This document shows, piece after piece, positions 1-64,000 of a stretch of DNA of 64,000 nt (positions are counted from its first letter, which is position 1; each line of letters begins with the position of its first letter). The stretch covers positions 1 through 64,000 of IMG/VR virus record IMGVR_UViG_3300037067_006044; one strand, given 5' to 3'. This stretch comes from a virus. Lineage: Duplodnaviria; Caudoviricetes. A program made the translations under genes and the position numbers. The notes under the pieces are model-generated. The model had not been told where the DNA came from, made no database searches, and worked only from the letters and a program-made list of their open reading frames with translations.

Positions 1-125
1 TCTGACATTTGGTTTATTTCTGTTATTTCTTTGAGTTTTGAATCTAAGATTTGAAACCATTTTTGGGTTTTTTCTTTCTTTAAAATTTTAGCACTTAAAA
101 TCGATGTGATTTGTTTTGTTGTCAT
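1..125 (-). CDS. N-terminal part of a hypothetical protein running off the window edge (MTTKQITSILSAKILKKEKTQKWFQILDSKLKEITEINQMS...)
   Basis: ATG at 125-123, frame open to position 1; promoter-like motif at 190-199; not in the supplied ORF track. Confidence 0.7.
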   Translation of the reverse strand, partial: MTTKQITSILSAKILKKEKTQKWFQILDSKLKEITEINQMS

Positions 126-189
126 TCTTGTTACTGTGTTAATTGTTTATAATTTATTTATAAGTTAATCTGATTCTATTAACTTTGTA

Positions 190-199
190 TATAAATATA
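190..199 (-). promoter_or_regulatory. TATATTTATA putative phage promoter for the edge gene
   Basis: Same 10-mer precedes the tail tube gene and other units; its upstream context aaaaacatataaaaa is repeated at the 384-393 copy. Confidence 0.5.
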
Positions 200-239
200 A
201 AACAATTAAAAAAACATATAAAAAGTACAGTTTTTGTGT

Positions 240-274
240 AAAAAAAAAGAGTCAATAAATATATTATTGACTCT
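240..274 (-). terminator. Intrinsic terminator of sRNA 1
   Basis: 11-bp stem agagtcaataa/ttattgactct followed on the minus strand by a U tract (A run 240-248). Confidence 0.75.
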
Positions 275-380
275 GAAGTATATGTGTATTGGGTTTCGGT
301 ATAAGTATTTAGTAACACAGTAAATTTTATTCCTTACCATCTTAGAGAATCAATCCAAGACTTTTCCACCCAACTTATTT
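240..380 (-). ncRNA. Putative two-loop antisense sRNA 1 targeting the leader of the edge gene
   Basis: Non-coding and GC-richer; promoter 384-393; hairpin 340-360 with loop UUGAUUC; hairpin 307-325 carrying an 11-nt match to 131-141; outer stem 289-294/368-373; terminator 248-274. Confidence 0.6.
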
Positions 381-383
381 TAT

Positions 384-393
384 TATAAATATA
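384..393 (-). promoter_or_regulatory. TATATTTATA putative promoter for sRNA 1
   Basis: Motif and upstream context duplicated from 190-225. Confidence 0.5.
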
Positions 394-471
394 GTTTATT
401 TTTAAAAACATATAAAAAATATAATAAATAATCGAAAGAAATACAATATACGAAAATGTACTATAAAATAA

Positions 472-501
472 AAACTCTATAATTTATTAGTTATAGAGTT
501 T
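472..501. terminator. Terminator hairpin, AAACTCTA-TAGAGTTT family
   Basis: 11-bp stem aaactctataa/ttatagagttt downstream of 540..908. Confidence 0.7.
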
Positions 502-539
502 CAGTTAAAGTTATTTAATTATTTTTATGTTTTATCAAT

Positions 540-908
540 CTAATTATTTTTTGTCATTGTCATTAATGATTTTAAAAGTTTCATATTACCAGCATCTTTT
601 AATACAAAACTTGTTATTTTTCCTTCTCCACCATGTTTATCTTCTCTTACTGATATACCTAAAGTCTTAAATGTTTCTTTAAAAAATTCAAGAGCATCAT
701 TAGTATTTATTTCTACAAATCTTCTTTCTGGAGTATATTTTGCTATTACATCATTATTACAAATTACATTGAATATATGCTGACCATTATGGTCTTTTAT
801 TAATTTAAAAGTTGCATTTTGTATGTTAGTTTTCCAATCTTCTAAAATATATTGTTTTAATTCTTTAACAATTAAATTATCTATTGTTTCTATTAATGTT
901 TGTTTCAT
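540..908 (-). CDS. Hypothetical protein, possibly virion-internal
   Basis: 122 aa; N-terminus IDNLIVKEL resembles those of 929..1321 and 50089..50769. Confidence 0.6.
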   Translation of the reverse strand: MKQTLIETIDNLIVKELKQYILEDWKTNIQNATFKLIKDHNGQHIFNVICNNDVIAKYTPERRFVEINTNDALEFFKETFKTLGISVREDKHGGEGKITSFVLKDAGNMKLLKSLMTMTKNN

Positions 909-928
909 AGTTTTAATTATTGATTATT

Positions 929-1321
929 TTAGTATGTAAATATACAATTTGGTAGATATTTTTCTTTCCATTCTTTGACATCCTTGCTGCCATATATTTG
1001 TGTATCTTTCAATCTAACTTCTTTTAATTTTTTACAATATTTTAAATTTTCAATTGATTTTAATCCGACTAATGGATTTTTACTTAAATCTAAAAAATAT
1101 AAATCTTTTAAATGTTTAATTTGTTCCGGTATCATATTTAATTCATTATTACTTAAATCCAAAGTTTGTAAATCTGAATTAAATGTTTTTGGTGGAATCG
1201 ACTTTAAATTTTTATTTGACAAATCTAATGATTTTTTAAAATTTACTTCATTTCCAAATAGTTTACTCATAAAGTCATCTACACTTTCTTTTATTATTTT
1301 ATCTAAATATTCTTTTTTCAT
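929..1321 (-). CDS. Leucine-rich-repeat protein
   Basis: Repeated LxxLDLSxNxL units (SLDLSNKNL, TLDLSNNEL, FLDLSKNPL, EVRLKDTQI). Confidence 0.85.
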   Translation of the reverse strand: MKKEYLDKIIKESVDDFMSKLFGNEVNFKKSLDLSNKNLKSIPPKTFNSDLQTLDLSNNELNMIPEQIKHLKDLYFLDLSKNPLVGLKSIENLKYCKKLKEVRLKDTQIYGSKDVKEWKEKYLPNCIFTY

Positions 1322-1451
1322 TTTTAATAAGTTTTAAATTTTTATACAAATATAAATATAAAATTTATAAATAAAAATATTCTTACTTTTTATTTTTTAA
1401 TAACTTTAAAATTAATTATATTTTTAAATAATAAAATAAAAACAATAAAAT

Positions 1452-2480
1452 ATGTCATTCTTTCAAAATTTAGATAAAACGGATAAAAGAACATTAAATA
1501 GCAAAGTATTAATTGTAGATGGCACAAATACAATAATCAGAAGTATGTCTGTTTCAAATCAAACAAATGATTTAGGAATACCAATAGGAGGGATAGTAGG
1601 ATTTTTAATGAGTGTTGGTTCAGCAATAAAGAATATAATGCCTACCAGGTGTATTATTGTATTTGATGGAAAAAATGGTTCATATAATAGAAGACAGATA
1701 TTTGAAGGATATAAAGCAAATAGAGATTTAAAGATTGGACCAAGAAATCCATCTCTTTATACAAGTAAAGAACAAGAGCAAGCATCATTATTATATCAAA
1801 TAGGAAGATTAAAAGATTATTTACAATATCTTCCAATGCAATTATTAATTATAGATGATATAGAAGCAGATGATACAATTTCATATTTAAATAATGTATA
1901 TTTTAAAGACAGTAAAGAAGTTTATATAATGAGTACTGATAGAGATTTTTATCAATTAATATCAGAAAAGACTAAAATATATAAACCAGGAAAGAATTAT
2001 GAAATATTTGATATAAATAAATTAAAAAGAGAATATGGATTAATACCTGAAAACTTTATTCATTTTAAATGTTTTGATGGAGATGATAGTGATAATGTAG
2101 GAGGAATAAAAGGAATAGGATTAAAAACACTTCAAAAACATATTCCAATTATATTTGAAGATAAAAGAATTGAATTAGAAGACATATTTAATTATTTAAA
2201 TGAAAATATAGAAACATTAAAAAAGTATAAACCGATACCACCAATCTTAGAACAAAGAGAATTATTAGAAAGAAATTATAAAATAATGCAATTATCAAAG
2301 ACATTAATAAATGAAAAACAAAAGAATGAAATAAACGAAATATTATCAAGACCAATACCAAAATCAAACAAATTTAAATTATTACAATTAAGTGGTGTTG
2401 ATGGAGTAAATACAATAATGACAAATATTGTTAAATGGATGGATGATGTATTTTATAATTTAGATTGTTATACTAACTAA
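1452..2480 (+). CDS. 5'-3' exonuclease / T4 RNase H-like flap endonuclease
   Basis: LIVDGTN, FDG, YKANR, EADD, STDRDFYQL, GDDSDN and GIKGIG (H3TH) motifs. Confidence 0.93.
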   Translation: MSFFQNLDKTDKRTLNSKVLIVDGTNTIIRSMSVSNQTNDLGIPIGGIVGFLMSVGSAIKNIMPTRCIIVFDGKNGSYNRRQIFEGYKANRDLKIGPRNPSLYTSKEQEQASLLYQIGRLKDYLQYLPMQLLIIDDIEADDTISYLNNVYFKDSKEVYIMSTDRDFYQLISEKTKIYKPGKNYEIFDINKLKREYGLIPENFIHFKCFDGDDSDNVGGIKGIGLKTLQKHIPIIFEDKRIELEDIFNYLNENIETLKKYKPIPPILEQRELLERNYKIMQLSKTLINEKQKNEINEILSRPIPKSNKFKLLQLSGVDGVNTIMTNIVKWMDDVFYNLDCYTN

Positions 2481-2482
2481 TT

Positions 2483-2722
2483 ATGAGTTTAAAACAAGAA
2501 GTAGAATATTGGATTGATATTAATAATATTGAATATATTAGTGTAGAAAATGCAACCCCTGGTTCTAAAAATGTTAAAATTCAAATATTAAATAAAACAA
2601 TAACATCAGAAGAATTTATAAACAAATATAAAATGATAGAAACAAAATCAATAAAAGGTTATTTTACTAAAGATAATTATTCTGATTTTGTGATTCATGT
2701 ATCAGTTAAAAGAATAAAATAA
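2483..2722 (+). CDS. Hypothetical protein
   Basis: Tightly packed in a + strand operon. Confidence 0.6.
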   Translation: MSLKQEVEYWIDINNIEYISVENATPGSKNVKIQILNKTITSEEFINKYKMIETKSIKGYFTKDNYSDFVIHVSVKRIK

Positions 2723-2723
2723 T

Positions 2724-3056
2724 ATGTTAATAGAAACGGAACTTTCTGTATTTACTCATAATAATATACTTTATCAAATATCAGATTATTATGAAAATTA
2801 TGATATTGATGATGTGGTTTTATTTATATCACAATTAAAAGAAGAAAGTAAAAATAAAGATATTGCAATAATAATTTATAATTATCCATATTTAGATTGG
2901 TCGGAATCAAATGTGTTTAATAATGATTATGTCAATGATAGATATTATATTAAAGAAGATTTGTATAATACAAAATATAAATTAAACATAAAATATATTA
3001 AAAATAGAAAGCATCTTGATGATAATTTTGTTATTCGATATAAATATTTAGATTAA
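2724..3056 (+). CDS. Hypothetical protein
   Basis: Operon packing. Confidence 0.6.
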   Translation: MLIETELSVFTHNNILYQISDYYENYDIDDVVLFISQLKEESKNKDIAIIIYNYPYLDWSESNVFNNDYVNDRYYIKEDLYNTKYKLNIKYIKNRKHLDDNFVIRYKYLD

Positions 3057-3061
3057 AAATT

Positions 3062-3355
3062 ATGATAGAAGAAATAATAAGAAAAAGTTATAAAAAATTA
3101 GAGGATGAGAAATCTAAATATGATTGGGATTATGTGATTCATGTTTATTGTAATTTTGATAATATTCATCTTATTCTTAATAATCAAATATCAGAAATAG
3201 AATATTATAAAATAAGTATTTTTGACAGATGTATTTATAATGGTGAAAAATATTATGTCAAATTTAAGTATGGTTCATTTAATTTTATAATTTATCATAT
3301 TCATAATTCAGAAGATATAAAAATTAAATTTTCTAACCATGAAATTTATTTATAA
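3062..3355 (+). CDS. Hypothetical protein
   Basis: Operon packing. Confidence 0.6.
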   Translation: MIEEIIRKSYKKLEDEKSKYDWDYVIHVYCNFDNIHLILNNQISEIEYYKISIFDRCIYNGEKYYVKFKYGSFNFIIYHIHNSEDIKIKFSNHEIYL

Positions 3356-3387
3356 AAACAAAAGTAAAAACTAAAAATAACAAATAT

Positions 3388-3819
3388 ATGAATAAATTAG
3401 ACGAAATATTAAATAATTCGTCATTCGATATAAATGACACAGCATATTTTATATATAATAATCAAATATCAAATGGAGAAATTCATTATATAAATTATAA
3501 TCAATTATTATGTGATATAAAATTTAAAGCTGATGGAATAGAACAATATCTCACAATTCCATTTAATAAATTATATAAAAATAAAGAAGATTTAATAAAT
3601 AAAAACAATACAACATTAATTGGAAAATCCGGAATACAAATAATTCCTAATAATATTAATAAGAATGATATTGAAATTGATATTATTATAAAATATAAAG
3701 ATGAATCTATATCAACAAATTTAAGTTCATCAAAATATACAGAATTGACAAATCTTAATATTGATATTTTTAAAGAAACTATATATGAATCATTAAAACA
3801 AATATCTAACAAAATATAA
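3388..3819 (+). CDS. Hypothetical protein
   Basis: Operon packing. Confidence 0.65.
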   Translation: MNKLDEILNNSSFDINDTAYFIYNNQISNGEIHYINYNQLLCDIKFKADGIEQYLTIPFNKLYKNKEDLINKNNTTLIGKSGIQIIPNNINKNDIEIDIIIKYKDESISTNLSSSKYTELTNLNIDIFKETIYESLKQISNKI

Positions 3820-3821
3820 TA

Positions 3822-4259
3822 ATGGAAAAATATTACACTCCTAAATTAGAAGAATTTTGTATTGGATTTGAATATGAGTTTTTAGACATGTTGGAATATT
3901 CTAAAACAAAAGATAAATGGGTTAAAAATATTGTATCTGTAAATGACTTAGCAACAATGATGAGAAGGGGATTTCATAAAGTTGGAATTTCTCAACTATT
4001 AAAAAATAATAGAATTAGAGTTAAATGTTTAGATAAAGAAGACATCGAAAGTTTTGGATTTAAAGTTTTTCATGAACCAGATTATCAAATACATTATATG
4101 AAAGATAATATATCTGTTCATCATTATAAAGACAATAAAATGATAATTGAATATGATGGAGAAACATTAAAGGAATATAAATGTTATTTTGAAGGTTATA
4201 TAAAAAACAAATCTGAATTTAAAAAACTAATAGAACAAATATTTAATTATGGAAAATAA
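3822..4259 (+). CDS. Hypothetical phage protein
   Basis: YYTPKLEEFCIGFEYE...RVKCLDKEDIESFGF...IKNKSEFKKL pattern recalled from Bacteroidota phage proteins. Confidence 0.7.
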   Translation: MEKYYTPKLEEFCIGFEYEFLDMLEYSKTKDKWVKNIVSVNDLATMMRRGFHKVGISQLLKNNRIRVKCLDKEDIESFGFKVFHEPDYQIHYMKDNISVHHYKDNKMIIEYDGETLKEYKCYFEGYIKNKSEFKKLIEQIFNYGK

Positions 4260-4476
4260 CAATGATTTTTATCTACCTTTGTCTTGGGATACTACAAATG
4301 AAGAATTATCTAATAGAAATAGATTTATAAATAACTATTCTACACCAATTATAGTAAAAGAAGAAACACCAATATTTATTCCAGAAGTTAAGTCAGAACC
4401 TTTTACTAAAAAACAATGGAAGAAATTAACACAAGAAATGAAAAAGATATTTTTATCACTTAAAAAATTATTATGA
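4249..4476 (+). CDS. Hypothetical protein with basic amphipathic C-terminus
   Basis: Overlaps previous stop; ends KKQWKKLTQEMKKIFLSLKKLL. Confidence 0.6.
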   Translation: MENNNDFYLPLSWDTTNEELSNRNRFINNYSTPIIVKEETPIFIPEVKSEPFTKKQWKKLTQEMKKIFLSLKKLL

Positions 4477-4487
4477 GTTAATAAAAT

Positions 4488-4877
4488 ATGAAAATAAAAA
4501 ATATAGAATTAATATTAGAAAATTGTGATTCGTTTAAATTAGAACCAAAGCATTTTAAAGGATTAATATTAAATAATATTACAGATAAATTATATGTTAA
4601 TTGTTATCAATATACAGATGGAGAGATTAATAGATTTAAAGATTGTAAACACTTTTCTATTGAATTAAATGAATCAAGTTTTGAATTAGAAAGTGATATG
4701 GTTAATGAAAAATTAATTAAAAGATTATTAACTCCTGATATTGTTTATGTTGAATTAATTTATGATGATGACTCAAAAGAAAATATTTATGTTCCATTTG
4801 AAGGAGAATACAATAATAAACTACAAACAACAAAATTTATAAATAATAAAATAATAATAGAAATAAGTTATGAATAA
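4488..4877 (+). CDS. Hypothetical phage protein
   Basis: IELILENCD motif; operon packing. Confidence 0.7.
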   Translation: MKIKNIELILENCDSFKLEPKHFKGLILNNITDKLYVNCYQYTDGEINRFKDCKHFSIELNESSFELESDMVNEKLIKRLLTPDIVYVELIYDDDSKENIYVPFEGEYNNKLQTTKFINNKIIIEISYE

Positions 4878-5079
4878 AATAATAGGAAAAACATTTTTAG
4901 AATCACACAATATTTTAGCTAAAGAATTAAATTTAGATGAAGAACATGTTATTGTTGATAAAAAAGATTATAATAAATTAATAGAATATCTTAATAATAA
5001 AAACATTTCAGTTGATGATATATCTAAAATTAAATCAGATTTTAAAAAACATAATACAGATTTTTATGTTGGATGCTAA
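4870..5079 (+). CDS. Hypothetical protein
   Basis: Overlapping start/stop. Confidence 0.55.
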   Translation: MNKIIGKTFLESHNILAKELNLDEEHVIVDKKDYNKLIEYLNNKNISVDDISKIKSDFKKHNTDFYVGC

Positions 5080-5160
5080 AATAATTTAATCATTTTAATT
5101 ATAATTTTCACTTCAATTTTTATATATTTTTAAAGAACACTTTTTAAACATCTACTTATT

Positions 5161-6573
5161 ATGAGTCAAATCAATAAATTAAGTGATTATGGATATAATT
5201 ATCAAATCAAAACCATAACATCACTTCTAACAGATGAATTCTATCTCAATCAAATAAATGATATAATAAAACCAGAATATTTTGATAATAATGGATTAGA
5301 GCACATTGTTAAAAAGATATTAGAATATTATCAGTTGTATAAAAAGAAACCAACTGCCGATTCTATGAAAGTATTCTTAGAACAGATTACTAATAATGAT
5401 TTATTAAAAACAAATGTTAGAAAAGGATTAAAAGATGTTTATGATGATAGTAATTTAGGTTCTAATGATTTAACTTTTATAAAGAATGAAACTCTTAAAT
5501 TCTGTAAGAATCAAGTAGTAAAGCAGGCATTATTAGATAGTGTGGATTTATTAGAACTCGGAAATTATGACGAAATTAATTCTGTAATGACAAGAGCATT
5601 TCAAGCAGGAATTGATAAAGATGTTGGTCATCAATATAAAAATCATTTTGAAGAAAGATATGCAGAAAATCCAAGATTTCCAATCTCGACTCCATGGTCA
5701 GTTATTAATAAAATTATGGATGGTGGATTAGGAAGAGGAGAATTAGGAATAATTGTAGGAGGACCAGGAGGAGGTAAATCTCGGTCACTTATTAATATTG
5801 CTGGTAATGCAATGAAACAAGGTAAGAATGTTATTTATTATACATTAGAATTATATTCTGGATATGTTGCTAAAGTATTTGATACTTATTTTACAGGAAT
5901 TTATCCAAATAAATTAATAGAATTAAAGAATGAAATACAGTTAAAGATAAATACAATACCAGGAAATCTTATTATTAAATTTTATCCAACTGGAAATGCT
6001 TCAATTAATACTCTTGCTGCTCACTATGAAAAAGTAAAGAGTTTTCATTTTAATCCTGATTTAATTTGTATTGATTATTTAGATTTATTAAAATCGAATG
6101 AAGGTGGATATAATAAAAATAAAAGGGATGATCAAGTATTAGGGGATATTTATAAACAGGCCAGAGGATTTGCAGGGGAATATGATATACCAGTATGGTC
6201 GGTTTCTCAAAGCAACAGGGAGTCTCAGGATTCTGAATTTATTCAAGGTGGTAAAATATCAGGTTCATTTGAAAAATTAATGATTGCAGATTTTGTGGCG
6301 TCTCAACAAAGAACAGTAAAAGACAAAGTAAACAATGTTGCTAAATGGCATATTATTAAAAATAGATTTGGACCAGATGGACAAACATATCCAGCAAAAA
6401 CTGATTTAGGATTATGTAGAATAAATATATATGAAGAAAATAGTGAAGAAGGACAAGAAATAGAAACAAAAAGAAATTCAGAAGAAAATACAAATCAACA
6501 AGGAAATAAAAAAGATAGTAAAGAATTTAAAACGTTTATGAATACTAATAATAAAGTTAAATCTAAATTTTAA
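5161..6573 (+). CDS. dnaB: Replicative SF4 helicase, DnaB/T4 gp41-like
   Basis: Walker A GGPGGGKS, YYTLE, Walker B ICIDYLDLL, VSQSNR, KNRFG. Confidence 0.93.
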   Translation: MSQINKLSDYGYNYQIKTITSLLTDEFYLNQINDIIKPEYFDNNGLEHIVKKILEYYQLYKKKPTADSMKVFLEQITNNDLLKTNVRKGLKDVYDDSNLGSNDLTFIKNETLKFCKNQVVKQALLDSVDLLELGNYDEINSVMTRAFQAGIDKDVGHQYKNHFEERYAENPRFPISTPWSVINKIMDGGLGRGELGIIVGGPGGGKSRSLINIAGNAMKQGKNVIYYTLELYSGYVAKVFDTYFTGIYPNKLIELKNEIQLKINTIPGNLIIKFYPTGNASINTLAAHYEKVKSFHFNPDLICIDYLDLLKSNEGGYNKNKRDDQVLGDIYKQARGFAGEYDIPVWSVSQSNRESQDSEFIQGGKISGSFEKLMIADFVASQQRTVKDKVNNVAKWHIIKNRFGPDGQTYPAKTDLGLCRINIYEENSEEGQEIETKRNSEENTNQQGNKKDSKEFKTFMNTNNKVKSKF

Positions 6574-6783
6574 ATAATTATGAAATATATAGTATTGATT
6601 CAAAACAAAATGATTTTCCAAGACTATTTGATTCATTAAAAGAAGCAGAAGATTTTATGTCTTATAAACATAGAGCAGAAATATTAACTGAGACAGAGCA
6701 AATGTTTATTAATAATTATTTATTTGAGTTATATACAATTAAACAAATAATTATAAAAAATTAAAAATAAATCTAATAAAATA

Positions 6784-6815
6784 TTTGTTTATTAATTTTA
6801 TTGTTATTATATTTG
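6784..6815 (+). promoter_or_regulatory. Bacteroidota sigma-A type promoter (TTTG-N20-TATATTTG)
   Basis: Matches the Bacteroidota -33/-7 consensus; 35 bp identical to copies at 31283-31317 and 53249-53283. Confidence 0.8.
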
Positions 6816-6840
6816 TACAAATAATTAAAAACACAACTAA

Positions 6841-8118
6841 ATGAAATTCTTCATTCCAACTTATACTCAATGTCGATTTATAACAGATAGAAATCCGAAT
6901 AAACCAGATTTTTTATGTTCTACTCATTATGTTCAAGGATATAGAATTGATGTATTTTGTTATAAATTAGCTTGGTATGAAGAATTTTATAATATATCAG
7001 AAGATATTCCTAATGCTAAAGAATTAAGAGGATTAGCATTTGTTTTTAATGAAAATATAAAAGAAGGAATAGAATATTCAATTGAAGAATTATCAAACAA
7101 TATATTTAATAGATATATAATGTTAGAGAAATTCTTTAATATAAATCAGCATGAAGAAACTCAACTTCATATATTAAAAGATAAAAAGATTAAATCGATT
7201 AATGATAAGATAGATGGTTCTCTTATTACTTTTATTAAACTTCCAAATGGAAATATTGTAGCAAAGACAAAGAATGATTTCACTTGTACTCAAGTGATTG
7301 GTTCATATAAAATTTATTCTGAAAATAAGCATATAAATAAATTGGTTAATTATTGTATTGAAAATAATATTGTTTCTCTTTTTGAATATACTTCCTGGGA
7401 CAATAAATCTGTACTTCAATATAAAGAACCAAATCTCACATTATTACGATTAAGAAATAATAAGACTGGCGATTATTTAGATTATGATTTTATTCCAAAA
7501 GAATTAATGTATCAAATTAGAATTTCTAAGTTTGAGCCAATAGTAGAATTATCGACTCTTCTCGAATCATATAAAACTTTAGAAAATAAAGAAGGATCTG
7601 TAGTTACATTTGAAGATGATTATAAAGTAAAGATTAAAACTCAATGGTATTTTGTCAATCACAAATTAATAACTGAATTAATATATGTTGAAAATTCATT
7701 AATAGAATTAATATTAAATGAAAAGATTGACGATGTTATTTCTAATTTAAGAATTAATTATCAGTTTGATGAAACAGAAGAAGATTTAAATACTCAAAAG
7801 AAAACTCACGATGCTATAGAATTTATAGAAGAAGTAAGAAATAAAGTAAACAAATATATTTTACAAAAAACATTGTATATCAAATCAAAAGTATTGGAAT
7901 TTGTGGGTGATGTAAATAATAAAAATGATATTAAAGAATTTTATCTTTCTAATAAAAATACAGAACATTTAGATTTAATTATGTTAGTCTTAAATAAATG
8001 TAATAATGATTATAAAAATATGAATGAAGTTATTTATGACATATTAAAACAATTCATATTAAAACAAACTTTCAAATTAATGAATGCAAAATCATTTTTA
8101 AATAAAATAGAATTATGA
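6841..8118 (+). CDS. RNA ligase, T4 Rnl1 family
   Basis: ELRG, KFFNINQ, motif I KIDGSLI, FEYTS, EGSVV, KIKT. Confidence 0.88.
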   Translation: MKFFIPTYTQCRFITDRNPNKPDFLCSTHYVQGYRIDVFCYKLAWYEEFYNISEDIPNAKELRGLAFVFNENIKEGIEYSIEELSNNIFNRYIMLEKFFNINQHEETQLHILKDKKIKSINDKIDGSLITFIKLPNGNIVAKTKNDFTCTQVIGSYKIYSENKHINKLVNYCIENNIVSLFEYTSWDNKSVLQYKEPNLTLLRLRNNKTGDYLDYDFIPKELMYQIRISKFEPIVELSTLLESYKTLENKEGSVVTFEDDYKVKIKTQWYFVNHKLITELIYVENSLIELILNEKIDDVISNLRINYQFDETEEDLNTQKKTHDAIEFIEEVRNKVNKYILQKTLYIKSKVLEFVGDVNNKNDIKEFYLSNKNTEHLDLIMLVLNKCNNDYKNMNEVIYDILKQFILKQTFKLMNAKSFLNKIEL

Positions 8119-8438
8119 GAATTAAAAAGATACAAAAATTACAATTGAAATTAGATTCACTATTAAATCAATTAGATTCGGATACATATGCTTTAGAAGT
8201 ATTATCAAATATACATTCAATATTTATATTTCTACAACAACACGGAATTACAACGTATTATGCCCATTTTGATTTAATTAAATGGGGAAATGACATTACA
8301 TATACATTAAATAATTTTAATTATTTGTATGATTATTTTAAATCTGAAAATGATATAAAATCTATAAAAGATATAGAATTATTTCTAAAAAATACTAAAA
8401 TACCAATAAATCCAGATGCAGATTCGCCAATATATTAA
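8115..8438 (+). CDS. Hypothetical protein
   Basis: ATGA overlap with the ligase stop. Confidence 0.6.
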   Translation: MRIKKIQKLQLKLDSLLNQLDSDTYALEVLSNIHSIFIFLQQHGITTYYAHFDLIKWGNDITYTLNNFNYLYDYFKSENDIKSIKDIELFLKNTKIPINPDADSPIY

Positions 8439-8446
8439 ATATAAGT

Positions 8447-8911
8447 ATGAAAACAATTTATCATTCACAATTTTTAAAACAAGAATATCCATTATTAATA
8501 ACTTTTGTTGGTAAAGAACAATTCGTAGTTTATTTAGATGAAAATGGGTATTATTATATAGATTTTGATTATAATAAACAATATATTTCTTTCTCAGACG
8601 TTTCTATTTTCATCGGTAAATTAGATAAAAATAAAAATCCGATTTATACAGGACATGAAATTAAATATGAAACTTTACATGAAATTTGGAATAAAGAAAA
8701 AGGATATTGTGATAAATATGAACATGATACTGGATATATTATTCTGAATGATAATGGATTTGTATTAATTAAGAAAGAGAATTTAATTAATCCTAAACAT
8801 TCATATTTAGATTTAATCGAACAATATGATGATGGTAATAATGAATGGTATAATATCGAAAATTTAGAAGACTTTAATTTTGAAATAATTTCACATATAA
8901 ATCAAGAATAA
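8447..8911 (+). CDS. YopX-like protein
   Basis: FIGKLDKNKNPIYTGHEI and terminal EIISHINQE resemble the YopX TGLKDKNGKEIYEGDI...EVIGNIHE pattern. Confidence 0.65.
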   Translation: MKTIYHSQFLKQEYPLLITFVGKEQFVVYLDENGYYYIDFDYNKQYISFSDVSIFIGKLDKNKNPIYTGHEIKYETLHEIWNKEKGYCDKYEHDTGYIILNDNGFVLIKKENLINPKHSYLDLIEQYDDGNNEWYNIENLEDFNFEIISHINQE

Positions 8912-9230
8912 AATGAAAACTAAAAAGAAAGAAGAAGTTATCTTTGTCGAACAAGATGGGGAAATAATTCCTATTGACGACTCTAATGAATATCAAAATA
9001 AATGGAATGAAAAAGGAATTATTTTTAGAAAATTAAAAAGAAACAATAAATCAAATAAAGTCAAAAAGTATGGAAACAATTAGTTTACTTAAAATTAAAT
9101 TTAAAGATTTATTTATTGGAATGAAAGTGCAAGATAATAATGGGAGAATAGTAAAAGAATGTAAAAAAATTAATAGATTTGTTTAATTAAAATAAAAATT
9201 ATAATATTTATAAACTTAAAATTTAAAAAC

Positions 9231-9899
9231 ATGACAATACAGCAATTAATAGCATCTGGTAAACCAGAACAAGCATTAAATCAATTACCAAATTCATCTG
9301 AAGTTGTTTTGCTTAAATCACGATTTTACACTCTTAAAACAAATATAAATTTAGGATTAATTAGTAATGAAGAATATAATAGAGAATTAGCAAAAATTAA
9401 TTATTCTATTTTATCTTTATGTAGAAATGATAATGATGTGGAATATGTAGGAGAAGTAAAGCAAATTAGTAATAATCCAAAAGATATTTTATCAGAAATT
9501 ATTATTAATAATAAACGAAGAAGAACAGACATTTCAGATAGAGCGCAGACTATTTTAATTCAATATAATCAATATGAACAAGAAAAACTATTAAATCCTT
9601 CTTATGATATTGTTGGTAGAAGATTAAAAAATTTAAATGAACAAGTCAATGCTCTTCAATTAGAACTACAGGAACAAAAAGAAGAATCATTGGAAGAAAT
9701 AGTTGAAAAAATAAATATATTAATATCAGAAACAATTCCTTCTTATATTCATTTAAAAGAAGCTTATAAATTATCTTCTGGTAGAGGAATGAAAGATAGT
9801 TGGATTGAAGACCAATTAAATAATACTCCAAATGATAATGAAGTTAGAATTGGAATTGCTGAAAAAATAGAATTATTTATATCTAAATTAAATAAATAA
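9231..9899 (+). CDS. Effector-associated domain 11 (EAD11) protein with helical C-terminal region
   Basis: IQQLIASGKPEQAL...VVLLKSRF...LGLISNEEYNRELAKINYSILSL fits the EAD11 pattern as recalled. Confidence 0.75.
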   Translation: MTIQQLIASGKPEQALNQLPNSSEVVLLKSRFYTLKTNINLGLISNEEYNRELAKINYSILSLCRNDNDVEYVGEVKQISNNPKDILSEIIINNKRRRTDISDRAQTILIQYNQYEQEKLLNPSYDIVGRRLKNLNEQVNALQLELQEQKEESLEEIVEKINILISETIPSYIHLKEAYKLSSGRGMKDSWIEDQLNNTPNDNEVRIGIAEKIELFISKLNK

Positions 9900-10025
9900 C
9901 AAATAAATTATAAATTATGGCATCAAAAGAAGATAGATTATCTGAAGCATTAGCTTGTAGATAAAAAATTAATAAATATTAAAAATGAATTTAAACAAGA
10001 GTTATTTTTGGATTAAATAAACAAA

Positions 10026-10952
10026 ATGATAAAAAAATATGAAAATACTATATTTGAAGATGACAATATTAATATACTAAGAAATCTTCCTTCAAATATA
10101 GTTGATTTAATTTGTATTGATCCTCCTTACAACATTTCAAAAGACTATTGGGACATATTTAAAACCAAAGAAGAATATCTTTTATTTATAATTGAAAGAA
10201 TAAAAGAATCAATAAGAGTATTAAAACCAAATGGTTCATTTTATATTTTTCATAATGATTATTTAGTATTAAATGAAATAGTAAATCTTATATTAAAAGA
10301 AACTACCTTAGAATTTAAACAATTTATTACATGGAATAAAAGATTTAAAGATTCTAAGAATAAAGGATTTTTAGATGGTTATGTTTGTTTGACAGCAAAT
10401 AAAAACTATCAAAAGATGGCAGAATATATTGTTTATTTTACCAATACAGAATATAAAAAAGATTTAAATGAATATTTTCAATTATTAGGAAAATCAATCG
10501 GCGGGACTAAGAAAATAAACGAATTTTATGGTCACAGAAAATATGAAAATTGCTTTGTTGATATTGATAAACCTTATTGGTATTTAATGAATGAAGAATT
10601 ATATAATCAATTATTTCAAGATTTTAAAACTAAATTAGAATCATTTAATAAAAGAGAATATAAAGAATTAAAAACATTAACTTATAATAATCAAAATAAT
10701 TCGCATTCAGTTTGGGATTATGATATTGCATCAAAAGAAATTCATATCACTCCAAAACCAATAGATTTATTAAAAAATATAATACTTCATAGTTCAGATG
10801 AAAACGATTTATGTATGGATTATTTTGCTGGTACTGGTAGTTTTGGTAAAGCATGTGTTCAAACTAATAGAAAATATATTCTTATTGAAAGAGATAAAAA
10901 CTATATTGAATATATAAACAAAGAACTGAAAAATAAATTGTTTGAATTTTAA
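10026..10952 (+). CDS. N4/N6 DNA methyltransferase, beta class
   Basis: DPPY, HITPKP, DYFAGTGS; ends KNKLFEF. Confidence 0.93.
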   Translation: MIKKYENTIFEDDNINILRNLPSNIVDLICIDPPYNISKDYWDIFKTKEEYLLFIIERIKESIRVLKPNGSFYIFHNDYLVLNEIVNLILKETTLEFKQFITWNKRFKDSKNKGFLDGYVCLTANKNYQKMAEYIVYFTNTEYKKDLNEYFQLLGKSIGGTKKINEFYGHRKYENCFVDIDKPYWYLMNEELYNQLFQDFKTKLESFNKREYKELKTLTYNNQNNSHSVWDYDIASKEIHITPKPIDLLKNIILHSSDENDLCMDYFAGTGSFGKACVQTNRKYILIERDKNYIEYINKELKNKLFEF

Positions 10953-11117
10953 AATTAAAATTTATTATGAAAAATGAAGAAATATATACATTAAAACAAG
11001 TTAAAAATTTATTTAAATTATATAGTGAATATTTATGTTCTTATTTAGACCAAGATGATATTGGAATAAATATAACAGAAGAAGGTATATTAAAATGGTT
11101 GGATAAAAATATTAATT

Positions 11118-11600
11118 ATGAAAAATGAAGATAGATATGATTTAATAGATTCTTTAAGTTTTTATAGAACAGAAGCACTTGGAATAGGTACTAATAAAAT
11201 CAAAAGAAGATTAAATAAATTAATAGAAACAAATCATATAGTTGAAATAATTAGAACTTTAATTGATGTTGAAGATTGTAATATTTCTGCTAAAAAATAT
11301 TCTCATTCTAAATATAAGGATGAATACTATAATAGAAAACAATCGTTAATATCAGATTTAATTCTACTTTATAAAGAACATAATTATATTTATGGAAGAC
11401 AGAAATCAGATGCAATAGGAATTAAAGATGTTATATTCTTTGAACTTCCAAACTCACCCGTTCAAGTTTCATTTCATACAAATTTAAAAGAAAATAATGT
11501 TCCTGAATATTCCAAATGCTGGGATAGAAAGATTAATTCTACAATGGATAAAATATTCAAATATATCAAAGATAATAAATTGATTAGTTTGGAAAAGTAA
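11118..11600 (+). CDS. Hypothetical protein
   Basis: 160 aa; FFELP..QVSFH...WD pattern. Confidence 0.7.
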   Translation: MKNEDRYDLIDSLSFYRTEALGIGTNKIKRRLNKLIETNHIVEIIRTLIDVEDCNISAKKYSHSKYKDEYYNRKQSLISDLILLYKEHNYIYGRQKSDAIGIKDVIFFELPNSPVQVSFHTNLKENNVPEYSKCWDRKINSTMDKIFKYIKDNKLISLEK

Positions 11601-11865
11601 AATCATTTGGTTTATCATCTGATATTTTAGTATTGTAAGAATTCTTTTTTAAAAAATCGTCTGTATAAATTAAATAATCTTCTCTAATTTTATTTCATTG
11701 AGTAAATGATACATTTGAAAAATCAATAAATTTCTCTTGATTATAATTATCATTATTAACATTATTTTTAATATCCGATTTACTACATATTTTTATTAAT
11801 TACTTTAAAATATAAAAATAATCTGATAAATAATACTTCAAGAGTTTTGTTTGTTTTATTCTTTT

Positions 11866-12183
11866 TCATTTTTTAATATAAATTGTTTTAGAAATATTTT
11901 CGTATGAAATCGGTATTGGATTATTTTCTTTATTAGTCATAAATTCAAATTTATTTAATTTTCTGAATTTATTTACATCAACATCATTAAAATTAAATTT
12001 AAGAACAATTTTATAATCATTTCTATTTTTAGTACAAAATGTTCCATCTTGTACTCTATTTTTTAAAAATTTAAAATTATCAGTAAACCATTTATAATTA
12101 TGATGATTATTATCAAACGATAATTCATTATTTTGAATTGTTTTTTGATATTCTTCAAACGACATAGCTCTATAAAGAATCAT
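11866..12183 (-). CDS. Hypothetical protein
   Basis: 105 aa; starts LYRAMSFEE. Confidence 0.65.
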   Translation of the reverse strand: MILYRAMSFEEYQKTIQNNELSFDNNHHNYKWFTDNFKFLKNRVQDGTFCTKNRNDYKIVLKFNFNDVDVNKFRKLNKFEFMTNKENNPIPISYENISKTIYIKK

Positions 12184-12388
12184 TTCACGGATACTTAATA
12201 TTATATTGTGTATGAATTAAATTCGAAATCTTTTTTATTTAATAATCTTCTCATTTTTCTATTTTATTGTATTTTTTCTGTTTTATGATAAGTTCTTTTA
12301 GATTTTTTAGGATTTAACATATAAGCTATCCTGTTTTCTATTTGTTGAGTTTTAAGTACCATGTATTTATGTTTTTAAATTTATAGTA

Positions 12389-12419
12389 CAAATATACAAT
12401 TAATATTTAAGATTACAAA
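12389..12419 (-). promoter_or_regulatory. Bacteroidota-type promoter
   Basis: TTTG-N19-TATATTTG on the minus strand. Confidence 0.65.
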
Positions 12420-12454
12420 ATAAAAGCAAAGAAAAATTAATTAATTTTTAGATT

Positions 12455-13168
12455 TTAACATTTATTAACAACTATACCATCACACCAAATACTATCTTTC
12501 AATAATTCATTTATATCTGTTTTATAATTAGATTTGTTTATAATGAAATTAGACATTGATATATTTGTGATTATTTTATCTTTCCAATTTTTATTATCTG
12601 GAATAGTAGAATCAAGAGTTTTAATTTTAAATAATAGATGTTTATCGATATTCTTAACTATATTATTATAAATAAGATTAAGACTTTGAGTTTTAAAGAA
12701 TGTATAATTCTCAGTCAAATGTATAACATATCCAGATTTAAGTTTTTCATTTAAATTTTCATTATTTTTAATAATACAATCAATTTGATAATTCTTTAGA
12801 TAAGAAAGAGTACTATCATTTTCATAAACACATATTAAATAATAATTCTTATAGACTTGATTGATTAGACTTGTATAAAAAGATTTAAAGTTTTTAACAT
12901 TTCCATTTGTATTAACAACAATATTAATAATTGGTTGATTATTTTGCAATGAAGATTGTCTTAATGATTCTGCATTAATAGTTTTAATTGGCTTTTTATT
13001 AGTTGTAATAGAAGGTAATATTGTATTTGATACTTCTTTGTTTATTGTATTTAATTTATTTTTTATTTTTTCATTATTAGTTTTTACAATATTTTCAATT
13101 ATAGTTTGAGTCTTTAATTTATTAATATTTAATGATTTAGTATCATTTTCAATTAAAGTTTTTTTTTG
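12455..13168 (-). CDS. GT2-like glycosyltransferase domain in a frame that opens at the A9 tract; probable C-terminal half of a frameshifted gene
   Basis: Frame is open 13168-12455 with no ATG upstream of the tracked TTG at 12949; IINIVVNT...SLINQVYKNYYLICVYE resembles a GT-A N-terminus. Confidence 0.5.
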   Translation of the reverse strand, partial: QKKTLIENDTKSLNINKLKTQTIIENIVKTNNEKIKNKLNTINKEVSNTILPSITTNKKPIKTINAESLRQSSLQNNQPIINIVVNTNGNVKNFKSFYTSLINQVYKNYYLICVYENDSTLSYLKNYQIDCIIKNNENLNEKLKSGYVIHLTENYTFFKTQSLNLIYNNIVKNIDKHLLFKIKTLDSTIPDNKNWKDKIITNISMSNFIINKSNYKTDINELLKDSIWCDGIVVNKC

Positions 13169-13764
13169 TCATTATCATTTACGATTTCTAATGTTTGTTT
13201 ATTATAGAAAGAAGTAATAACATTATTATCAACAAATAATCCTTTATCAAAGTTAATGATTTTATTTAATTGTTCTTTTTGTTTTAAATTTTCAATTGTT
13301 TGAGAAAAAGGAGTTTCCGAAATATTAAATTGCAAATGATTTAAATATTCAGATTTATTAATAAGTAAGAAATTCTTATCTAAGTTATTATTAATAAAAG
13401 ATGAAAGCGAATGAAAATTATCTTCAATATTTCTATTAAGAACATCAAATAACCCAAATGATTTTAGAAATAAATCTTCTGATATAAATAATATATAATC
13501 TTTTCCACTATCATTAATAGCTTTATTCATTATTAAACCAAGAGAAAAAGATGATTCTAACTTTTCATATATTACATTTTTATCAAAGTTTCTTAAATCA
13601 ATAAACATTTTATCATATTTATTATTATATGAAAAAGTATCTATTATTTTGATCGTAATATCAGACGATAGAAAATAACGAATAGTAAAATAAAGTCTAT
13701 AATTATAATGAAAATTATTACTTCTATTTATAAGAACAATTTCTAAGTTTGTTTCATTTAACAT
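13153..13764 (-). CDS. Degenerate GT2-like glycosyltransferase
   Basis: IKIID...FSLGLIMNKAINDSGKDYILFISED resembles GT-A core; DxD is degenerate. Confidence 0.55.
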   Translation of the reverse strand: MLNETNLEIVLINRSNNFHYNYRLYFTIRYFLSSDITIKIIDTFSYNNKYDKMFIDLRNFDKNVIYEKLESSFSLGLIMNKAINDSGKDYILFISEDLFLKSFGLFDVLNRNIEDNFHSLSSFINNNLDKNFLLINKSEYLNHLQFNISETPFSQTIENLKQKEQLNKIINFDKGLFVDNNVITSFYNKQTLEIVNDNDKKKL

Positions 13765-13882
13765 TTTTATTTTTATTTAAAATATATAAAATAAATATAA
13801 AATTATTATATTTTAAATAAAAATTATTCTTATGGATTTTATTCTTCAAAAAGATTGTCAAACATGTCAATTAATCACATTA

Positions 13883-14164
13883 TTAAATGCTTTTATTTAT
13901 AAGCAAAATATAAATATAATTTCTCCAATTGAGTCCTGAACTAATATTATATTTTATACATAATTCTTGATTACTTTGAATTGAATTTAAATAAGGATGT
14001 TTTATTGATGATAATTTTCTTACTGACCAAAGTACTTCTAATATATTTTCTTTACGTGAATAATAAACATGATCAATTAAATTTATTTTATTTTTAAATA
14101 ATTGTTCCAATTTCATTTTTTCATCTATCAATTCTTCTGATGACATATTTTTATAATCTATCAT
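13883..14164 (-). CDS. Hypothetical protein
   Basis: 93 aa ORF. Confidence 0.55.
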   Translation of the reverse strand: MIDYKNMSSEELIDEKMKLEQLFKNKINLIDHVYYSRKENILEVLWSVRKLSSIKHPYLNSIQSNQELCIKYNISSGLNWRNYIYILLINKSI

Positions 14165-14242
14165 ATTTTTAAATTTAAAAAATTCAATAGTATATAATTA
14201 TTTGAATTTAATTATATCTATTGAATTTATTTTTATTTTCCT

Positions 14243-14557
14243 TTAATTATTAAAGAAGAATACATAGCTTATATTGGAAAACGAATTTGTTAAAATCAAA
14301 GATGTCATATCTAATGCAACATAAACTACATCTGCATTATAAGCACATGTATAAGTACAATACTGCTTAGTCACGTCTTGTAAAATTAAGTATTCATACT
14401 GACCATATTTATTGAAAGATATTGCGATTTGCTGCATATTATTATATGCTACAAAATAAATATCTAAACCGTATGCATTGGTAAATTTAACTTGTGCGTT
14501 TGAATCAAATGTACCAATTCCAATTAATAATAATACTAATAAAATAACTTTTTTCAT
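14243..14557 (-). CDS. Secreted protein with Sec signal peptide
   Basis: MKKVILLVLLLIGIGTFDSNA-Q; Gln after the cleavage site is typical of Bacteroidota; host-type promoter at 14647-14678. Confidence 0.75.
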   Translation of the reverse strand: MKKVILLVLLLIGIGTFDSNAQVKFTNAYGLDIYFVAYNNMQQIAISFNKYGQYEYLILQDVTKQYCTYTCAYNADVVYVALDMTSLILTNSFSNISYVFFFNN

Positions 14558-14903
14558 TTTTATAAAATTTAAATGTTAATAATTGTTTTAAAATATAAAA
14601 ATTATTTTAAAATGATTAATAGTATTTTTAAATAATTTTTACTCTACAAAAATAAATAAAATAAAATTAACAAACAAATATTTTTAAACTTATTTTATAT
14701 TTATAATAAAAATAATTTATAAATAAGTTTTAATTTTCGTTATGTTGTTTCAATACCATCAAAAACTATATTTTCGTATTTTTCATCCTACATGAATAAA
14801 TCATATTTATTTTTTATAAAAAATAAGATTAAAATTTTTAAAACAATCAAATAATTTTTATATTTTTAAACAAATAAAAAATAACATAAAATTAATTAAA
14901 ATT

Positions 14904-17900
14904 ATGATATATACAAGAGAACAAGTATATGAATCAACTTTAGAATATTTTAAAAATGATGAATTGGCAACTAAAACATGGATTAATAAATATTGTTTAA
15001 AAGATTCAAATGGAAATTTATATGAATTAAATCCGGATGACACAATTAGACGAAATGCTAAAGAATTTGCAAGAATTGAAAGTAAATATCCAAATGGATT
15101 ATCTGAAACCGATATATATGAATTATTTAAAGATTTTAAATATATAGTTCCACAAGGTGGTTCATTGTCTGGGGTCGGAAATGATTTTCAATATACAAGT
15201 CTTTCGAACTGTTTCGTTGTGGGGAATGAATACGATAGTTATGGTGGGTTATTATTGACTGATCAGGAACAAGTTCAATTAATGAAACGTAGAGGAGGTT
15301 GCACCGAAGAAAATACAAATGTATTTATTAAGGATAAAGGATTAATGCATATTAAAGATGTATTAATTGGTGATTTAATTTTATCAAAAAATGATAAAAC
15401 AGGACAAGTTGAATTTAATACTATTATTGATAAATTTGAAGCCGATGTTAAATTAGAAGAGCAAGTTAAAATAACTTATAATAATGGAACAATAATAGAA
15501 ACTTCTATTAATCATCCAATAATGTCTATTGATAATAATGGTGATTATTATTATGATAAAATAATAGATAATTTAAATGTTGATAAATTTGGTATAATAT
15601 CACATACAAATCAAAATATATATGATTATGATAATCAATTATCCGATATCGGTTGGTTTACTGGGATGCATTTTGGTGATGGTACAGCAGATTTAAAAGG
15701 ATATGATAAAAAAACAGTAAGATTTAGAATTAATGGAGATGAAGAAAATTGTATTAAACATTATGGTGATATAGTAAATAATTTAACTGAATCAAATGTT
15801 AATTATAAAATATCAAGCAGAAAAGATTATAAAGTAAAAGTGTGGGAATATAATATATGTAATAAAAATGTAAATTCTATTTGTGAAAAATATTTAGATA
15901 ATCAAATAGGAAGTAAAGTATATATTGGCAAAACATCATCTTTTATAAAACAAAATAATTTATGGATGCCATTTATTTCCGGATTAATTGATTCTGATGG
16001 ACATATAAATGAAACTGGTTCAATTGACATAAGTATATGTATGAAAAATGTTATAGATGATATATGTTCAATATTATCATCCAATGGTATAGATTTTAAT
16101 GTTACAAAACGAACTCCAAAAAGAATTAATGAAAGTATTGTATATAGATTAACTATATATTTGAGAAATGAAATATTTATTAATGAAATTTTAAAAAATT
16201 TACACAATCTAAATAAACAATCTAAATTAACATCAATAATAAATAATGACAATAAAGAATCTCATTATTTATTTAAAAAAGATTTGCCAATAACATCAAT
16301 TGAAATAAACAATATTGTAGAATTAACAACAAATTATATAAAAAACAATTCAGTAACAAATAATTTTTATAATTCTTTTAAGTATGTAAATAAAACAAAA
16401 AGAATAGGATTAGCATTTTTAACTTCATTATATAATAATAATATAATCGATTTGAAATTATATAATAAAATTAATGAACGTATTAAAATAAAACAAATTG
16501 AATATATAACAGATATTAAAAAACGTTATATTGATATTGTTGTTGATCAAAATCATAATTATTTTGCTGGAAATTTTGGATTAATAAATATTCATAATTG
16601 CGGTCATGATTTATCACATATTAGACCTAAAGGAAGTCCTGTTTTAAATAGTGCTTTAACATCAACTGGTGTTGTTCCATTTATGGAAAGATTTTCTAAT
16701 TCTACCAGAGAAGTAGCACAAGACGGAAGACGTGGAGCTCTTATGTTAAGTATTCATGTAAAATCTATAGATTGTGAAGATTTTCTAAGTGCTAAATTAG
16801 ACACATCTAAAATAACCGGTGCCAATATATCTGTTAAATTAGATGATGAATTCATGAATTGTTTATTAAATAATAAAAGTTATATTCAAAGATTTCCAAT
16901 AGAGGACAACACAATATTATCAGAAGAATTTATAAATAATTTAGAATTTAATAAGATTATTAAACTTGAAAATAATACATTAATTAAGAAAATAGAACCT
17001 AAGAAAATTTGGGATAAATTAATTCATAATAATTGGAAATCAGCAGAACCAGGTGTAATGTTTTGGGATACAATGATAAGAAATAGTACCCCAGATAAAT
17101 ATAAAGATTTTGGATTTAAAACTGTTTCAACTAATCCATGTGTAATAGGAGATACTCTTGTATTAACTAATAAAGGATGGATTAAAATAAAAAATTTAAC
17201 TGAATTATATAAAACGACAAATTTTAAAATATTAACAACTAATATTAGTAATAATTTAACTTTTTCTGATTTAGAGTGGTGTGGTATAACCAAAAAACAA
17301 GATGAATTATATTGTATTACTTTTTCTAATGGTAGTTATTTAATATGTAATGATAAACATAAATTATATGACGAAAATTATAATGAAATTATTGCCATAA
17401 ATTCTGTAGGAATAAAATTATATAAGAGTTGTAATTATAAAGAAATTGTTTTTGTTGAAACTATAACTAAATTAGATTATAAAGAAGATGTTTATGATTT
17501 AACTGCAAATCCAAATTATAATTTTTTTAGTTATTTAGGAGAAGAATGTTGGAATGAAGATTTAAATATTGAAATCACAGAAACAAATAATATAACAGAA
17601 TTAAAATTTGATTCATCGAAATTAAACAATAAAAGAGATGAAATTGTCATATATCATAATTTCTTAAATAGTTTATTGTCAGTGGATTGTGGAGAAATTC
17701 CGCTTTGTCCATATGATTCGTGTAGATTATTTGTATTAAATTTATATAGTTATGTAGAAAATCCATTTACAAAAAATGCTAAATTTAATTTTAAATTGTT
17801 TGATATTCATGTTCAATATGCACAACGATTCATGGACGATTTAATTGATTTAGAAATTGAAAAAATTGACAAAATATTAGAAAAAATAGAAAAAGACCCA

Positions 17901-19325
17901 GAAGATGAATTTACAAAATTGATTGAAAAGAATCTTTGGATTAAAATTAAAGAAAAAGCAATTCAAGGACGAAGAACTGGATTAGGTACAACTTCTTTAG
18001 GTGATTGTATTGCTGCATTAAATATAAAATTCGGAACAGATGAAGCCAATAAACAAATAAAAGAAATTTATACTCATAAAGCTATTAATGAATATAAATC
18101 GTCTGTAATAATGGCAAAAGAAAGAGGAGTATTTCCAATATACAATTCAGAATTAGAAAAAGATGACGATTTTATTAATTTTATTCTAAGTTTAGATACA
18201 GAATTAAAAGATTTATATGGTCAATACGGCAGAAGAAATATTTCAATATCTACAAATTCTCCCACAGGAACAATTTCTCTTATGACTCAAACAACTTCTG
18301 GAATAGAACCTTGTTTTTTACCTTATTATAAAAGAAGAAGAAAAATAAATCCCAATGACAAAAATGCTAAAATAGATTTTGTTGATCAAAATGGAGATTC
18401 TTGGGAAGAATATAGTGTGTTACATCACAAATTTAAAACATTTATAGAAATAGTTCATCCTGAATTAGATGTATATATATTAACAGATAAACAATTAAAA
18501 GAATTATATGAATCTTCTCCTTATTATGGAGCATGTGCAAATGATATTGATAGTTTAAAAAGTGTAGAAATGCAAGGAATAATTCAATCATATATTTCTC
18601 ATTCTATATCAAAAACATGCGGATTACCAGAAACAAGTACAGAACAAGATATTAGCAATTTATATTTTGATGCTTGGAAACACGGATGCAAAGGATTTAC
18701 TATTTATAGAGAAGGGAGCCGCTCAGGTGTTTTAATTTCTAATGACAAAAAACAAGAAACTGAAATTCAAATAAAGGTAAATGATGCCCCTAAAAGACCA
18801 AAAGAATTAAAAACAGATGTTATTAGATTTACTAATAATAAGGAACAATGGATTGGTTTTGTAGGATTATTAGATAATCATCCTTATGAAATATTTACTG
18901 GTAGATTTAATGATTTTCCCGTTCCTTTATATGTTGAAAAAGGCATTGTAAGTAAAATAAAAGATAACGGACATGGAAGTAGATATGATTTTACTTATAT
19001 TGATAAAGATGGATTTGAAGTTATAATGCAAGGTTTAAATCGTGTATTTGACAGAGAATGTTGGAATTATGCTAAATTCTTATCTGCTCTTCTTAGACAT
19101 GGAACTCCTCAACAATATATAGTTAAAATTGTAGAAACTCTTAAATTTGAAAATGATATTGAATTAATAATGACTAATTGGAAAAAAGGTGTTATTAGAA
19201 TTCTAAAAAAATATATTAAAGAAGGAGTTGAATCAGGAGAAAAATGTCCAGAATGTGGGTCTAAATTAGTTTATAAAGAAGGGTGCGTAGGATGCTCTCA
19301 ATGCAGTTATTCAAAGTGCGGATAA
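14904..19325 (+). CDS. nrdJ: Class II (adenosylcobalamin-dependent) ribonucleotide reductase with two inteins
   Basis: SLSNCFV, QDGRRGALM, STNP/CGE, RRTGLG, PTGTISLM, SGIEP, KGFTIYREGSR; C-terminal TSCPD-like region and Zn ribbon. Confidence 0.95.
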   Translation: MIYTREQVYESTLEYFKNDELATKTWINKYCLKDSNGNLYELNPDDTIRRNAKEFARIESKYPNGLSETDIYELFKDFKYIVPQGGSLSGVGNDFQYTSLSNCFVVGNEYDSYGGLLLTDQEQVQLMKRRGGCTEENTNVFIKDKGLMHIKDVLIGDLILSKNDKTGQVEFNTIIDKFEADVKLEEQVKITYNNGTIIETSINHPIMSIDNNGDYYYDKIIDNLNVDKFGIISHTNQNIYDYDNQLSDIGWFTGMHFGDGTADLKGYDKKTVRFRINGDEENCIKHYGDIVNNLTESNVNYKISSRKDYKVKVWEYNICNKNVNSICEKYLDNQIGSKVYIGKTSSFIKQNNLWMPFISGLIDSDGHINETGSIDISICMKNVIDDICSILSSNGIDFNVTKRTPKRINESIVYRLTIYLRNEIFINEILKNLHNLNKQSKLTSIINNDNKESHYLFKKDLPITSIEINNIVELTTNYIKNNSVTNNFYNSFKYVNKTKRIGLAFLTSLYNNNIIDLKLYNKINERIKIKQIEYITDIKKRYIDIVVDQNHNYFAGNFGLINIHNCGHDLSHIRPKGSPVLNSALTSTGVVPFMERFSNSTREVAQDGRRGALMLSIHVKSIDCEDFLSAKLDTSKITGANISVKLDDEFMNCLLNNKSYIQRFPIEDNTILSEEFINNLEFNKIIKLENNTLIKKIEPKKIWDKLIHNNWKSAEPGVMFWDTMIRNSTPDKYKDFGFKTVSTNPCVIGDTLVLTNKGWIKIKNLTELYKTTNFKILTTNISNNLTFSDLEWCGITKKQDELYCITFSNGSYLICNDKHKLYDENYNEIIAINSVGIKLYKSCNYKEIVFVETITKLDYKEDVYDLTANPNYNFFSYLGEECWNEDLNIEITETNNITELKFDSSKLNNKRDEIVIYHNFLNSLLSVDCGEIPLCPYDSCRLFVLNLYSYVENPFTKNAKFNFKLFDIHVQYAQRFMDDLIDLEIEKIDKILEKIEKDPEDEFTKLIEKNLWIKIKEKAIQGRRTGLGTTSLGDCIAALNIKFGTDEANKQIKEIYTHKAINEYKSSVIMAKERGVFPIYNSELEKDDDFINFILSLDTELKDLYGQYGRRNISISTNSPTGTISLMTQTTSGIEPCFLPYYKRRRKINPNDKNAKIDFVDQNGDSWEEYSVLHHKFKTFIEIVHPELDVYILTDKQLKELYESSPYYGACANDIDSLKSVEMQGIIQSYISHSISKTCGLPETSTEQDISNLYFDAWKHGCKGFTIYREGSRSGVLISNDKKQETEIQIKVNDAPKRPKELKTDVIRFTNNKEQWIGFVGLLDNHPYEIFTGRFNDFPVPLYVEKGIVSKIKDNGHGSRYDFTYIDKDGFEVIMQGLNRVFDRECWNYAKFLSALLRHGTPQQYIVKIVETLKFENDIELIMTNWKKGVIRILKKYIKEGVESGEKCPECGSKLVYKEGCVGCSQCSYSKCG
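15300..16598 (+). mobile_element. Intein 1 in NrdJ, 433 aa, with LAGLIDADG homing endonuclease
   Basis: RRGG|CTEENT...TSINH...GMHFGDG...GLIDSDG...YIDIVVD..HNYF..IHN|CGHDLS. Confidence 0.92.
17139..17687 (+). mobile_element. Intein 2 in NrdJ, 183-aa mini-intein ending in Asp
   Basis: STNP|CVIGDT...NDKH...VYDLTANPNYNFF...LLSVD|CGEIPL. Confidence 0.85.
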
Positions 19326-19437
19326 CCAACGACTTATATAATAATGAAGGGATATAATAATTACTTGTATCTCTTTTTTAATTTATATTTTTATATTTAT
19401 ATTTTTAAAAACAAACTTAAAATCATTAAATTTTTAA

Positions 19438-20490
19438 ATGGAAACAGAAATATCATCTAATAAGAATGATTGGAAATGGCAACTCAAAAACTCCATTACT
19501 ACATTAGAACAGTTGAAACAAATAATAGAATTATCAGAAGAAGAGTTAGAAATCTTTAATAAAAATATCAATCTTCCATTTAAAATTACTCCTTATTATT
19601 CACAATTATTAAAATACCCAGAAATAAGAAAGACAGTTATTCCTTCTATTTTTGAATTGAATAAATATGATTATGAATATAATGATCCACTTAATGAAGA
19701 CAAATATAAAGTTACTAAAAATCTAATTCATAAATATCCTGATAGAGTATTACTTCTTTCTAATACCAATTGCTCAGTCAATTGCAGGTTTTGCACCAGA
19801 AGTAGATTAGTAGATAAAGAAAATTATACTTTAAAAGATTTTGAAGAATCATTTGAATATATAAAACAAAATACTCAGATTAGAGATGTTATTCTTTCTG
19901 GTGGGGATTTTCTTATGAATTCTAATAAAACAATAATTTATATTTTAGATAGATTAAAGAAAATAGAACATGTTGAAATTATTAGGATTGGAACTAAAAT
20001 ACCAATTGTCCTTCCTCAAAGAATTGATAATGAATTATTAAGTATTTTAGATGATTATAAACCTCTTTATATGAGTATTCATTGTACTCATCCAAAAGAA
20101 ATAACAAATGAAGTTAAAAAAGCATGTAATAGATTAGCTGATATTGGAATTGTTCTTAGAAGTCAAACAGTATTATTAAAAGATGTTAATGACAATTTAG
20201 AAACAATTAAAACATTAATGCATGAATTATTAAAGATTAGAGTTTCTCCTTATTATATTTATAGTTTAGATGAAATACAAGGAACAGAACATTTCAAAGT
20301 ACCGGTTAAAAAAGGAATTGAAATTATTAAAGGTTTAATTGGAAATACTTCCGGATTCGCTATTCCTCAATTTATAATTGATACAAGTATTGGTAAAATA
20401 CCTATTAATCCTTGTTTTTATAAAGAAGAGAATGGATATGTAGTATTACAGAATTATAAAGGAGAAGAAGTAAGATATAAAGACATATAA
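19438..20490 (+). CDS. kamA: Lysine 2,3-aminomutase-family radical SAM enzyme (KamA/EpmB)
   Basis: WKWQL, HKYPDR, CSVNCRFC, VILSGGD, RIGTK, HCTHPKE, QTVLLKDVND, PYY, GKIP. Confidence 0.9.
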   Translation: METEISSNKNDWKWQLKNSITTLEQLKQIIELSEEELEIFNKNINLPFKITPYYSQLLKYPEIRKTVIPSIFELNKYDYEYNDPLNEDKYKVTKNLIHKYPDRVLLLSNTNCSVNCRFCTRSRLVDKENYTLKDFEESFEYIKQNTQIRDVILSGGDFLMNSNKTIIYILDRLKKIEHVEIIRIGTKIPIVLPQRIDNELLSILDDYKPLYMSIHCTHPKEITNEVKKACNRLADIGIVLRSQTVLLKDVNDNLETIKTLMHELLKIRVSPYYIYSLDEIQGTEHFKVPVKKGIEIIKGLIGNTSGFAIPQFIIDTSIGKIPINPCFYKEENGYVVLQNYKGEEVRYKDI

Positions 20491-20501
20491 AAAAGAAAAA
20501 G

Positions 20502-20531
20502 AAAGTCTATAATTTAATAGTTATAGACTTT
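20502..20531. terminator. Bidirectional terminator between convergent units
   Basis: 11-bp stem aaagtctataa/ttatagacttt with A and T tracts; near-copy of 472-501. Confidence 0.75.
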
Positions 20532-20682
20532 TTTGATTTTATTTTCTTTTCTTATGTTTCCCTGGTAATAATTTTTTTGCATAAGCTCTCAATTGGTTTT
20601 GGTTCAACATATTCCAATTGATATTTTATGTCTTCTTCTATTAACTTCATTAATTTTTCTTTTTGTTCTTGTTTCATGATTT

Positions 20683-21051
20683 TTATTTTAAATTTTGTTT
20701 AATATTTTCTAATATATTTACCACTTTATCAAATTGTTCTTTCAATTTTGCATATTTTGCTCCTTCACTATTTTTAGAAATATAATTTGATTTCCATCTT
20801 TCAAATTTAGTATTTCCTAATTCTTCCATTTCTTTATAATCTTTTGTTATTTCGTTAAAAAATGGTTCGACATCAATTTCGATTCCATTGATTTTCATTT
20901 CAATATCAAGTTCTCCAGTTTGTTGAAAATGATCATTACATATTTGAGATGAATTTGTGTCATTGGTATTAGTGAAAACAATATAAGTTAATAAATCTTC
21001 TATTGTTCTTCCATAATTTCTATCTAAGTAATTTCTAAATTGAATTTTCAT
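20683..21051 (-). CDS. Hypothetical protein
   Basis: Minus-strand operon. Confidence 0.65.
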   Translation of the reverse strand: MKIQFRNYLDRNYGRTIEDLLTYIVFTNTNDTNSSQICNDHFQQTGELDIEMKINGIEIDVEPFFNEITKDYKEMEELGNTKFERWKSNYISKNSEGAKYAKLKEQFDKVVNILENIKQNLK

Positions 21052-21096
21052 AATATTTATTTTTAAATTTTAATTATTATAAACTTTTAATTTTAT

Positions 21097-21306
21097 CTAA
21101 TCATAATTAATTGAAGAGGAAGCATATTCAGTATCAACAAATACATCATTTATTGGCATAACATCTGATTTATTTAACCATTCCCACGGAGGATATACTC
21201 TATTTCCGTCATTATAATAACATATCATTATTTTGTTACCAACTACTAATGACACTCTTCCAACTCTATCATTTTTTATATTTTTAATTGCGTCATCTCT
21301 TTTCAT
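21097..21306 (-). CDS. Hypothetical protein
   Basis: Downstream of host-type promoter 21339-21370. Confidence 0.6.
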   Translation of the reverse strand: MKRDDAIKNIKNDRVGRVSLVVGNKIMICYYNDGNRVYPPWEWLNKSDVMPINDVFVDTEYASSSINYD

Positions 21307-21338
21307 AATTTATTAAATTTTAAATTGTTTTTCATTTA

Positions 21339-21370
21339 CAAATATAATATTCTTTTTCAATATAAGCAAA
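21339..21370 (-). promoter_or_regulatory. Bacteroidota-type promoter
   Basis: TTTG-N20-TATATTTG. Confidence 0.7.
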
Positions 21371-21396
21371 TTATTTTAAAGAAAAATTAATTTATT

Positions 21397-21735
21397 TTAA
21401 AATGGTAAATCGTCTTCTTCTATAATAAGTTCTTCTTCATTTGGATTTAATAATTTATATTTCAGATATTTTATATCACATTTTAATTTACTTATTATAG
21501 TTTTATTATAATCAATTTTATTTCTAACAATATTTCTTAATAAGGTATAATTATCGACATTGGCAATCCATAAATCTCTATTAGATGTAGAATAAATTAA
21601 ATCTTCTATTTGTTTTAAAGTTTTATTATAATGAATGATACTAAATTCTAATTCTTCTTTAATTTTCAATAAAGATTCGTTGGTAATTTCTAACTCTTTT
21701 ATTCTTGTTTTTAATTGTTTGATTTCTTCATTCAT
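21397..21735 (-). CDS. Coiled-coil protein with SSB-like acidic tail
   Basis: Ends EEDDLPF. Confidence 0.65.
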   Translation of the reverse strand: MNEEIKQLKTRIKELEITNESLLKIKEELEFSIIHYNKTLKQIEDLIYSTSNRDLWIANVDNYTLLRNIVRNKIDYNKTIISKLKCDIKYLKYKLLNPNEEELIIEEDDLPF

Positions 21736-21739
21736 AATT

Positions 21740-21949
21740 TTAGTAATTAAGACGTGTTTTAATTATTTGTTTTAATTCTTCAATAGTAAATTCTTCTTTT
21801 GAATTATTAACTAATTTTTCAATTTCGTGAAGTAAACCAATTTCAGCGTCTTCATAACTTCTATTTGCATTTTTTAATAAATAAGAAATAGACTCTAATT
21901 TATTTAAAACTGCCTTATTTTCTTGTTCTTCTATTTTATATTTTCTCAT
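21740..21949 (-). CDS. Hypothetical protein
   Basis: Operon packing. Confidence 0.6.
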   Translation of the reverse strand: MRKYKIEEQENKAVLNKLESISYLLKNANRSYEDAEIGLLHEIEKLVNNSKEEFTIEELKQIIKTRLNY

Positions 21950-21953
21950 TGTT

Positions 21954-22700
21954 TTATAAATTATTAAAATGTTTTTTTAATTTATTGACAATTACACTAC
22001 CACCATGCATTTCATCTACAACTCTTTTTATTTCAATATCGATTTCTGAATTTAATTTAGTTGTATAGTTTCTTCTAGAATTATTTATTTGAGTTCTTTG
22101 TTCTTTTATAGAATCAAAATCATATTTCTTTTCAATTTGTTTTCTTAATATACTTACTTCATCATCTATTTTATATTTGATGTCATAAAATTTATTATCT
22201 AATTCTTTTTCCTTTGTTTTTAATTCTTCTAATTTTTCAAGCTTACTATTTATTTTTTCTTTTAACTCATCAACTAATTCTTTTTCTGATTTTAATGGTT
22301 CTTTAAATTCAAATGTTTTAGTTAATAATGAAATTATATTATCAGAATTGAGTAAATTTAATGTTTTGAGTGTTTTTAGAGAATTAATAAATTGTTTGAA
22401 TTTCGGTTTAAATGTTTCAAAATTAAAAACTATGTTTGTTATTTCTTTATCCTTTTTAGTAGTAATATTTACTTCATCCAATCCATTTTCATAATTGAAA
22501 GCGAATGCGAAAGACAAATCAATATTAGTTTTAAATTGATATATTCTCATAAAATCACTTTCAACTCCTTTTTTGTGATTATATCGATAATATTTTTCTG
22601 GAGATTTACTCAATTCTACTTTATTGCATATTTGTGAATCTATTAATAATTCGTTCAAACTATTGAATAAATCTTTTAGTTTTGACATTGGTGTTTCCAT
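21954..22700 (-). CDS. Hypothetical coiled-coil protein
   Basis: 248 aa, K/E-rich C-terminal half. Confidence 0.7.
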   Translation of the reverse strand: METPMSKLKDLFNSLNELLIDSQICNKVELSKSPEKYYRYNHKKGVESDFMRIYQFKTNIDLSFAFAFNYENGLDEVNITTKKDKEITNIVFNFETFKPKFKQFINSLKTLKTLNLLNSDNIISLLTKTFEFKEPLKSEKELVDELKEKINSKLEKLEELKTKEKELDNKFYDIKYKIDDEVSILRKQIEKKYDFDSIKEQRTQINNSRRNYTTKLNSEIDIEIKRVVDEMHGGSVIVNKLKKHFNNL

Positions 22701-22710
22701 ATCTTTTTAA

Positions 22711-23013
22711 TTATTTTTTGTTTTTATATTCTTCAAAATATTCATTAATTGTTTTATAATCATATTCATTTGTAGAATCGATAAAATAACCTGATTCAAA
22801 TGAATTATATTCAACAACAGCTAATTCTTTTATTTGTCTTTCAATTTTTTCTTTAGTTGGTAAAAAGAATTGTTTCTTTTCATTCCAAACATCAAATATA
22901 GAGTTGTTAGTAGAACCATATTTTTGAATGTTTTCTTCACATTCACTTATTAAATAATTAGTTCTTTTTAATTCCAATTCTTTCTCTTCTAATAATTCTG
23001 ATATTATGTTCAT
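22711..23013 (-). CDS. Hypothetical protein
   Basis: Operon packing. Confidence 0.6.
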   Translation of the reverse strand: MNIISELLEEKELELKRTNYLISECEENIQKYGSTNNSIFDVWNEKKQFFLPTKEKIERQIKELAVVEYNSFESGYFIDSTNEYDYKTINEYFEEYKNKK

Positions 23014-23030
23014 ATATTTAAGTCTTAAAT

Positions 23031-23399
23031 TTAATATTCTTCATCAAATAAAACACTCGGATTTTCCATATGATATCTTTCAATTTCAAAATAAATTTTT
23101 GATTTTATATTAATCATATTTGGATATTGTTTACCTGTTGGCAAATGATTGTATATTTTTATTTTATCGTAAATATTAAGTTCATGTAAATATAAAACTT
23201 CATTTTTAGGAGGAATATCCCATTTGTGATAAGTTAATATTATATCAGGTAAACAAGTTGTTCTACCAGATGTATTTATAGTCGGAAGAATAAATATATG
23301 ATTTTGATATTGCATCACAACATCTCCAATTTTTAATTCATTTATCCATTCTTTTCTATATTGTGGATTAATATAATCTTTTTCTACCTTATATAACAT
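23031..23399 (-). CDS. Hypothetical protein
   Basis: First gene after promoter 23422-23452. Confidence 0.6.
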   Translation of the reverse strand: MLYKVEKDYINPQYRKEWINELKIGDVVMQYQNHIFILPTINTSGRTTCLPDIILTYHKWDIPPKNEVLYLHELNIYDKIKIYNHLPTGKQYPNMINIKSKIYFEIERYHMENPSVLFDEEY

Positions 23400-23421
23400 A
23401 ATTTATATTTTTAATTATTTA

Positions 23422-23452
23422 CAAATATAATATTAATTTTAATATAAACAAA
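23422..23452 (-). promoter_or_regulatory. Bacteroidota-type promoter
   Basis: TTTG-N19-TATATTTG. Confidence 0.7.
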
Positions 23453-23545
23453 ATAATTTAACATAAAAATTTAATAATTATTTTAATCATTTCTTTTTAT
23501 TTTAATTCTTAATTTATTATATTTTTAAATAAATAAAATATACAC

Positions 23546-23851
23546 ATGACAAAAGAACAATTAATAAAACAATATACTGATTTAGGCATTAATAAAAATA
23601 AAATAATAATTGTTGATTTACCGTCTAATTGCTATTCGATAACAAGAAAAAGAATAGTGAATGATGATTATTTAGAAATCATAACAGAAAATAATCAAAT
23701 TCGAGCAAGTATAGAAAATAATAGAACTGTTAATTGTTTTAGTTCATATCCAGATTTTATCAATGTTGAAAAAGCAAATAAAGATGGAATTATTATTATG
23801 AAAAATGACAAGGAAAATATATTAAGATATGCTTATTGTCCAACAGAATAA
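23546..23851 (+). CDS. Hypothetical protein
   Basis: Follows TATATTTTTA motif at 23518-23527. Confidence 0.6.
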   Translation: MTKEQLIKQYTDLGINKNKIIIVDLPSNCYSITRKRIVNDDYLEIITENNQIRASIENNRTVNCFSSYPDFINVEKANKDGIIIMKNDKENILRYAYCPTE

Positions 23852-23955
23852 ATAATAAAAATGAAATATAGTAAAGAATATTTGGAATTATTTTTAAAAG
23901 CGGCATATTAAGAACCAATATTAATCGAAAATAAGAATAAATATAAATAAAAAAA

Positions 23956-24447
23956 ATGAATAATATTATAAAATATTTCCTTAATAAAATTAAACTTCAT
24001 GATAAAATTGATAAAAAAAATTCAATAGATATATTTCAAGAAATAAATATTCAAAAGCAATTTTATATTGATGGGTTAATAAAAACTTTTGGTATTAATA
24101 CAGAATTAATGTTTTTAATATCACAACTCAATAATATATATGATTTAGATGAATTGAAAAATACTTATAATATAATAATTCAAAAGCAATTTTATATTAA
24201 TAAATTAATAGAAACTTTTGGCAATATAGAGATATCTTTTTTAAAATCACAATTTGACAATATATATGATTTAGATGAATTGAAAAATGCATATAATATA
24301 ATGATTGATTATTATAATAGTATAAATTTAATCATTAAAGAAAATCCATTACAGCATAAAAAAATAATAGATATTTTAACTTCAAATGAACCGCCACTTT
24401 TTAATCATAATTATGTAGAAAATCTTATAAAGCAAAATAATGAATAA
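23956..24447 (+). CDS. Hypothetical protein with internal ~43-aa tandem duplication
   Basis: IQKQFYI..LI.TFG...SQ..NIYDLDELKN.YNI occurs twice. Confidence 0.65.
   Translation: MNNIIKYFLNKIKLHDKIDKKNSIDIFQEINIQKQFYIDGLIKTFGINTELMFLISQLNNIYDLDELKNTYNIIIQKQFYINKLIETFGNIEISFLKSQFDNIYDLDELKNAYNIMIDYYNSINLIIKENPLQHKKIIDILTSNEPPLFNHNYVENLIKQNNE
24049..24303 (+). repeat. Two-copy tandem duplication, about 127 bp per unit
   Basis: attcaaaagcaattttatatt and caatatatatgatttagatgaattgaaaaat-like blocks repeated. Confidence 0.8.
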
Positions 24448-24970
24448 TATAATTAAATATAATGGAATAATTCATTTTGACCCAATTAATGAAACTAAGA
24501 AACATATTCTTCAATCAGATTGGAAATATGTTGCTTTAGTTTTATTGGATGAAGATATTTCTAAATATTATTCCTGGTTTCTATATAAAAGATATAATAT
24601 CAAATTAAATAAAGTTTTAAGAGGAAGTCATATTTCATTTATTAATGATTCTTATAATGATATAAGTAAAGGATTAGGAATAGATAATAAAGAAATTATA
24701 AATGAAAAATGGAATGAATTAAAACTTAAATATGATAATACTAACATTGATATTTATTTAGATTTAGATGTTCGTTCAAATTCAAAACATTGGTGGATGA
24801 ACATTCCTGAAATTCATAGAACTGAATTATATAATATTAGAAAAGAAATTAGATTGGGAAGACCTTTCTTTGGACTTCATATAAGTTTAGGTTATTGTAA
24901 TGAAGAGAATATAAAACAATCAGAATATATTTTAAATCTTATAAATAAATTTGGAAATGAATATAACTAA
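24440..24970 (+). CDS. 2H phosphoesterase superfamily protein
   Basis: Two Hx(S/T) motifs about 80 aa apart: GSHISF and GLHISL. Confidence 0.65.
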   Translation: MNNIIKYNGIIHFDPINETKKHILQSDWKYVALVLLDEDISKYYSWFLYKRYNIKLNKVLRGSHISFINDSYNDISKGLGIDNKEIINEKWNELKLKYDNTNIDIYLDLDVRSNSKHWWMNIPEIHRTELYNIRKEIRLGRPFFGLHISLGYCNEENIKQSEYILNLINKFGNEYN

Positions 24971-24986
24971 CATAAATATATAAATT

Positions 24987-25178
24987 ATGAATGGAAAAGA
25001 AAATAAATTTATTTCGCCATCAATAAATGGTGAAATGGAAATGTATGTAAATCCAAAATTACTTGCGATAGAATTTGCAAAATGGGTTAGTAATCAACAA
25101 GTATTAGATGATTTTTGGTCGATGAGTAGAGAAGTTCACGAAGAATCGTATGAACTTTTCTTAAAATCAATACAATAA
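24987..25178 (+). CDS. Hypothetical protein
   Basis: Operon packing. Confidence 0.55.
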   Translation: MNGKENKFISPSINGEMEMYVNPKLLAIEFAKWVSNQQVLDDFWSMSREVHEESYELFLKSIQ

Positions 25179-25208
25179 TTTAATTGAAATAACTTAAATA
25201 TATAAATT

Positions 25209-25397
25209 ATGAAAGAAACATTAATAGTATTATTTGTTTTTTATTGCATTCAAATATTAGTAATATCGGCAGTTGTTTTGGATGATAATAATAGAAATAC
25301 TTTTAAAAATAAATTAGAAATTCTATTATATTATATTCCATATAGTTGGATAGTTTTAATTGGAATTAAATTAATAAACAAAATAAAAGAATATTAA
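25209..25397 (+). CDS. Small membrane protein
   Basis: Two hydrophobic segments. Confidence 0.6.
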   Translation: MKETLIVLFVFYCIQILVISAVVLDDNNRNTFKNKLEILLYYIPYSWIVLIGIKLINKIKEY

Positions 25398-25400
25398 ATT

Positions 25401-26438
25401 ATGAACAACATATCAGCAAAAATTATAGCAGATTCTATCAATAAACGAGGAGATAGAATAACAACATTTCTTCTTACCTATCCAAGAATCATTCATGCAG
25501 AAGTAATGACTCATAGAATGTTTTCAAAGAACTCAAGTTCGAGTAGAGCAATTCCGTTTGAAAAAATGTTAGAAGAAGTTACAAATAATCCATTTATTCC
25601 AATTGCATTTCAAAAAACTCATAAAGGAATGCAAGGAAATGAATATTTTGATGATTATGAAAGTCATAAACAAATGGAAACAATTTGGTTAAAAGGAAGA
25701 GATAAATCAATTGAACAAGCTAAGAATTTAAATTCTGAAGGTGTTACAAAACAATTATGTAATAGATTATTAGAACCGTATTTATATCACACTATTTTAT
25801 TAACTGGTACTGATTTCAATAATTTCTTTGATTTACGATGTCCGAAATATGAAATATTAGATGGATATGGACAAATGAATTATTATAAAAGTAAAAATGA
25901 AATAATTAAAACTTATCCTTATTCACATTTCGAATCTAAATCTGTAAAATGGTTGAATATAAATAAATCACAAGCAGAAATACATATACAAGATTTATCA
26001 GAAAAAATGTATGACTGTTATAATGAAAATATCCCAACTCAATTACAAGAAGGAGAATGGCATATTCCATTTAATGATAAAATGAATGATTGTAAAATCA
26101 TATCAATGTTTGATAATTATAATACAATGGATGAAGGAGATGAACAATTGAATAAATTATTAGAATATAAAATTAAAATATCAACTGCAAGATGTGCAAG
26201 ATTAAGTTATATGACATTTGATAATGAAATAGATTATGAAAAAGATTTAGAATTACATAATAGATTATTAGAATCAAGGCATTACAGTCCTTTTGAACAT
26301 TGTTCTAAAACAATGACAGAAGAAGAATATAATAAATTCAGTAAAAAATATATTGATAAAAATGGAATAGAAACTGAAGAATTTGGTTGGTGTAGAAATT
26401 TTAAAGGATTTATTCAATATCGACATTTAATAGATTAA
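25401..26438 (+). CDS. thyX: Flavin-dependent thymidylate synthase
   Basis: YPRIIHAEVMTHRMFSKNSSSSRAIP, KQLCNRLLEP, NFFDLR, ARCARLSY, HYSPFEH. Confidence 0.9.
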   Translation: MNNISAKIIADSINKRGDRITTFLLTYPRIIHAEVMTHRMFSKNSSSSRAIPFEKMLEEVTNNPFIPIAFQKTHKGMQGNEYFDDYESHKQMETIWLKGRDKSIEQAKNLNSEGVTKQLCNRLLEPYLYHTILLTGTDFNNFFDLRCPKYEILDGYGQMNYYKSKNEIIKTYPYSHFESKSVKWLNINKSQAEIHIQDLSEKMYDCYNENIPTQLQEGEWHIPFNDKMNDCKIISMFDNYNTMDEGDEQLNKLLEYKIKISTARCARLSYMTFDNEIDYEKDLELHNRLLESRHYSPFEHCSKTMTEEEYNKFSKKYIDKNGIETEEFGWCRNFKGFIQYRHLID

Positions 26439-26455
26439 TTTTAAATATAAATAAC

Positions 26456-26704
26456 ATGAAAAAGAAATTAGAAGAAGTTGAAGCATTAAAAACTGCTAAT
26501 TCAGACATTCAAAAAGAAAAAGGAAAATCAATTAATTTTAATACTCAATCTGAAGAATATTTAGAAGAATTTTATGATGACAGAAATTCTACTAAAGAAG
26601 ATGTTTTCTATGAAGAAGGAGACGGAATGTTTGAAATATTTTGGAAAAAATTAACAAGAAAAATTAATAAAAAAAATTATAATTTAAAAACAAATTTAAT
26701 ATGA
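26456..26704 (+). CDS. Hypothetical protein with FEIFWKKL module
   Basis: Shares its C-terminal module with the next gene. Confidence 0.6.
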   Translation: MKKKLEEVEALKTANSDIQKEKGKSINFNTQSEEYLEEFYDDRNSTKEDVFYEEGDGMFEIFWKKLTRKINKKNYNLKTNLI

Positions 26705-26925
26705 AACTTTTTAAAATTGGTGACAAATGTAAATGCAAATTGAAAGACGGAACTATTGAAAAATTCGAAATAATATCGATTGAAAAAGAACAAGAAAAAT
26801 ATATAGCAATAAAAGAAGAAACTAAAGAGAAAATTGCATGTTATTTTAATTGCACAATAGCAAAACAAAATATATTTGAAATATTTTGGAAGAAATTAAT
26901 AAGAAAGATAAACAAAAGAAAATAA
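26701..26925 (+). CDS. Hypothetical protein with FEIFWKKL module
   Basis: ATGA overlap; FKIGDKC start. Confidence 0.6.
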   Translation: MKLFKIGDKCKCKLKDGTIEKFEIISIEKEQEKYIAIKEETKEKIACYFNCTIAKQNIFEIFWKKLIRKINKRK

Positions 26926-26927
26926 TT

Positions 26928-27153
26928 ATGAAAAAAATATTATTAATAATTTTATTCGAAATATTATTAACTAATTGTACTGATAGAATTTGAAATAGTT
27001 GACACTTTAAATATAAATAAAAATGGATTTGCAGAATTACTTAGTATTGATATTTTATTAAAAATAGACACAACATCAAATATTTATTTTGGTAAAATAG
27101 ATAATCAAGGAAATTTAATTTATTTTAATCCTAAAGCAATAAAAATTAAATAA
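26928..27153 (+). pseudogene. Frameshifted lipoprotein-like gene
   Basis: MKKILLIILFEILLTNC (lipobox-like) stops early; another frame continues EIVDTLNINKNG...YFNPKAIKIK. Confidence 0.4.
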
Positions 27154-27155
27154 AT

Positions 27156-27341
27156 ATGTTGAAATTTGAAGAAATAATGTCTTTGGATATTTGTAGAAAT
27201 GTATGTATCAGAAATATTGAAAGAATATCCAATATAGAAAATAAAGATGAAAATAGAAATCCATTTGATAATATTCAAGTTTGGAAAAATAAATTAAATT
27301 TAATAGAAGACAGATTAAATCAATTAGTTCTTACTCTTTAA
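27156..27341 (+). CDS. Hypothetical protein
   Basis: Operon packing. Confidence 0.55.
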   Translation: MLKFEEIMSLDICRNVCIRNIERISNIENKDENRNPFDNIQVWKNKLNLIEDRLNQLVLTL

Positions 27342-27529
27342 AATAAATAAATATGAAATGTACAGTTTGTAGAAAACAAATATTAAATGAATCATACCAA
27401 ATAAAAATAAATTCTGATGTAGTCGTATGTTCTAAAGAATGCTTAGATTATTATAATAAAACTAAAAATGATATTGATTTTGGAGAAGATATAAGAGATA
27501 TTATTAATAATCAATTCGATTTCTAAATA

Positions 27530-28129
27530 ATGAAAATATTAGAAAAGGCAATTAGATTTATAATCGAAAATAATAAAGGAAATTATAATTCATATCATAA
27601 TTATGAACATCTTTTAACTGTTTATAATTCAGTAATGGAAATAGCTCAAAATGAATTATTTTCAAATAAATTAGAATCAAATAAAACAATATTAGAATTA
27701 TCATCTTTATTTCACGATTTTAATCATTTAGGAATAAAAACGGATGACCAAAATAATATAGATTTAGCAATAGAAGGATTTGAACAATTTTATAATCAAA
27801 ATAAAGAAGAAATAACAGAATCACAAAAATCAGAAATTATAAGATTAATCCAATCAACAAAATTTCCATATAATGAAAACTCAAACGATATTTTAATTAA
27901 TATTATTAGAGATGCTGATATGAGTTCTTTATTTAAAGACAATTTTATTTTTACTGGTGTATTTGGATTAGCAAAAGAATTTAATATTGATATAAAGCAA
28001 CAAGTTAAAAATCAAATTAAATTTCTAAACAATATTCGATTTAATACTAAATACTGTATTAAGAAATGGTATGAAATTTATAGTTATAAAATAGGAGAAT
28101 TAATTGAATTAGATAATTTATTAACTTAA
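27530..28129 (+). CDS. HD-domain phosphohydrolase with PDEase-like signature
   Basis: YHNYEH, LFHDFNH, IRDADM. Confidence 0.85.
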   Translation: MKILEKAIRFIIENNKGNYNSYHNYEHLLTVYNSVMEIAQNELFSNKLESNKTILELSSLFHDFNHLGIKTDDQNNIDLAIEGFEQFYNQNKEEITESQKSEIIRLIQSTKFPYNENSNDILINIIRDADMSSLFKDNFIFTGVFGLAKEFNIDIKQQVKNQIKFLNNIRFNTKYCIKKWYEIYSYKIGELIELDNLLT

Positions 28130-28444
28130 AAAAATATAAATATTATGGAATGGAAAGATAAACATATTTATTAAATGAAAAATTAAATGAAGAATTATAT
28201 AATAGTTCTGATAAAACAAGAGTAATATCAAAGTTTTTATTATTTCCTAAATGTATTAATGGTGTTTGGAAATGGTTAGAAAGAGTAAATATAAAACAAT
28301 CATTTTATAAATATCAAACTGAACATTATGATTATATTTATGAATGGAATGATGATGATTGGTGTTAATAATAAAAAATGTTGTTTATTATACACATTTC
28401 TAACGATTCTGTTGAAAATAAACAACATTTTATAAAAACAAAAT

Positions 28445-29194
28445 ATGAGTAATCAAATTATTTTAGGAGATGCACTTACTTCTCTTTCACAATTTCCAAA
28501 TGGTTATTTTAATTCTATTATTTCAGATATTCCATATTTTGTTTTAAAGAATGTTGGTTGGGATAATCAATGGAAATCATTAGATGAATATTTATTATTT
28601 ATGGATAAAATATTCTTAGAATATAAAAGAATAATTAAAGAAGACGGAAATCTTTTTATCTTTACTGGAAGACAATATAATAGACACATCTGTATGTTGC
28701 TTGATAAATACTTTATTGAACAAAGAATTATTATTTGGAGTAGAAAAAGATTTAATGAAACAAGAGGTAAAGCATTAAGTAGTGGATATGAACCAATTTG
28801 TTTCTATTCTAATTCTTCAGATTTTACATTTAATAATATCAAAATAAAAGTTGAAAGTGATAGAAAAGAATATACCACTGGAATATTAAAAGACGGAATT
28901 AATTTAAGTGATGTTTGGAACGATATTCCTGCTCTTCCTCATAATTCTAAAGAAAGAATAAAAGAACATCCAAGTCAAAAACCAATTAATTTTATTAAAA
29001 GAATATTAGAAATTGGTACTAATGAAAATGATATTGTATTGGATAATTTTGCTGGAACTGGTACTCTTGGCGATGCTTGTTTGGATATGAATAGAAACTT
29101 TGTACTTATTGATAATAATGAAGAATATATCAATATAATAAATAAAAGAATAAACTCAAATAAAACTAAGAATGAATTATTTGAGTTTAATTAA
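28445..29194 (+). CDS. N4/N6 DNA methyltransferase, beta class
   Basis: DIPY, HPSQKP, DNFAGTGT; ends KNELFEFN. Confidence 0.9.
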   Translation: MSNQIILGDALTSLSQFPNGYFNSIISDIPYFVLKNVGWDNQWKSLDEYLLFMDKIFLEYKRIIKEDGNLFIFTGRQYNRHICMLLDKYFIEQRIIIWSRKRFNETRGKALSSGYEPICFYSNSSDFTFNNIKIKVESDRKEYTTGILKDGINLSDVWNDIPALPHNSKERIKEHPSQKPINFIKRILEIGTNENDIVLDNFAGTGTLGDACLDMNRNFVLIDNNEEYINIINKRINSNKTKNELFEFN

Positions 29195-29203
29195 ATTGTT
29201 TTA

Positions 29204-29545
29204 TTATTCTACTTTTTGATATTCATAAACAATCTTTTCTTTTAATTCAACAAAATAAATGTCTAAATCATGTTTCATTCCATAAATATCGGAGTAGCAA
29301 ATCATTTTATCATTTATTTTAAAAATATATTTAACTCTGTTATTATCCGAGATATCAATTATCTTGTTTATAATTTCATCTTGTCTTAAATATATTTCTT
29401 CAACAGTCCATTCTAAATCATGTTGAATATCTTTTTCAATATTTGGTATTAAATAATTATCAATTGGATAATTTTCTTTTAATTTATCAAAATTTTGTTT
29501 GATATAATCAATAATATGATTTTTAAATAATTCTTTTGCTGTCAT
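29204..29545 (-). CDS. Hypothetical protein
   Basis: Minus-strand operon. Confidence 0.6.
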   Translation of the reverse strand: MTAKELFKNHIIDYIKQNFDKLKENYPIDNYLIPNIEKDIQHDLEWTVEEIYLRQDEIINKIIDISDNNRVKYIFKINDKMICYSDIYGMKHDLDIYFVELKEKIVYEYQKVE

Positions 29546-29599
29546 AATTTTAAAGTTTAATATTAATTTGTTTTTAATATTTCAATTTCTTTAAATGAA

Positions 29600-29827
29600 T
29601 CAGAAATAATAATTTCTAAATACTACCGTTTTATTTTGTTCCATTAACTCTAATGCTTTTTCAAAAATAGGAATTAATTCAGAATTGTATTCTCTAAAAG
29701 TTTCACTATTAATCAATTCTTTTACACTATTTAAAGTATGATAATGACCTTTATCTTTACCATATCCAATTAGAAACAAATCATTTTCATTAGTTGTTCC
29801 TTTTCCATTTTCTATTTTAAATGACAT
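29600..29827 (-). CDS. Hypothetical protein
   Basis: Minus-strand operon. Confidence 0.6.
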   Translation of the reverse strand: MSFKIENGKGTTNENDLFLIGYGKDKGHYHTLNSVKELINSETFREYNSELIPIFEKALELMEQNKTVVFRNYYF

Positions 29828-29845
29828 AATTTTAAAGTTTTGAGT

Positions 29846-30139
29846 TTACAATAATTTAGTTAAAATTAAAATACATTCTTTTGTTTTATCAATATTCAAT
29901 TTATTAGGGAATGTTTGATTCATATGATTATACCAATTTATTTTAGTGACAATAACATCATAACATTCACTAAATTTTAATTGCTTTTCTAATTCTGGAA
30001 AAATGTTTTCTAAGCATTGGATTTTATTATTAATTGAATCAACTTCCGTTTGAGTTAATTTTTTATTTTTTAAACTCCAATTTAATTCTGTTAATTGTCT
30101 TTTAACTGAATTTATGATTGGTATTTTTGAACTTGACAT
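29846..30139 (-). CDS. Hypothetical protein
   Basis: After promoter 30165-30196. Confidence 0.6.
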   Translation of the reverse strand: MSSSKIPIINSVKRQLTELNWSLKNKKLTQTEVDSINNKIQCLENIFPELEKQLKFSECYDVIVTKINWYNHMNQTFPNKLNIDKTKECILILTKLL

Positions 30140-30213
30140 AATTTTAAAGTTTTAATTTATATTACAAATTTAAATAATATTTTTGATATAAACAAATAAA
30201 AGTTAATTTATTT

Positions 30214-30654
30214 TTAATCAATATTTATTTTTTCAATATTTTCTGGCCTAACCATTTTAAAATGTTGAAATCTTTTTAATATTTTTGATTTATTTTCATC
30301 TTTTTGAAACCAAACTTTTCCATCTTTATCAAAAGAATTTCCAAAATAAGTAAACATACTATTCCCACTTTTTGTTATTTCTCCAATACAAGGTTCATTT
30401 CCAATAATACTTCTAAAAACAAATCTATTAGTAAATGATTCATTATTTTCAAATACTAAATGTCCACTATCTAATAATTCATTTATTTTTGATGCCAATT
30501 TAACACTATATAAATAATTTTCATAACATTTTTGAGAATGAAATTCTTCTTTTGTTCCTAATTGTTGAGTTTTTATTTTTGTTGTCATAATTTTATTAAT
30601 GATTAATTGGACACCACACTTTAAAAATTGTTTCTTTATTTTTCTTAATTTCAA
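30214..30654 (-). CDS. Hypothetical protein (true start probably the internal MTTKIK ATG near 30588)
   Basis: Internal ATG lies just after the stop of 30596..30919. Confidence 0.6.
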   Translation of the reverse strand: MKLRKIKKQFLKCGVQLIINKIMTTKIKTQQLGTKEEFHSQKCYENYLYSVKLASKINELLDSGHLVFENNESFTNRFVFRSIIGNEPCIGEITKSGNSMFTYFGNSFDKDGKVWFQKDENKSKILKRFQHFKMVRPENIEKINID

Positions 30655-30919
30655 ATACTAATTTGGTTGGATTTGTAAAGAAATTAGATTTATTAAAATC
30701 ATTATCAGTAAACATAAATGATACTTGAATTCTATCATAAAAATCAATATACTGTTCAATACTATAACTTTTAAATCTGAATTTATAATTTTTACTTAAT
30801 TTATCAATTGTTTGATTTAATAAAGATGAATTAAATATATAATAGAAATCTTTATTTTCTGATTGTTTTAGTTTCGATTTAAACCACACAATTTTTCTTT
30901 TAAATGTTTTTATTTGCAT
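30596..30919 (-). CDS. Hypothetical protein
   Basis: Minus-strand operon. Confidence 0.55.
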   Translation of the reverse strand: MQIKTFKRKIVWFKSKLKQSENKDFYYIFNSSLLNQTIDKLSKNYKFRFKSYSIEQYIDFYDRIQVSFMFTDNDFNKSNFFTNPTKLVFEIKKNKETIFKVWCPINH

Positions 30920-30946
30920 AATTATATATAATTAAAAATTAATAAT

Positions 30947-31249
30947 TTATCGAGTTATTATGTCAGATTCATCTGAATTCTTATAAAACATTTTATTATA
31001 ACTCTTTTTGTTTTCTATTGTGTCTAATAATAATCCAAATATGTCGTCTGGTAAACTTGGTAATAATCCTTCATCATGTCCTTTTACCAATGTTTCTAAT
31101 TCTTCCAATTCAAAAGTATTCAAATATTCTACAAAAGAAGTGTTGTCAGATAATTTTGCCAAATAAGTATTTTTAATTGATGAATTAATTGTACTCCACA
31201 GAACTACTGTTTGAGAAAATAATCTACAAATAAGATTTATGTTTTTCAT
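30947..31249 (-). CDS. Hypothetical protein
   Basis: After promoter 31285-31316. Confidence 0.6.
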   Translation of the reverse strand: MKNINLICRLFSQTVVLWSTINSSIKNTYLAKLSDNTSFVEYLNTFELEELETLVKGHDEGLLPSLPDDIFGLLLDTIENKKSYNKMFYKNSDESDIITR

Positions 31250-31284
31250 TTTTATAAGTTTTAAATTGTTTAATTTTTACTCTA

Positions 31285-31316
31285 CAAATATAATAACAAT
31301 AAAATTAATAAACAAA
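31285..31316 (-). promoter_or_regulatory. Bacteroidota-type promoter, identical 35-bp copy
   Basis: Identical to the 6783-6817 and 53249-53283 copies. Confidence 0.8.
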
Positions 31317-31346
31317 TTATTTTAAGAGAAAATTAATTTATTTTTA

Positions 31347-32072
31347 TTATTTAACATTAACAACATAATTTTCAAATCCTTCCCATTGACTTTTTGATGT
31401 TACTACAAATTCACTATTTAATACATTGTAATTTTTAGCTTCTTTATATAATTTGTTATGATTGTTAGAAGGAAAAAACAAAACATATATTTTACCATTC
31501 AAATACATTTTTAATACATTTGCCGCTTTATATATAACTGTTGGATTTGTTATTACTTCTCCTTTAATAAATTCTTCTTTACTTTTTAAAAAAGTATTAA
31601 TTTCTGATTGTAATACTGATACTTTTGTATAAAAATCTTTATCAATTATTTTAATATCGGTTGTACTTAAATCTAATCCAGTTAATAAAATCATTTTATT
31701 TAATTCTGATAATTTATTAACTCTCTTTTTAGTATCTGTAACAGCAGAATCAATGTTATTTTCAAATGAATATGTAGAAATCATTTCAAATGTTCCATCT
31801 GTTTTTTGTACTTTTATTGGAAATTTAGTGATACATTCACTTCCAACTTTTAAAGAAATGTTTGTTTTGATATTGGTAATATTGAAAATATATTTGATAT
31901 GTTTTTTACCACAAACTTCACAAATTTCATCGTTTTCATAATAACAATTTAAATCTGTGTAAAATTCATTTCTAAGAATTTCTAAGTCTTGAGTGAAATC
32001 GCCAGTTAAAACAATATTCTTATCTGAAGCATTAACTAAATTATCGTAAAATGTAGATATGAAGTTTGACAT
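31347..32072 (-). CDS. Hypothetical protein with Zn-binding motif
   Basis: CEVCGKKHIK...VGSECI; promoter at 32109-32139. Confidence 0.7.
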   Translation of the reverse strand: MSNFISTFYDNLVNASDKNIVLTGDFTQDLEILRNEFYTDLNCYYENDEICEVCGKKHIKYIFNITNIKTNISLKVGSECITKFPIKVQKTDGTFEMISTYSFENNIDSAVTDTKKRVNKLSELNKMILLTGLDLSTTDIKIIDKDFYTKVSVLQSEINTFLKSKEEFIKGEVITNPTVIYKAANVLKMYLNGKIYVLFFPSNNHNKLYKEAKNYNVLNSEFVVTSKSQWEGFENYVVNVK

Positions 32073-32279
32073 TGTGTTTATGTTTTAAATTGTTTAATAA
32101 TTATAGTACAAATATAATATTAATTTCTGTATCTACAAAATATTTTAACATTAAAATTAATTTATTTTTAATATTTACCCTTTATTAACAAATAAAAAGT
32201 CCATAAAATTAATTATGAACTTTAATATTAATTGATTATACGTTTGTATTAACAAACAAAAACAGTTATAATGTTTGTA

Positions 32280-34745
32280 TTAATATACAAATTCATCTGA
32301 ATATTTTAATGGTAAATTAGAATATAAATCAGTAGTACAATTATTTCTTAATGTTCTATTCCTGCCTATTGCTTGTACTATTTCAGATTCTATTAATGAT
32401 AATTGTATTTCTCTTAATTTTTGATGTTGAAAAGTATTAAATTTAAATCTAAAATTATTCCATTCTATTAATTGATATTCTGTTGCTGTTTGAGTATCTG
32501 CTGGAGATAATGATATTCCTAATGCACTTGCATAAAAGAAATAAACCATATTAGGTTTATGATCGGTTCCTACAACTGCAATATTTTTTCCCGTTAAATT
32601 ATTATAACCAGAACAATTTCCAAAGTGCATATTTTTTACAGGATTATCAAACTCATCTTTAAATTCTTGAAATGTTATTGTTGGTAAATTTCCTACTAAT
32701 TTTTTTATTTGATTAACATAAGTTTTTAATCCTTGTCTTGAACATGAATGTTTAGTATGTTGAGTTATTTTACCTACTTGTTCTACATTATCAATTTCTA
32801 TTATTTCTAATCTGTCACCAAACATTTCTTTATAGATTGCAATAGGAGCAGTTGCACTCATTATAACTATCTTTTTGTCTGCTGGTAAATCTGCTTTAGT
32901 TATAAACCATATTTCAGAAGGATTATGTAATGGTTTAAATACAAACTTAGAATGTAGAAATTTTAATATTTTAATTTTATTTAATTTAGCTGCAATAGGA
33001 ATAACTTTATCATATTTAAAAGCAAAACTTTTTGTTGGTTCTATACATTCATGTAGCATATTGTGTAACCAATTAAATATTTCTTTAAATTGTTCGTCTA
33101 ATTCAGTATTAAAAAATGAAAAAATATCATTTATAGTTATTTTATCTATTTTTAATACTTGTTGAATTGGGTCTTCATCAAATATAATAGTATTATGATT
33201 AGAACCATATATTCCTCTTGCATGAGTTGTTAAAACTGTATTCTTACTTTTAAAACAATCATTTATCTCATTAATATACTTTTTAGCAAGAATTACATCG
33301 TTTGAATCATATATTATTTCTACATTGACTTTAGTTAAGATTTGTTTTTTATTCGATATATTGGATATTAATTTATATACATCTGATACTAATCCTTCTT
33401 CATATAATGTAGTTATATATTTGTTTATTATATTATTTTTAAAAATTGGTAATCTTGGTATCTTCTTTACATTTGGTATTTTCATTCTATCAAATATTTC
33501 ATCTTTTAAATTGTGAGTTGGTAGAGCAATTAAACAATTTTCTGCATATTCTAATAGAGTTGTTTTACCTAAACCAGTTACAACTTTAAATAAATAAACT
33601 TTTGTGTCATCTGAATTCATTACTCTGTCAAATTCAGTCTTTAATTTATTTCCTGCTTCCATAAGTGGTATTTTTTTAATTATTTTATTTATATCAATTA
33701 TATCTATTCTTCCTTTTCTCCATTTATCAACATTAAGAATATTTGAATAATTCCAATCCGATTTATAAGGACTGAAATTTATTAGTGATTGTGGAGAATA
33801 TTTTTGTTTCTGTATATAAGGTATTATTGCATAATTGTTTGGTGTATAAAATGTTAATCCTAATTCATTATACTTATTCAATACTTTTTTAAATACTTTT
33901 AATCCACCATTAATCCAATATAAATTTGTTGCCAATCCAAATAATTGGTTGTGATGTAACCATTTTCCATCTAAAAAATCTTTAAAAATATTAATATTTA
34001 AATATGCTTTATCAAAATTATAATGTTGAATTATTTTAAACTTTGAATTATTTTCATTAATCTGTATTAAGGCAGTATCTTCTATATAATCAGTATAAGA
34101 GTTAATGTCTAAATACATATTATTTTTAGTTGAATCATAACATAGTCTGGTTCTATTTTTATCGTCTGCAATAACAAAAAGATTTAAAATATTTATAACA
34201 TTTTCTAAATTATTTAATTCTTCATTTCTATATATTTCAGATTTACCACCATGAAACATCCTTGCAAAATCCTTACATTGAGTATCTCTTCTTGGAAACA
34301 TTTTAAAAAAATTGTCGTATAGAAATGTTCTTAGTTTTTTGTCTTCAACAGTTGTATCAAATGCAATAATACCTCTAAACTTTCTTAATGCCGGACTATC
34401 ACTAAATGTACCATAAACAAGATTCGGAATTATTCCATTTCTTTTACAATCTTCTATAAATTCTTCCGGTGTATAGCCATCATCAAAATCAAGAGTAACC
34501 ATGTCTTGAGCTAACCAATTTATATTATTTCTTTTACTGTGAAAATAAACACCTGGTGACCATGTAAATCCATTGTCTTGGGTAGGATTAATTGTAGTAT
34601 CATTTACCACAATCCAACTTAATTCTTCCATATTGTGGATTTCTATTCCACTTCTAAAACCATTTGATATAATTCCTATTTCTTCATCTTCTGGTTTAAC
34701 ACTTCGTTTAAAGTCCGAATTGACTGAAATCAACATTTGTCTCAT
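32280..34745 (-). CDS. AEP-like primase domain fused to an SF2-like helicase/ATPase domain
   Basis: N-terminal LDFDD, YGTFS, KFRG, DFARMF; C-terminal TGLGKTT, IIFDEDP, MSATAP, QAIGRNR. Confidence 0.75.
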   Translation of the reverse strand: MRQMLISVNSDFKRSVKPEDEEIGIISNGFRSGIEIHNMEELSWIVVNDTTINPTQDNGFTWSPGVYFHSKRNNINWLAQDMVTLDFDDGYTPEEFIEDCKRNGIIPNLVYGTFSDSPALRKFRGIIAFDTTVEDKKLRTFLYDNFFKMFPRRDTQCKDFARMFHGGKSEIYRNEELNNLENVINILNLFVIADDKNRTRLCYDSTKNNMYLDINSYTDYIEDTALIQINENNSKFKIIQHYNFDKAYLNINIFKDFLDGKWLHHNQLFGLATNLYWINGGLKVFKKVLNKYNELGLTFYTPNNYAIIPYIQKQKYSPQSLINFSPYKSDWNYSNILNVDKWRKGRIDIIDINKIIKKIPLMEAGNKLKTEFDRVMNSDDTKVYLFKVVTGLGKTTLLEYAENCLIALPTHNLKDEIFDRMKIPNVKKIPRLPIFKNNIINKYITTLYEEGLVSDVYKLISNISNKKQILTKVNVEIIYDSNDVILAKKYINEINDCFKSKNTVLTTHARGIYGSNHNTIIFDEDPIQQVLKIDKITINDIFSFFNTELDEQFKEIFNWLHNMLHECIEPTKSFAFKYDKVIPIAAKLNKIKILKFLHSKFVFKPLHNPSEIWFITKADLPADKKIVIMSATAPIAIYKEMFGDRLEIIEIDNVEQVGKITQHTKHSCSRQGLKTYVNQIKKLVGNLPTITFQEFKDEFDNPVKNMHFGNCSGYNNLTGKNIAVVGTDHKPNMVYFFYASALGISLSPADTQTATEYQLIEWNNFRFKFNTFQHQKLREIQLSLIESEIVQAIGRNRTLRNNCTTDLYSNLPLKYSDEFVY

Positions 34746-34826
34746 ACTGACGTTTTTAAATTGTTTTTAATTTTTATATTATAGTATTTTAATAAAAAAG
34801 AAATCTGAACACTTTCTTTTCTTATA

Positions 34827-34836
34827 TATAAATATA
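34827..34836 (-). promoter_or_regulatory. TATATTTATA putative promoter for the primase-helicase mRNA
   Basis: Lies between the sRNA 2 terminator and the leader hairpin 34796-34820. Confidence 0.5.
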
Positions 34837-34856
34837 AAAATTAAAAATTTTTATTA

Positions 34857-34960
34857 AATAAAAATAGCCGAAATAAATCCGGCTATGAAATCAAATATTA
34901 AAACGTCAGTAAAAATATCCAATTTTTAAAATCTTGAAGGATGTTCAGTCCCCTTTATAT
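34857..34960 (-). ncRNA. Putative two-loop antisense sRNA 2 targeting the primase-helicase leader
   Basis: Promoter 34962-34971; hairpin 34937-34955 with loop CUGAACA; hairpin 34888-34925 with loop containing UACUGACGUUUU; terminator 34864-34886. Confidence 0.65.
34860..34886 (-). terminator. Intrinsic terminator of sRNA 2
   Basis: GC-rich stem atagccg/cggctat followed by a U tract on the minus strand. Confidence 0.75.
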
Positions 34961-35051
34961 CTATAAATATAATAAAAATATAAAAAAAATAAATATTATA
35001 ACAAATAAAAATTTAAACATTTTATATTTATAATTAAAAAATAAATAGTTT

Positions 35052-36158
35052 ATGATTCAAAACATAAAATCACCAACAGAATTAAGTGGATTCTACATTG
35101 TTTTCAATGGTTCTGTTCAAAATGAAAAACCAGGAATAAGAGGAATAAGTCATTTAATGGAACATTTGATATATAAAGGAAATGAAAAATTATACAATAT
35201 ATTTTCCGGTTTAGCTGTAAATGGAAACGCATTTACTTCATCAAATATCGTTGTATTTCACATTACAGGATTAGATCAATTCATAGACAAGTACAAATAT
35301 TCATTTTTAAAGAATCTAAGTAAATTTAATATTACAGAAAAGCAATTTCAAAATGAAAAGAATATAGTAATACAAGAATACTTTGATTTCTTTAATGAAC
35401 AATCATATAGACATCATGATAATCTATTAAGAAAATATTTAAATTTTTATGGAGCAATAGGAAGTTTAAATGATTTAAAGAATTTAAAGTTAGAAGATTG
35501 TTATGATTATTTTGATAAGTTTTTTAAAAATCCAACTCAAATAATAAATATAAGTAAGAATCATCCATTTGAAGAAAGTATTAATTTCGAAGATAAAAAA
35601 CAATACCCAAATCCAGTTTTATCAGAATATAAGAATGTAGAAATAGATTATAAGAATAATCATGATAAGACATCAGTAATGTATTTTAGTGATGTAGTAA
35701 CAAATGATTTTGCAATAATTAATTTTATTTGTTTAATGTTGGGAAATGGATTAAATAGTCCATTATATGAATTAGTAAGAGAAAGATATGGATTAGTATA
35801 TCATATAGAAATAGGATTAGAACAATTGACTAATAATAGTGGGATTATTCTTATCAATACATTAACTGATAATGTTATGAATGCACAAAAGATACAAGTA
35901 ATATTAAATCACATATTAGATAATCCAAAGAAATATTTAACTGAAGAAAGATTTAATAATCAAAGAAGATTAGTAAAGATAGAATTGGCAAAAGAAAATA
36001 TAAATAGGTATGCTAATTTTGAACATCTTTTAAATGATAAAACTTGGGATATTAAGAATTATATTGATAGAATAACAATGGAAGATATATATAGAATATA
36101 TAATAAATATTTTAAATCATTCAAACAATCAATTGACAAAATAGAATTTAATAAATAA
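35052..36158 (+). CDS. M16 family zinc peptidase
   Basis: GISHLMEH (HxxEH), NAFTS, EKNIVIQE, LYELVRERYGLVY. Confidence 0.9.
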   Translation: MIQNIKSPTELSGFYIVFNGSVQNEKPGIRGISHLMEHLIYKGNEKLYNIFSGLAVNGNAFTSSNIVVFHITGLDQFIDKYKYSFLKNLSKFNITEKQFQNEKNIVIQEYFDFFNEQSYRHHDNLLRKYLNFYGAIGSLNDLKNLKLEDCYDYFDKFFKNPTQIINISKNHPFEESINFEDKKQYPNPVLSEYKNVEIDYKNNHDKTSVMYFSDVVTNDFAIINFICLMLGNGLNSPLYELVRERYGLVYHIEIGLEQLTNNSGIILINTLTDNVMNAQKIQVILNHILDNPKKYLTEERFNNQRRLVKIELAKENINRYANFEHLLNDKTWDIKNYIDRITMEDIYRIYNKYFKSFKQSIDKIEFNK

Positions 36159-36171
36159 TAAAAATAACGTT

Positions 36172-36954
36172 ATGACATTTCTACAAGTTCCAATCGACAC
36201 ATTAACAAATTTAGTTACAACAAGTCCATCAACATATTATGAATGGCAGCCAAGAATAGTTCTATTATCAGTTGTAATACCAACATTAATAACTGTATTA
36301 GGAAGTGTTATTGGGATATTAATAAATAGAGGAGTATTTGACAGAAAAAATAAATATTCAAAAACAAATATTAGATTAATATCTGATGAAGATAAAAATC
36401 ATTTATTAAAGCACAAAGTATTTTATACATTAAAAAAATTAATTGAAGTAGATTTATATACATTATTTACTAATTGTAGAAAATCAAATAAAGAAAAAGT
36501 ATTTATATTTTTAATTTATGTTAAATTTACAATGTATTTAGATAAATTAACTGAATATTTGTCTGATATATTTAAGACAAATATTAATGATTCCAAAGAA
36601 GAACATTTATTAAATTCATCTATTTTTATAAATAATATAGATTATAAAATAAAAGAAGAATGGGACGAATTAAATATACCAGAACAAGCATTAAATATAT
36701 ATGATGTTTGGACTTCTACCAGATTAAAATGGTTTTTACCTGCCTTAGAACATGCAATTAATAGTAGTGAAAATTATTATAAAGAAATAGATAGTTTTTT
36801 AGATGCTATATGGTTTATGACTATCGCTGAATTAGAAGATGCAAAAATAAAAATACTTACATTTAACGGAGAATTAGAAAAATTAATTCAACCAGAGGTT
36901 ATGAAAACAATTAAATTCGAACAATATAAACAATTTTATGAATTAGTAATATGA
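36172..36954 (+). CDS. Membrane-anchored hypothetical protein
   Basis: Single N-terminal hydrophobic helix. Confidence 0.7.
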   Translation: MTFLQVPIDTLTNLVTTSPSTYYEWQPRIVLLSVVIPTLITVLGSVIGILINRGVFDRKNKYSKTNIRLISDEDKNHLLKHKVFYTLKKLIEVDLYTLFTNCRKSNKEKVFIFLIYVKFTMYLDKLTEYLSDIFKTNINDSKEEHLLNSSIFINNIDYKIKEEWDELNIPEQALNIYDVWTSTRLKWFLPALEHAINSSENYYKEIDSFLDAIWFMTIAELEDAKIKILTFNGELEKLIQPEVMKTIKFEQYKQFYELVI

Positions 36955-37379
36955 AAACTCTAAACCTAACACTAAATATAATAACAATATTATTATGGAT
37001 AATTATTTTTATTAAAATGAGTATTATTTATAAAAAATTAAATTTTATTGATAAAGGAATAAGATTAATTAATATGATATTACCAATTACTATGCTTGGA
37101 GTATCATATATATATCTTATGATAGTATGGTGGATAATTTATCCAAATAATAATATTCCATATAATATTAAATTTGAAATGAATATATTTCATCTTTTTG
37201 TACCAACAACACTTATTTTTATAATAATGTATGTTAGAAGATTGATTCTTTCTAAATATAGAAGTGGATTAAGATTAATAGTGAATGAGAAGAATAAAAA
37301 GAAACTCTATATTTATCTGAGAAATTTATTATATTTTAAAATAAAAAAATATGATAACATTTTTAACTCAAGAAAATAA
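36951..37379 (+). CDS. Membrane protein, about 3 TM helices
   Basis: Three hydrophobic segments and a basic tail. Confidence 0.65.
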   Translation: MKTLNLTLNIITILLWIIIFIKMSIIYKKLNFIDKGIRLINMILPITMLGVSYIYLMIVWWIIYPNNNIPYNIKFEMNIFHLFVPTTLIFIIMYVRRLILSKYRSGLRLIVNEKNKKKLYIYLRNLLYFKIKKYDNIFNSRK

Positions 37380-37644
37380 TAAATATATTAAAATAGGATG
37401 GAGTAAAAATAGTCCAATTACTAACTTTGATATTATTTCTGGTTATAATCCTTATAAAATGTATTTTCTTAAAATTGCAGATGGTGATAAATTAAAGAAA
37501 AAAGAAATACAATATAAATTCAGACATTTATTAGTTCATCATGATTGGTTTAAAGGAGAGCAAGAACTGATTGATTTTATAAATGAATTACCAGATAATG
37601 AACAATCAAAATATCTCTATACTCATTATAAGTATGGTAAATAA
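37351..37644 (+). CDS. T5orf172/GIY-YIG-like protein
   Basis: FLTQ...YIKIGWSK...GYNP...FRHL...DWF. Confidence 0.6.
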   Translation: MITFLTQENNKYIKIGWSKNSPITNFDIISGYNPYKMYFLKIADGDKLKKKEIQYKFRHLLVHHDWFKGEQELIDFINELPDNEQSKYLYTHYKYGK

Positions 37645-37790
37645 GATTGTTATTTTTAATGTTAAAAGTAACATAACATCAATTTTCAGATTAATATTTA
37701 TAAGGAATTTATATTTTTATATGTAAAAATAACAAAATACAGATATTTGTAGTATAGTTTTTAAATGTTTAATCTTAAAATTTAAAAATT

Positions 37791-38195
37791 ATGTTACCAA
37801 AACAATTTTACAATTCAAACTCGTTATTAGATTTATTATTTAATGAATTCCATGATAATAAATCAGAAACATTATTTGAACCATATTCAAATATTAAAGA
37901 AACTGATAAAGAATATAAAGTAGAATTAGCAATTCCAGGATTAGAAAAAGATGATATTAAAATCACAATTAAAAAAAATATGTTAATTATATCTTCTAAT
38001 AAACAATATGAAAATAAAGAAGAAGACAAAGGATATTTTAGAAAAGAATTTAATTATAGTAAGTTTGAACAAAAATATAAACTTCCAATTGAAATTAAAA
38101 AAGAAGATATAAAAGCTAATTATAAGAATGGAATTCTTTATATTGCTATTCCTAAATCTGAAATAGAAGAAGATAAATATATTGAAATCAACTAA
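37791..38195 (+). CDS. Small heat-shock protein (Hsp20/alpha-crystallin)
   Basis: NIKETDKEYKVELAIPGLEKDDI...RKEFNYSKF...LP...ANYKNGILYIAIPK. Confidence 0.93.
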   Translation: MLPKQFYNSNSLLDLLFNEFHDNKSETLFEPYSNIKETDKEYKVELAIPGLEKDDIKITIKKNMLIISSNKQYENKEEDKGYFRKEFNYSKFEQKYKLPIEIKKEDIKANYKNGILYIAIPKSEIEEDKYIEIN

Positions 38196-38298
38196 TTTAA
38201 ACAACTCTATTTCTTTTATTATACTTGAATAGATAGTTTATTAGAGTTAGAGAAATGTATGTAGAATTAAATAATTTTAATGATATTTATAAGAAGAG

Positions 38299-38332
38299 AA
38301 AACACCAAAACTAATTATAGAATTGGTGTTTT
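38299..38332. terminator. Terminator hairpin between convergent genes
   Basis: 10-bp stem aaaacaccaa/ttggtgtttt. Confidence 0.65.
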
Positions 38333-38352
38333 AAATTTTAAATAAATTGTGA

Positions 38353-38763
38353 TTAATTAAATAAATCTACAAGTTCTTCTAAAAATGAATAAACATAATA
38401 ATATCCTTCATCTCGTTTTTTATCCCATGCTAAATCCCAAACTTTAGTTCTACTCTTTTCTGGAATTTTATTTAGTCCAGATTGTTCTGTTATGAATTCT
38501 TCTAAATAAGAATTGATTTCTTGATTAAGAATATTATAATTTTTTTTATCGGCTTCATATTTTGCTAATCTTGTTTCAAATGTTTCAACTAAATCTGCAT
38601 ATTCTCTAATTTCTTTAGAAGTTGCATTTGATTTAAGATTTGGTTTACTTGGTTTTTCAACCCATTTTGGTCTTTCTGCTTCAATATATTGAATAATTTC
38701 ACTAACTGAAGAATATTCTAACGTTGATTTTACTGTTTGTTTTATTGTTTCTAAAGTTGTCAT
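38353..38763 (-). CDS. Hypothetical phage protein
   Basis: After promoter 38798-38828; KVWDLAWD...LEELVDLF. Confidence 0.7.
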   Translation of the reverse strand: MTTLETIKQTVKSTLEYSSVSEIIQYIEAERPKWVEKPSKPNLKSNATSKEIREYADLVETFETRLAKYEADKKNYNILNQEINSYLEEFITEQSGLNKIPEKSRTKVWDLAWDKKRDEGYYYVYSFLEELVDLFN

Positions 38764-39063
38764 ATATTTAAGTTTTAAATTGTTTTATTTAACTCTACAA
38801 ATATAAAACAATTTCTTCAATCTACAAAATAAAAACCAATTAAAATTTAATTTTTAACATTTATTAACAAAAAGAAAACTCTAATCATCTGAATAATTGG
38901 AGCTTAAAATATTTATTAATTTTTATATTTATTCATCAACTTGTCAAATGTTTGTTATTCTTAATTGTTATGAATAATAATTAATTATAAAATCCTTTTC
39001 CTTTAATAGTTAGAAATAATAATACAATCTCTATTGTTCTGACTCTTCAGCTTGAAAAGTTTT

Positions 39064-39516
39064 CTAACTATACTGTTCAAAATAATCATCCAAAACCAGT
39101 TTTATTCCTTTTTTCTGTAATGAATTCGGAATAAACCATTTTGTACTTTTATCTTGAACTAATAATTTAGAACTTAAAACGTTTAAGTCCTTGTATTGTT
39201 TTATATTTTGACTTGCATTCGAATCCGCATTTTCTTCATGATTACAATTTAAGCAATGGAAGTCTTCTTGTGATTTTCTATTTTCTGGATATATATACCC
39301 GCATTTTGAACATCTTTGTGATGTATAATAACTCGGAATGATTGAAAGTTGTATATATTTTTTAGAGCATATAGAATGCAGATAGTTTTTTATGTTGTTT
39401 AATCTCATCAAAGAAGCAATTCTACTTGTTTTCATTCCATCAATCTTAAAGAATGATTTTTCTTTAAAATTTAAATCTTCAATTACAAGATGACCATAAC
39501 CTTCTTTTTTACATAT
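39064..39516 (-). pseudogene. tnpB: 5'-truncated TnpB (IS200/IS605 family) remnant
   Basis: Frame extends upstream of the tracked ATG to HLVIEDLN (RuvC-II); YTSQRCSKCG, FHCLNCNHEENADSNASQNI; RuvC-I and N-terminal lobe absent. Confidence 0.85.
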
Positions 39517-39625
39517 CCGAGTTTTCCGGTATAAGTATCACTTCTTAAATTAAATCCAACTTTGCATTTTGTTGGAATAAATAACTGATTATTACTCATT
39601 TTATAAATTATTAAAAATTAAATAT

Positions 39626-39814
39626 TTAAGTTTTTTCTTCGAAATCTATATTTTCATCTAAAATACAAGAATAATCTTTTGTTATTTTATAACTTGGTTC
39701 CTTAGAACAATGATCAGTATCTTTTGTATCATCTCTTAAAGCACTAAATTTATCTGTTTCTTCTTCTGTTCCTTTAATAAAATACACACACCATTTACAG
39801 ATTTTGTTAATCAT
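39626..39814 (-). CDS. Small Cys-rich hypothetical protein
   Basis: CKWC...C...C. Confidence 0.55.
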   Translation of the reverse strand: MINKICKWCVYFIKGTEEETDKFSALRDDTKDTDHCSKEPSYKITKDYSCILDENIDFEEKT

Positions 39815-39858
39815 AAATTCTTATTGTTTTAGTTATACATATATTTTATTTATAAATA

Positions 39859-40419
39859 TTAAGAATTATTATTTTTATATTCCTCTATCATTCTTCTTAC
39901 CTTTTGTCTAAAACCACCATCTAATATTTTCTCATAATGAAGCATATTTGCTAATTCATGAATTTTCCAACTTATTTCTCCATACTTGTCAATTAATTCA
40001 TTATATTCTTTTAATTCATCTAAAACAGTTTTATCTAATATTAGTTCTAATTGAATATTATCATCAAATAATTTCTTATTCAAACATTTTAATTCAAATA
40101 ATTCCTTTTCTGATGATTGTAATGCTTTATGATATTCCTCTAACCAAGTAATTAGAGATTGAGATGAACATTTATTTAAATCTGGTTTTCCTAACATAGA
40201 ATCTTCAAAATCAATTCTATCATATTCTGGCAATATTGTTTTACTTGTTTCTTCTGTTAAATTAGAAGTCCAAACTTCTGGTTGTTCGTTTCTTTTAAAC
40301 GAATCTAAAACTTCTTGATTTTCTAATTCATAATTATCAGGAATATTGTGAATTTTCAAATACCAATTGACAAAATCTATAACATTATTATCAGTCCAAT
40401 TAAATTCTTTATTTTCCAT
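39859..40419 (-). CDS. Hypothetical protein
   Basis: Long minus-strand operon. Confidence 0.7.
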   Translation of the reverse strand: MENKEFNWTDNNVIDFVNWYLKIHNIPDNYELENQEVLDSFKRNEQPEVWTSNLTEETSKTILPEYDRIDFEDSMLGKPDLNKCSSQSLITWLEEYHKALQSSEKELFELKCLNKKLFDDNIQLELILDKTVLDELKEYNELIDKYGEISWKIHELANMLHYEKILDGGFRQKVRRMIEEYKNNNS

Positions 40420-40577
40420 TTTTTGTTTTCTTTTTTGTTATTTCTTGATATGCAAATTTATTGTACATACCTAAATTGCATAATTCTTCAAATCTTTTTA
40501 CTTTTTTAGGATTGAAAATACAATAAAATCCGATAATTAATGCTTGTTTTATAGTTAATCCTTCTAAATTTGTTTTT

Positions 40578-40955
40578 TTATTTTCCATTTTTATTCATAT
40601 AAAAATTAATAAATTCTACAACTGAGTTATAAACAGCTTCAATTGGTTCTAATCCACCATTATTGTCATTAATAAAATTAATTGCTTTATCATATTTATT
40701 TCCAATATAGCAAATTCGACAAGTGGTAACAATAGAATAAGAAATTTCAACAATACAACCAGTATTATTTATTTTCTTAATAATTTCCATTAATAAATTC
40801 CAATTTTTATTTGGATTAAAATAATTAATATTTTCAAAATCAAATGCACTATCTTCATTACCAAATATTAAAGACAAATTATCTCTATAATGAAATTCAG
40901 TAACATCATAATTCATGAATTTTGCAATATTTTTATTATCTTCTATTATTGACAT
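40578..40955 (-). CDS. Hypothetical phage protein
   Basis: NKNIAKFM...NWNLLMEIIKKI...EAVYNSVVEFI pattern recalled from Bacteroidota phages. Confidence 0.7.
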   Translation of the reverse strand: MSIIEDNKNIAKFMNYDVTEFHYRDNLSLIFGNEDSAFDFENINYFNPNKNWNLLMEIIKKINNTGCIVEISYSIVTTCRICYIGNKYDKAINFINDNNGGLEPIEAVYNSVVEFINFYMNKNGK

Positions 40956-40959
40956 AATT

Positions 40960-41487
40960 TTATTTTTTAATTATTTCATTATAAATCTTATCAATTATTT
41001 CATTTATATCTCCACTCCAAATATATTCGTCTAATTCATTTTCTATTACTCCTGTTTTAGTATTATATTCTTTCAAGTAAGAATTAAGAATAGATTCTAA
41101 TTTTGTTTTAATGTGATTTGGTTTATAGAAATTATAAAATATATTTTCTTCATTATAATCTATTAATTGATTAGTTTTAGGATGTTTAAATTGTCCATTT
41201 ATTTTTCCATTGTTTATATGAGTTTTAGTTAGTTCATATAAATTTTCATTTTCTTTTAAATAATAACGAACATTTAATTCATTTGGAAATAATATACAAT
41301 AAGTAAGAATATTGTCCATCCAATTATATTCATTCCATTCATTGTAATGATTCTGAATGTTGTTAATATTTAAAATATGTTTGTCAGAATAATATTCTAA
41401 ATAATTGCAAATCTTTTTAAGATAATCAACATGAGTTAAATCATCAATTTTAAAATCGATATAATCAAATATTTCGGTTGTAGTCAT
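40960..41487 (-). CDS. Hypothetical protein
   Basis: Operon packing. Confidence 0.65.
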   Translation of the reverse strand: MTTTEIFDYIDFKIDDLTHVDYLKKICNYLEYYSDKHILNINNIQNHYNEWNEYNWMDNILTYCILFPNELNVRYYLKENENLYELTKTHINNGKINGQFKHPKTNQLIDYNEENIFYNFYKPNHIKTKLESILNSYLKEYNTKTGVIENELDEYIWSGDINEIIDKIYNEIIKK

Positions 41488-41777
41488 TATATTAAATTAA
41501 ATCTGTTTTTAATAATACTCATATATCCATTAATTAAAATATAAACAATATTTGCATGTTGTCCTTTTTCTTGTACTTCTCTATTATTATTAAAAGATGA
41601 TAGAAAAGATATTTCTTCTACAAAATCAATTATTGTTTGGTTATATTCTTTTTGTGTTTTAGATTTCTTTAACATTTCTTTTAAACGTAATTGTTCTGAT
41701 TTTGTTAAATCTTCTTCAGTTAATTCTAAGATTGAAGTTTTAAAATCTTCATTTGTTTCTTCTATATAATTTCTCAT
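41487..41777 (-). CDS. Hypothetical protein
   Basis: Stop/start overlap. Confidence 0.6.
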   Translation of the reverse strand: MRNYIEETNEDFKTSILELTEEDLTKSEQLRLKEMLKKSKTQKEYNQTIIDFVEEISFLSSFNNNREVQEKGQHANIVYILINGYMSIIKNRFNLI

Positions 41778-41812
41778 AATTAAAATATAAATTAAATTGT
41801 TAAACTTAAAAA

Positions 41813-42769
41813 TTATTTTCTTATATAATTTGGTAATTCATTAAATTCTAAACTTGGATTCATGTCTTGCAAATCCATACTTTCTTTAGGTGAATCTTGA
41901 TAATAACAAATATAATATTTTTTAGTAATGGTAGATTGAACAATTATTTCTTTATTAACTCCATGTCTCCATTCTCCTGTTAAATTAATTTCTATAATTT
42001 CAACACCATCGAATTCATCATTAATAATATTTAAAGCATATTTAGAAAATAAATGTTCTTCATCCATTTGTAATTCTTCAGCCAAATTAACAGCAGTTTC
42101 TAAAGTATAATCAACTCCAATAACTTTTTTATATTTATCAAGAATATTGATTGCTTCCTTTACTTCTTTTTGTTTTCTTAATTCTTGTTCTTTTTTAATT
42201 TGTTCATTATATTCTAATTGTTTTCTGTCAATAGCATATTTATCTATTTGTGATTTAAAAATTTCTAAATCTTTAATAGCTTGTTCATATCCATCATTAG
42301 TAATACAATTTCTATATAAATCTGTTAAATAACCAGAAGTGTGTGTTATTTCTTTCTTTTTATGAGAACGATTAGAAGGATATTCATATGTTGTATATGA
42401 TTCATAAATTCCGATTGATTCAAATAATTTGCAAACATGATTATAAATCTTTTTATTTATTTCTAAATTTGGTAGATTTGTCTTATGTAATTCTTCTACT
42501 TCATTTTTTAATTTATTATAATCGTTGGTTGCTAATTGCACAACTTTTTCAATAGAATTTTTACCATAACTATTATTATCTGTTTCATAATAACTTATAA
42601 ATCCTCTTCTACTTCCTGTTATTCTTAAACAATTTTGAATCTGTTGTATTTTAATTCCTTCCGGAATTAATGATGATTTCAATGAATTATATTCTTCTTT
42701 CATTTTTGTTAATGATTCTTGAATATATTCTATTCCTTGTTCAAATGCTTTATCTTTATAAAAAAACAT
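41813..42769 (-). CDS. Hypothetical protein
   Basis: 318 aa. Confidence 0.75.
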   Translation of the reverse strand: MFFYKDKAFEQGIEYIQESLTKMKEEYNSLKSSLIPEGIKIQQIQNCLRITGSRRGFISYYETDNNSYGKNSIEKVVQLATNDYNKLKNEVEELHKTNLPNLEINKKIYNHVCKLFESIGIYESYTTYEYPSNRSHKKKEITHTSGYLTDLYRNCITNDGYEQAIKDLEIFKSQIDKYAIDRKQLEYNEQIKKEQELRKQKEVKEAINILDKYKKVIGVDYTLETAVNLAEELQMDEEHLFSKYALNIINDEFDGVEIIEINLTGEWRHGVNKEIIVQSTITKKYYICYYQDSPKESMDLQDMNPSLEFNELPNYIRK

Positions 42770-42780
42770 AATTTTAAAAT

Positions 42781-43155
42781 TTAAGTAGTTAAAATAAAAG
42801 GTACAATCATATCTTGCTTCATTAATGAATTTATATCATTGTCTTTTTTCATAATAGTAAATAATTCATCTATATGAGGATATTTAAAAATTAATTTATT
42901 TTGATTAAACATATAAACTAATTCTTTAGCAGTTAAATTAATCATTTCTATAACTTCATCTTTAGATGTTTTTATATTTTTTATAACTTCAAAATCAACT
43001 ATTAATAAAAATTGATTATCTATTTCATATTTTTTATGAATAGCATGAATAATTGGATATCTATTAACAGATTTAAAATCTGTCAAATCTTCTGAATATG
43101 ATGATGTTAATAGTATTCTTTGGTCATCATTATAATAAAAATGTAATTTTTTCAT
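42781..43155 (-). CDS. Hypothetical protein
   Basis: Operon packing. Confidence 0.6.
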   Translation of the reverse strand: MKKLHFYYNDDQRILLTSSYSEDLTDFKSVNRYPIIHAIHKKYEIDNQFLLIVDFEVIKNIKTSKDEVIEMINLTAKELVYMFNQNKLIFKYPHIDELFTIMKKDNDINSLMKQDMIVPFILTT

Positions 43156-43174
43156 TTTTAATTAATTTAATTGT

Positions 43175-43501
43175 TTAAAATCCTTCTTTAACTTTTATAC
43201 ACATACTAAAATCGTCTAAAATATTTGATAATTCTTCATTATGAGATTCATAAAAATCTCTTAATTTATCTAACATATCAACAATAAATACAGAATTAAA
43301 CGAATATCTTAAATATTCTATATTAGATTTAATAATGTGATAATAACTTATTTCTAATACAGATTGTTTTAATTGAGTATCGAAATTATCATTATTTTTT
43401 GATATATCATTATACTCACTTTCAATTTCATTTATTTCACATTGAAACATAAAAATAATATGTTCCATTTTTTGTTTTAATTCTTTGGTTTCTAATTTCA
43501 T
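43175..43501 (-). CDS. Hypothetical protein
   Basis: Operon packing. Confidence 0.6.
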   Translation of the reverse strand: MKLETKELKQKMEHIIFMFQCEINEIESEYNDISKNNDNFDTQLKQSVLEISYYHIIKSNIEYLRYSFNSVFIVDMLDKLRDFYESHNEELSNILDDFSMCIKVKEGF

Positions 43502-43909
43502 ATTTAAATTTATTTTTTATTATATTCTTTTAAATTAATTTTTAATATCGTTTAATCATAACTGTTAAGAATAAAAAATAAATTATAATGTAAACACAAT
43601 CTATTTCTAATCCTAATAAAGCAACATCATTTTCTCCTTCAATATAAAATATTGCAAATCCAAATTTACTTATTTTTAATATTTTCATAGTTTTACTTTT
43701 TTATAAATAATTTAATAATTCCAAAACTATTATTTATGATAATTGATAATCCTAAAGACGAATATAAGAAAATAAATCCTAAATCATATTTATCAATTAA
43801 CATTAAAATAAACCCAAATATCAGTAATTAAGTCAGAATCTAATTTATTTATTCTATTTAATGATTTAGAAGATAAAAATATGAACATATTATTTTTTAT
43901 TTTGTTATT

Positions 43910-44386
43910 TTAAAAATTGTCGTTATCATGTCCACAATGTTTTGTTTTTCTAATTTCTAATTCTTCATCTGTCTCATATCTTAATCCTCTTAATTGATAT
44001 TCTCCATAATATACTTCAATTTTTGACCAACCATCATTTAAAAGTGTTTGATGTCTATTTTTTAAATGTTGAATTAATTCCTCTATTGTGCTATTTCTTT
44101 TAATTTTTTCAAATTGAGATGTAATTGGTTCTAATATTAGAATATTTTCTTTAAATAATTCGGAGTAATTATCAGAGCCAGAATTAAAATTTAATTGTAA
44201 ATATCCATGATCATTTATCATTTCAATATCAACAAAATCATTTAATTTTAAATTCATTTCTTTAAATATGTCTTTATCGAAATTTCTAACTTCAAATATT
44301 CTTTTTTCTTCATATATTAAACAATTCAAAGAAATAAAATTATCAGATATTTCAATTACTTTTGATTTTATATATTCTTTATTCAT
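43910..44386 (-). CDS. Hypothetical protein, possibly on a leaderless mRNA
   Basis: ATG only 4 nt from the -7 element of promoter 44391-44422. Confidence 0.65.
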   Translation of the reverse strand: MNKEYIKSKVIEISDNFISLNCLIYEEKRIFEVRNFDKDIFKEMNLKLNDFVDIEMINDHGYLQLNFNSGSDNYSELFKENILILEPITSQFEKIKRNSTIEELIQHLKNRHQTLLNDGWSKIEVYYGEYQLRGLRYETDEELEIRKTKHCGHDNDNF

Positions 44387-44422
44387 AATACAAATTTAAA
44401 CAAAATAAATTTAATAAACAAA

Positions 44423-44818
44423 TTAAATATCAGAAATGTTTGTAATTTCTGTTAATAAAGTTAATTTTAATTCTGCTGTTTCAAGTGCTAATTTATATCT
44501 AATAATTAAAGATTGAATTAAATCGATATATTCACCTGAACTTTTACATATAAATTCGGAAGGAATATTTCTTTCGTTTTTAGGTAATATTTGTTCTGTG
44601 TCTAAATCATTTATTTTAATTTCTTCATACCAATATTCAACTTCATCTACAGAATATCGTTCATTTATTTTAATTCCGTACCAATGTTTATCTTCAGAAA
44701 TCCATTTTAGATTTGTTCCTATTCCTAATATTGGAGCAGAAGTTGAAAGATTGACAAAATACCATTTATCTTTAGTTGGTAATCTTTCACTACATTTAAC
44801 TTGTTTTAAATATTTCAT
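44423..44818 (-). CDS. Hypothetical protein with DUF551-like start
   Basis: VKCSERLP...VEYW. Confidence 0.6.
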   Translation of the reverse strand: MKYLKQVKCSERLPTKDKWYFVNLSTSAPILGIGTNLKWISEDKHWYGIKINERYSVDEVEYWYEEIKINDLDTEQILPKNERNIPSEFICKSSGEYIDLIQSLIIRYKLALETAELKLTLLTEITNISDI

Positions 44819-44819
44819 T

Positions 44820-45074
44820 TTAATTTGTTGTTATTACTTTTGATAAATAATCTATACTAAAATCAATCATTTTATCATTATTATTTTCATCTATAAAATG
44901 AATTTTTCCAAATAAAATGTTATTAGTAATATCAATATTAAAAACATTTGTATTAAAAGATAATTCAGAACTTAATTTTTGTATTAGAATATTTTTAAAT
45001 TCTTCGATTTTACTATCAGAAACAAAGTATATAATTGTTTCTATTAATTTTCCTCTTAATGATTTATTTTCCAT
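44820..45074 (-). CDS. Hypothetical protein
   Basis: Operon packing. Confidence 0.55.
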   Translation of the reverse strand: MENKSLRGKLIETIIYFVSDSKIEEFKNILIQKLSSELSFNTNVFNIDITNNILFGKIHFIDENNNDKMIDFSIDYLSKVITTN

Positions 45075-45076
45075 TT

Positions 45077-45364
45077 TTATTTATTATTTTGTTCATTTAA
45101 ATATTCATTCCATTCTTCTCTTGTTAATAAATGAGTACCATTCATTATAATTTGATTTGGTAAATTAGCAGTAGAACAAATATTTGGATTATGGTTTGGC
45201 AATTCATCTGCTGTTCTTATTGTACTTTGTCCTAATGGTCTAAAAATAATAATATCTAAAACATTTTCGCATTCATAAACAATTCCTTCTTTAAAGACAT
45301 TATTTTTATCAATTCCTAATAATAGTTTTCTTTCATCTGGCAACACTACAAATCTTGTTTTCAT
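45077..45364 (-). CDS. Hypothetical protein
   Basis: Operon packing. Confidence 0.6.
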   Translation of the reverse strand: MKTRFVVLPDERKLLLGIDKNNVFKEGIVYECENVLDIIIFRPLGQSTIRTADELPNHNPNICSTANLPNQIIMNGTHLLTREEWNEYLNEQNNK

Positions 45365-45375
45365 AAATTATATTT

Positions 45376-47529
45376 TTAAAAGTTAAATAAATTTTTAGTT
45401 GTTTTATAATTGTTATTGAATTTTAATTTAAATTCGTCTGAATCTAATATTTCAATTCCTAAATCTATTGCTTTTTGTTCTTTACCACTCCCACTACCTT
45501 TATATTTTACAATTAGATATTTAACATTTTTTGATATTCCACTTTTAACTTCTCCTCCATTATCTATAATATATTTTTCCATTTCATCATCTCTAAATCC
45601 AGTAAATACAAATGATAACCCGGTTAAAGAACCTTGTTTAGGTTGGGAAATTGTTTGTGTTTTAATATTAATAAACTGTTCAATTTCTTTATAAAACAAA
45701 TTAAATTTATCAATGTTATTTAAATAATCATTAACTAATATATCAGATAATCCATTTATTTCAATTAATTCTTTTAATGATGGATTTTGATTTTTAGATT
45801 CTAATATGTAATCATTAATAAGTTTTAATTTCTTACTACCAGATTTCTTAAAACATCCTGAAGCATGTTGTAATGTACTTAAATCAACATCTTTTAATTT
45901 TTTGTGAATATTATTAAAAACTATTTCTGCTTTTCTATTTCCAAATCCTTCAAAAGTTTTTAATTTATTAATATCTAATTGTAATACTTTTAAAATAGAA
46001 TCATATCCTTCTTCATATAAAATTCTAAATGTACTTTCTTTTACTTCCTCTACTCCAATTGTATCAAAAAAAGAACTAATTACTTTTATTCTTTGTTCTT
46101 TACAATTATTATGATTAGTACAAACAAGATGAGTTTCATTTTCATCCCATTTTAATTTAGTATTACATGATGGACAATATTCTTTTAAAAAAGAATGATT
46201 TTTAATTTCTTCTTTTCTAATTTCAATTAATTTTTCGACTGCCAAATCATATTCTTTAGTAGAATTATATAAATGTTTAAAAGGAATTTTATGTCCATTA
46301 ACACTAATAATTTTAGGTATAACTTCTCCAGAACGAATAACTTCTATTTTAGTTCCTGGAAATAATCCAAACTGAAAAACATTATTATAATTATTTAAAG
46401 TACAATTTTCTATTTTTGCACCACCAATAAAAACGGGATTAATTTCTCCGACTGGTTGAATATTTCCTCTTTTTGAAACTTCATCTACAATATTATTTAA
46501 AACTGTTTCATAAGCTGTTTCAAAGTTTCCTTTATAAGCAAATGAAAAATTTGGATTTCCTTCTTTATGAATTCCTAATTTATTTCTTAAATCAACTGAA
46601 TTAATATCTATTACAATTCCATCACATTCATATTCAGAATTAAATTCATTATAAATATCATTTAACAATTCTTCTGTTAATTCTGATATTTTGTGTTTTT
46701 TATATTGAACTTTTACATTGTTTAATTCATTACAAATATCTAATTGTTTGTCTTTATTGTATATTTGTTTTCCTTCTAAATTAAAATGATTGTAACGAAT
46801 ATAATCACAAATAGTAATGTCTTTATTTACTTCATCTTTATTAATAAATCCAGATACAGTATTTCTTGCTGCCTTAGGAATATCAATTTTAGAATTTAAT
46901 TTTTGTTCTTGTAATTTTCTTTCTTGATATTGTTTAAAATTTGATTTAGAAATAATAACTTCTCCCGAAGTATAACAATGGGATTCTGATAATTTATTAT
47001 TTGATTTTTCAATTGTATTTAAATGTTCTGTAGAATTTCTACCATAATCAGAATCCCCTCTTGTCCATGATTTTAAACTTGTTTCATTTCTGAGTTGGGA
47101 TAATCCATCATATTTAGGAGATAAAACTACATCAGTAGAAGTTGGAATATTATGTCTTTTACACCAATTAAGAATATCATTTATAGATTTGAATTTATCT
47201 AATGATCCCATTATAATTGGAAGTTTTTCTTTTCTACTATCTTTATCACTTACATTATATCCAATTTGGAAAAATGAATCATTTGGTTTAAAATCTTTTA
47301 ATAATTCATAAACTACATCATATTCTTTATCAGTTACAATACTTTCTCCTGTTCTATATGAAATATTCCATTCTGTAAGATATGTTTTTAATTCATCTAA
47401 AAATTTATTCCATTCTTCTTTAGATGGGAGATTATTTATTTTATATGAATTTGTTAATTGATTAATTATAATATCTAAATTATAATTACAATCTTTTATA
47501 AGTTTTAATAATATTTCTTGTGAATTCAT
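45376..47529 (-). CDS. ligA: NAD-dependent DNA ligase
   Basis: MGSLDK, KYDG adenylation motif, TRGD, DGIV, RSGEVIPKI, Cys4 Zn finger, HhH, BRCT (FVFTGFRD); ends KNLFNF. Confidence 0.95.
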   Translation of the reverse strand: MNSQEILLKLIKDCNYNLDIIINQLTNSYKINNLPSKEEWNKFLDELKTYLTEWNISYRTGESIVTDKEYDVVYELLKDFKPNDSFFQIGYNVSDKDSRKEKLPIIMGSLDKFKSINDILNWCKRHNIPTSTDVVLSPKYDGLSQLRNETSLKSWTRGDSDYGRNSTEHLNTIEKSNNKLSESHCYTSGEVIISKSNFKQYQERKLQEQKLNSKIDIPKAARNTVSGFINKDEVNKDITICDYIRYNHFNLEGKQIYNKDKQLDICNELNNVKVQYKKHKISELTEELLNDIYNEFNSEYECDGIVIDINSVDLRNKLGIHKEGNPNFSFAYKGNFETAYETVLNNIVDEVSKRGNIQPVGEINPVFIGGAKIENCTLNNYNNVFQFGLFPGTKIEVIRSGEVIPKIISVNGHKIPFKHLYNSTKEYDLAVEKLIEIRKEEIKNHSFLKEYCPSCNTKLKWDENETHLVCTNHNNCKEQRIKVISSFFDTIGVEEVKESTFRILYEEGYDSILKVLQLDINKLKTFEGFGNRKAEIVFNNIHKKLKDVDLSTLQHASGCFKKSGSKKLKLINDYILESKNQNPSLKELIEINGLSDILVNDYLNNIDKFNLFYKEIEQFINIKTQTISQPKQGSLTGLSFVFTGFRDDEMEKYIIDNGGEVKSGISKNVKYLIVKYKGSGSGKEQKAIDLGIEILDSDEFKLKFNNNYKTTKNLFNF

Positions 47530-47715
47530 AAATTAAGTTTTAATTATATTTATCTATTCCATATTTTTCTACAAATTTAATATGAGACAATTTCTTTAAT
47601 TCTATGTCTTTATATAATCTATAAATTAAATATACTTTTGTCTTTAATATGTGAATTTTAATAATGTCCATTTTATTATTTTTACAAAGTTAATAATAAA
47701 TTTTAAATAAACAAA

Positions 47716-48117
47716 TTATTTATCCAATTTATTTTTTAAAATATCAATACATTTAATTATTCCTGCTTCTTCAGCATCTTCTGTTGTTTCAAATCCTTGT
47801 ACTTTTTCTCCCAATTTATTCATTTGATCTTTATCATAATCTATTCCGTTATGAATATTATTTTCATCAAATACACCAATTATATAAACGAATCCTAATA
47901 GTTTGCGTTTATAATAACTGTTCGGCATAGTTGAAATATGAATATTATGAACATCTCTAAACCACTTAATTACTAATGATTGAGTAGGAGCAACATATTC
48001 AATATTTCCGTCTTCATGAAAATCATTTATATATAAACTATAATCTTTCCAATTAAATCCTAATTCCTGTAATTGCTTTGATATTTCATAATTGCTTATT
48101 TTTAATTCTTGCTCCAT
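47716..48117 (-). CDS. Hypothetical phage protein
   Basis: APTQSLVIKWFRDVHNIHI...EDAEEAGI pattern. Confidence 0.7.
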   Translation of the reverse strand: MEQELKISNYEISKQLQELGFNWKDYSLYINDFHEDGNIEYVAPTQSLVIKWFRDVHNIHISTMPNSYYKRKLLGFVYIIGVFDENNIHNGIDYDKDQMNKLGEKVQGFETTEDAEEAGIIKCIDILKNKLDK

Positions 48118-48119
48118 AA

Positions 48120-48680
48120 TTATTTTAAATTATTAATTAATATTTCTTTTATTTGATTATAACTAATTGGAAAATATTCGTGATTATTAACACCAACATC
48201 TAACTGATAGTTTTGTTTATATGAATTATTTCCGTGACAATGACCATGTAAATTCCAACTTTTATAATGGTTTTTATTCCATTCTGTTAAAGGATAATGA
48301 CAAAGAGTTATTAGTTGATAATATTCTTCCCCTTTATCATTTTTATCCAATACACTTATTTCTAAATAATTTCCAATAAATTCAAAATATTTAGATAAAT
48401 AGTTTTTATAATCTTTTTCATTATCATGATTTCCGAATATCAAATATTTTTTACCATTTAATCTCTGAAGTATTTCTTCTATTTTGGTTCTATTTGCAAA
48501 TGCTAAATCTCCTAAATGAAATATTATATCATTTTTACCAATCACTAAATTCCAATTATGAATTATTTGTTCATTCATATTTTCAACATCTAAAAACGGT
48601 CTATTATCATATTTCATAATATTGGAATGATAGAAATGAGTATCGGATGTGAAAAACATATTTTGAGTTTGTATTTTCAT
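48120..48680 (-). CDS. Calcineurin-like metallophosphoesterase
   Basis: SDTHFYH, HLGD, GNHD, LCHYP, LHGHCH, DVGV. Confidence 0.92.
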   Translation of the reverse strand: MKIQTQNMFFTSDTHFYHSNIMKYDNRPFLDVENMNEQIIHNWNLVIGKNDIIFHLGDLAFANRTKIEEILQRLNGKKYLIFGNHDNEKDYKNYLSKYFEFIGNYLEISVLDKNDKGEEYYQLITLCHYPLTEWNKNHYKSWNLHGHCHGNNSYKQNYQLDVGVNNHEYFPISYNQIKEILINNLK

Positions 48681-48868
48681 TATTCCTTATTTCTTAATAA
48701 ATTAAAGTATTTAAATACATTTTTCAATAAATTTTTAATAGATTTATTCTTCAATATATTTTCTAAATCTTCAATTCGTCCATCAATATTTTCAGGAGTC
48801 ATTTGTTCTGGAAAAGTTTGAAATTGCTTTAACATGTAAATTCTTTCTTTAATCTGTTCTTTTGTCAT
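48680..48868 (-). CDS. Hypothetical protein
   Basis: Stop/start overlap. Confidence 0.55.
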   Translation of the reverse strand: MTKEQIKERIYMLKQFQTFPEQMTPENIDGRIEDLENILKNKSIKNLLKNVFKYFNLLRNKE

Positions 48869-48985
48869 ATTTTTATTTTTATAATAATTTGTTTAAAAAG
48901 TGTAAATTGAATTTCATATAAAATACAATATATCAAATCTTTACTTAGAAAAAACCAACGACATATGTATATATAAAATATAAAT

Positions 48986-49762
48986 TTATAAAAACGTCTC
49001 ATTTTTCATGTTTATTTTCTCATCTTTACATTTAAGAATATTGTCTTCTGATTCAAATATACCATAATTTTCAATCATTTCAATTAATTCTTTTAAATAT
49101 AAATTAAGATGATAAATATCAGTAGAAGATAATTGTTTTCTATTTATAAAATATGATAGTTGATAATGATTTTCAAGCAATGTTTTCTTTTCATAAATTT
49201 CAATATCATACTTAACAAGAGAAATATTCTGAGCTATGTAGAATGCTAATACTTTCCAAATATCGACATCTTTCATATTTCTTTGATTAAATTCTTTTAT
49301 AGAAGCGAAATCAATCTGTTTTAAAGCATCTAATTTCAAATAAAAATCATGACAACTATTAAGAATTGGTTTAACTATTGTTCTATAATGACTTCTACTC
49401 AACATTGCAAGAATAGTTCTAACTGTTTTATAAATAGCTAATAATTTGCTTCTTTTAACCATCCCTTTAATTGGTAATTCATATTTCTGTTTATCTAAAT
49501 GATTTTTATAAGTGATAAATAAACTATTGTTTAATGAATCAATCCAAGATTTAGGGTAAATAGTATCAGAAATATAACCATTTTCTATAACAATAAGATT
49601 AGAATTCCAATTAAAATTATATTCCGTTTCTATTTGTTTTAAATATTGTTTTCTTTCTTCTTGAGTAGAAGACATTTGTTCTTTAGATATTTCAATTAAA
49701 ACATCTAAATCTAATGAATCTTCTGAACCATAGAAGAAATATTTAAAAGGAAAATTATTCAT
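48986..49762 (-). CDS. Putative nucleotidyltransferase-fold protein
   Basis: N-terminal FFYGSEDSLDLDVL resembles the Pol-beta GS...DxD motif with short spacing. Confidence 0.5.
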   Translation of the reverse strand: MNNFPFKYFFYGSEDSLDLDVLIEISKEQMSSTQEERKQYLKQIETEYNFNWNSNLIVIENGYISDTIYPKSWIDSLNNSLFITYKNHLDKQKYELPIKGMVKRSKLLAIYKTVRTILAMLSRSHYRTIVKPILNSCHDFYLKLDALKQIDFASIKEFNQRNMKDVDIWKVLAFYIAQNISLVKYDIEIYEKKTLLENHYQLSYFINRKQLSSTDIYHLNLYLKELIEMIENYGIFESEDNILKCKDEKINMKNETFL

Positions 49763-49764
49763 AA

Positions 49765-49983
49765 TTAATCACTTCCTCTATTTATATGAGTAAATCCAAA
49801 TTTAATTTCGTGTATTTCTGGTTCTGTATTTAATATCTTTTCTTTATCATGTTCCGACAAATAATCATTTTCTAATAATGTTAATCTTGCAGATGTTGGA
49901 TTAGTTGAAATTATTAAACAATTTCCTTCTCCATAACTACCATTTTTAACATCATTCCAAATAAAAATAAATAAATTTTCCAT
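49765..49983 (-). CDS. Hypothetical protein
   Basis: After promoter 50017-50048. Confidence 0.6.
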   Translation of the reverse strand: MENLFIFIWNDVKNGSYGEGNCLIISTNPTSARLTLLENDYLSEHDKEKILNTEPEIHEIKFGFTHINRGSD

Positions 49984-50088
49984 TGTTTTATTTTATTTAT
50001 AATTAATTTTATTTTACAAATATAATATTAATATTCTTAATAAACAAATAATTTTTAAATTATTTTATATTTATATTAAAAATAAAAT

Positions 50089-50769
50089 ATGAACAAATTA
50101 ATAAAAATAATAGATAAAATCATTATATCAGAAATAAAAAGTTCCGAAAAAATAAAAGTATTAAAGACAAAAAAGAGTTTTGAACAAATTAGAAATGAAT
50201 ATAAACTTTGGAGAAATGAAAAAAATACATATTTAAATATTTGGGATGATTATAGAAAAATATATCCGGAAATAGATGAAGATAATTTTTATATTGGCAC
50301 TGATGCTGATTTTGAATTAGTTTTAAAAGATGACAAAGGAAATTTATTAAATTCTTATGACGATTATAAAAAATATTTTGATAATATTGGTGCCAAGGAA
50401 ACATTATCTCCAACAAGCAGTAGTAGATATAAAGTTTATAAAGACGTTGTTTATCGATTTAGTGATCATTGGGGTAGAGTTGCTTCATGTTATTGGAATA
50501 TAGATTATGAATCAAAAGGATTTACTGTTGGTAAATGTCATTTAAAAGATTTTTCATTAAATGGAGGAGGATTTCTTTATAAAGCAATAGACATGAATAA
50601 AGTTAAATTAAAAAAAGAAGGAATATCAGAATTAAGAAAGCAATTAATTGATATTAAACAATTATATATTTTTAAAGATTTAGCATTAAAAGAATTGCAA
50701 AAATACGAAGAAAATATAAATAAAGAGGAAGCAAAATTAAATAAAGATATAAAACATAAAAAACTCTAA
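50089..50769 (+). CDS. Hypothetical protein, possibly virion-internal
   Basis: TATATTTATA at 50066-50075; N-terminus IIDKIIISEI; core YRFSDHWGRVASCYW. Confidence 0.7.
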   Translation: MNKLIKIIDKIIISEIKSSEKIKVLKTKKSFEQIRNEYKLWRNEKNTYLNIWDDYRKIYPEIDEDNFYIGTDADFELVLKDDKGNLLNSYDDYKKYFDNIGAKETLSPTSSSRYKVYKDVVYRFSDHWGRVASCYWNIDYESKGFTVGKCHLKDFSLNGGGFLYKAIDMNKVKLKKEGISELRKQLIDIKQLYIFKDLALKELQKYEENINKEEAKLNKDIKHKKL

Positions 50770-50794
50770 CTAAATTAAAAAATAATTAGAGTTT
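50761..50794. terminator. Terminator hairpin, AAACTCTA-TAGAGTTT family
   Basis: aaactctaa/ttagagttt between convergent genes. Confidence 0.6.
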
Positions 50795-50820
50795 CTTTCT
50801 TTGTAAAAATTAATTAAAAC

Positions 50821-51450
50821 TTATATTGTATTTGATTTTAATGACGATTCATTATATGATAATGCAATATTATCATAAATATAATTGTTAAAATCTAAAT
50901 AATTTTTAGCTTTATATAAATCATTTAAATGAACAATAAAACAATCAACATCATGATAATAAACATTTATATTTAATTGTTTTAAATCATTAATTAAATT
51001 TAAAAATTCAGTCTGAAAAATATTTGGATTATCTAATTTTATATATAATTTATTAATTAATAATGCACTTATTGTAGAATTTAATAGCAATTTTAATTTA
51101 AAACTATTATCAAAATCTTTATCTTTTTTAAATTCTTTTTGCAATTCTACTAATTCCATTAAAACAGTTTCAAAATCAAAACAATTAAAATTAATAATAT
51201 TATCATTTATAATTTTAAAAAATAATTGATTAATAGTTATTAAACAATATTCTGATTTGTCATAATTTTTGGGTAATAAATTTAGTACTTTAAATTTTTC
51301 AAATGGAATTGACCTAATATTATTATTAATTGTTAATCCTAAATTAATATAAAATTGATTAATATTTTCTACAGAAATTTCACTTTTCCAACTATTAAAT
51401 GAATTTGGAAATTTTTTTAATAATTCAAAAACTAATTCTTTTTTTAACAT
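50821..51450 (-). CDS. Degenerate family B DNA polymerase palm-like protein
   Basis: KLLLNS (motif B-like) and YYHDVDCFIV (YGDTDS-like). Confidence 0.45.
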   Translation of the reverse strand: MLKKELVFELLKKFPNSFNSWKSEISVENINQFYINLGLTINNNIRSIPFEKFKVLNLLPKNYDKSEYCLITINQLFFKIINDNIINFNCFDFETVLMELVELQKEFKKDKDFDNSFKLKLLLNSTISALLINKLYIKLDNPNIFQTEFLNLINDLKQLNINVYYHDVDCFIVHLNDLYKAKNYLDFNNYIYDNIALSYNESSLKSNTI

Positions 51451-51479
51451 ATCATTATTTATTTGATTATATAATTATT

Positions 51480-51872
51480 TTAAAATAAATTTTTAAGAAA
51501 TTCTATTCCATCTGAATTATAAAGTTTTAAATTGCATATTTCTTTATTATACTTTCTACATTTAATTATCCAATTCTTAGCAGTCGAAATATTTAATGAT
51601 TCAAAATAATAATTCTTGCTATCTATTTGTGCTTTCATTGTTTCAGGATCAAACATTATCCATCCTTTCTCAAAAGTATTTGCTATCTGAATAGTATTAG
51701 ATTTATTTATAATAATTTCTTTAATTTCTTCATTTGTAGGATTAAAAGAAAATAATTTATATCCTTTATTTAAAACATATGTTCCTAATATCAGATATTC
51801 TTTTTTCTTTTCTTCAACTTGCTCTATTTCATTTTTAAAAATAGAATCTGGTTTAATTATATCTAAATTCAT
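51480..51872 (-). CDS. Hypothetical protein
   Basis: Operon packing. Confidence 0.65.
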   Translation of the reverse strand: MNLDIIKPDSIFKNEIEQVEEKKKEYLILGTYVLNKGYKLFSFNPTNEEIKEIIINKSNTIQIANTFEKGWIMFDPETMKAQIDSKNYYFESLNISTAKNWIIKCRKYNKEICNLKLYNSDGIEFLKNLF

Positions 51873-51884
51873 TATACAGATATA

Positions 51885-52190
51885 TTATAATAAAAATAAA
51901 TCAAATTTAAATTCATTTAAAATGTCTTTTAACATATCATCTATTTTTTGTCCATCGCCACATGTTTTATATCCACCTGTATAATATGTTAAAGTTTCTT
52001 TATTAGATATTAATCGTTCTAATACAGTTATACAAGTTCTTTTGTCTATTTTTAATAATAACTTATTTTTTATATCATCTTTTGAATATTGTATAATGTC
52101 TAATTTTTTATTACATTCTAATAATCTTAAACACGATTCATTTAACAATGTTTCTCTATGTTCTAATTGCATTTCATATATACTTGCCAT
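51885..52190 (-). CDS. Hypothetical protein
   Basis: Operon packing. Confidence 0.6.
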   Translation of the reverse strand: MASIYEMQLEHRETLLNESCLRLLECNKKLDIIQYSKDDIKNKLLLKIDKRTCITVLERLISNKETLTYYTGGYKTCGDGQKIDDMLKDILNEFKFDLFLL

Positions 52191-52195
52191 AAATT

Positions 52196-52822
52196 TTATT
52201 TTAAATAATTATTTAACTTTCTTATTGCATTCTCTTTATTAAAAGCAAAAATAAAGATATAATGAGATTCTCCATAAACAAATTCATGTTCATTAATAAA
52301 TTCATTCTTATCTATATCATAAATAAACTTATTTCCTTTAGAACCCAATTTTACTATTGAATTATGAATTTCAATTTTCTTGTTTTGTTCTTCAATTTTC
52401 TTGTTTTGAATTTCTTCTAATTCTTTTTCAATCTCAATCATTTTATCGGTTTGATATTTACTACAATTAAACCATCTATCATAATGATTATATTTATGTG
52501 AAAAATAAACTCTTTCTATTCCATCTTTATCTATCAAAATAGAATTAAGAGTAGATTCCTTACTTGGTACTAATTTCCATCCTTCTGGAATTATTACTTC
52601 TATAAAATCTTTATCAATAAAATTTCCAAATATAAATCCTTCTTTCTCTAACTCATATAATGGAAGATTAGAAATAGGAAATAATGAACCAGAACAAAAT
52701 TCCAATTGTTTTTCTTTTTCAAACTGAATTGTTTTATTAGCGTTTTCTTGTGCTAATAAAGTAGAAATGAATCCTAATCCAAATTGTGATAATTTATTCA
52801 TGATTTTAAGTTTATTTAACAA
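52196..52822 (-). CDS. Hypothetical phage protein
   Basis: PEGWK...LIDKDGIER pattern. Confidence 0.7.
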   Translation of the reverse strand: MLNKLKIMNKLSQFGLGFISTLLAQENANKTIQFEKEKQLEFCSGSLFPISNLPLYELEKEGFIFGNFIDKDFIEVIIPEGWKLVPSKESTLNSILIDKDGIERVYFSHKYNHYDRWFNCSKYQTDKMIEIEKELEEIQNKKIEEQNKKIEIHNSIVKLGSKGNKFIYDIDKNEFINEHEFVYGESHYIFIFAFNKENAIRKLNNYLK

Positions 52823-53228
52823 ATATCTTTACAATTCTTGTATATTCTTTAATAGAAATTTCTTCATATTTTATTCTTATAATATCATTCCAATGTAACT
52901 TAAATGATTGAATAGTACCTTTTTCATCTATAAAAGTAATTAAATATTCCGAAGTACTATACCCATTATAAAAATTAACACCATAAGAATAATGGTAATA
53001 ATCATCATCACCAACAGTTGTGGTTCTTGATTTACTGAATAAAGCATAATATATTTTTTCTTTAATTAGAAGTTTAAATGCTTTATTCTGTAGAAATTTA
53101 AAATATCTATCAATGAATATTTCTTTTTCATTTCTTCTTGGTTCTTTAGAATCTGATGCTATTCCTCTTTCTTTTTTATCAAGAGTTTTGTCAATTCTCT
53201 GTAACCATTTAATATCGATTTCTTTCAT
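52812..53228 (-). CDS. Hypothetical protein
   Basis: After promoter 53251-53282. Confidence 0.65.
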   Translation of the reverse strand: MKEIDIKWLQRIDKTLDKKERGIASDSKEPRRNEKEIFIDRYFKFLQNKAFKLLIKEKIYYALFSKSRTTTVGDDDYYHYSYGVNFYNGYSTSEYLITFIDEKGTIQSFKLHWNDIIRIKYEEISIKEYTRIVKIFVK

Positions 53229-53250
53229 ATTTTATACTTTTTAATTTCTA

Positions 53251-53282
53251 CAAATATAATAACAATAAAATTAATAAACAAA
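53251..53282 (-). promoter_or_regulatory. Bacteroidota-type promoter, identical 35-bp copy
   Basis: TTTG-N20-TATATTTG. Confidence 0.8.
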
Positions 53283-53322
53283 TTATTTTTATTATATTTT
53301 TAAAAACTTAAAATAATAATTT

Positions 53323-55017
53323 ATGGTAATTTGCAAAATTTGTAATGAAGAATTTGAAAATTATGCTTTCTTATCTTCACACATTAGATTTAAACATAAA
53401 ATGACTTCTTATGATTATAGTTTGAAATACGATTATAATGGAGAAATTCATAAATGTAAGTGTGGGTGTGGTCAAGAAACTAAATGGTTTAATATCAATA
53501 TCGGTTTTTATGATTTTGTAAAAGGTCATGACAATACTTTTAGACATCAACAATTATTAATTAAAAAAGTTTGTATTATTTGTGGAACAGAATTTAAAAC
53601 AAAAAATAAAGATAAAGTTATTTGCACTAAAAGAGAATGTTATCAAAAAGATTTATATAATAGAACTCACGAAATAAGAACTTGTCCTTGTGGAGAAAAA
53701 TTCGAATGTTCTAAAACATCACCTCAAATATATCATTCTTTTGAATGTAGTAGAAAAGACCCAGCAATGTGGGAAAAAATGAGACAAACATTAATTGAAA
53801 CATATGGTGTTGACAATTATTCTAAAACAGAAGAGTTTAAAGAATGTGCAAGAGAAAATTCATATTTTAAAACAGAGGAATTTCAAGTAAAAGCTAAGAA
53901 AACAAAAGAAGAACGATATGATGATGAAAATTATAATAATAGACCAAAAGCAGTAAATAGTAATTTAAAATTTTATTTTAATAATTTATTTACTTCTGAT
54001 AGATTAAAGAACTTGGTTACTCCATTATTTACTATTGATGATTATAAAGGAGTAGATAAAATATATCAATTTAAATGTAATAGATGCGATAATATATTTG
54101 AATCCAATTTATTTCATATTCCAAGATGTTTAGAATGTTTTCCATTTAAAAAAAATACATCTGAAGGAGAGATTGAATTATTTAATTATATTAAATCATT
54201 AATTCCAAATGAAAATATTATACAAAACGATATAAAAACATTACCAAATAATTTAGAAATTGATATATATATTCCTAATTTAAATATTGCATTTGAATAT
54301 AATGGAATATATTGGCATAGTGCAAAATTTAAAAATTATAATTATCATAAATGGAAATATGAAAAATGCAAAGAACAAAATATTCAATTAATTCAAATAT
54401 TTGAAAATGAATGGATTTTTAAAAAAGAAATTGTAAAGTCAATTATTAAAAACAAATTAAAATTAATAAAGAATAAAATATATGCGAGAAAATGTGAAAT
54501 TAAAGAAATAAATAGTCAAGAATCAAATAGTTTTTTATTTGATAATCATATTCAAGGAATAGTAAACACACAATATAAATTCGGATTATTTTATAATGAC
54601 AAATTAATTTCATTGATGACAATTGGAAAATCAAGATTTGATAAAAAATATGAATATGAAATAATACGATTCTGTAATAAAATAAATTATTCTATTATTG
54701 GTGGATTTAATAAACTTTTATCTTATTTCATTAAAACATATAATCCAAATTCTATAATCAGTTATGTTGATAAAAGATATTTTACTGGGAATATGTATAA
54801 TCAAACAGATTTTAAATTAATAGAATCATATAATAAACCAAATTATTTTTATTTTAAAGGATATGAAATGTATAATAGAATTGAATTCCAAAAACATAAA
54901 TTAAAAGATAAATTAGAAATATACGATGAAAATCTAACAGAATGGCAAAATATGGAATTAAATGGATATAATAAAATTTATGATTGTGGAAATTTTAAAT
55001 ATGTCTGGGAAAAATAA
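53323..55017 (+). CDS. Free-standing homing endonuclease, Hef-like (Zn fingers plus Vsr/PD-(D/E)xK-like domain)
   Basis: C2H2 start, CKCGCG, YGVDNY, EIDIYIP..IAFEYNGIYWHS, IYARKC, NHIQG, YVDKRY, IYDCG. Confidence 0.8.
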   Translation: MVICKICNEEFENYAFLSSHIRFKHKMTSYDYSLKYDYNGEIHKCKCGCGQETKWFNINIGFYDFVKGHDNTFRHQQLLIKKVCIICGTEFKTKNKDKVICTKRECYQKDLYNRTHEIRTCPCGEKFECSKTSPQIYHSFECSRKDPAMWEKMRQTLIETYGVDNYSKTEEFKECARENSYFKTEEFQVKAKKTKEERYDDENYNNRPKAVNSNLKFYFNNLFTSDRLKNLVTPLFTIDDYKGVDKIYQFKCNRCDNIFESNLFHIPRCLECFPFKKNTSEGEIELFNYIKSLIPNENIIQNDIKTLPNNLEIDIYIPNLNIAFEYNGIYWHSAKFKNYNYHKWKYEKCKEQNIQLIQIFENEWIFKKEIVKSIIKNKLKLIKNKIYARKCEIKEINSQESNSFLFDNHIQGIVNTQYKFGLFYNDKLISLMTIGKSRFDKKYEYEIIRFCNKINYSIIGGFNKLLSYFIKTYNPNSIISYVDKRYFTGNMYNQTDFKLIESYNKPNYFYFKGYEMYNRIEFQKHKLKDKLEIYDENLTEWQNMELNGYNKIYDCGNFKYVWEK

Positions 55018-55030
55018 TTATATAAATAAA

Positions 55031-55060
55031 AAATTCCAATATTTAATTATATTGGAATTT
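55031..55060. terminator. Bidirectional terminator
   Basis: 12-bp stem aaattccaatat/atattggaattt between convergent genes. Confidence 0.7.
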
Positions 55061-55070
55061 AAAGTTTATT

Positions 55071-55991
55071 TTACAAATTTTTGAGTTCTTCTATTTTATC
55101 CAATAAAGTTTTTATAACTTTTTCTGGATCTTTTTTTATATCATATTCCCAAAATCTGAGTAAATGATAATTATAATCTTTTGCTATTTGATTTTTAACT
55201 ATATCGTGTTCCATTGTGTGTTTTTGAATATCGTATAATTTTTTATTGTTATCATTAGTTAAAGGATTATAATGATAAAAATCTCCGTCTACTTCTATTA
55301 ATAATTTTGTGTCTTTAATTAAGAAATCATATAAATAATTTCCGACATTGACTTGAAATTCAAAATCTAAATTGTTATTTTGTAACATTTCTATAAATGT
55401 TAATTCTAATCCACTTATTTTATTATTAAATCTTGTTTTATGATAATTTACCAATGCTTCTCGTTGTTTATCTCGGCTTTCTTGTTTACCCCAATATTCT
55501 TGTATTCCTTTAGTTATTTTAGATTGATGTTCTTCAGTTCTAATTCTGCCAGTCAATTTATCAGATATTTTTTTACATCGTTCTGGATTTGTTAATACAT
55601 CATTCATTTTATTATATCCATTTTCATCTTCAAAATGTTTAATATATTCTTCTCCTTTCATTCCTTTATTCCAAGGTTCTATCTTACCTTCTTTCCATAA
55701 TTGTTTTCTTGTTTTAGCAGATTTATCTTTAGATTCTTGAGTTAAAAATGGACATTTAATTGTTGCTACATGTCCTTGTTTCCATTCTGCAAATCCATGA
55801 TTATTATATGTAGTTCTTTCGCCACATCCACATTTACAAGTTGGATAAACTCCATTTAAATAAAAATCAACATAAAAATCTTCTTTTGACATTTCATGAA
55901 GTTTTCTCATGTGTCGTTTCAATGATTCAACAGTTTTAAAACTTTTGTTGCAGATTTTACAAATAAAAATGTTTTCTTCTTTACTTTCCAT
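55071..55991 (-). CDS. Vsr/DUF559-like endonuclease with C2H2 finger and NUMOD3-like repeats (homing endonuclease-like)
   Basis: CKICNKSF..LKRHMRKLH, CKCGCG, PWNKG, YDF, IEVDGDFYH, LLRFWE. Confidence 0.8.
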   Translation of the reverse strand: MESKEENIFICKICNKSFKTVESLKRHMRKLHEMSKEDFYVDFYLNGVYPTCKCGCGERTTYNNHGFAEWKQGHVATIKCPFLTQESKDKSAKTRKQLWKEGKIEPWNKGMKGEEYIKHFEDENGYNKMNDVLTNPERCKKISDKLTGRIRTEEHQSKITKGIQEYWGKQESRDKQREALVNYHKTRFNNKISGLELTFIEMLQNNNLDFEFQVNVGNYLYDFLIKDTKLLIEVDGDFYHYNPLTNDNNKKLYDIQKHTMEHDIVKNQIAKDYNYHLLRFWEYDIKKDPEKVIKTLLDKIEELKNL

Positions 55992-56109
55992 AATATATAA
56001 ATTAAATTGTTATTTATATATAAATATAAAATAAAAAAGAAAACATTTAAATATAATAATGAAATACTATATTCTAATTATAAAATTACAATATAATATA
56101 TAAACACAA

Positions 56110-56604
56110 TCAAAAATTAAGTATCGGAAAATTGTACTTGAGAACAACTGACACTATTAATAGATCTCCTTCTGAAGCATACTCCATATCTCCAAAATCA
56201 ATACTTTTAGGCCACGCTCCTTTTAAAGTCCAGGATTCACAAATTCCTCCAACAGGGTCTAAAACATTAATTGTTACATCTTTTGCGAAAAAATCAAAAT
56301 AGCCATCTCTCCCTGTGATACTTTCATGAGATAATCTTAGCCACTCCATCATAATTTGTGCTCCACTTGGAACAATAGGATCCCAAAGTTCAATTGCACA
56401 TTCACTACTCCATTTTGATTTTCCTTTAGCATATCTTGAAACGTTGATGTGAGGAATCTCTATTTCGGTTGTTTCAATACTTGGTCTTGTTGTTTTTCTA
56501 ATCAAGTAAGTTGGGACACCATCTATCTCCATGATAAAACGGTTTCGTAATTTTGGTTCCCATTGAGTATAAAATAATTCATTAGGATCTACAAATTCTG
56601 CCAT
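56110..56604 (-). CDS. Tail tube protein, T4 gp19-like
   Basis: EPKLRNRF, RPS, LWDPIVPSGAQ, EWLRL, ESITGRDGY, LDPVG, WTLKGAWP. Confidence 0.85.
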   Translation of the reverse strand: MAEFVDPNELFYTQWEPKLRNRFIMEIDGVPTYLIRKTTRPSIETTEIEIPHINVSRYAKGKSKWSSECAIELWDPIVPSGAQIMMEWLRLSHESITGRDGYFDFFAKDVTINVLDPVGGICESWTLKGAWPKSIDFGDMEYASEGDLLIVSVVLKYNFPILNF

Positions 56605-56648
56605 AATATATTTAGTTTTAAGTTAATATTTTTCATGTTGTTTTTATT

Positions 56649-56658
56649 TATAAATATA
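56649..56658 (-). promoter_or_regulatory. TATATTTATA putative late promoter
   Basis: 44 bp upstream of a structural gene. Confidence 0.55.
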
Positions 56659-56734
56659 AATTTAATAAATTTTTATTATGTGATTTATTTTTTATATTTT
56701 TGTTTATTATAAATATAAGATTTAAAAATAATTT

Positions 56735-58543
56735 ATGAAATGTAAATTTTGTCAAGAAGAAATTAAAGAAGGAAAAGAATATTGTAATAGAACATGTTTT
56801 AATAATCACAGAAAAGAATTATATTATAAAATTGTAAAATGTTTAAATTGTACTAATACAATACAAATAAAAAAAACAAATAATCATACTAAATTCTGTT
56901 GTAATAATTGTAAAAAAGAATTTGCAAATAAACAATATAAACACAAAAAAATATGCAAAAACTGCAGCAGAGAATTTGAATTATATAAATCAGAAACATT
57001 GATATTTTGTTGTCATGCTTGTAGATGCGAATATGATAGAAAACAATTTAGAGAAGACAGAATTTGTAAAAAATGTGGAAACACATTTAACACATTTAAA
57101 AGTAGTGATCAAGAATTTTGTACTCATGAATGTTATATTGAATATATAAAAGAAATAACAAAAATAAAATATGATACAGAATTTTCAAATTGTTTATTAT
57201 GTGGAGAAAAAATAAGATTAAATGAAAAATTTTGTTGTAAGGCACATAAAGAAAAATATTATTCACAAAAAAGCAGAGAAATAAGAATATGTGAATGTGG
57301 TAGAGAATTTGAAGTGTATAAAAAAGATTCAAAATTTTTATGTTCTGATGAATGTCAAAAAAAATATATTCTAAAACCAGAAGTTTTGGATAAGATAAAA
57401 GAAAAACGTGCAATCACTTCTAATTTCAATAATTATAATGCAAGAATAGACAAAATAAAATCTTTAAATTTATTTGATTTTGATTGTTCGGAAGAAGAGT
57501 ATAAATCCAATAAAAATATTAAATTAAAATGTAAAAAATGTGGATATGAATTTGAAGAAAAAATTAATTTAAATCATTTGCCAAGTTGTATAAAATGTAA
57601 TCCTATTCCATATATATTATCTAAACCAGAAGAAGAATTAAGTGATTATATACATTCTATAATAAATAAAAATATAATAGAAAATAAAAGAACAATTATA
57701 AGACCTTTAGAATTAGATTTTTATCTACCAGATTATAATTTAGCTATTGAATTTGATGGTTGTTATTGGCATAGTGAAATTCATGGACATAAAGATAAAA
57801 AATATCATATTAATAAAACTAAAATGTGTGAATCCCAAGGAATTCAATTAATTCATATATTTGATGATGAATGGACAAATAAAAAAGAAATAATTAAAAA
57901 CACAATAAAACATAAATTAAATTTAAATAATACAGATAAAATATATGCAAGAAAATGTATAATTAAAGAAATAAATTCAAAAACAAAAAATACATTTTTA
58001 AATAATAATCACATTCAAGGAGAAGATAAAAGTAAAATTAAACTCGGATTATTTTATAATGATGAATTAGTTGCAGTCATGACTTTTGGAAAATTGCGAT
58101 TAGCATTAGGAAATAAAACATCTAATATTAATGAATATGAGTTAATAAGATTTGCAACATCTAAAACAATTATTGGTGGATTTAGTAAATTATTGTCTTA
58201 TTTTATTAAAACATATAATCCAATTAAAATAACAACTTATGCTGATAAAAGATGGAGTAATGGAAATGTTTATATTAAAAACGGATTTAATCTTATACAT
58301 GAAACTCAACCAAATTATTGGTATATGAAAAATTATAGTATTAGAGAACATAGATTCAAATATAGAAAATCAGAATTACCTAAATTATTAACAAATTATA
58401 ATTCGGAATTAACTGAATGGGATAATATGCAATTAAATGGATATGATAGAATTTGGGATTGTGGTTCATTAAAATTTGAAATGAATATCTCTCAACTTAA
58501 TACTTCTGATAAAAATAATATTAACAAGCTATTCGAATTTTAA
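56735..58543 (+). CDS. Free-standing homing endonuclease, Hef-like, with tandem Cys4 Zn repeats
   Basis: Repeated CxxC...FCxxxC units; ELDFYLP..LAIEFDGCYWHS, IYARKC, YADKRW, IWDCG; paralog of 53323..55017; ends NKLFEF. Confidence 0.8.
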   Translation: MKCKFCQEEIKEGKEYCNRTCFNNHRKELYYKIVKCLNCTNTIQIKKTNNHTKFCCNNCKKEFANKQYKHKKICKNCSREFELYKSETLIFCCHACRCEYDRKQFREDRICKKCGNTFNTFKSSDQEFCTHECYIEYIKEITKIKYDTEFSNCLLCGEKIRLNEKFCCKAHKEKYYSQKSREIRICECGREFEVYKKDSKFLCSDECQKKYILKPEVLDKIKEKRAITSNFNNYNARIDKIKSLNLFDFDCSEEEYKSNKNIKLKCKKCGYEFEEKINLNHLPSCIKCNPIPYILSKPEEELSDYIHSIINKNIIENKRTIIRPLELDFYLPDYNLAIEFDGCYWHSEIHGHKDKKYHINKTKMCESQGIQLIHIFDDEWTNKKEIIKNTIKHKLNLNNTDKIYARKCIIKEINSKTKNTFLNNNHIQGEDKSKIKLGLFYNDELVAVMTFGKLRLALGNKTSNINEYELIRFATSKTIIGGFSKLLSYFIKTYNPIKITTYADKRWSNGNVYIKNGFNLIHETQPNYWYMKNYSIREHRFKYRKSELPKLLTNYNSELTEWDNMQLNGYDRIWDCGSLKFEMNISQLNTSDKNNINKLFEF

Positions 58544-58562
58544 TATATGTATAAAAAAAGAT

Positions 58563-58910
58563 ATGATTTGTCAATTTTGTGGTAAAGATACAAGAAAGAA
58601 TAGCAAAGATTACTATATGCTTACTCCGGAATTATGGGGTATTATAACTCGTGATTTAAATGGATTTATGTGCATGGATTGTGTGGAAGATAAATTAGGA
58701 AGAAACCTTCAAAGAGAAGATATTACAGCATGTCCACAAAATGTTTTTAATAATCTTTATACTTCTTTACTTTTTAAAGAATATGAAATACATGAAGCTA
58801 TATTAGAATGTGAAAGACGAGATTTAGAATGGAAAATTAAATTAAAACAAATCAAAGAAGAAAAAGAATTAAGAAAATTAGCAAGAATAAATAAAAAAAT
58901 AAGCAAATAA
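58563..58910 (+). CDS. Small Zn-finger-like hypothetical protein
   Basis: CQFC...YYML..ELW...CMDC..KLGR. Confidence 0.7.
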   Translation: MICQFCGKDTRKNSKDYYMLTPELWGIITRDLNGFMCMDCVEDKLGRNLQREDITACPQNVFNNLYTSLLFKEYEIHEAILECERRDLEWKIKLKQIKEEKELRKLARINKKISK

Positions 58911-58917
58911 ATTAAAT

Positions 58918-59784
58918 ATGTCTCAATCATTATTCGTTCACACCAATAAAATATCTTTAGATAAATATTATACTCCAATTGAGAAGTCTCAAGAATTAAT
59001 TGAATTTACTCTTAATTTTATTGGAAGGAATAAGATAGATACAATAATAGAACCAAGTGCCGGAAATGGTTCATTCTCAAATTATCTTTTCAACACTTAT
59101 TCGAACATTTATAAAATTCATGCATTCGATATAAAACCAGAAGAAGGAAGAATAAAGGAACAAGATTTCTTAAAGATTACTAATTTTAGGTATAATGATA
59201 AATGTCTTATTATTGGAAATCCTCCATTTGGAGAAAACAAGAATCTATTAACACAATTTTTTAATAAGAGTATTTTATTATCTGAATATATTGCTTTCAT
59301 TCTCCCAATTTCATATCTTAATAATAGTAAATCATTTTTTTATTATGATTTGATAAGTAGTAAGGATTTAGGATTAATGAATTATTCTGATAGAGAATTG
59401 ACTTGTTGTTTTAATATTTATAAAAGACCTATTTCCGGAAGTTTAAATAAATTAAAAAGTAATAAAATAGATTTTATAGAAATTAAGCAAGAGAAATATA
59501 ATCATCTTTCTTCTTATGATTTTCGAGTTCAAAGATTAGGAGAAAATATTGGAAAAGTAGTAAAAGAAAAAGAAATAAAAAGTTATTATGCAATTAAGAT
59601 ACATTCAGATGATAATGAATTAAAAGAAAGAATTAGATTGATTTTTGATAGTTATGATTGGATGAGTGTAAAACAATTTATTTCGATTCCATATCTTACT
59701 ATTACTGATATTTATGATGTTTTAAATGAAGAATTAAAATTAGATACAAAAGATAATAAAACAGATAAATTATTTGAATTTTAG
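58918..59784 (+). CDS. N6-adenine DNA methyltransferase, gamma class
   Basis: YYTP, IEPSAGNGSF, QDFL, GNPPFG, FILP; ends DKLFEF. Confidence 0.9.
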   Translation: MSQSLFVHTNKISLDKYYTPIEKSQELIEFTLNFIGRNKIDTIIEPSAGNGSFSNYLFNTYSNIYKIHAFDIKPEEGRIKEQDFLKITNFRYNDKCLIIGNPPFGENKNLLTQFFNKSILLSEYIAFILPISYLNNSKSFFYYDLISSKDLGLMNYSDRELTCCFNIYKRPISGSLNKLKSNKIDFIEIKQEKYNHLSSYDFRVQRLGENIGKVVKEKEIKSYYAIKIHSDDNELKERIRLIFDSYDWMSVKQFISIPYLTITDIYDVLNEELKLDTKDNKTDKLFEF

Positions 59785-59789
59785 ATATT

Positions 59790-60719
59790 ATGATAGAAAA
59801 TTATATAAATAAATTATTTTGCAAAGACAATTTAGAGTTATTAAAAGAACTTCCTAACAATAGTATCGATTTAATTTATTCAGATATTCTTTATGGAACC
59901 GGAGTTAAGTTTGATGATTATCAAGATTTAAAGATAAATATAAAAGAGAAGTTAATATTTGATATTATTCCAGAGACTATTTATAATCATTATTGGATTA
60001 GATTAATTGAGATGAAGAGAATATTAAAAGATACTGGAAGTATTTATCTTCAAATGGATACAAGAATAAATCATTGGATAAGAATAATGATGGATATGAT
60101 TTTTGGATATAATAATTTTCACAATGAGATAACTTGGAATTATAGATTTAGTCCTGTTTCATCTTCTCATTTTTCAAAAGCACACGATATAATTTTATTT
60201 TATTCTAAATCAGATACTTATACATTTAATAAAATAAATCATTTATTTGATAGTTCAGAAAGAACAAAATCAGATTGGTTAAAATTTGCAGATGAAAACG
60301 GAAATGTTTTAATGAAAGATTTGCCATCATCTTTAAAAAATTCGTCTATATTTATTCGTAGCGGTAGAAAAGATGGTGATGTCGGATTTAATTGTTTAAA
60401 TGGAATACCAATTGATTGGTGGGAAATACCGACATCTGTTAGAGGAAATAATCCAGAAATAAAACACGGAAAATACAATACTCAAAAACCAGAAAGATTA
60501 TTAGAAAGAATAATTCTTGCAAGTAGTAATGAAAATGACATTGTTTTAGATTTATATATGGGAAGTGGGACATCAATGGTTGTTGCTAAGAAAAATAATA
60601 GAAAATGGATTGGATGTGATATAAATTCAAAGAGTATTGATTTAACAAATTTAAGATTGAATGATATTGAAGATAAATCAAAACAAATAGAACATAAAAA
60701 TAAATTATTTGAATTTTAG
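59790..60719 (+). CDS. N4/N6 DNA methyltransferase, beta class, DILY variant
   Basis: SDILYGTG, TQKPERLL, DLYMGSGT; ends NKLFEF. Confidence 0.88.
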   Translation: MIENYINKLFCKDNLELLKELPNNSIDLIYSDILYGTGVKFDDYQDLKINIKEKLIFDIIPETIYNHYWIRLIEMKRILKDTGSIYLQMDTRINHWIRIMMDMIFGYNNFHNEITWNYRFSPVSSSHFSKAHDIILFYSKSDTYTFNKINHLFDSSERTKSDWLKFADENGNVLMKDLPSSLKNSSIFIRSGRKDGDVGFNCLNGIPIDWWEIPTSVRGNNPEIKHGKYNTQKPERLLERIILASSNENDIVLDLYMGSGTSMVVAKKNNRKWIGCDINSKSIDLTNLRLNDIEDKSKQIEHKNKLFEF

Positions 60720-60734
60720 TTTTATATTTTTAGA

Positions 60735-62087
60735 ATGATAGTTACAACAAATAATATATTCAATCAATTAAAATCTGAAATAGATATTTATTCTAATTTC
60801 ATTATTCTTCCTATTTTAGAAAATCATCTATTATTAAGATATAAGAATAATTTACTTTTATTATACATTTGTATTTTAGATGATAATTTCAATATTGTAA
60901 ATAAGTATATTTTAAACATAAATCATTTAGATATTTTCTTTAAATGTAATATAGATGAATTAGATTTTACAAATAAGAATCTATACACAAATGATAAGAA
61001 ATGTCTTACTTTCTTTTTATCTTGTACTAATATATATGAATTGCAGATAGTTGATAAGAATGTAAATTTCAATAGGAAAACACTGGATTTAAACAATACA
61101 TTCAATCTTCATCATTCTAAGAAATCATATAATAAAATATTACCATTAACTCATCACATTGAATATTTAGAACAAGAATTTCAGTATTATTATGATTTAT
61201 TAATAGAAAATAAAACAAGAATAAAGGATAAAGATTTCTTATTTTACAATAATATTATTTCCACTCTTTATAAGATAGAAAGTGAAGGAATATGTATAAA
61301 TAAAGAATTGTTTAAAGAAATAAATAAAGATAAGTTACAATATCATTTAAAAGATTCATTTGATAATTATGTATATTGTGATTATAATATTTATACTTCT
61401 ACAGGAAGGACTTCTAATTCATATGGAAGAATAAATTTTAATGCGTTAAATAAAAAAACAAATGAAAGAGAAATAATAGTTAGTAGATATGGAAAAGAAG
61501 GAATGTTGATTGAATTTGATTATTCTGCATATCATCTTTCAATATTAGCAGATTTAATACAATATAAATTTCCAGATAATATAAAGAGTATTCATGATTA
61601 TTTAGGAAAACAATATTTTAATGTAGAAGAATTAAGTAAAGAACAATATAAAGACACAAAAATATTAAATTTTCAATTTTTATACGGAGGAATACCAGAT
61701 GATATAATTGATAATATTGAATATTTTAAAAAAGTTAATATTTATTTAAAACTATTATATAAAGAATATTTAGAAAATGGATTTATTGTTTCTCCTATTT
61801 CAAATAGAAGAATAGATAATGTAGAAAATCACAATGCAAATAAAGTATTAAATTATTTATTGCAAATGTTAGAAACTGAAATAACTACTAATAATATTTC
61901 TAATGTAATGAATAAAATAAATAATAAAAAAATACATTCAATACTTTATGTTTATGATTCTATTTTATTTGATATTCATAAATCAGAATTAGAATTTATG
62001 GAAAATATTAAAACAATTTTATCAGAAAATAATAAATTTATCATAACAACTAAATATTCCGAAACAAATTATAAAGATATTAAATGA
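60735..62087 (+). CDS. Divergent family A DNA polymerase-like protein
   Basis: TSTGRTS, motif A EFDYSAYH, motif B KILNFQFLYG, NYLLQ, motif C YVYDS. Confidence 0.75.
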   Translation: MIVTTNNIFNQLKSEIDIYSNFIILPILENHLLLRYKNNLLLLYICILDDNFNIVNKYILNINHLDIFFKCNIDELDFTNKNLYTNDKKCLTFFLSCTNIYELQIVDKNVNFNRKTLDLNNTFNLHHSKKSYNKILPLTHHIEYLEQEFQYYYDLLIENKTRIKDKDFLFYNNIISTLYKIESEGICINKELFKEINKDKLQYHLKDSFDNYVYCDYNIYTSTGRTSNSYGRINFNALNKKTNEREIIVSRYGKEGMLIEFDYSAYHLSILADLIQYKFPDNIKSIHDYLGKQYFNVEELSKEQYKDTKILNFQFLYGGIPDDIIDNIEYFKKVNIYLKLLYKEYLENGFIVSPISNRRIDNVENHNANKVLNYLLQMLETEITTNNISNVMNKINNKKIHSILYVYDSILFDIHKSELEFMENIKTILSENNKFIITTKYSETNYKDIK

Positions 62088-63007
62088 TAGAAAATTATAT
62101 AAATAAATTATTTTGTAAAGATAATTTAGAATTATTAAAAGAACTTCCTTCCAATTCTATTGATTTGATTTATGGTGATATTTTGTATGGAACTGGAAAA
62201 GATTGGAAGGATTATAAAGATATAAATAGCAATGAAACAGAAGTCAATACTTTTTATTATGAACGAATAAAGGAGATGAAAAGAGTATTAAAAGAAACTG
62301 GCTCTATTTATCTTCAAATGGACACAAATATCAATCATTATATTAAATTAATGTTAAATAAAATCTTTGGAAATAAAAACTTTAGAAATGAAATAATTTG
62401 GAAAAGAGGTAATTCAAGTGGATTTAAAACTCAATATAATGGATTTATTAAAAATCATGACATAATTTTATTTTATTCTAAATCAGACAAATATTTATTT
62501 AATAAATTAAAATATGATGAATATAATGGGTTTTACAATAGATGGAAAAAATATAGTTTAGATAATGAAACAATAACATATATTAATTTTCCTAAGTCAG
62601 ATAAAAAATGGCTTAATTCATTAATAGAAAAATTTAAAAAAGAAAATAATAGAGAACCATTAAATAATGATATACTTTATAGATTTAATTCTACATATAT
62701 AGAAGACATTTGGACAGATATATCTGACATTGCTTATGGTTCAAAAGAAAAAATTGATTATGCAACTCAAAAACCAGAAAAATTATTAGAAAGAATAATT
62801 CTTGCAAGTAGTAATAAAAATAATATTGTTTTGGATTGTTTTCTCGGAAGTGGAACTACAATCGTTGTTTCTGAAAAATTGAATAGAAAATGGATTGGTA
62901 TAGATATAAATCAAAAAAGTATTGAAATAACAAATGAAAGATTAAACAATATAAATACACACCAAATAAAAATAAAAGAAAAACTTAATAATATATTTGA
63001 ATTTTAA
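62084..63007 (+). CDS. N4/N6 DNA methyltransferase, beta class, DILY variant; paralog of 59790..60719
   Basis: First 22 aa identical to the paralog; GDILYGTG, TQKPEKLL, DCFLGSGT; ends NNIFEF. Confidence 0.88.
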   Translation: MIENYINKLFCKDNLELLKELPSNSIDLIYGDILYGTGKDWKDYKDINSNETEVNTFYYERIKEMKRVLKETGSIYLQMDTNINHYIKLMLNKIFGNKNFRNEIIWKRGNSSGFKTQYNGFIKNHDIILFYSKSDKYLFNKLKYDEYNGFYNRWKKYSLDNETITYINFPKSDKKWLNSLIEKFKKENNREPLNNDILYRFNSTYIEDIWTDISDIAYGSKEKIDYATQKPEKLLERIILASSNKNNIVLDCFLGSGTTIVVSEKLNRKWIGIDINQKSIEITNERLNNINTHQIKIKEKLNNIFEF

Positions 63008-63010
63008 ATT

Positions 63011-63220
63011 ATGAATGATAATCAATTAAATTTTTGTTATTTTGATTGTAAATATCTAACAATAACAGAAGAGGAACAAAGAAAATTTCAGGGTAAATAT
63101 ATTCCAGAACATATTTGTAAAAAGTATAATAAACGAGTCACACATGATAAATATGATATGCTATTAGTGAGATTAGATTGTTGCAAATATAGAGAAGTGG
63201 ATTTAAATAAAAAACTCTAA
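63011..63220 (+). CDS. Small Cys-rich hypothetical protein
   Basis: CYFDCKYL...HIC...C. Confidence 0.6.
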   Translation: MNDNQLNFCYFDCKYLTITEEEQRKFQGKYIPEHICKKYNKRVTHDKYDMLLVRLDCCKYREVDLNKKL

Positions 63221-63239
63221 CCAATTATGATTAGAGTTT
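63212..63239. terminator. Terminator hairpin, AAACTCTA-TAGAGTTT family
   Basis: aaactctaa/ttagagttt; downstream flank nearly identical to that of 50761-50794. Confidence 0.65.
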
Positions 63240-63265
63240 CTATTTGTAAAAATTAATTAAAAAAC

Positions 63266-64000
63266 TTAAAAAGTCTTTATACAATAATCATAAGTTAGCA
63301 TTTCTTTCAATACTAAAAGCATTGTATCTGAATGAGTTAATATTTCTTTTGTTTTGTTGTCTAATTTTTGAAATTCTGGTATTTTATCATATATTACTTC
63401 TAAAGCACATCCCAATGCTTCGGCATAACCATCTTTTATTTCTGGTTTTTCGTTGGTTTTTGATTTTTCAACATGAACTTCTTCTTTATATTCAATTTGT
63501 GGTTTTGGTTCTTTTATATCTTTAACTTTAATCTTTTTACTTTTAGTTTCTTCTTTGTTTTCTCTTAAAATTGCAAGTTTTTGATTTTGTTCTGCTTTAG
63601 TTTTATTTAATTTTACAAAATCAATTGCTGCAGTTATACTAATTTCATCATTTTTTATTGCTTCAATAAGTTCTTCTGATCCTTCTTTTCCTAAAGTTAT
63701 TAAATTATATACTTTTTGATATGGTAAAGAGGTCATTTTAGCAATTTCAGAAGTACTTTTACCTTGATTTTGTAATTGTAAAAGAATGTTTGTTAATTCT
63801 ATGTCATTAAATGGTAATTGTGTATTATTTAAAACCACATGTTTTGCCAAAATATCAATATCATCTGATTTATCAATATATGCTTCAATATAAGGTATTT
63901 CGTGTCCAGAAGCAACCAATTCCATCATTCTTAATGTTCTTCTAAATCCATGAGTTACTTTATATTTACCATTTCCAATGCTTTTTACATATATTGGTTG
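63266..64000 (-). CDS. ParB-like protein, 5' end outside the window
   Basis: Frame open to the edge: QPIYV...YKVTHGFRR (ParB GxRR box), followed by an HTH-like STSEIAKMTSL. Confidence 0.75.
   Translation of the reverse strand, partial: QPIYVKSIGNGKYKVTHGFRRTLRMMELVASGHEIPYIEAYIDKSDDIDILAKHVVLNNTQLPFNDIELTNILLQLQNQGKSTSEIAKMTSLPYQKVYNLITLGKEGSEELIEAIKNDEISITAAIDFVKLNKTKAEQNQKLAILRENKEETKSKKIKVKDIKEPKPQIEYKEEVHVEKSKTNEKPEIKDGYAEALGCALEVIYDKIPEFQKLDNKTKEILTHSDTMLLVLKEMLTYDYCIKTF

Follow-up and report, generated by a model that had tools for sequence, protein, structure and literature searches.

The window analysed here is the first 64 kb (64,000 nt) of a single virus record of 101,564 bp, with a G+C content of 20-22% across the whole contig and a gene content that includes phage replication genes. 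Close to its first nucleotide, the minus strand carries, in the 5'->3' direction, the gene 908..540 with its terminator, a promoter-like region (P1), a folded RNA segment, an intrinsic terminator, a second promoter-like region (P2), a leader hairpin, an A-rich leader and an ATG; we denote this arrangement cassette 1. Given that the upstream gene 908..540 has a terminator of its own (472..500, minus strand; a 10-bp stem of -8.7 kcal/mol, then a T run), cassette 1 appears to stand alone, insulated from upstream transcription. A gene for a small stand-alone leucine-rich-repeat protein (window 929-1321, minus strand; 130 aa; LRR_8, E 4e-11) adjoins cassette 1 and lies behind a TATATTTATA box, a motif described below with the promoter-like regions.

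The putatively regulated ORF (3..125, minus strand) opens with the ATG at 125-123 and continues for 41 codons to the contig end. Its 41 known residues are lysine-rich and hydrophilic, and no homologue was found in PHROGs, in a set of 5.8 billion proteins (longer lengths) or in four related phage contigs. The contig shows no terminal repeats, and joining its ends, which yields a 50-aa edge ORF overlapping a convergent 61-aa ORF by ~80 nt, was rejected as implausible. Upstream of the ATG, the leader has a 5'-proximal hairpin (162..185, minus strand) with the loop AGAAUCAG (177-170; unpaired probability 0.99); 3' of this hairpin, the leader is unstructured and A-rich up to the ATG. Within this stretch, the target site UAACACAGUAA (131..141, minus strand) spans -16 to -6 relative to the start codon, which leaves 5 nt between it and the ATG, and is open in the leader alone, with an unpaired probability of 0.94.

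Between P1 and P2 lies a candidate small RNA of ~130 nt (248..378, minus strand), the 5' end of which would fall a few nucleotides past P1 and the 3' end in the U tract of the terminator. The fold of the 139-nt stretch obtained with RNAfold has a minimum free energy of -32.9 kcal/mol (z = -3.6), and the RNA body forms a four-way junction (378-285) closed by an outer stem, 374-366/299-298 + 294-288. The first hairpin of the RNA (339..361, minus strand) presents the 7-nt kissing loop UUGAUUC (353-347), which is open (unpaired probability 0.88-1.0), and UUGAUUCU of the RNA pairs with the leader loop through 7 Watson-Crick pairs and one G-U. The anti-start-region 11-mer UUACUGUGUUA (313..323, minus strand) is the exact reverse complement of 141-131; in the free RNA, it is mostly paired, with a mean unpaired probability of 0.15. 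The intrinsic terminator (239..274, minus strand) has an 11-bp stem (274-264/258-248), a 5-nt loop and a U9 tract (247-239), and is among the 2 terminators detected by a scan for which 0.1 were expected in shuffled sequences.

The initial annotation of this DNA had described most of these elements, and they are indeed there: the leader hairpin is a perfect 8-bp stem on the minus strand (185-178/169-162); the 7-bp hairpin of the RNA (360-354/346-340) has one G-U within its stem and is extended by RNAfold to 8 bp (361-354/346-339); the 8-nt loop-loop complement includes the single G-U that had been predicted; the outer stem (373-368/294-289), now lengthened, comprises 6 perfect base pairs; and the 11-bp terminator (stem 274-248) is followed by nine U. 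The 11-mer, which the same annotation had assigned to a second hairpin, is an 11/11 complement of its target; it is, however, split across two weak stems and is not displayed in a hairpin loop.

No tRNA was detected at the RNA locus with ARAGORN, and no Rfam family reached the gathering score anywhere in the window; a permissive Rfam scan (E<=10) of 100-520 and 34700-35060 returned generic sub-threshold matches only, such as McaS with 24 bits against a threshold of 42. No ORF with any homologue is contained in the candidate RNA, consistent with a non-coding character. The predicted ~130-nt transcript has several attributes of trans-encoded base-pairing small RNAs, namely, a promoter-like box, an intrinsic terminator and a short, specific complement to a start region.

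The two promoter-like regions are near-duplicates of each other. P1 (384..418, minus strand) consists of TTTTTATATGTTTTT (418-404), a 10-nt spacer and TATATTTATA (393-384), and P2 (190..224, minus strand) repeats this layout, with the identical 15-mer at 224-210, again 10 nt of spacing, and TATATTTATA at 199-190. The 15-mer has two exact occurrences in the window, 404-418 and 210-224, and TATATTTATA has 14 copies in the window compared to 6.7 expected; the more general motif TATATTT[AT]TA is found 13-36 nt 5' of many ATGs of the contig. These sequence patterns suggest that the boxes of P1 and P2 function as promoters, with transcription starting shortly downstream of each. The Bacteroidota promoter consensus is TTTG-N19-TAnnTTTG, with a near-invariant G in the -7 box TAnnTTTG that TATATTTATA lacks (PMC6847099). 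Near-identical copies of the canonical promoter, about 40 nt long, stand before many genes of the contig, with TTTG, a 19-nt spacer and TATATTTG located 20-34 nt before the gene starts, at 6808(+), 21346(-), 23429(-), 31292(-), 32116(-), 38805(-), 50024(-) and 53258(-). Other genes, and both cassettes of this phage, have the second class, TATATTT[AT]TA, which lacks the G; the two classes may be temporal promoter classes.

In DNA of 20% G+C, the surroundings of gene starts often contain complements of 11-15 nt made of A/T only; these swamp an unweighted longest-complement statistic, which was replaced by composition-weighted scores (in bits) and dinucleotide shuffles of the RNA. The start-region complement, with 20.4 bits, a score that is not exceptional genome-wide, is matched by 0.14% of the RNA dinucleotide shuffles (p = 0.0014; about 0.001-0.003). 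The loop complement is matched by 2.3% of the shuffles, or by 4.4% when the terminator is counted in the RNA; by itself, the loop-loop kiss is weakly significant (p = 0.02-0.04). Jointly, the two sites have a probability of about 3e-5 per gene. When all ORFs of the contig were ranked by the start-region complement upstream, the two cassettes came second and third, and in the subset of 30 ORFs preceded by 150 nt or more of intergenic sequence, no ORF had a lower p value than the two cassettes, and a third ORF equalled the second of them.

The pairing was further evaluated with an accessibility-corrected site model, in which the hybrid energy is combined with the cost of opening both sites. The best site of RNA 1 on the leader is the 11-mer with the start region (net -8.6 kcal/mol), followed by the loop 353-347 with 177-170 (hybrid -6.9, net -5.3 kcal/mol), and these energies were not approached by any of 100 shuffled leaders or any of 5 non-cognate leaders. 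When RNA 1 was compared with the 154 ORF start regions of the contig, the cognate gene ranked first, at -8.2 kcal/mol vs. -4.4 kcal/mol for the runner-up. The net binding energy calculated with RNAcofold shows no cognate advantage; this result was discounted, given that RNAcofold cannot pair hairpin loops between molecules. Duplex energies calculated on whole RNAs mainly reflected long, imperfect A/U duplexes and were uninformative. The two sites follow each other in the same 5'->3' order in the RNA and in the target RNA, which suits two independent contacts, not one continuous duplex.

A pattern search of viral contigs for both address sequences with a variable gap produced 29 matches, approximately the number expected by chance, none of them similar to RNA 1. 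No relative of cassette 1 itself was found, and the evidence of covariation comes from the other cassettes. A 14-nt copy of the hairpin arm and loop of RNA 1 (TCTTGGATTGATTC, minus strand) is present at 49536-49549 of the window, within the CDS 48986..49762 (minus strand; genome-wide chance p ~0.06).

Cassette 2 (34743..34971, minus strand), with its parts in the same order as in cassette 1, is located upstream of the gene for an 821-aa protein (window 32280-34745, minus strand). Here, the RNA loop CUGAACA is complementary to the leader hairpin loop UGUUCAG, and the 12-mer UACUGACGUUUU is complementary to AAAACGUCAGUA, which overlaps the AUG. Out of 5,000 shuffles, not one matched the start-site complement of cassette 2, the accessibility-corrected energies of the two sites are -10.2 and -7.0 kcal/mol, and among the 154 ORF start regions, RNA 2 ranks its own gene first (-10.5 vs. 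-4.4 kcal/mol). The 821-aa protein has no match in Pfam, among PHROGs with a function or to PDB sequences. Its AlphaFold model is confident (pLDDT 87); the C-terminal ~600 residues of the model match XPD/DinG-type SF2 helicases and the N-terminal ~190 residues match the archaeo-eukaryotic primase (AEP) domain of a cyanophage PrimPol. From these structural matches, the protein is predicted to be a PrimPol-helicase, an AEP domain fused to an XPD/DinG-like helicase. Its family is widespread, and unannotated, in Bacteroidota genomes and metagenome-assembled genomes (MAGs).

The same architecture was identified upstream of the closest homologues of the PrimPol-helicase (27-48% identical, on other contigs of ~20% G+C), with sequences that differ from one cassette to another and are matched within each. 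Beyond cassette 1, there are seven cassettes of this design, cassette 2 included, of which six have matched sequences of their own. Two (L024 and L025) belong to diverged paralogues on one 168-kb ENA contig and are each addressed to their own start codon; one (L027/G001), with self-matched sequence, lies upstream of a PrimPol-helicase homologue; and two on G004, which lack the leader hairpin, precede the paralogues 25329..27935 and 87834..90773, each addressed to its own start. L026 retains the architecture without convincing complementarity. The related phages of the 168-kb contig and of G004 have two diverged PrimPol-helicase paralogues each, with a separate RNA cassette upstream of each paralogue; the PrimPol-helicases under the sister cassettes are about 790-980 aa long. 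The edge gene next to cassette 1 was considered as a second such paralogue and rejected, as it does not fit the N-terminus of the family, its HMM score being no better than that of shuffled sequences (p = 0.64), and BLASTP returned nothing.

In a six-cassette matrix of start-codon complements, cognate pairs score 17-24 bits compared to at most 15.8 bits for non-cognate pairs; the pairing is specific in statistical as well as comparative terms. The complement overlaps the AUG in five other cassettes, and in that of the second G004 paralogue, it ends at or next to the AUG. By contrast, the loop-loop complement reaches p <=0.05 in 3 of the 6 cassettes tested (p = 0.044, 0.010 and 0.008) and is absent in the other 3. 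The core of the design is pairing with the start region, to which the kiss is a plausible accessory. A promoter-like box directly precedes the folded RNA in six cassettes, with a one-mismatch version in L027, and after the terminator, the exact TATATTTATA box is found in 5 of the 7 other cassettes, with variant boxes in L025 and L027.

Among 148 more distant loci of the 821-aa protein family, mostly from Bacteroidota genomes and MAGs, there was a slight excess of start-region complements, which indicates that the cassette is not general to the PrimPol-helicase gene family, and no cassette was identified in G002 and G003 by the start-region complement test. Given the recurrence in relatives of ~20% G+C and the absence in the wider family, we assign the design to one clade of AT-rich large phages. 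Other orphan terminators of the same contig (38873, 79239, 86418 and others) were inspected as further cassettes and rejected, having no matched leader.

Three other arrangements were recorded in passing. In the G000 contig, beyond the window (100772-100924), the gene 100925..101440 (plus strand) has a 10-nt complement, AAACAAAGAT/ATCTTTGTTT, in its region from -126 to -22, with a shuffle p of 0.0025; a terminator and a second promoter were not seen there. In G001 (51431-52020), the short G+C-containing complements GTTAGCCACA/TGTGGCTAAC and ATTTAGTGTTAT/ATAACACTAAAT connect coding sequence with the starts of the small genes that follow, in a layout that differs from that of the cassettes. At 28385-28440 of the window (plus strand), a perfect 15-bp hairpin, AAAATGTTGTTTATT/AATAAACAACATTTT, with a loop of ~27 nt ends ~13 nt before the ATG at 28445 and could be either a leader structure or the terminator of a small upstream ORF.

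Partial relatives of the phage measure 97-174 kb at an estimated completeness of 53-72%, values that make it probable that this is a group of jumbo phages. Homologues of one large protein of the contig are encoded in genomes of Chryseobacterium, Flavobacterium and other Bacteroidota, and together with the canonical Bacteroidota promoters before many genes, this makes it very likely that the host is a member of Bacteroidota. Searches of GenBank phages by megablast and tblastn yielded no match. Synteny was also explored through the neighbouring 5'-3' exonuclease and abandoned: none of the 23 related loci, with an identity of ~40% or less, has the same neighbours or a cassette.

We propose, with a probability of roughly 60%, that 378-248 (minus strand) encodes a small RNA that is dedicated to the next gene, stands in tandem with it and acts in trans to repress its translation initiation. 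The support for the proposal consists of the sequence elements, the folds, the statistics and the covariation of whole segments among cassettes, whereas the transcription start sites, the action in trans, the direction of the effect and the purpose of the RNA are inferred. Control by a small RNA had already been suggested in the initial annotation; the two-site pairing on which that suggestion was built is now backed by shuffles, specificity and analogous cassettes, whereas the emphasis is reversed, nearly all of the weight, statistical and comparative, lying with the 11-nt pairing and not with the kiss.

Under this proposal, the small RNA would be made from P1 and end at the strong intrinsic terminator, and the downstream gene would be transcribed separately from P2, giving an mRNA that begins with the hairpin and has an open start region. 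The open 7-nt loop of the RNA would make a fast loop-loop contact with the loop of the leader hairpin, nucleating the binding; the two weak internal stems would then open and the 11-mer would pair with positions -16 to -6, the resulting duplex preventing ribosome loading. In Bacteroidota, mRNAs are without Shine-Dalgarno sites and initiation needs an unstructured A-rich region 5' of the start codon; in Flavobacterium, both the adenines that lie before the start codon and the structure between -20 and +20 tune initiation (PMC6847099). Given this reliance on an unstructured A-rich upstream region, a duplex at -16 to -6 should stop ribosome loading, and because the target site is already open, the RNA can merely close it. 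The near-identity of P1 and P2, which fall in one class, implies that RNA and mRNA should be produced together; the RNA might then set a ceiling or a time limit on gene output, with inhibition growing with the copy number of the phage genome, a logic that would be appealing in the case of a replication protein.

With 170-180 nt between them on one strand, the complement and its target could pair within one molecule. Accordingly, the segment might be a cis-acting silencer: read-through transcripts from P1 or from upstream would fold back on the start region and go untranslated, only the mRNA from P2 would be active, and the short RNA would be a by-product. The G004 cassettes, in which the missing leader hairpin indicates that not every cassette requires the kiss, fit this scenario, which we nevertheless regard as unlikely: the terminator (11 bp + U9) is strong, little read-through is expected past the upstream gene's own terminator, the promoter-like box directly before the RNA in six cassettes is something that an insulator would not need, and open hairpin loops in both partners are typical of bimolecular recognition.

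A genuine leader-pairing RNA could also have another outcome, guiding processing or decay of the mRNA, or stabilising or activating it, and its main targets might even be those of the host. A leader with a 5' hairpin of the kind that protects mRNA ends, addressed by the loop of the RNA, is suggestive in this respect. Unmasking, however, is not needed in a start region with an unpaired probability of 0.94 in the absence of the RNA, pairing at or over the start codon is conserved in all cassettes except L026, and no other start region of the phage contig comes near the cognate one; we consider such an outcome improbable.

Chance complementarity in AT-rich DNA, next to an ordinary terminator and a duplicated promoter and without any functional RNA-RNA interaction, would account for the abundance of perfect A/T-only complements of 11-15 nt near starts at this composition, for a score of 20.4 bits that is unexceptional genome-wide, for a loop match that alone has p 0.02-0.04, and for the lack of a cognate advantage in RNAcofold, a program unsuitable here given that loop pairing cannot be represented in it. 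We give this explanation little credence in view of the joint probability of the two sites (~3e-5 per gene), of the cognate gene ranking first of 154 by a wide gap, and of the seven further cassettes, six of them self-matched. Inverted repeats acting at the DNA level, either as the flanks (131-141/313-323) of an invertible promoter segment or as paired protein-binding sites, are very improbable: although 11-bp inverted repeats do flank P2 and the terminator, with a like geometry in cassette 2, the repeat pairs alternate (A, B, A', B') instead of being nested, one repeat lies over the start codon in five other cassettes, as explained by occlusion by an RNA and not by inversion, each cassette would require a DNA-binding specificity of its own, and the loop-presenting hairpins would have no role.

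Taking the repressor proposal further, one can tentatively picture a clade of large Bacteroidota phages of ~20% G+C equipped with a module, portable and re-addressable, that is composed of a promoter, the small RNA, a terminator, another promoter and the leader, and in which the two addresses are rewritten in each gene copy; each PrimPol-helicase paralogue would thus have a private repressor, similar to plasmid copy control, and in this phage, the module would have been re-addressed to a second, unrelated gene. This generalisation is possible rather than probable. Few phage-encoded base-pairing RNAs have a known target, and in the literature and Rfam as searched, none is described for phages of Bacteroidota, whose hosts initiate without Shine-Dalgarno sequences. 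Each RNA appears to be wired to one adjacent gene, the wiring having been rewritten repeatedly in evolution with the architecture held constant, so that the cassettes would constitute a natural set of orthogonal RNA-target pairs. They also offer a clear test case for the blocking of Shine-Dalgarno-independent initiation by pairing upstream of the start codon, and point to a possible RNA-based control of the dosage or timing of phage replication proteins. For finding more such RNAs, the cassettes suggest a simple search rule: an orphan terminator between identical promoters, combined with a complement of the downstream start region.

Among known systems, riboswitches and attenuators differ from the cassette in that no Rfam cis-regulatory family was identified at the locus and that a second promoter-like box follows the terminator. 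In type I toxin-antitoxin systems, an antisense RNA restrains the mRNA of a toxic peptide that is small and, as a rule, hydrophobic. The initial annotation had suggested that tight control would fit a toxic or dosage-sensitive product; the 41 residues known of the edge gene, which might encode such a product, are lysine-rich and hydrophilic, and the sole identifiable target of the cassettes described here is a PrimPol-helicase replication protein, not a toxin.

The c4 RNA of phages P1 and P7 is encoded 5' of its target, in the same orientation, and has two short complementary stretches: one masks the ribosome-binding region, and the other, which pairs at a more upstream position, contributes specificity (PMC5320573). 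The candidate RNA resembles c4 antisense RNA (Rfam RF01695) in being a phage RNA on the same strand as its target, with two contact stretches that occur in the same order in RNA and target. Cassette 1 has the two stretches of the c4 type, yet only the loop site is exposed and the 11-mer is mostly paired. Unlike c4, which is cut by RNase P from the transcript that carries its target, the cassette RNA has a promoter-like box and a terminator, and its target has a second promoter-like box. The target of c4 is an antirepressor in the immunity region of temperate phages, whereas the identifiable target here is a PrimPol-helicase in large phages of Bacteroidota, without Shine-Dalgarno sequences. The C4 model (RF01695) had no match even in the permissive scan of a few hundred bases (100-520; 34700-35060), and with an anatomy (promoter-like boxes and a terminator) that argues against release by RNase P, as well as the different kind of target, the cassette RNA does not appear to belong to the C4 family.

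In Escherichia coli, the small RNA OxyS acts in trans on fhlA through two short kissing contacts with hairpin loops, one of which sequesters the ribosome-binding site (PMC2946933). Two separate short contacts on one mRNA are a feature common to this pair and the cassettes; the second contact, however, is in the coding region of fhlA, compared to the 5' leader hairpin here. OxyS is, moreover, a stress RNA of the host that has many targets, is assisted by Hfq and has its gene at a distance from fhlA, whereas the cassette RNA looks dedicated to the adjacent gene.

In plasmid copy control by CopA/CopT of R1 and RNA I/RNA II of ColE1, a loop-loop kiss is followed by extended pairing, and the RNA, produced in proportion to dosage, limits a replication protein. 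These antisense RNAs come from the strand opposite their targets, to which they are complementary throughout; the cassette RNA is encoded upstream, on the same strand, with complementarity over 11 + 8 nt only. Being on the strand of its target, it is not a cis-antisense RNA of the CopA, RNA I, Sok or OOP type. The dosage logic of plasmid copy control, nevertheless, fits the PrimPol-helicase target of cassette 2.

Follow-up and report, generated by a model that had tools for sequence, protein, structure and literature searches.

The Gene and Its EAD11 Domain

The gene under study occupies positions 9231-9899 (+ strand, stop codon included) of the window, by which we mean the whole stretch of 64,000 nucleotides that was analysed. 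In the list of open reading frames, it starts with ATG and encodes a protein of 222 amino acids (aa). Three parts can be distinguished, all on the + strand: an EAD11 domain (aa 1-68; 9231-9434), defined by a match to Pfam PF19964 and by a domain-only AF2 model; a variable, disordered linker (aa 69-82; 9435-9476), recognized by its low pLDDT and from the alignment; and a conserved, helical C-terminal domain (CTD; aa 83-222; 9477-9896), delimited by an alignment of 72 sequences and by the AF2 model. The family alignment as a whole falls into the same three parts (1-68, 69-82 and 83-222).

An earlier note on this DNA, made from the letters and their translations, had assigned the first ~65 residues to EAD11 and named a search with the Pfam profile as a check. 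When this search was carried out, the PF19964 profile HMM matched the 222-aa protein with 44.5 bits (gathering cut-off 26, E 1.5e-11), and the assignment was confirmed. The match spans residues 2-64 and covers positions 5-76 of the 80 in the profile. When the entire record was searched in six frames, EAD11 was found at the same site (47.6 bits), and this was the single EAD11 in 101.6 kb. Pfam also detected the domain in 72 of the 72 aligned full-length homologues, and the window copy retains the positions that are conserved in bacterial EAD11 domains (I3, L6, G10, A15, L19, L28, R31, G42, and I56). Therefore, the EAD11 call is not an artefact of composition.

Apart from EAD11, no Pfam family scored above threshold in the 222-aa protein. 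There was no significant match to PHROGs, and none of the families in the PADLOC-DB 2.0 defence-system models was hit; host-type EAD11-TIR proteins do match TIR/ThsB-type models of that database. The earlier statement that no recognizable enzyme accompanies EAD11 thus agrees with the Pfam results, both for the window protein and for the 72 homologues.

The Phage Genome and the Gene Neighbourhood

The window covers the initial 64 kb of an IMG/VR record of 101,564 bp, which is ~36% complete according to CheckV and has a GC content of 21.5%. Genes for a DnaB-like helicase, an NAD-dependent DNA ligase, a 5'-3' exonuclease, a T4 Rnl1-type RNA ligase, and DNA methyltransferases were found. This bacteriophage-type gene content bears out the phage origin of the record, which is a fragment of a jumbo phage. 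In isolated phages, the closest helicases, only ~40% identical, are those of Microcystis phage Mel-JY01, a 484-kb uncultured phage, and the Flavobacterium "immuto" phages. The only sequencing run that contains the stretch is a groundwater metagenome, probably the source sample; no RNA run was listed for it, which has no bearing on whether the gene is expressed. Shine-Dalgarno sequences are not enriched before the genes (3.6% compared with a background of 5.4%), which fits a Bacteroidota-type host but is no proof of one.

The gene lies in a block of genes on the same strand, in the order DnaB helicase, Rnl1 RNA ligase, three small ORFs, a 147-bp gap, the EAD11+CTD gene, a 126-bp gap, and an N6/N4 DNA methyltransferase. 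The upstream intergenic region (147 bp, 9084-9230, + strand) has no Shine-Dalgarno sequence. It contains ATATTTATA (9204-9212), a 9/10 match to TATATTTATA, a motif that recurs before genes of this phage; at 21% GC, such a near-match is weak evidence of a signal. Scans for sigma-70 promoters and terminators around the EAD11+CTD gene gave results no better than those for shuffled sequences.

Directly downstream lies the N6_N4_Mtase DNA methyltransferase (10026-10952, + strand), whose protein sequence ends in ...KLFEF. A methyltransferase is also the next downstream gene of the family member on another phage contig (L011:10800-11624; phrog_3820/MTS, E 5e-83); the two enzymes belong to different families and the two phages are unrelated. 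On a third contig (L008), the family member is followed by a gene for a nucleoside 2-deoxyribosyltransferase-like protein. Counter-defence is a classical function of both Rnl1-type RNA ligases and orphan methyltransferases. The neighbourhood of the window gene fits a counter-defence role, of which it is weak evidence.

Distribution of the EAD11+CTD Family

HMMER was run exhaustively against 1.84 billion cluster representatives and yielded 133 matches. Some 90 of these have lengths of 216-263 aa and could be aligned end to end, with identities of 24-47%; the EAD11+CTD family comprises ~100 metagenomic clusters. All 20 members that were traced by exact sequence came from metagenome assemblies, and none of the 20 has an NCBI accession. 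A tblastn search of 50,697 GenBank phage records with three divergent members gave no match, and scanning 185,579 species genomes by pattern revealed no relative.

We also used a profile of the CTD alone. As a positive control, it recovered the window gene with an E-value of 1.9e-62. In five Saprospiraceae genomes rich in EAD11 it found nothing, and the only match in 401 sampled Bacteroidota genomes was a marginal one. This match was rejected as a false positive, the protein being a TPR/TM/SH3 protein, BatE-like in appearance. Hence, no true match to the CTD was found in the 406 Bacteroidota genomes searched (5 Saprospiraceae and 401 sampled).

Four members of the family lie in long sequence contexts, namely the window, L004, L008, and L011, and all four are phage. 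L004, a 50-kb contig, encodes a Gp23-type capsid protein, an SNF2 helicase, GIY-YIG, and runs of small ORFs; L008 encodes YqaJ, a VapE/BT4734-like primase, and DUF5131; and L011, a 47-kb contig, encodes Amidase_2 and GH108 endolysins together with an LPD1 polyvalent giant protein. L004, L008, and L011 each have a single EAD11 within 12-21 kb of sequence. The family contigs range from 21% to 49% GC, which indicates that the gene is spread over unrelated phages. By analogy, this sporadic occurrence in unrelated phage types resembles that of accessory conflict genes.

Two contigs deserve mention for other genes. In L011, the family member P0017 is followed, 4.5 kb further downstream, by an ORF of more than 2,152 aa (15244-20786, running past the end of the locus) that has methyltransferase and LPD1 domains. 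Such methyltransferase and LPD1 giant proteins are typical of the polyvalent proteins of phages and conjugative elements. In L013 (389-4112), the member P0033 is located between an HD_4 (RelA/SpoT-type HD) gene and a gene for full-length EF-Tu, with a C39 peptidase nearby; this contig is ambiguous and could belong to a huge phage or to a bacterium.

Several loci depart from the common arrangement. On a 7.6-kb viral contig, the member P0065 (L010:1655-2053) consists of the CTD only, with no EAD11 in any upstream frame. Two members, P0069 and P0111, have two EAD11 copies followed by the CTD. On a 3.4-kb metagenomic contig (L003), the EAD11+CTD protein P0003 (1193-1876) is encoded directly downstream of a second EAD11 gene (199-957). 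The 252-aa product of the latter has an N-terminal part of 165 aa without a known family (termed X here) and EAD11 at aa 168-243. This gene pair has the layout of the "EAD principle", and the contig may be phage. X has no relative in the window phage. A gene for a sigma-70 region-2 protein lies downstream of the pair.

Structure and Conservation of the CTD

The full-length AF2 model, built with the family alignment, has a mean pLDDT of 94.3 and shows two all-helical domains joined by a disordered linker. The pLDDT of the linker is 58-74, falling below 50 at residues 70-73, and in the 72-sequence alignment the linker varies in length and is of low complexity. The CTD contains the motifs NKRR-P, D126-x-x-GRR, VP-Y-x-L-x-EAY-L-x-GRG, and IAE-IE-F. 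All 72 sequences have the Asp at D126, and conservation reaches 90% or more at R96, P170, A178, and E214. Both domains are conserved, with a mean pairwise identity of 31% for the CTD (35% in its second half) compared with 27.6% for EAD11. The CTD is predicted to be soluble and mildly acidic (pI 5.2, family median 5.3), and it lacks a membrane segment.

No Pfam family matched the CTD in any of the 72 members, and a sequence profile search of the PDB gave nothing below an E-value of 0.1. Foldseek searches of PDB and BFVD with the full model returned nothing at E <= 0.001. In a wide search with VIA, the top matches (Z 8.2) were generic helical bundles, below the level that is meaningful for helical proteins. 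The structural look-alikes in the ESM Atlas were four-helix-bundle sensor and Hpt domains and one unnamed Bacteroidota cluster, and we treat them as generic similarity.

A model of EAD11 alone, computed from an alignment of 12 rows that included both phage and host domains, had a pLDDT of 94.3 and a pTM of 0.80. It consists of four helices (aa 3-8, 12-18, 23-40, and 46-66). Foldseek found nothing with this model, and VIA retrieved generic helical proteins (top Z 8.0). Death, DED, CARD, and PYD chains were absent from the 50 matches listed by either fold search. Their absence from these lists is still compatible with such a fold. The Death fold has six helices; the domain-only model of EAD11 shows four. 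The comparison of EAD11 with Death domains therefore remains a functional analogy from the literature (PMC7159879; PMC8195603).

The existence of CTD-only proteins and of forms with two EAD11 copies indicates that the CTD is an autonomous module, and EAD11 is the only domain with which it pairs. The window protein had been described earlier as a "stand-alone" EAD11 protein, a description that does not hold, as residues 83-222 form a conserved domain of their own. The related statement that EAD11 is fused only to a helical region was correct in that this region is helical and carries no recognizable enzyme. It understated the region, which is conserved at least as well as EAD11 and also occurs without it. 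EAD11 has been described before; what is new is the CTD and the EAD11+CTD family.

Bacterial Relatives of the Window EAD11 and the Host

In a BLAST search with the window EAD11, the 13 best matches were domains from outside the family (41-49% identity), ranked above every family member. When the non-family matches were scanned with Pfam, they proved to be mostly EAD11-TIR fusions. Matches restricted to the N-terminal part included EAD11-TIR (255-300 aa), TIR-EAD11, and EAD1-EAD11 proteins, and one protein of 1,621 aa with a receiver domain, trypsin, and multiple copies of EAD11. P0129, P0105, and P0116 are located in bacterial chromosomal contexts, two of them with the Bacteroidota markers CHU_C and Por_Secre_tail.

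The host-type loci contain EAD11-TIR and EAD11-SIR2 effectors. A Saprospiraceae MAG (GCA_040080915.1, contig JBEBHD010000011.1; L015:6260-11905) has a compact conflict locus, in which a gene for SIR2-EAD11 is followed by one for an nSTAND1 NTPase with a fused FGE-sulfatase (FGS) sensor and by two EAD11-TIR genes, all among housekeeping genes. The two EAD11-TIR genes are paralogous, and EAD11 is absent from the nSTAND1 NTPase. Neither the SIR2-EAD11 protein nor the NTPase of this locus is covered by a PADLOC model. Two further loci (L016 and L017) have solitary EAD11-TIR genes in chromosomal contexts, in L016 together with Por_Secre_tail.

P0129 is an EAD11-TIR protein and ranks among the closest matches to the window domain. 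The five named GTDB genomes with close relatives of P0129 were all Saprospiraceae, and 11-26 copies of EAD11 per genome were counted in these five compared with none in 14 control genomes. An EAD11 network of this size would be large enough to be worth attacking. These results support the view that EAD11 of the window's kind is typical of Saprospiraceae-type Bacteroidota. They do not extend to the Saprospiraceae-like host at which the earlier note hinted: the phage has 21% GC, whereas the MAG loci have 50-58% GC, and Saprospiraceae are therefore unlikely as hosts of the window phage. A Bacteroidota host does fit. L016, at 37.5% GC, indicates that Bacteroidota of lower GC content carry EAD11-TIR as well.

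A tree of 139 EAD11 domains (70 columns) was poorly resolved. In the CTD tree, the window groups with P0004, P0011, and P0029 (SH-aLRT 92). When the EAD11 tree was constrained to this grouping, the AU test did not reject it (p-AU 0.68), and the constrained tree had the higher likelihood. The idea that the window EAD11 was derived from a host or swapped was dropped, as the AU test is compatible with the CTD-sister grouping. The BLAST ranking of the 13 non-family domains is best explained by selection bias together with a short, consensus-like branch. The data are compatible with EAD11 and the CTD having travelled together.

A Predicted Role in the Jamming of EAD11-Based Immunity

EADs are predicted to gather effectors and core components by homotypic binding, a principle that was formulated, together with the analogy to Death domains, by Kaur, Burroughs, Iyer and Aravind (PMC7159879; PMC8195603). 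For bacteria, homotypic EAD-EAD binding was offered in these studies as a prediction (PMC7159879; PMC8195603). In the literature searched, we found no report of a phage-encoded EAD, nor one of an experimental test of EAD-mediated recruitment.

Like the known EAD11 domains (PF19964), the window copy is a small, all-helical, non-enzymatic terminal domain fused to another domain. The known ones come from bacterial conflict loci, whereas this one is phage-encoded, and its CTD is none of the described effector or signalling partner domains. EAD-coupled conflict systems are expected in or near NTPase-centred conflict loci of bacteria (PMC7159879), in contrast to the phage contexts of the window and of the long contigs of its relatives, and the window record (~36% complete) has neither a second EAD11 nor a core NTPase. 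A close parallel is provided by the EAD11-TIR effectors, such as MEQ1744142.1 (P0129) from a Saprospiraceae MAG. Both proteins are of similar size and consist of EAD11, a low-complexity linker, and a C-terminal domain, and the EAD11 parts are 41-49% identical. However, the phage protein has a novel helical CTD in place of TIR, and P0129 is encoded on a chromosome beside a STAND NTPase and SIR2-EAD11.

On this basis, the reading that we favour, if tentatively and at slightly less than an even chance, is that the protein is a counter-defence adaptor mimic, that is, a phage protein that imitates a host immune adaptor. The decoy idea of the earlier note is plausible, and the role we predict is the jamming or hijacking of EAD11 immune wiring. 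The phage EAD11 belongs to the kind of domain that Bacteroidota attach to their TIR and SIR2 suicide enzymes, and we infer that it docks on EAD11-tagged effectors or hubs of the host. The place of an enzyme or hub is taken by the CTD, which has been encountered only on phage contigs. The CTD might cap the effector assembly and break it up in a dominant-negative manner, or it might act as an inhibitory or sequestering module that is brought to the assembly.

Several observations favour such mimicry. The EAD11 scores above the Pfam threshold and has kept all the positions conserved in bacteria; the nearest domains outside the family are mostly those of EAD11-TIR proteins in host-type loci; the family occurs in phage contexts, and searches of bacterial genomes did not turn up its CTD; and the gene is sporadically spread over unrelated phages and has neighbours of the counter-defence type. 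Other observations speak against it. A simple decoy would not need a conserved domain of 140 aa, and the CTD-only relatives show that the CTD works without EAD11. The second EAD11 protein of L003 could mean that the partner is encoded by the phage rather than by the host. The adjacency to a methyltransferase is weak evidence, and the closeness of the window EAD11 to host domains failed the tree test.

If the CTD were a stabilizing or spacer helix bundle behind a passive EAD11-only decoy, which is the form in which the idea was first put forward, the lack of an enzyme or known fold would be expected. A spacer would hardly be more conserved than the adaptor it supports (31% compared with 27.6% identity), have an invariant Asp and several positions conserved to at least 90%, and persist in CTD-only proteins, and we regard this explanation as very unlikely. 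Conservation at least equal to that of EAD11, occurrence without EAD11, and absence from the bacteria searched argue for a function of its own rather than that of a passive decoy, and suggest an inhibitor or hijacker with a definite target, not just a plug. The same autonomy and conservation would also suit a non-enzymatic effector that the phage plugs into the EAD11 hub of the host, either turning host immunity on competing phages in a form of superinfection exclusion or controlling the timing of host death for its own benefit. Phages often carry defence genes, and the layout of N-terminal EAD11, linker, and a domain of ~140-200 aa parallels that of EAD11-TIR. An effector would, however, be expected in hosts, and none of the 406 Bacteroidota genomes searched, five of which have 11-26 EAD11 genes each, yielded the CTD. 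Nor does the protein match PADLOC, and the CTD, soluble, acidic, and free of membrane segments, has no enzyme-like fold. We consider a phage-borne effector improbable.

It is equally possible to look for the partner within the phage, with EAD11 doing no more than pairing the CTD with another phage protein and having no relation to host EAD11 immunity. The tandem of X-EAD11 and EAD11-CTD (P0003) in L003 is what such pairing would look like, and the two-EAD11 forms P0069 and P0111 and the phages with a CTD free of EAD11 can be accommodated as well. On the other hand, the window record has one EAD11 in 101.6 kb (though at ~36% completeness), L004, L008, and L011 likewise show just one EAD11 each over 12-21 kb, nothing related to X of L003 was found in the window phage, and beyond the EAD11+CTD family EAD11 is tied to immune effectors. 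A purely phage-internal partner appears unlikely to us.

Adaptor mimicry could also be framed more broadly. EAD11+CTD proteins may represent a phage-specific class of inhibitors directed against the EAD/Death-like adaptor layer, with EAD11 as the address and the CTD blocking the assembly of TIR or SIR2 effectors. This extension is conceivable but rather doubtful. Animal viruses use death-fold decoys such as vFLIP, which has a DED, and the PYD-only proteins of poxviruses. A phage inhibitor class would be their prokaryotic counterpart, following the same logic by which a virus carries the homotypic adaptor of its host without the effector enzyme. The likeness would be one of principle: no relationship in sequence or fold was detected, and the phage protein differs in having a conserved additional domain.

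According to the prediction made in 2020-2021, EAD adaptors connect effectors with sensors in bacterial immunity, much like the Death-fold domains of animals (PMC7159879; PMC8195603), and a phage protein that carries such an adaptor is a natural probe of this wiring. If the protein does bind and disable EAD11-tagged TIR or SIR2 effectors, the homotypic-adaptor model would be confirmed. The viruses of bacteria and of animals would then have arrived at adaptor mimicry convergently, and the CTD would be a new domain in a new family of anti-defence proteins. The EAD11+CTD family is well defined, short, and soluble-looking, so that its members should be easy to express and test.

Other Genes of the Window

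Some further genes of the phage are worth recording. The large subunit of the ribonucleotide reductase (RNR; 14904-19325, + strand; 1,473 aa) contains an intein that includes a homing endonuclease of the LAGLIDADG type (Pfam Intein_splicing and Hom_end). Right after it, a radical-SAM protein with the C-terminal domain of lysine-2,3-aminomutase is encoded (19438-20490, + strand), an unusual auxiliary gene for a phage. Two paralogues of ~565-600 aa (53323-55017 and 56735-58543, both + strand) gave very strong matches to phrog_3339 and phrog_559, which are annotated as "homing/HNH endonuclease". One of the two also matched the Mom family weakly, and these paralogues may be DNA-modification enzymes rather than nucleases.

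What the first reader, a model, noticed from the sequence alone, without database searches (positions are those of the whole stretch)
10026..63007. Common C-terminal LFEF tag on five methyltransferases, the DNA ligase and a homing endonuclease: candidate clamp-coupled methylation system
Seen in sequence: C-termini KNKLFEF (10952), KNELFEFN (29194), KNLFNF (ligase, 45376), INKLFEF (58543), TDKLFEF (59784), KNKLFEF (60719) and LNNIFEF (63007). All seven proteins act on DNA, they belong to unrelated folds or classes, and the tag follows a polar linker. I did not see it on any other ORF in the window. Established: T4/RB69 polymerase, gp33 and gp55 dock on the gp45 sliding clamp through short hydrophobic C-terminal peptides, and eukaryotic DNMT1 binds PCNA. 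Inference: this phage tethers its whole methyltransferase set to the replication clamp, or another hub, to protect nascent DNA from restriction.
Basis: partly seen in the sequence, partly recalled or inferred. Interest (0 to 1): 0.82.

Follow-up and report, generated by a model that had tools for sequence, protein, structure and literature searches.

The report
Clamp-docking tails on phage DNA-modifying enzymes
An uncultured AT-rich giant phage has added the same short tail (hydrophobic-Phe-x-Phe at the very end) to all five of its DNA methyltransferases, its DNA ligase and one endonuclease; related phages carry this tail on their DNA polymerase, where it is the known handle for the sliding clamp, so these enzymes probably ride the clamp and modify new DNA as it is copied, although binding has not been measured.

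Summary
Seven ORFs in the window end in [L/I]-F-[E/N]-F, against about 0.1 expected (Poisson p about 1e-11). They are four beta-class and one gamma-class DNA methyltransferase, an NAD-dependent ligase and a Hef-like HNH endonuclease. The tail is an add-on. A paralogous endonuclease stops about 18 residues earlier, 119 ligase homologs lack it, and most methyltransferase homologs end just after their last conserved helix.

The link to the clamp is comparative but strong. The hexapeptide NKLFEF is the exact C-terminus of gp43-type family-B polymerases on about 11 unrelated viral contigs. Four of these also encode a gp45-type clamp beside or near the polymerase gene. RB69-type gp43 ends MFDF, the peptide crystallised on its clamp.

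A distant relative (G001, 174 kb) has the full module in one cluster. It holds a split gp43 whose C-terminal piece ends NFFGF, a gp45-type clamp (profile hits only to RB69/T4-type clamps; AF2 pLDDT 94, PCNA fold), gp44/gp62-like loaders and nine tagged methyltransferase-type ORFs.

Caveats: the window's own contig is about 36% complete and holds no clamp or PolB. The scan has noted analogous tails, with other peptide sequences, in several other phage genomes. I found no paper describing this.

The parts
10026..10952 (+). Beta-class N6/N4 DNA methyltransferase, 308 aa; tail ...KELKNKLFEF (LFEF codons 10938-10949)
   Evidence: Pfam PF01555 E=8.5e-40, domain ends at residue 299; DPPY and FAGTG motifs; tail read
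28445..29194 (+). Beta-class N6/N4 DNA methyltransferase, 249 aa; tail ...KTKNELFEFN (LFEF codons 29177-29188, one extra Asn)
   Evidence: Pfam PF01555 E=1.4e-43, domain ends at residue 234
45376..47529 (-). NAD-dependent DNA ligase, 717 aa; about 17-residue extension after the BRCT domain, ending ...YKTTKNLFNF (LFNF codons 45379-45390)
   Evidence: Pfam adenylation, OB, Zn-finger and BRCT (635-700) domains; none of 119 homologs has such a tail; the nearest annotated-phage ligases stop right after BRCT
56735..58543 (+). Hef-like HNH homing endonuclease, 602 aa; about 18-residue extension ...NISQLNTSDKNNINKLFEF (LFEF codons 58529-58540)
   Evidence: phrog_3339 and phrog_559 E about 1e-104 to 1e-113; phage homologs align only to about residue 581-592; comparison with the paralog
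53323..55017 (+). Untagged paralog of the endonuclease, 564 aa; ends ...CGNFKYVWEK at the point where the tagged copy continues. Internal control.
   Evidence: Same PHROG families; C-terminal comparison
58918..59784 (+). Gamma-class (motif I before motif IV) DNA methyltransferase, 288 aa; tail ...DNKTDKLFEF (LFEF codons 59770-59781)
   Evidence: EPSAGNGSF at about residue 45 and NPPF at 101; phrog_5172 and phrog_799 'DNA methyltransferase'; the G001 ortholog (56% identity) ends ...SKHFEF
59790..60719 (+). Beta-class N6/N4 DNA methyltransferase, 309 aa; tail ...IEHKNKLFEF (LFEF codons 60705-60716)
   Evidence: Pfam PF01555 E=1.4e-41; the G001 ortholog (66% identity) ends ...QQNKLFEF; most homologs end near residue 291; in the AF2 model the last helix 280-306 runs into the tail with pLDDT falling from 86 to 68
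62084..63007 (+). Beta-class N6/N4 DNA methyltransferase, 307 aa; tail ...KEKLNNIFEF (IFEF codons 62993-63004)
   Evidence: Pfam PF01555 E=5.9e-47; the G001 ortholog (52% identity) ends ...NNYFNFK
27353..27526 (+). Borderline candidate client: 57-aa CxxC...CxxC protein with an acidic tail ...DIRDIINNQFDF (Gln instead of a hydrophobic residue at -4)
   Evidence: only weak PHROG hits to families of unknown function; not homologous to the 57-aa tagged ORF of G001

Best explanation
The tail (polar linker, then L/I/Y/F, Phe, any residue, Phe/Tyr at the C-terminus) is most likely a sliding-clamp-docking peptide of the T4/RB69 gp43 type. In this phage lineage the replicative family-B polymerase ends in this peptide, and the phage encodes a gp45-type trimeric clamp with gp44/gp62-type loaders. 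By copying the polymerase's handle onto all its methyltransferases (two classes), its NAD-dependent ligase and an HNH endonuclease, the phage would place these enzymes on clamps that are loaded at primer ends and left behind on freshly made duplex DNA. The enzymes would then scan new DNA in one dimension and act straight after synthesis. Methyltransferases would mark it before host restriction enzymes, or nucleases that target unmodified DNA, can cut. The ligase would seal Okazaki nicks, as the T4 ligase does on gp45. Shown here: the tail exists, is strongly enriched, is an appended module, is kept at the protein level, and matches polymerase C-termini that sit next to clamps of the same family. 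Inferred: physical binding, that the window's own phage has such a clamp, and the protective purpose.
For: 1. Enrichment in the own contig: 7 observed against 0.10 expected, p about 1e-11. In G001 the relaxed motif gives 13 against 1.2 expected, p about 8e-10.
2. The tail is an add-on. The untagged paralog ends about 18 residues earlier. 119 of 119 ligase homologs lack it. Most of 120 methyltransferase homologs end right after the last conserved helix. Synonymous codons differ between tails.
3. It has the profile of a short linear motif over 20 tagged proteins: F at -3 in 20/20, F/Y at -1 in 20/20, a hydrophobic or aromatic residue (His once) at -4, a free -2 position and polar -5/-6.
4. The polymerase link. 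Exact DNA for KLFEF-stop in IMG/VR finds about 11 contigs whose 884-910-aa family-B polymerases end ...TFNKLFEF. They align with T4 gp43. On 4 of them (L015, L020, L024, L033) a clamp of family A1 lies beside or near the polymerase gene.
5. Relative G001 has a split gp43. Its C-fragment aligns with T4 gp43 residues 694-881 of 898 and ends ...NQNFFGF. Other gp43 orthologs next to A1-family clamps end KKFFAF, NENAWF or LEDFF.
6. An RB69-type gp43 read from the sequence ends ...KKASLFDMFDF. The 11 C-terminal residues of the RB69 polymerase were co-crystallised with the RB69 clamp (PMC2988020; PDB 1b8h is among the profile hits).
7. The G001 clamp has 432 homologs of about 240 aa. Its profile matches only three PDB sequences: the RB69 and T4 gp45 clamps and the clamp in entry 6drt (E from 2e-7 to 2e-6). 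The AF2 model has pLDDT 93.7, and Foldseek gives TM about 0.8 to PCNA. gp44-like and gp62-like loaders lie in the same block.
8. Gene context elsewhere. L070 has the order tagged MTase, clamp (E=4e-57), gp44-like, gp62-like. L069 has a tagged MTase and a tagged TGT/DpdA-like enzyme near a PolB.
9. Precedent. The T4 gp43, gp33 and gp55 tails are interchangeable clamp handles on variable linkers (PMC2988020). T4 ligase carries a copy of the gp43 motif and binds gp45 with Kd about 11 uM (PMC6212786).
Against: 1. The window's own 101.5-kb contig has no detectable clamp, loader or family-B polymerase. The contig is only about 36% complete, but the hub is therefore unproven for this phage.
2. G001 shares only 16 of 155 genes with it.
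3. No binding data exist and no complex model could be made.
4. Several replication proteins in the window lack the tail: the FEN-type exonuclease, the DnaB-like helicase, the 821-aa protein that an unchecked scan note calls a primase-helicase, and a PolA-like ORF inside the methyltransferase cluster.
5. One G001 methyltransferase (39966-41048) is untagged.
6. In the closer relative G006 an FGase-family amidohydrolase carries ...ELFEF. In the own contig an LRR protein ends ...DFFKF. So clients are not all recognisable DNA enzymes, which leaves room for a different hub.
7. AF2 predicts the tail as a continuation of the last helix and not as a free coil.
Confidence: 0.7

Rival explanations
1. 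The tail docks the enzymes on the host's beta clamp (DnaN) and not on a phage-encoded clamp. The phage enzymes would then use host clamps left on DNA.
For: No phage clamp is visible on the window's contig. Terminal hydrophobic peptides ending in Phe are also typical of beta-clamp clients. About 20 of 120 methyltransferase homologs end in ...[K/N/R]LF, which resembles the end of QLxLF.
Against: The tail has no Gln and does not fit QL[S/D]LF or QLxLxL. The same tail ends gp43-type polymerases that sit beside or near gp45-type clamps. The related phage has its own clamp and loaders inside the tagged-gene cluster. The host is unknown, so its clamp could not be examined.
Confidence: 0.08
2. The tail is an address or control label read by a different partner. 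Possibilities include a protease degron that times the removal of early enzymes, a signal for packaging into the capsid, or a signal for entry into a phage replication compartment.
For: Clients include proteins with no obvious clamp business: an FGase-family amidohydrolase in G006, an LRR protein ending DFFKF and possibly a glycosyltransferase in G001. Exposed hydrophobic C-termini are also used by bacterial proteases. No binding test was possible.
Against: This does not explain why the replicative polymerase carries the same tail at the position homologous to the gp43 clamp handle. It does not explain why the tail equals the ends of polymerases encoded next to clamps, or why tagged genes cluster with the clamp and loader genes. 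The odd clients can be read as DNA hypermodification enzymes.
Confidence: 0.12
3. The shared ending has no function of its own. It would come from common descent of paralogous methyltransferases plus chance in a Phe/Lys/Asn/Glu-rich proteome.
For: Four of the seven proteins are paralogs of one family (PF01555). At 20% GC the proteome is rich in F, K, N, E and L.
Against: Shuffles that keep composition give about 0.08 hits and never more than 2. The ligase, the HNH endonuclease, the gamma-class methyltransferase, the polymerase and the TGT-like enzyme are unrelated folds. The -3 and -1 positions are invariant while -2 drifts, across phages that share only about 10% of their genes. Homologs outside the lineage lack the tail.
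Confidence: 0.03

Closest known systems
C-terminal gp45-binding tails of T4/RB69 gp43 (polymerase), gp33 and gp55
   Same: A short hydrophobic, partly acidic peptide at the extreme C-terminus, on a variable linker, shared by unrelated proteins of one phage and equal to the polymerase's own end. RB69-type ...MFDF fits the same pattern (hydrophobic, F, D/E, F) as LFEF. The hub in the relatives is a gp45-type clamp.
   Different: The known clients are the polymerase and two transcription factors. Here the clients are DNA methyltransferases of two classes, an NAD-dependent ligase and an HNH endonuclease, and in relatives a Vsr-like endonuclease, a TGT/DpdA-like enzyme and an amidohydrolase. T4's own Dam methyltransferase has no such motif. 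The peptide sequence differs from T4's LDFL[F/Y].
T4 DNA ligase (gp30) binding to gp45 through a copy of the gp43 motif (PMC6212786)
   Same: A ligase that carries a copy of its phage's polymerase clamp handle. This is experimental proof that such copies bind the clamp (Kd about 11 uM, crystal structure).
   Different: T4 ligase is ATP-dependent and has the motif in an internal loop of the nucleotidyltransferase domain. Here the ligase is NAD-dependent and the motif is a C-terminal extension after the BRCT domain, absent from 119 homologs.
DNMT1 binding to PCNA (PIP box) in eukaryotes
   Same: A DNA methyltransferase tethered to the replication clamp so that newly made DNA is methylated at once (reviewed in PMC9690074). 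This is the closest functional analogy.
   Different: There is no homology. In DNMT1 (from my own knowledge, not checked here) the motif is a PIP box (Qxx[ILM]xx[FY][FY]) in the N-terminal part of one maintenance enzyme. Here a C-terminal hydrophobic-F-x-F tail is placed on a whole set of de novo-type bacterial-style methyltransferases, and the likely purpose is anti-restriction and not epigenetic inheritance.
Bacterial beta-clamp-binding motif clients (QL[S/D]LF, QLxLxL)
   Same: Terminal or exposed short hydrophobic peptides that plug into a cleft of a ring clamp and are shared by many DNA enzymes, including ligase.
   Different: The consensus is not met: there is no Gln and the spacing of hydrophobic residues differs. 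The clamp found in relatives is trimeric gp45/PCNA-like, not DnaN.

Membership tests
gp45-type clamp-binding C-terminal tails (T4/RB69 gp43, gp33, gp55 kind) | Short hydrophobic or aromatic (often acidic) peptide at the extreme C-terminus, shared by unrelated proteins of one phage | tested here: met
   Seven window ORFs of four unrelated folds end in [L/I]F[E/N]F. F is invariant at -3 and F/Y at -1 over 20 lineage proteins.
gp45-type clamp-binding C-terminal tails (T4/RB69 gp43, gp33, gp55 kind) | The peptide sits on a variable linker outside the catalytic fold and is dispensable for the fold | tested here: met
   The untagged paralog ends about 18 residues earlier. Ligase and methyltransferase homologs lack the tail. 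Pfam domains end 9-23 residues before the C-terminus in the four PF01555 methyltransferases. AF2 shows a helical extension with falling confidence, not a coil.
gp45-type clamp-binding C-terminal tails (T4/RB69 gp43, gp33, gp55 kind) | The cognate replicative polymerase ends in the same peptide | tested here: inconclusive
   Met in relatives: G001 split gp43 ends NFFGF, and gp43-type polymerases on about 11 contigs end NKLFEF. No family-B polymerase lies on the window's own 36%-complete contig.
gp45-type clamp-binding C-terminal tails (T4/RB69 gp43, gp33, gp55 kind) | The phage encodes a gp45-type clamp and a gp44/gp62-type loader | tested here: inconclusive
   Present in G001 and L070, and the clamp next to or near NKLFEF polymerases. 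Not found on the window's contig or on G006.
gp45-type clamp-binding C-terminal tails (T4/RB69 gp43, gp33, gp55 kind) | Physical binding of the peptide to the clamp | not testable with these tools
No biochemical data exist.
Bacterial beta-clamp-binding motif (QL[S/D]LF or QLxLxL) | Gln at position 1 and the Leu/Phe pattern of the penta- or hexapeptide | tested here: not met
   Tails read N/K-K/N-[L/I]-F-[E/N]-F. There is no Gln and the spacing of hydrophobic residues differs.
Canonical PIP box (Qxx[ILM]xx[FY][FY]) | Gln, an aliphatic residue at +3, and two adjacent aromatic residues at +6 and +7 | tested here: not met
   There is no Gln, and the aromatics are at i and i+2 with the chain ending on the second. 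The tail resembles the RB69 PIP-like tail ...MFDF more than the strict consensus.
DNA methyltransferases (the clients) | SAM-binding motif I and catalytic motif IV, or a family HMM match | tested here: met
   PF01555 E from 1e-40 to 1e-47 for four ORFs. The 288-aa ORF has EPSAGNGSF and NPPF plus PHROG methyltransferase hits.

The most novel reading that the evidence does not exclude
Large T4-related phages attach their polymerase's clamp handle to their whole DNA-modification arsenal: methyltransferases of several classes, DpdA-type transglycosylases, and enzymes of unknown substrate such as an FGase-like amidohydrolase. DNA modification would then be coupled to replication through the sliding clamp, as a phage counterpart of DNMT1 on PCNA. 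The tail would then serve as a sequence marker for finding new enzymes that act on DNA. Each lineage would have its own tail sequence that co-evolves with its clamp.
Probability: 0.5. Interest if true: 0.75.

Novelty: new variant of a known kind. Interest (0 to 1): 0.62.

Why it matters
Phage methyltransferases are usually pictured as free enzymes that must win a race against host restriction on every new genome copy. Tethering them to clamps left on nascent DNA would explain how a phage with many different methyltransferases can mark its genome fully and quickly. It would also extend the clamp toolbelt idea in phages from replication and late transcription to DNA modification. The idea is directly testable with peptides and a recombinant clamp. 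If it holds, the tail gives a cheap way to flag unknown proteins in phage genomes as DNA-acting enzymes; here those are an FGase-like amidohydrolase and a TGT-like enzyme. Full searches of the held paper library found clamp tethering described only for the T4 polymerase, ligase and late transcription factors and for eukaryotic DNMT1, not for phage methyltransferases.

Tried and rejected
1. Pfam searches of the own contig for gp45 (PF02916) and DnaN domains (PF00712, PF02768) found nothing. The clamp protein and the clamp profile also found nothing.
2. The weak PHROG 'clamp loader' hit for 41813-42769(-) was rejected. The ORF has no Walker A motif and no hit to solved structures.
3. The 258-aa ORF 48986-49762(-) was tried as a clamp candidate. 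It has no PDB or PHROG hit.
4. The SSB-like ...EEDDLPF ORF was not pursued as a hub.
5. The ligase was used to find close relatives in IMG/VR, with no result. The nearest annotated-phage ligases (634-642-kb uncultured phages) lack the tail.
6. The word-based homolog search for the clamp found only itself. The exhaustive search was needed.
7. The search for related loci with the 94-row clamp alignment failed because no stretch was conserved enough. With the single clamp it returned only G001.
8. The context of the closest clamp homolog, P0122, was a 1.3-kb contig and was useless.
9. PF02916 did not detect clamps on the NKLFEF-polymerase contigs. The custom profile did.
11. The metagenome scan meant to reach the C-terminus of the L069 polymerase found nothing.
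12. Relatives cannot be drawn for a virus record.
13. The two 57-aa tagged ORFs of G000 and G001 are not homologous.
14. The 821-aa protein's ending ...DEFVY is not conserved in its G001 ortholog, so I do not count it as a tag.

Full report
WHAT THE WINDOW IS. The window is the first 64 kb of a 101,564-bp IMG/VR virus record. CheckV estimates it at 36% complete, which implies a genome of roughly 280 kb. GC content is about 21% throughout. The contig encodes typical large-phage functions: a FEN-type 5'-3' exonuclease, a DnaB-like helicase, a T4 Rnl1-type RNA ligase, ThyX, a radical-SAM enzyme, an NAD-dependent ligase, Hef-like HNH endonucleases and a ParB-like protein. Many proteins have no family match.

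THE OBSERVATION. All seven C-termini are as reported. I made a crude non-overlapping gene set for the whole contig: 155 ORFs and 29,831 residues. In it the motif [LIMVF]F[ENDQ]F occurs 16 times, and seven of these are at a C-terminus. The internal rate predicts 0.096 terminal hits, giving a Poisson p of 1.4e-11. In 2000 shuffles that keep each protein's composition, the mean was 0.08 and the maximum 2. AT-rich composition therefore does not explain the pattern. The tails are written with different synonymous codons, so they are held at the peptide level and were not spread by recent gene conversion.

WHAT THE TAGGED PROTEINS ARE. Four are PF01555 (beta-class) N6/N4 methyltransferases. The 288-aa ORF has no Pfam hit. 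It has motif I (EPSAGNGSF) ahead of motif IV (NPPF) and matches PHROG methyltransferase families, so it is a gamma-class methyltransferase. The 717-aa protein is an NAD-dependent ligase with a tail after its BRCT domain. The 602-aa protein is a Hef-like HNH homing endonuclease. Every methyltransferase I could find on the contig is tagged.

THE TAIL IS AN ADD-ON. The 564-aa paralog of the endonuclease (53323-55017) ends at ...KYVWEK, exactly where the 602-aa copy continues for about 18 more residues to ...NKLFEF. None of 119 ligase homologs has a comparable end. The closest, at 42-43% identity, stop a few residues after BRCT. So do the ligases of two 634-642-kb uncultured phages, the best hits among annotated phages. 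Of 120 homologs of the 309-aa methyltransferase, most end just after the last conserved helix (...ITKxRLxxx). About ten carry hydrophobic-F-x-F tails, and about twenty end in ...[K/N/R]LF. An AF2 model of this methyltransferase is confident in the core. It shows the last helix (280-306) running on through the tail, with pLDDT falling from 86 to 68. The tail is therefore a protruding extension, predicted helical and not coiled. For comparison, the T4 ligase motif binds gp45 as a helix (PMC6212786).

THE LINK TO THE POLYMERASE. I scanned IMG/VR for the exact DNA encoding KLFEF-stop. Of 37 matches, most were out of frame or ended very short frames. The real ORF ends were dominated by one class: 884-910-aa proteins on about 11 contigs, all ending ...TNTFNKLFEF. 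The two I scanned are family-B polymerases with the exonuclease domain, and the one tested aligns with T4 gp43. From the annotated genomes I read T4 gp43 (...KASLDFLFG), T4 gp55 (...SPSLDFLYEAND), an RB69-type gp43 (...KKASLFDMFDF) and two cyanophage gp43 proteins (...ATL[E/D]FLFA). The RB69-type end MFDF has the same pattern as LFEF. The 11 C-terminal residues of the RB69 polymerase are the ligand crystallised on the RB69 clamp (PMC2988020). That review also records that the gp43, gp33 and gp55 tails are hydrophobic and acidic, sit on divergent linkers and can be swapped freely.

A RELATIVE WITH THE WHOLE MODULE. The same scan found L018, part of a 173,677-bp record (G001: GC 22%, 72% complete). 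It is a distant relative: 16 of 155 genes are shared, and the methyltransferase orthologs are 52-66% identical. G001 has 13 ORFs with a hydrophobic-F-x-[F/Y] end, against 1.2 expected (p about 8e-10). Ten of them lie in one cluster at 41-57 kb. These are five beta-class methyltransferases, four gamma-type methyltransferase-like ORFs and the C-terminal piece of a split gp43-type polymerase.

The polymerase N-part (47195-49420) is followed by a homing-endonuclease-like ORF. The C-part (50626-51666) comes next. It matches phrog_262 positions 583-839 of 856 and T4 gp43 residues 694-881 of 898, and it ends ...NQNFFGF. The tag therefore sits at the position homologous to the gp43 clamp handle.

In the same block lies a 232-aa ORF (55614-56312). 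It hits the PHROG 'DNA polymerase processivity factor' family (E=1e-7) and has 432 homologs of about 240 aa. Its profile matches only three distinct PDB sequences: the RB69 clamp (1b77/1b8h), T4 gp45 (1czd) and the clamp in entry 6drt. It folds with pLDDT 93.7 into a PCNA-type protomer, with Foldseek TM about 0.8. A gp44-like loader (58514-59464) and a gp62-like subunit (60911-61387) follow.

MORE CONTEXTS.
- On four of the NKLFEF-polymerase contigs, a clamp of the same family lies beside or near the polymerase gene.
- Loader-based retrieval found further lineages in which the gp43 ortholog upstream of the clamp ends KKFFAF, NENAWF or LEDFF.
- A 4-kb contig (L070, GC 23%) has the order tagged methyltransferase (...YFKFK), clamp (profile E=4e-57), gp44-like, gp62-like.
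- A 28.6-kb contig (L069, GC 21%) has a tagged methyltransferase (...LFNF) and a TGT/DpdA-like enzyme ending ...SLFGF. They sit in an island with 7-deazaguanine genes and glycosyltransferases next to a 910-aa PolB.
- A closer relative of the window's phage is G006 (43.8 kb). It shares a 530-aa protein at 87% identity. It adds a Vsr/DUF559-like endonuclease (...DLFEF) and an FGase-family amidohydrolase (...ELFEF).

Over 20 tagged proteins of the lineage, position -3 is F in all and -1 is F or Y in all. Position -4 is L/I/Y/F/H, -2 is free, and -5/-6 are polar. This is the signature of a short docking motif.

MECHANISM. The best reading is that the tail plugs into the hydrophobic pocket of a gp45-type clamp, as the polymerase tail does. 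Clamps loaded at primer ends and left on new duplex would carry methyltransferases, the ligase and nucleases along nascent DNA. The ligase case has direct precedent. T4 ligase carries a copy of the gp43 motif and binds gp45 with a Kd near 11 uM (PMC6212786). The methyltransferase case has only a eukaryotic analogue, DNMT1 on PCNA (PMC9690074). T4's own Dam has no such motif. The purpose (protection of nascent DNA from restriction, or from nucleases that target unmodified DNA) is inference. With three sites per ring and many clients, competition with the polymerase is expected, and how it is resolved is unknown.

WEAK POINTS. The window's contig holds no clamp, loader or family-B polymerase. 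G006 holds no clamp either. For this phage the hub is therefore inferred from a distant relative. Several replication proteins in the window are untagged, one G001 methyltransferase is untagged, and a few tagged proteins are not recognisable DNA enzymes: the FGase-like enzyme, and an LRR protein ending DFFKF. These keep alive the rival that the tail is read by another partner. A host beta-clamp target is less likely, because the tail does not fit QL[S/D]LF and the lineage has its own clamp.

NOVELTY AND EARLIER NOTES. Clamp-binding terminal peptides are well known, so this is a new variant of a known kind and not a new kind. Full-text searches found no description of phage methyltransferases tethered to a clamp. 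Earlier notes of this scan report the same tag on this genome. They also report analogous tails, with other peptide sequences ([K/R]LF, L[W/F], DMF[D/E]), on methyltransferases of at least six other phage genomes. Those notes are unchecked leads. My own survey independently saw the ...KLF subgroup among methyltransferase homologs.

Noticed in passing
window 21397-21735 (-): A 112-aa, apparently coiled-coil protein ends ...EEELIIEEDDLPF. This closely resembles the acidic C-terminal tip of bacterial SSB (DDDIPF type). It has no OB-fold or other family hit, so it could be a mimic or decoy of the SSB tail.
   Followed up: partly
window 60735-62087 (+): An untagged 450-aa ORF inside the methyltransferase cluster has family-A polymerase-like motifs (DYSAYHL, KILNFQFLYGG, YVYDSILFD) and a weak PHROG 'DNA polymerase' hit. 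It appears to be a small PolA-like enzyme without an exonuclease domain.
   Followed up: partly
G000 contig 80689-82281 (+) and 95859-97448 (+), beyond the window; G001 6519-8096, 127734-129326, 131006-132601; G006 39987-41579: A multi-copy family of about 530 aa with no Pfam or PHROG function, 64-87% identical between the three phages, always ending ...SKVxLY[T/S]F. The end is tag-like, but it lies in a conserved segment and may be part of the fold.
   Followed up: partly
window 39064-39435 (-): This 123-aa ORF is 91% identical to the C-terminal 123 residues of a 517-aa G001 protein (103427-104980), although the two phages otherwise share few genes, mostly at 24-73% identity. It may be a recently exchanged or mobile domain.
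   Followed up: no
G001 47195-51666 (loci L053, L061): The gp43-type DNA polymerase is split into a 741-aa and a 346-aa ORF by a 366-aa homing-endonuclease-like ORF (phrog_22677, weak phrog_3339).
   Followed up: yes
L069 (JGI 3300033512 contig, 28.6 kb): A DNA-modification island holds three methyltransferases, QueD/QueE/GTP-cyclohydrolase I genes, a TGT/DpdA-like enzyme with the tag (...SLFGF), two glycosyltransferases and an S-AdoMet-lyase-like gene, next to a 910-aa PolB.
   Followed up: partly
G006 1880-2647 (locus L089): An FGase-family (N-formylglutamate amidohydrolase, PF05013, E=2e-35) protein ends ...TELFEF. If the tag marks clamp clients, this enzyme may act on modified DNA.
   Followed up: partly
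window 14904-19325 (+): A 1473-aa ORF ends in a Cys-rich ...GCVGCSQCSYSKCG. Its identity was not examined. Its size suggests a nucleotide-metabolism enzyme with insertions.
   Followed up: no
G000 contig 90068-92023 (+), beyond the window; window 929-1321 (-): Two LRR-containing proteins have tag-like ends (...KTIDFFKF and ...NCIFTY). They are not obviously DNA enzymes.
   Followed up: partly
homologs of window 59790-60719 (proteins P0280-P0386): About 20 of 120 metagenomic homologs of the methyltransferase end in ...[K/N/R]LF (for example NKLF, ENLF, RRLF). This is a second tail type that may be the clamp handle of other phage lineages.
   Followed up: no

Follow-up and report, generated by a model that had tools for sequence, protein, structure and literature searches.

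Architecture of the locus

The window (the whole stretch of DNA analysed, 64,000 nucleotides) belongs to a 101.5-kb virus record with 151 genes and 21% G+C, from an uncultured AT-rich phage whose hosts are probably Bacteroidota. No tRNA or tmRNA gene occurs in the 64-kb window. The minus strand holds, at 32280-34745, an open reading frame of 821 codons, with its ATG at 34745-34743. Sequence-profile searches of Pfam and PDB gave nothing significant for the protein, and neither Pfam nor PHROGs returned a primase-helicase name; its domains are named here from structure comparison only. The AlphaFold model (pLDDT 86.8) has an AEP PrimPol fold at the N-terminus and an XPD/DinG-like SF2 helicase fold at the C-terminus, with Foldseek matches to the AEP domain of S-2L PrimPol (6zp9, E 4.9e-6) and to XPD (3crv, E 4e-12). 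Residues D86/D88 (LDFDD), G393-K394-T395, D523-E524-D525 and Q791/G794/R795/R797 are invariant in the PrimPol-helicase family, and an AEP fold with DxD, a helicase Walker A, a DEAD-like motif II and a motif VI are all present in the protein. An earlier note on this DNA had called the gene a primase-helicase, a name that is borne out in this broad sense.

Upstream of the gene are two exact copies of a promoter-like motif, TATATTTATA, P1 at 34962-34971 and P2 at 34827-34836; both motifs, the terminator between them and the two complementary segments described below all lie on the minus strand. The motif resembles the Bacteroidota -7 box TAnnTTTG. The window has 14 copies of it where 6.7 would be expected, and most of them lie 13-45 nt 5' of ATGs and on the gene strand; a variant, TATATTTGTA, precedes many genes. 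P1 and P2 share the identical 10-mer and have alike T-rich upstream contexts. Judged by the motif alone, P1 is the predicted promoter of a small RNA and P2 that of the PrimPol-helicase mRNA. P2 is placed 81 nt before the ATG (-91 to -82), a leader unusually long for this genome, and the 5' part of this leader forms a hairpin (34794-34822) of 8-10 bp with UGUUCAG (34805-34811) inside its 9-nt loop.

The intrinsic terminator (34855-34886) consists of a stem-loop at 34864-34886, with 9 pairs, 4 of them G-C, and a loop of 5, followed by a U-run (UUUUUAUUU; tail TTTTTATTTAA). It is the sole terminator-like site in the 900 nt scanned, where shuffles predict 0.1 per region, and it separates the small RNA from the second promoter, as the earlier note had proposed. 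The other double-promoter regions of the genome (RNR, ligase and the ORFs starting at 23546, 43501 and 68084) have neither a terminator nor a G/C-containing start complement.

The predicted small RNA (34855-34958) is about 100 nt long, its 5' end being placed from P1 and its 3' end from the U-run. At the level of motifs it has its own promoter and its own intrinsic terminator, and both are kept in the homologous cassettes. It contains no ORF and has no further copy in the genome. No Rfam family was matched by cmscan, at E up to 10 on 34500-35300 or at E up to 5 for the homologous loci L009-L012 introduced below; with regard to a riboswitch or attenuator, a non-exhaustive look at the folds also showed no alternative pairing with the 5' arm of the terminator. 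The RNA is predicted to fold into hairpin A, hairpin B and the terminator, at -22.6 kcal/mol (z = -2.55 vs shuffles). Hairpin A (34937-34953) has, in the MFE fold, a 5-bp stem, GGGGA/UCCUU, and a 7-nt loop, CUGAACA (34942-34948). Hairpin B (34888-34925) closes a 14-nt loop (34913-34900) with a stem of 12 bp (34925-34914/34899-34888), three of them G-U; RNAfold reproduces this stem as it was first drawn, and every element described in the earlier note is present at the coordinates given there.

Complementarity to the translation start

According to RNAfold, the loop of hairpin B contains the whole of a 12-mer, UACUGACGUUUU (34911-34900), which is a 12/12 Watson-Crick complement of AAAACGUCAGUA (34756-34745), that is, of positions -11 to +1 in the translation initiation region of the PrimPol-helicase mRNA. 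The complement includes the A of the ATG, as previously claimed. To say that the small RNA covers the start codon is generous for cassette 2, as we call this unit, because the ATG pairs through its A only and the rest of the codon is left unpaired.

The match of loop B to -11 to +1 is beyond chance. The two sites hold the only exact copies of the 12-mer in 64 kb, and 300 dinucleotide shuffles of the upstream 305 nt give p = 0.003 for run length and p = 0.007 for duplex energy. Weighted for a composition of 21% G+C, the match is worth about 23.6-23.7 bits and ranks first among the 151 genes of the genome. The anti-start 12-mer has a mean unpaired probability of 0.68, vs 0.43 for the remainder of the small RNA, and the target site one of 0.60 in the P2 transcript.

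Conservation of the arrangement in homologous cassettes

Six cassettes on four contigs, the only ones known, were compared: cassette 2, cassette 1, L009, L010, L011 and L012. The sole close homologous loci have a protein identity of 36-48%, and the known cassettes include no relatives above 50% identity that could show stepwise compensatory changes. L009 and L010 are two paralogs on one 168-kb contig. Cassette 1 (123-393, minus strand) is a sister of cassette 2 in the same genome, unrelated to it in sequence and identical in the order of its elements. A single-protein search of viral contigs found no closer relatives, and a profile search yielded 13 viral, 80 metagenomic and 80 genomic loci, in which the feature is found only in L012 and possibly in L312. 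The cassette is entirely absent from most of the distant homologs (about 130 loci). Another 73 homolog loci, taken from genomes, gave no signal (mean 12.7, sd 2.2), nor did about 60 metagenomic ones apart from an artefact at L104, whose 12-nt match we rejected since its upstream copy is where a divergent gene starts with the same letters (TATTATGAAAAA).

The layout common to the cassettes is a promoter, a folded RNA of 105-145 nt, an intrinsic terminator, a second promoter, a leader hairpin and the ATG. The TATATTTATA-type promoter, the stem plus U-run and the 5'-proximal leader hairpin recur in L009, L010, L011, L012 and cassette 1, and there is no primary-sequence conservation among the cassettes. 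Five of the six nevertheless carry an exact complement of 10-13 nt to the start region, with different letters each time. Besides the 12 nt of cassette 2 (-11 to +1, 23.6 bits), these are 12 nt in L010 (-1 to +11, 21.8 bits), 13 nt in L012 (-9 to +4, 23.1 bits), 10 nt in L009 (-2 to +8, 17.2 bits, with a second copy of 8 nt) and 11 nt in cassette 1 (-16 to -6, 20.4 bits), where UUACUGUGUUA (313-323) is 11/11 complementary to UAACACAGUAA (131-141). L009, L010 and L012 pair over the complete ATG. The 30 non-cognate pairs have a mean of 11.5 bits (sd 1.9, max 15.9), each of them below all five cognates; by our own arithmetic, five of six cognates would occupy the five highest of 36 ranks by chance with a probability of 6/376,992. 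As an independent replication, the start match of the homolog on L012's 139.6-kb contig ranks first among 200 genes. Duplex programs are less informative for such a comparison: in the RNAduplex matrix, long A/U-rich duplexes swamp the scores, and the cognate gains in RNAcofold are near zero except in cassette 2 because pairing of a loop to a strand is not representable in cofold.

The elements, the extent to which they are conserved and the way in which the pairing co-varies can be read directly from the sequences. Covariation among homologous upstream regions had been named in the earlier note as a check, and the pairing is indeed retained in L009, L010, L012 and cassette 1 despite the turnover of sequence. 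L011 has the architecture and no start complement (11.8 bits). Since the relatives keep the arrangement with different letters, we consider it very likely from these comparisons that a promoter-to-terminator unit mirroring the start region represents real translation control. An IMG/VR pattern scan (promoter, N, U-run, promoter), which served as a control only, found 120 matching sites in AT-rich viruses, giant viruses being frequent among them. Start complements were not enriched among the 29 of these loci with a downstream ORF, which are unrelated, AT-rich and double-motif (1 hit).

The anti-start segment lies in an accessible loop in four of the five complementary cassettes. Its unpaired probability is 0.65-0.97 in cassette 2, L009, L010 and L012, vs 0.36-0.43 for the other RNA; in cassette 1 it is predicted to be mostly paired (0.15). 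In L009, L010 and L012 the segment sits within a multibranch domain closed by the stem of the terminator, a placement that fits a modular recognition loop and not a plain arm of a cis hairpin.

The second contact proposed in the earlier note, between loop A (34942-34948) and the loop of the leader hairpin (34805-34811), fares less well. In cassette 2 the two loops are 7/7 complementary, with 8 pairs counting one G-U, and a second contact is also found in cassette 1 (UUGAUUCU/AGAAUCAG), in L009 and, at 7/7, in L012, but across the family it does not rise above the non-cognate background. The 7-mer is not rare in the window (3 copies vs 4.35 expected). Loop A also pairs with a coding site at +17 (GACUGAA/UUCAGUC), which indicates that 7-mers match easily; what is notable about this one is only its position in two apical loops.

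The same match at +17 could be taken to mean that the small RNA is real but has its main targets elsewhere, in mRNAs of the host or of other phages, or that the adjacent start match is incidental. The L011 RNA, in which the 11-mer UUGCUUUGAUU is present twice and finds no target in its 4.3-kb contig, would agree with this. We regard such a reading as very improbable, given the cognate specificity in five of six cassettes, the first rank of the start match genome-wide in two genomes and the lack of any other copy of the 12-mer in the window.

Another reading places the function in the DNA, as protein-binding sites or part of an origin beside the initiator gene (PrimPol-helicase autoregulation or a cruciform being examples) or as the ends of a small mobile insert. 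The 306-bp divergent intergenic region next to the replication gene does hold nested inverted repeats (12 bp, 17 bp and the hairpin), and origins often adjoin initiator genes. However, in five cassettes one arm falls on the start region (-16 to +11), whatever its sequence, which is a signature of RNA and translation, and the other arm is in every case bounded by RNA hairpins and a terminator. Furthermore, no iterons were found, and the unit has no second copy in the genome, which argues against a repeated mobile element. The gene of cassette 1 has a 41-residue N-terminus with no evident likeness to the N-termini of the helicase family and no match in the contigs of L012 and L013. A function in the DNA therefore seems to us quite improbable.

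Proposed mechanism

On balance, if by no wide measure, we favour a P1-driven small RNA that masks the PrimPol-helicase start, both as a diffusible repressor and by pairing in cis on read-through. Its transcription, termination, action in trans and physiological role are what we infer from the elements above. Transcription from P1 (34971-34962) would yield a non-coding RNA of about 100 nt ending at the terminator (34886-34864). The 12 nt in the loop of hairpin B would then pair with -11 to +1 of the P2 mRNA of the adjacent gene, and this pairing would block 30S binding. The small RNA would repress as a diffusible molecule, and transcripts that pass the terminator would contain the same inhibitory pairing in cis. 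The hosts are apparently Bacteroidota, which use no Shine-Dalgarno sequences and rely for initiation on an unstructured start region, and for this reason pairing at the start region should be effective. Since the RNA and its target share a promoter type and a template, the likely role would be to limit the dose or the timing of the replication protein, comparable to plasmid copy control; the RNA might also confer specificity among related phages or paralogs.

It is also conceivable that the complement acts only within the P1 read-through RNA, the terminator being leaky or a pause or stability element. P1 transcripts would then fold back on the start and be silent, and only P2 transcripts would be translated. 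Both arms are on one strand, 143 nt apart, and the MFE fold of the read-through RNA (-53.3 kcal/mol, z = -4.7) includes all 12/12 pairs in cassette 2. In addition, a 17-bp perfect A/T inverted repeat (34831-34847/34764-34780, minus strand) flanks P2 and the leader hairpin; since its 5' arm overlaps P2, both arms occur together only in RNA reading through from P1, and the 17-bp helix forms in the fold of that RNA. A read-through fold with helices of 12 and 17 bp makes a role in cis physically plausible in cassette 2, where it may be the main one. Complements of 8-17 nt, all A/T, between the terminator-P2 spacer and the leader immediately 5' of the start are found in all six cassettes, but these are expected from composition, the region before the promoter being T-rich and the leader A-rich.

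Other features are harder to reconcile with an action confined to the read-through RNA. In every cassette the arms are separated by a canonical stem with its U-run, which would be pointless if only read-through mattered, and the complement of L009, L010 and L012 is in a closed loop, nested MFE folds of their read-through RNAs giving 0 pairs. Moreover, P1 and P2 are one motif and do not indicate different temporal classes; both should fire together, which argues against a temporal promoter-switch design. For these reasons we think it unlikely that cis pairing is the whole of the function, and we retain the diffusible repressor, with cis pairing on read-through, as our working model.

More tentatively, the cassettes may belong to an undescribed family of "self-addressed" trans-acting guide RNAs in large AT-rich Bacteroidota phages, private to each gene, a possibility that we would not count as probable. 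If it were true, each PrimPol-helicase copy and at least one other gene would have its own RNA, and loop and start would co-evolve fast enough for orthogonality between two paralogs in one genome. It would also imply a copy-number-like control of replication and possibly exclusion of, or immunity to, related co-infecting phages. RNA-based regulation in Bacteroidota phages is almost unexplored, and a regulator that works only by masking the start would be a clean natural test of initiation without Shine-Dalgarno pairing. The matched pairs of 10-13 nt, different in each cassette, suggest by their sequences a programmable repressor and an orthogonal tool for Bacteroidota, albeit from a small family.

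Comparison with known systems

If the phage does repress its own replicative primase-helicase through an RNA gene with promoter and terminator, copy control of the plasmid kind, or immunity in the style of c4 and CI, would extend to a large and possibly lytic phage. As with plasmid countertranscripts, a constitutive, short, structured RNA would repress the initiator of its own replicon by means of recognition loops and kissing contacts. CopA/CopT of R1, RNAI of ColE2 and the RNAs of pT181 are opposite-strand, fully complementary countertranscripts; the cassette RNA, in contrast, is on the same strand as its target, is separately encoded and pairs over 10-13 nt.

In the T4 genes e, soc and I-TevI, the start region is masked in early read-through transcripts; there are two promoter classes and no terminator between the arms. 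The likeness to cassette 2 lies in a start region sequestered by a complement 5' of it and in a proximal promoter, placed between the two arms, whose mRNA is unmasked: P2 (-91 to -82) lies between the arms at -166 to -155 and -11 to +1, and its short mRNA lacks the 5' arm. Unlike the T4 case, P1 and P2 share one motif instead of representing different temporal classes, a terminator intervenes, and the complement is in a closed hairpin loop.

The closest known systems appear to be the c4 antisense RNA of phages P1 and P7 (immI operon; Citron & Schuster 1990, as cited in PMC8198154 and PMC12197685) and the CI RNA of P4. P4 CI is processed from the leader and works mainly through premature transcription termination in the immune state. 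Like it, and like CB of N15-type phages, the cassette RNA is encoded in the leader on the same strand and pairs downstream. P4 CI shuts off an operon that holds a primase-helicase gene (P4 alpha), and the target here is also a primase-helicase, but the pairing is on that gene's own start codon, and the two RNAs are alike neither in sequence nor in model.

c4 is released from its operon transcript by processing and targets icd/ant; short sequences displayed in its loops pair with downstream leader sites, one of them over the translation start of the first gene. The cassettes match no C4 (or other Rfam) model, and cmscan of the whole window at the gathering threshold gave no C4 hit. They differ from c4 further in that the RNA has a predicted promoter and intrinsic terminator of its own in place of processing, that the target of cassette 2 is a replication enzyme and not icd/ant, and that the phage is large, AT-rich, probably Bacteroidota-infecting and with nothing to indicate lysogeny. 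For the second contact of c4, the candidate here is that of loop A, which is not above background. In its logic, cassette 2 nonetheless appears similar to c4: a small RNA encoded at the locus of its target, 5' of it and on its strand, with loop recognition sequences that pair downstream, the translation start region included, and with regulator and target sequences that co-vary between related phages and so define specificity.

Organization of the cassette

Every element that an earlier note had named upstream of the PrimPol-helicase gene was found at its proposed place on the minus strand. In transcriptional order, the cassette (W, 34971-34743) contains the promoter motif P1 (34971-34962); hairpin A, with CUGAACA in its loop (34948-34942); hairpin B, whose 12-bp stem includes three G-U pairs and whose 14-nt loop holds UACUGACGUUUU (34911-34900); a terminator stem (34886-34864) followed by a U-run; the promoter motif P2 (34836-34827); an mRNA 5′ leader hairpin between P2 and the ATG, with UGUUCAG in the loop; and the ATG itself (34745). 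The 12-mer of loop B is complementary to positions -11 to +1 of the gene. This match has p = 0.003 in shuffles of the upstream region and, weighted by base composition, is the top start/upstream complement of the 151 genes in the genome. The RNA unit contains no ORF and no tRNA, has no Rfam match, and has no second copy anywhere in the genome.

Co-variation of the start complement

The closest PrimPol-helicase homologs (46-48% identical) are at loci L009, L010 and L011, the first two being paralogs 45 kb apart on one 168-kb metagenomic contig; another homolog, L012 (36% identity), is on a viral contig of 139.6 kb and 22% G+C. Upstream of these four genes, with no sequence similarity to W, lies the same layout: a TATATTTATA-type motif, a 105–145-nt structured region ending in a stem and U-run, a second promoter-like motif, a leader hairpin and the ATG. 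It is likewise present in cassette 1 (123-393, minus strand), a sister unit in the same genome. Five of the six structured regions contain a stretch exactly complementary to the start region of the cassette's own gene: 12 nt in W, 12 nt in L010 (UAUGAUACACAA), 13 nt in L012 (AAGCAAAAAAUGA), 10 nt in L009 (AUAUGAAAAC, plus a second copy of 8 nt) and 11 nt in cassette 1. The pairing with the start region that the earlier note had proposed is kept, with different letters, in L009, L010, L012 and cassette 1.

In a matrix of cognate versus non-cognate combinations over the six cassettes, in composition-weighted bits, the five cognate pairs score 17.2–23.6, whereas the 30 non-cognate pairs have a mean of 11.5 (sd 1.9, maximum 15.9). 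The L012 complement ranks first of the 200 genes in its contig, an independent replication of the first rank of W. Since scoring L009 against L010 gives background values (10.9 and 11.3 bits), the two cassettes look orthogonal, each paralog having its own cassette and a private start complement. The anti-start segments of W, L009, L010 and L012 are predicted to be unpaired (0.65–0.97), the remainder of each RNA being mostly paired; in all of these but W, they are enclosed in a multibranch domain, and the stem that closes this domain is also the terminator stem. Very likely, W is a genuine and conserved regulatory RNA element, predicted to act through an antisense pairing to the PrimPol-helicase start that co-varies.

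L011 has no start complement in the matrix (cognate score 11.8 bits). Its cassette (L011:660-800) is intact, with a promoter, a strong GGGAGAUAUG hairpin terminator, a second promoter and a leader hairpin, and holds in place of the complement two copies of UUGCUUUGAUU, for which no target was found in its 4.3-kb contig. The cassette 1 gene (1-125, minus strand) is cut off by the end of the contig. Its first 41 residues, MTTKQITSILSAK..., have no evident likeness to helicase family N-termini and no match in the L012 or L013 contigs.

Among more distant homologs, about 60 metagenomic loci gave no start-complement signal apart from L104, an artefact in which a divergent gene shares the same first codons. 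In the 73 homolog loci taken from genomes, the mean score is 12.7 bits. In the top one, L312 (40% identity), a 13-nt sequence, UUUCAUAUUUUAA, is complementary to -7 to +6 of the helicase gene (L312:1118-1256 and 1494-1506). It immediately precedes a strong terminator, GGGGA...UCCCC-U7, and lies 293 nt upstream of the gene, with a 65-aa ORF between. L312 is possibly a further, distant member of the system, its complement being A/T-rich and therefore weaker. The other two-promoter regions of this genome have no start complement, and among 29 unrelated IMG/VR double-motif loci only one has one. The outlier of the control scan is a 23-nt exact complement of -16 to +7 of a gene on a giant-virus (GVMAG) contig (L169:6296-6480, minus strand), between two TATATTTATA motifs.

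A second contact, and action in trans or in cis

The earlier note also paired loop A with the leader loop. In W this match is exact (seven Watson-Crick pairs and one G-U), both partners being apical loops, and analogous loop-loop matches occur in cassette 1 (8 nt), L009 (8/8) and L012 (7/7), all in the same 5′-to-3′ order. Across the family, however, cognate scores (10.0–16.3 bits) overlap non-cognate ones (mean 11.7, maximum 15.9). Loop A is also complementary to a coding site at +17. The contact is plausible but unproven.

A separate, trans-acting RNA and cis pairing in a read-through transcript are two modes that are not mutually exclusive. For the former speak the RNA's own promoter motif, identical to P2, the canonical terminator in each cassette, and the presentation of the complement in the loop of a self-contained fold. 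The pairing may also act, as one component, within the read-through RNA, whose fold in W combines the 12-bp helix with a 17-bp perfect helix, the 5′ arm of which lies over P2. This inverted repeat, of A/T only (34764-34780/34831-34847), brackets P2 and the leader hairpin; with an 11-bp repeat outside it (-113 to -103/-53 to -43) and the 12-mer, it makes up a large palindrome of nested repeats, with its centre near 34808. Shorter A/T complements link the terminator-P2 spacer to the leader in all cassettes, but such complements are expected by composition, from T-rich promoter flanks and A-rich leaders.

Target protein and host

The 821-aa target protein has no Pfam match and only an unnamed PHROG match, and its family has no PDB sequence match. 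LDFDD, GKT, DED and Q..GR.R motifs are invariant in a 33-sequence alignment. In structure comparisons of its AlphaFold model (pLDDT 86.8), the C-terminal ~600 residues match XPD/DinG helicases (E 4e-12) and the N-terminus matches the AEP domain of cyanophage S-2L PrimPol (E 4.9e-6); therefore, the name primase-helicase used in the earlier note is a fair label. The family is widespread, with 30–40% identity, in genomes of Flavobacterium, Chryseobacterium, Balneolaceae, Chitinophagaceae and some cyanobacteria and Bacillales; these bacterial copies presumably sit on prophages or integrated elements.

The window covers the initial 64 kb of a virus record of 101,564 bp (estimated completeness 36%) and has 21% G+C along its whole length. 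Its phage-like genes include a class I ribonucleotide reductase, an NAD-dependent ligase, a DnaB-type helicase, an RnlA-like RNA ligase and HNH endonucleases. The promoter-like motif TATATTTATA and its variant TATATTTGTA recur: at most ATGs, one of them lies 13–45 nt 5′, on the same strand as the gene (for example, at 1345-1354, 21337-21346, 23420-23429, 31283-31292, 32107-32116, 38796-38805, 50015-50024 and 53249-53258, minus; 6808-6817, plus). Because these motifs resemble the Bacteroidota -7 box TAnnTTTG, the leaders lack Shine-Dalgarno sequences, and the target gene's homologs among genomes are nearly all in Bacteroidota, we infer a Bacteroidota host; the motifs also suggest reliance on host-type promoters.

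The divergent neighbour (35052-36158, plus) encodes a 368-aa M16 (insulinase-like) peptidase homolog with an HxxEH motif, unusual in a phage; a separate TATATTTATA motif lies 19 nt 5′ of its ATG. Two large, stand-alone paralogs of 560–600 aa (53323-55017 and 56735-58543, plus) have PHROG matches annotated as HNH/homing endonuclease (E about 1e-113).

Comparison with known RNA systems

Bacteroidetes ribosomes, which do without Shine-Dalgarno pairing, require an unstructured start region (PMC6847099). Most likely, the W RNA would occlude this region of the PrimPol-helicase mRNA. In c4 and P4 CI, a small RNA encoded upstream on the same strand displays short sequences that are complementary to the leader and start region downstream of it and co-vary with those targets; P4 CI controls the operon containing the P4 primase-helicase. 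The W RNA shares the logic of the c4 RNA of P1/P7 (Citron & Schuster 1990, as cited in PMC8198154 and PMC12197685) and also resembles P4 CI, but it has no match to the C4 Rfam family. Unlike c4 and CI, which are processed out of their transcripts, the W RNA would run from a promoter to a terminator. Its predicted target is a replication enzyme in a large, AT-rich, probably Bacteroidota-infecting phage. T4 masking hairpins differ in that W has identical promoters and a terminator between, and plasmid countertranscripts in that the W RNA lies on its target's own strand. Judged from its sequence, the W RNA is a new version of the c4/CI logic.
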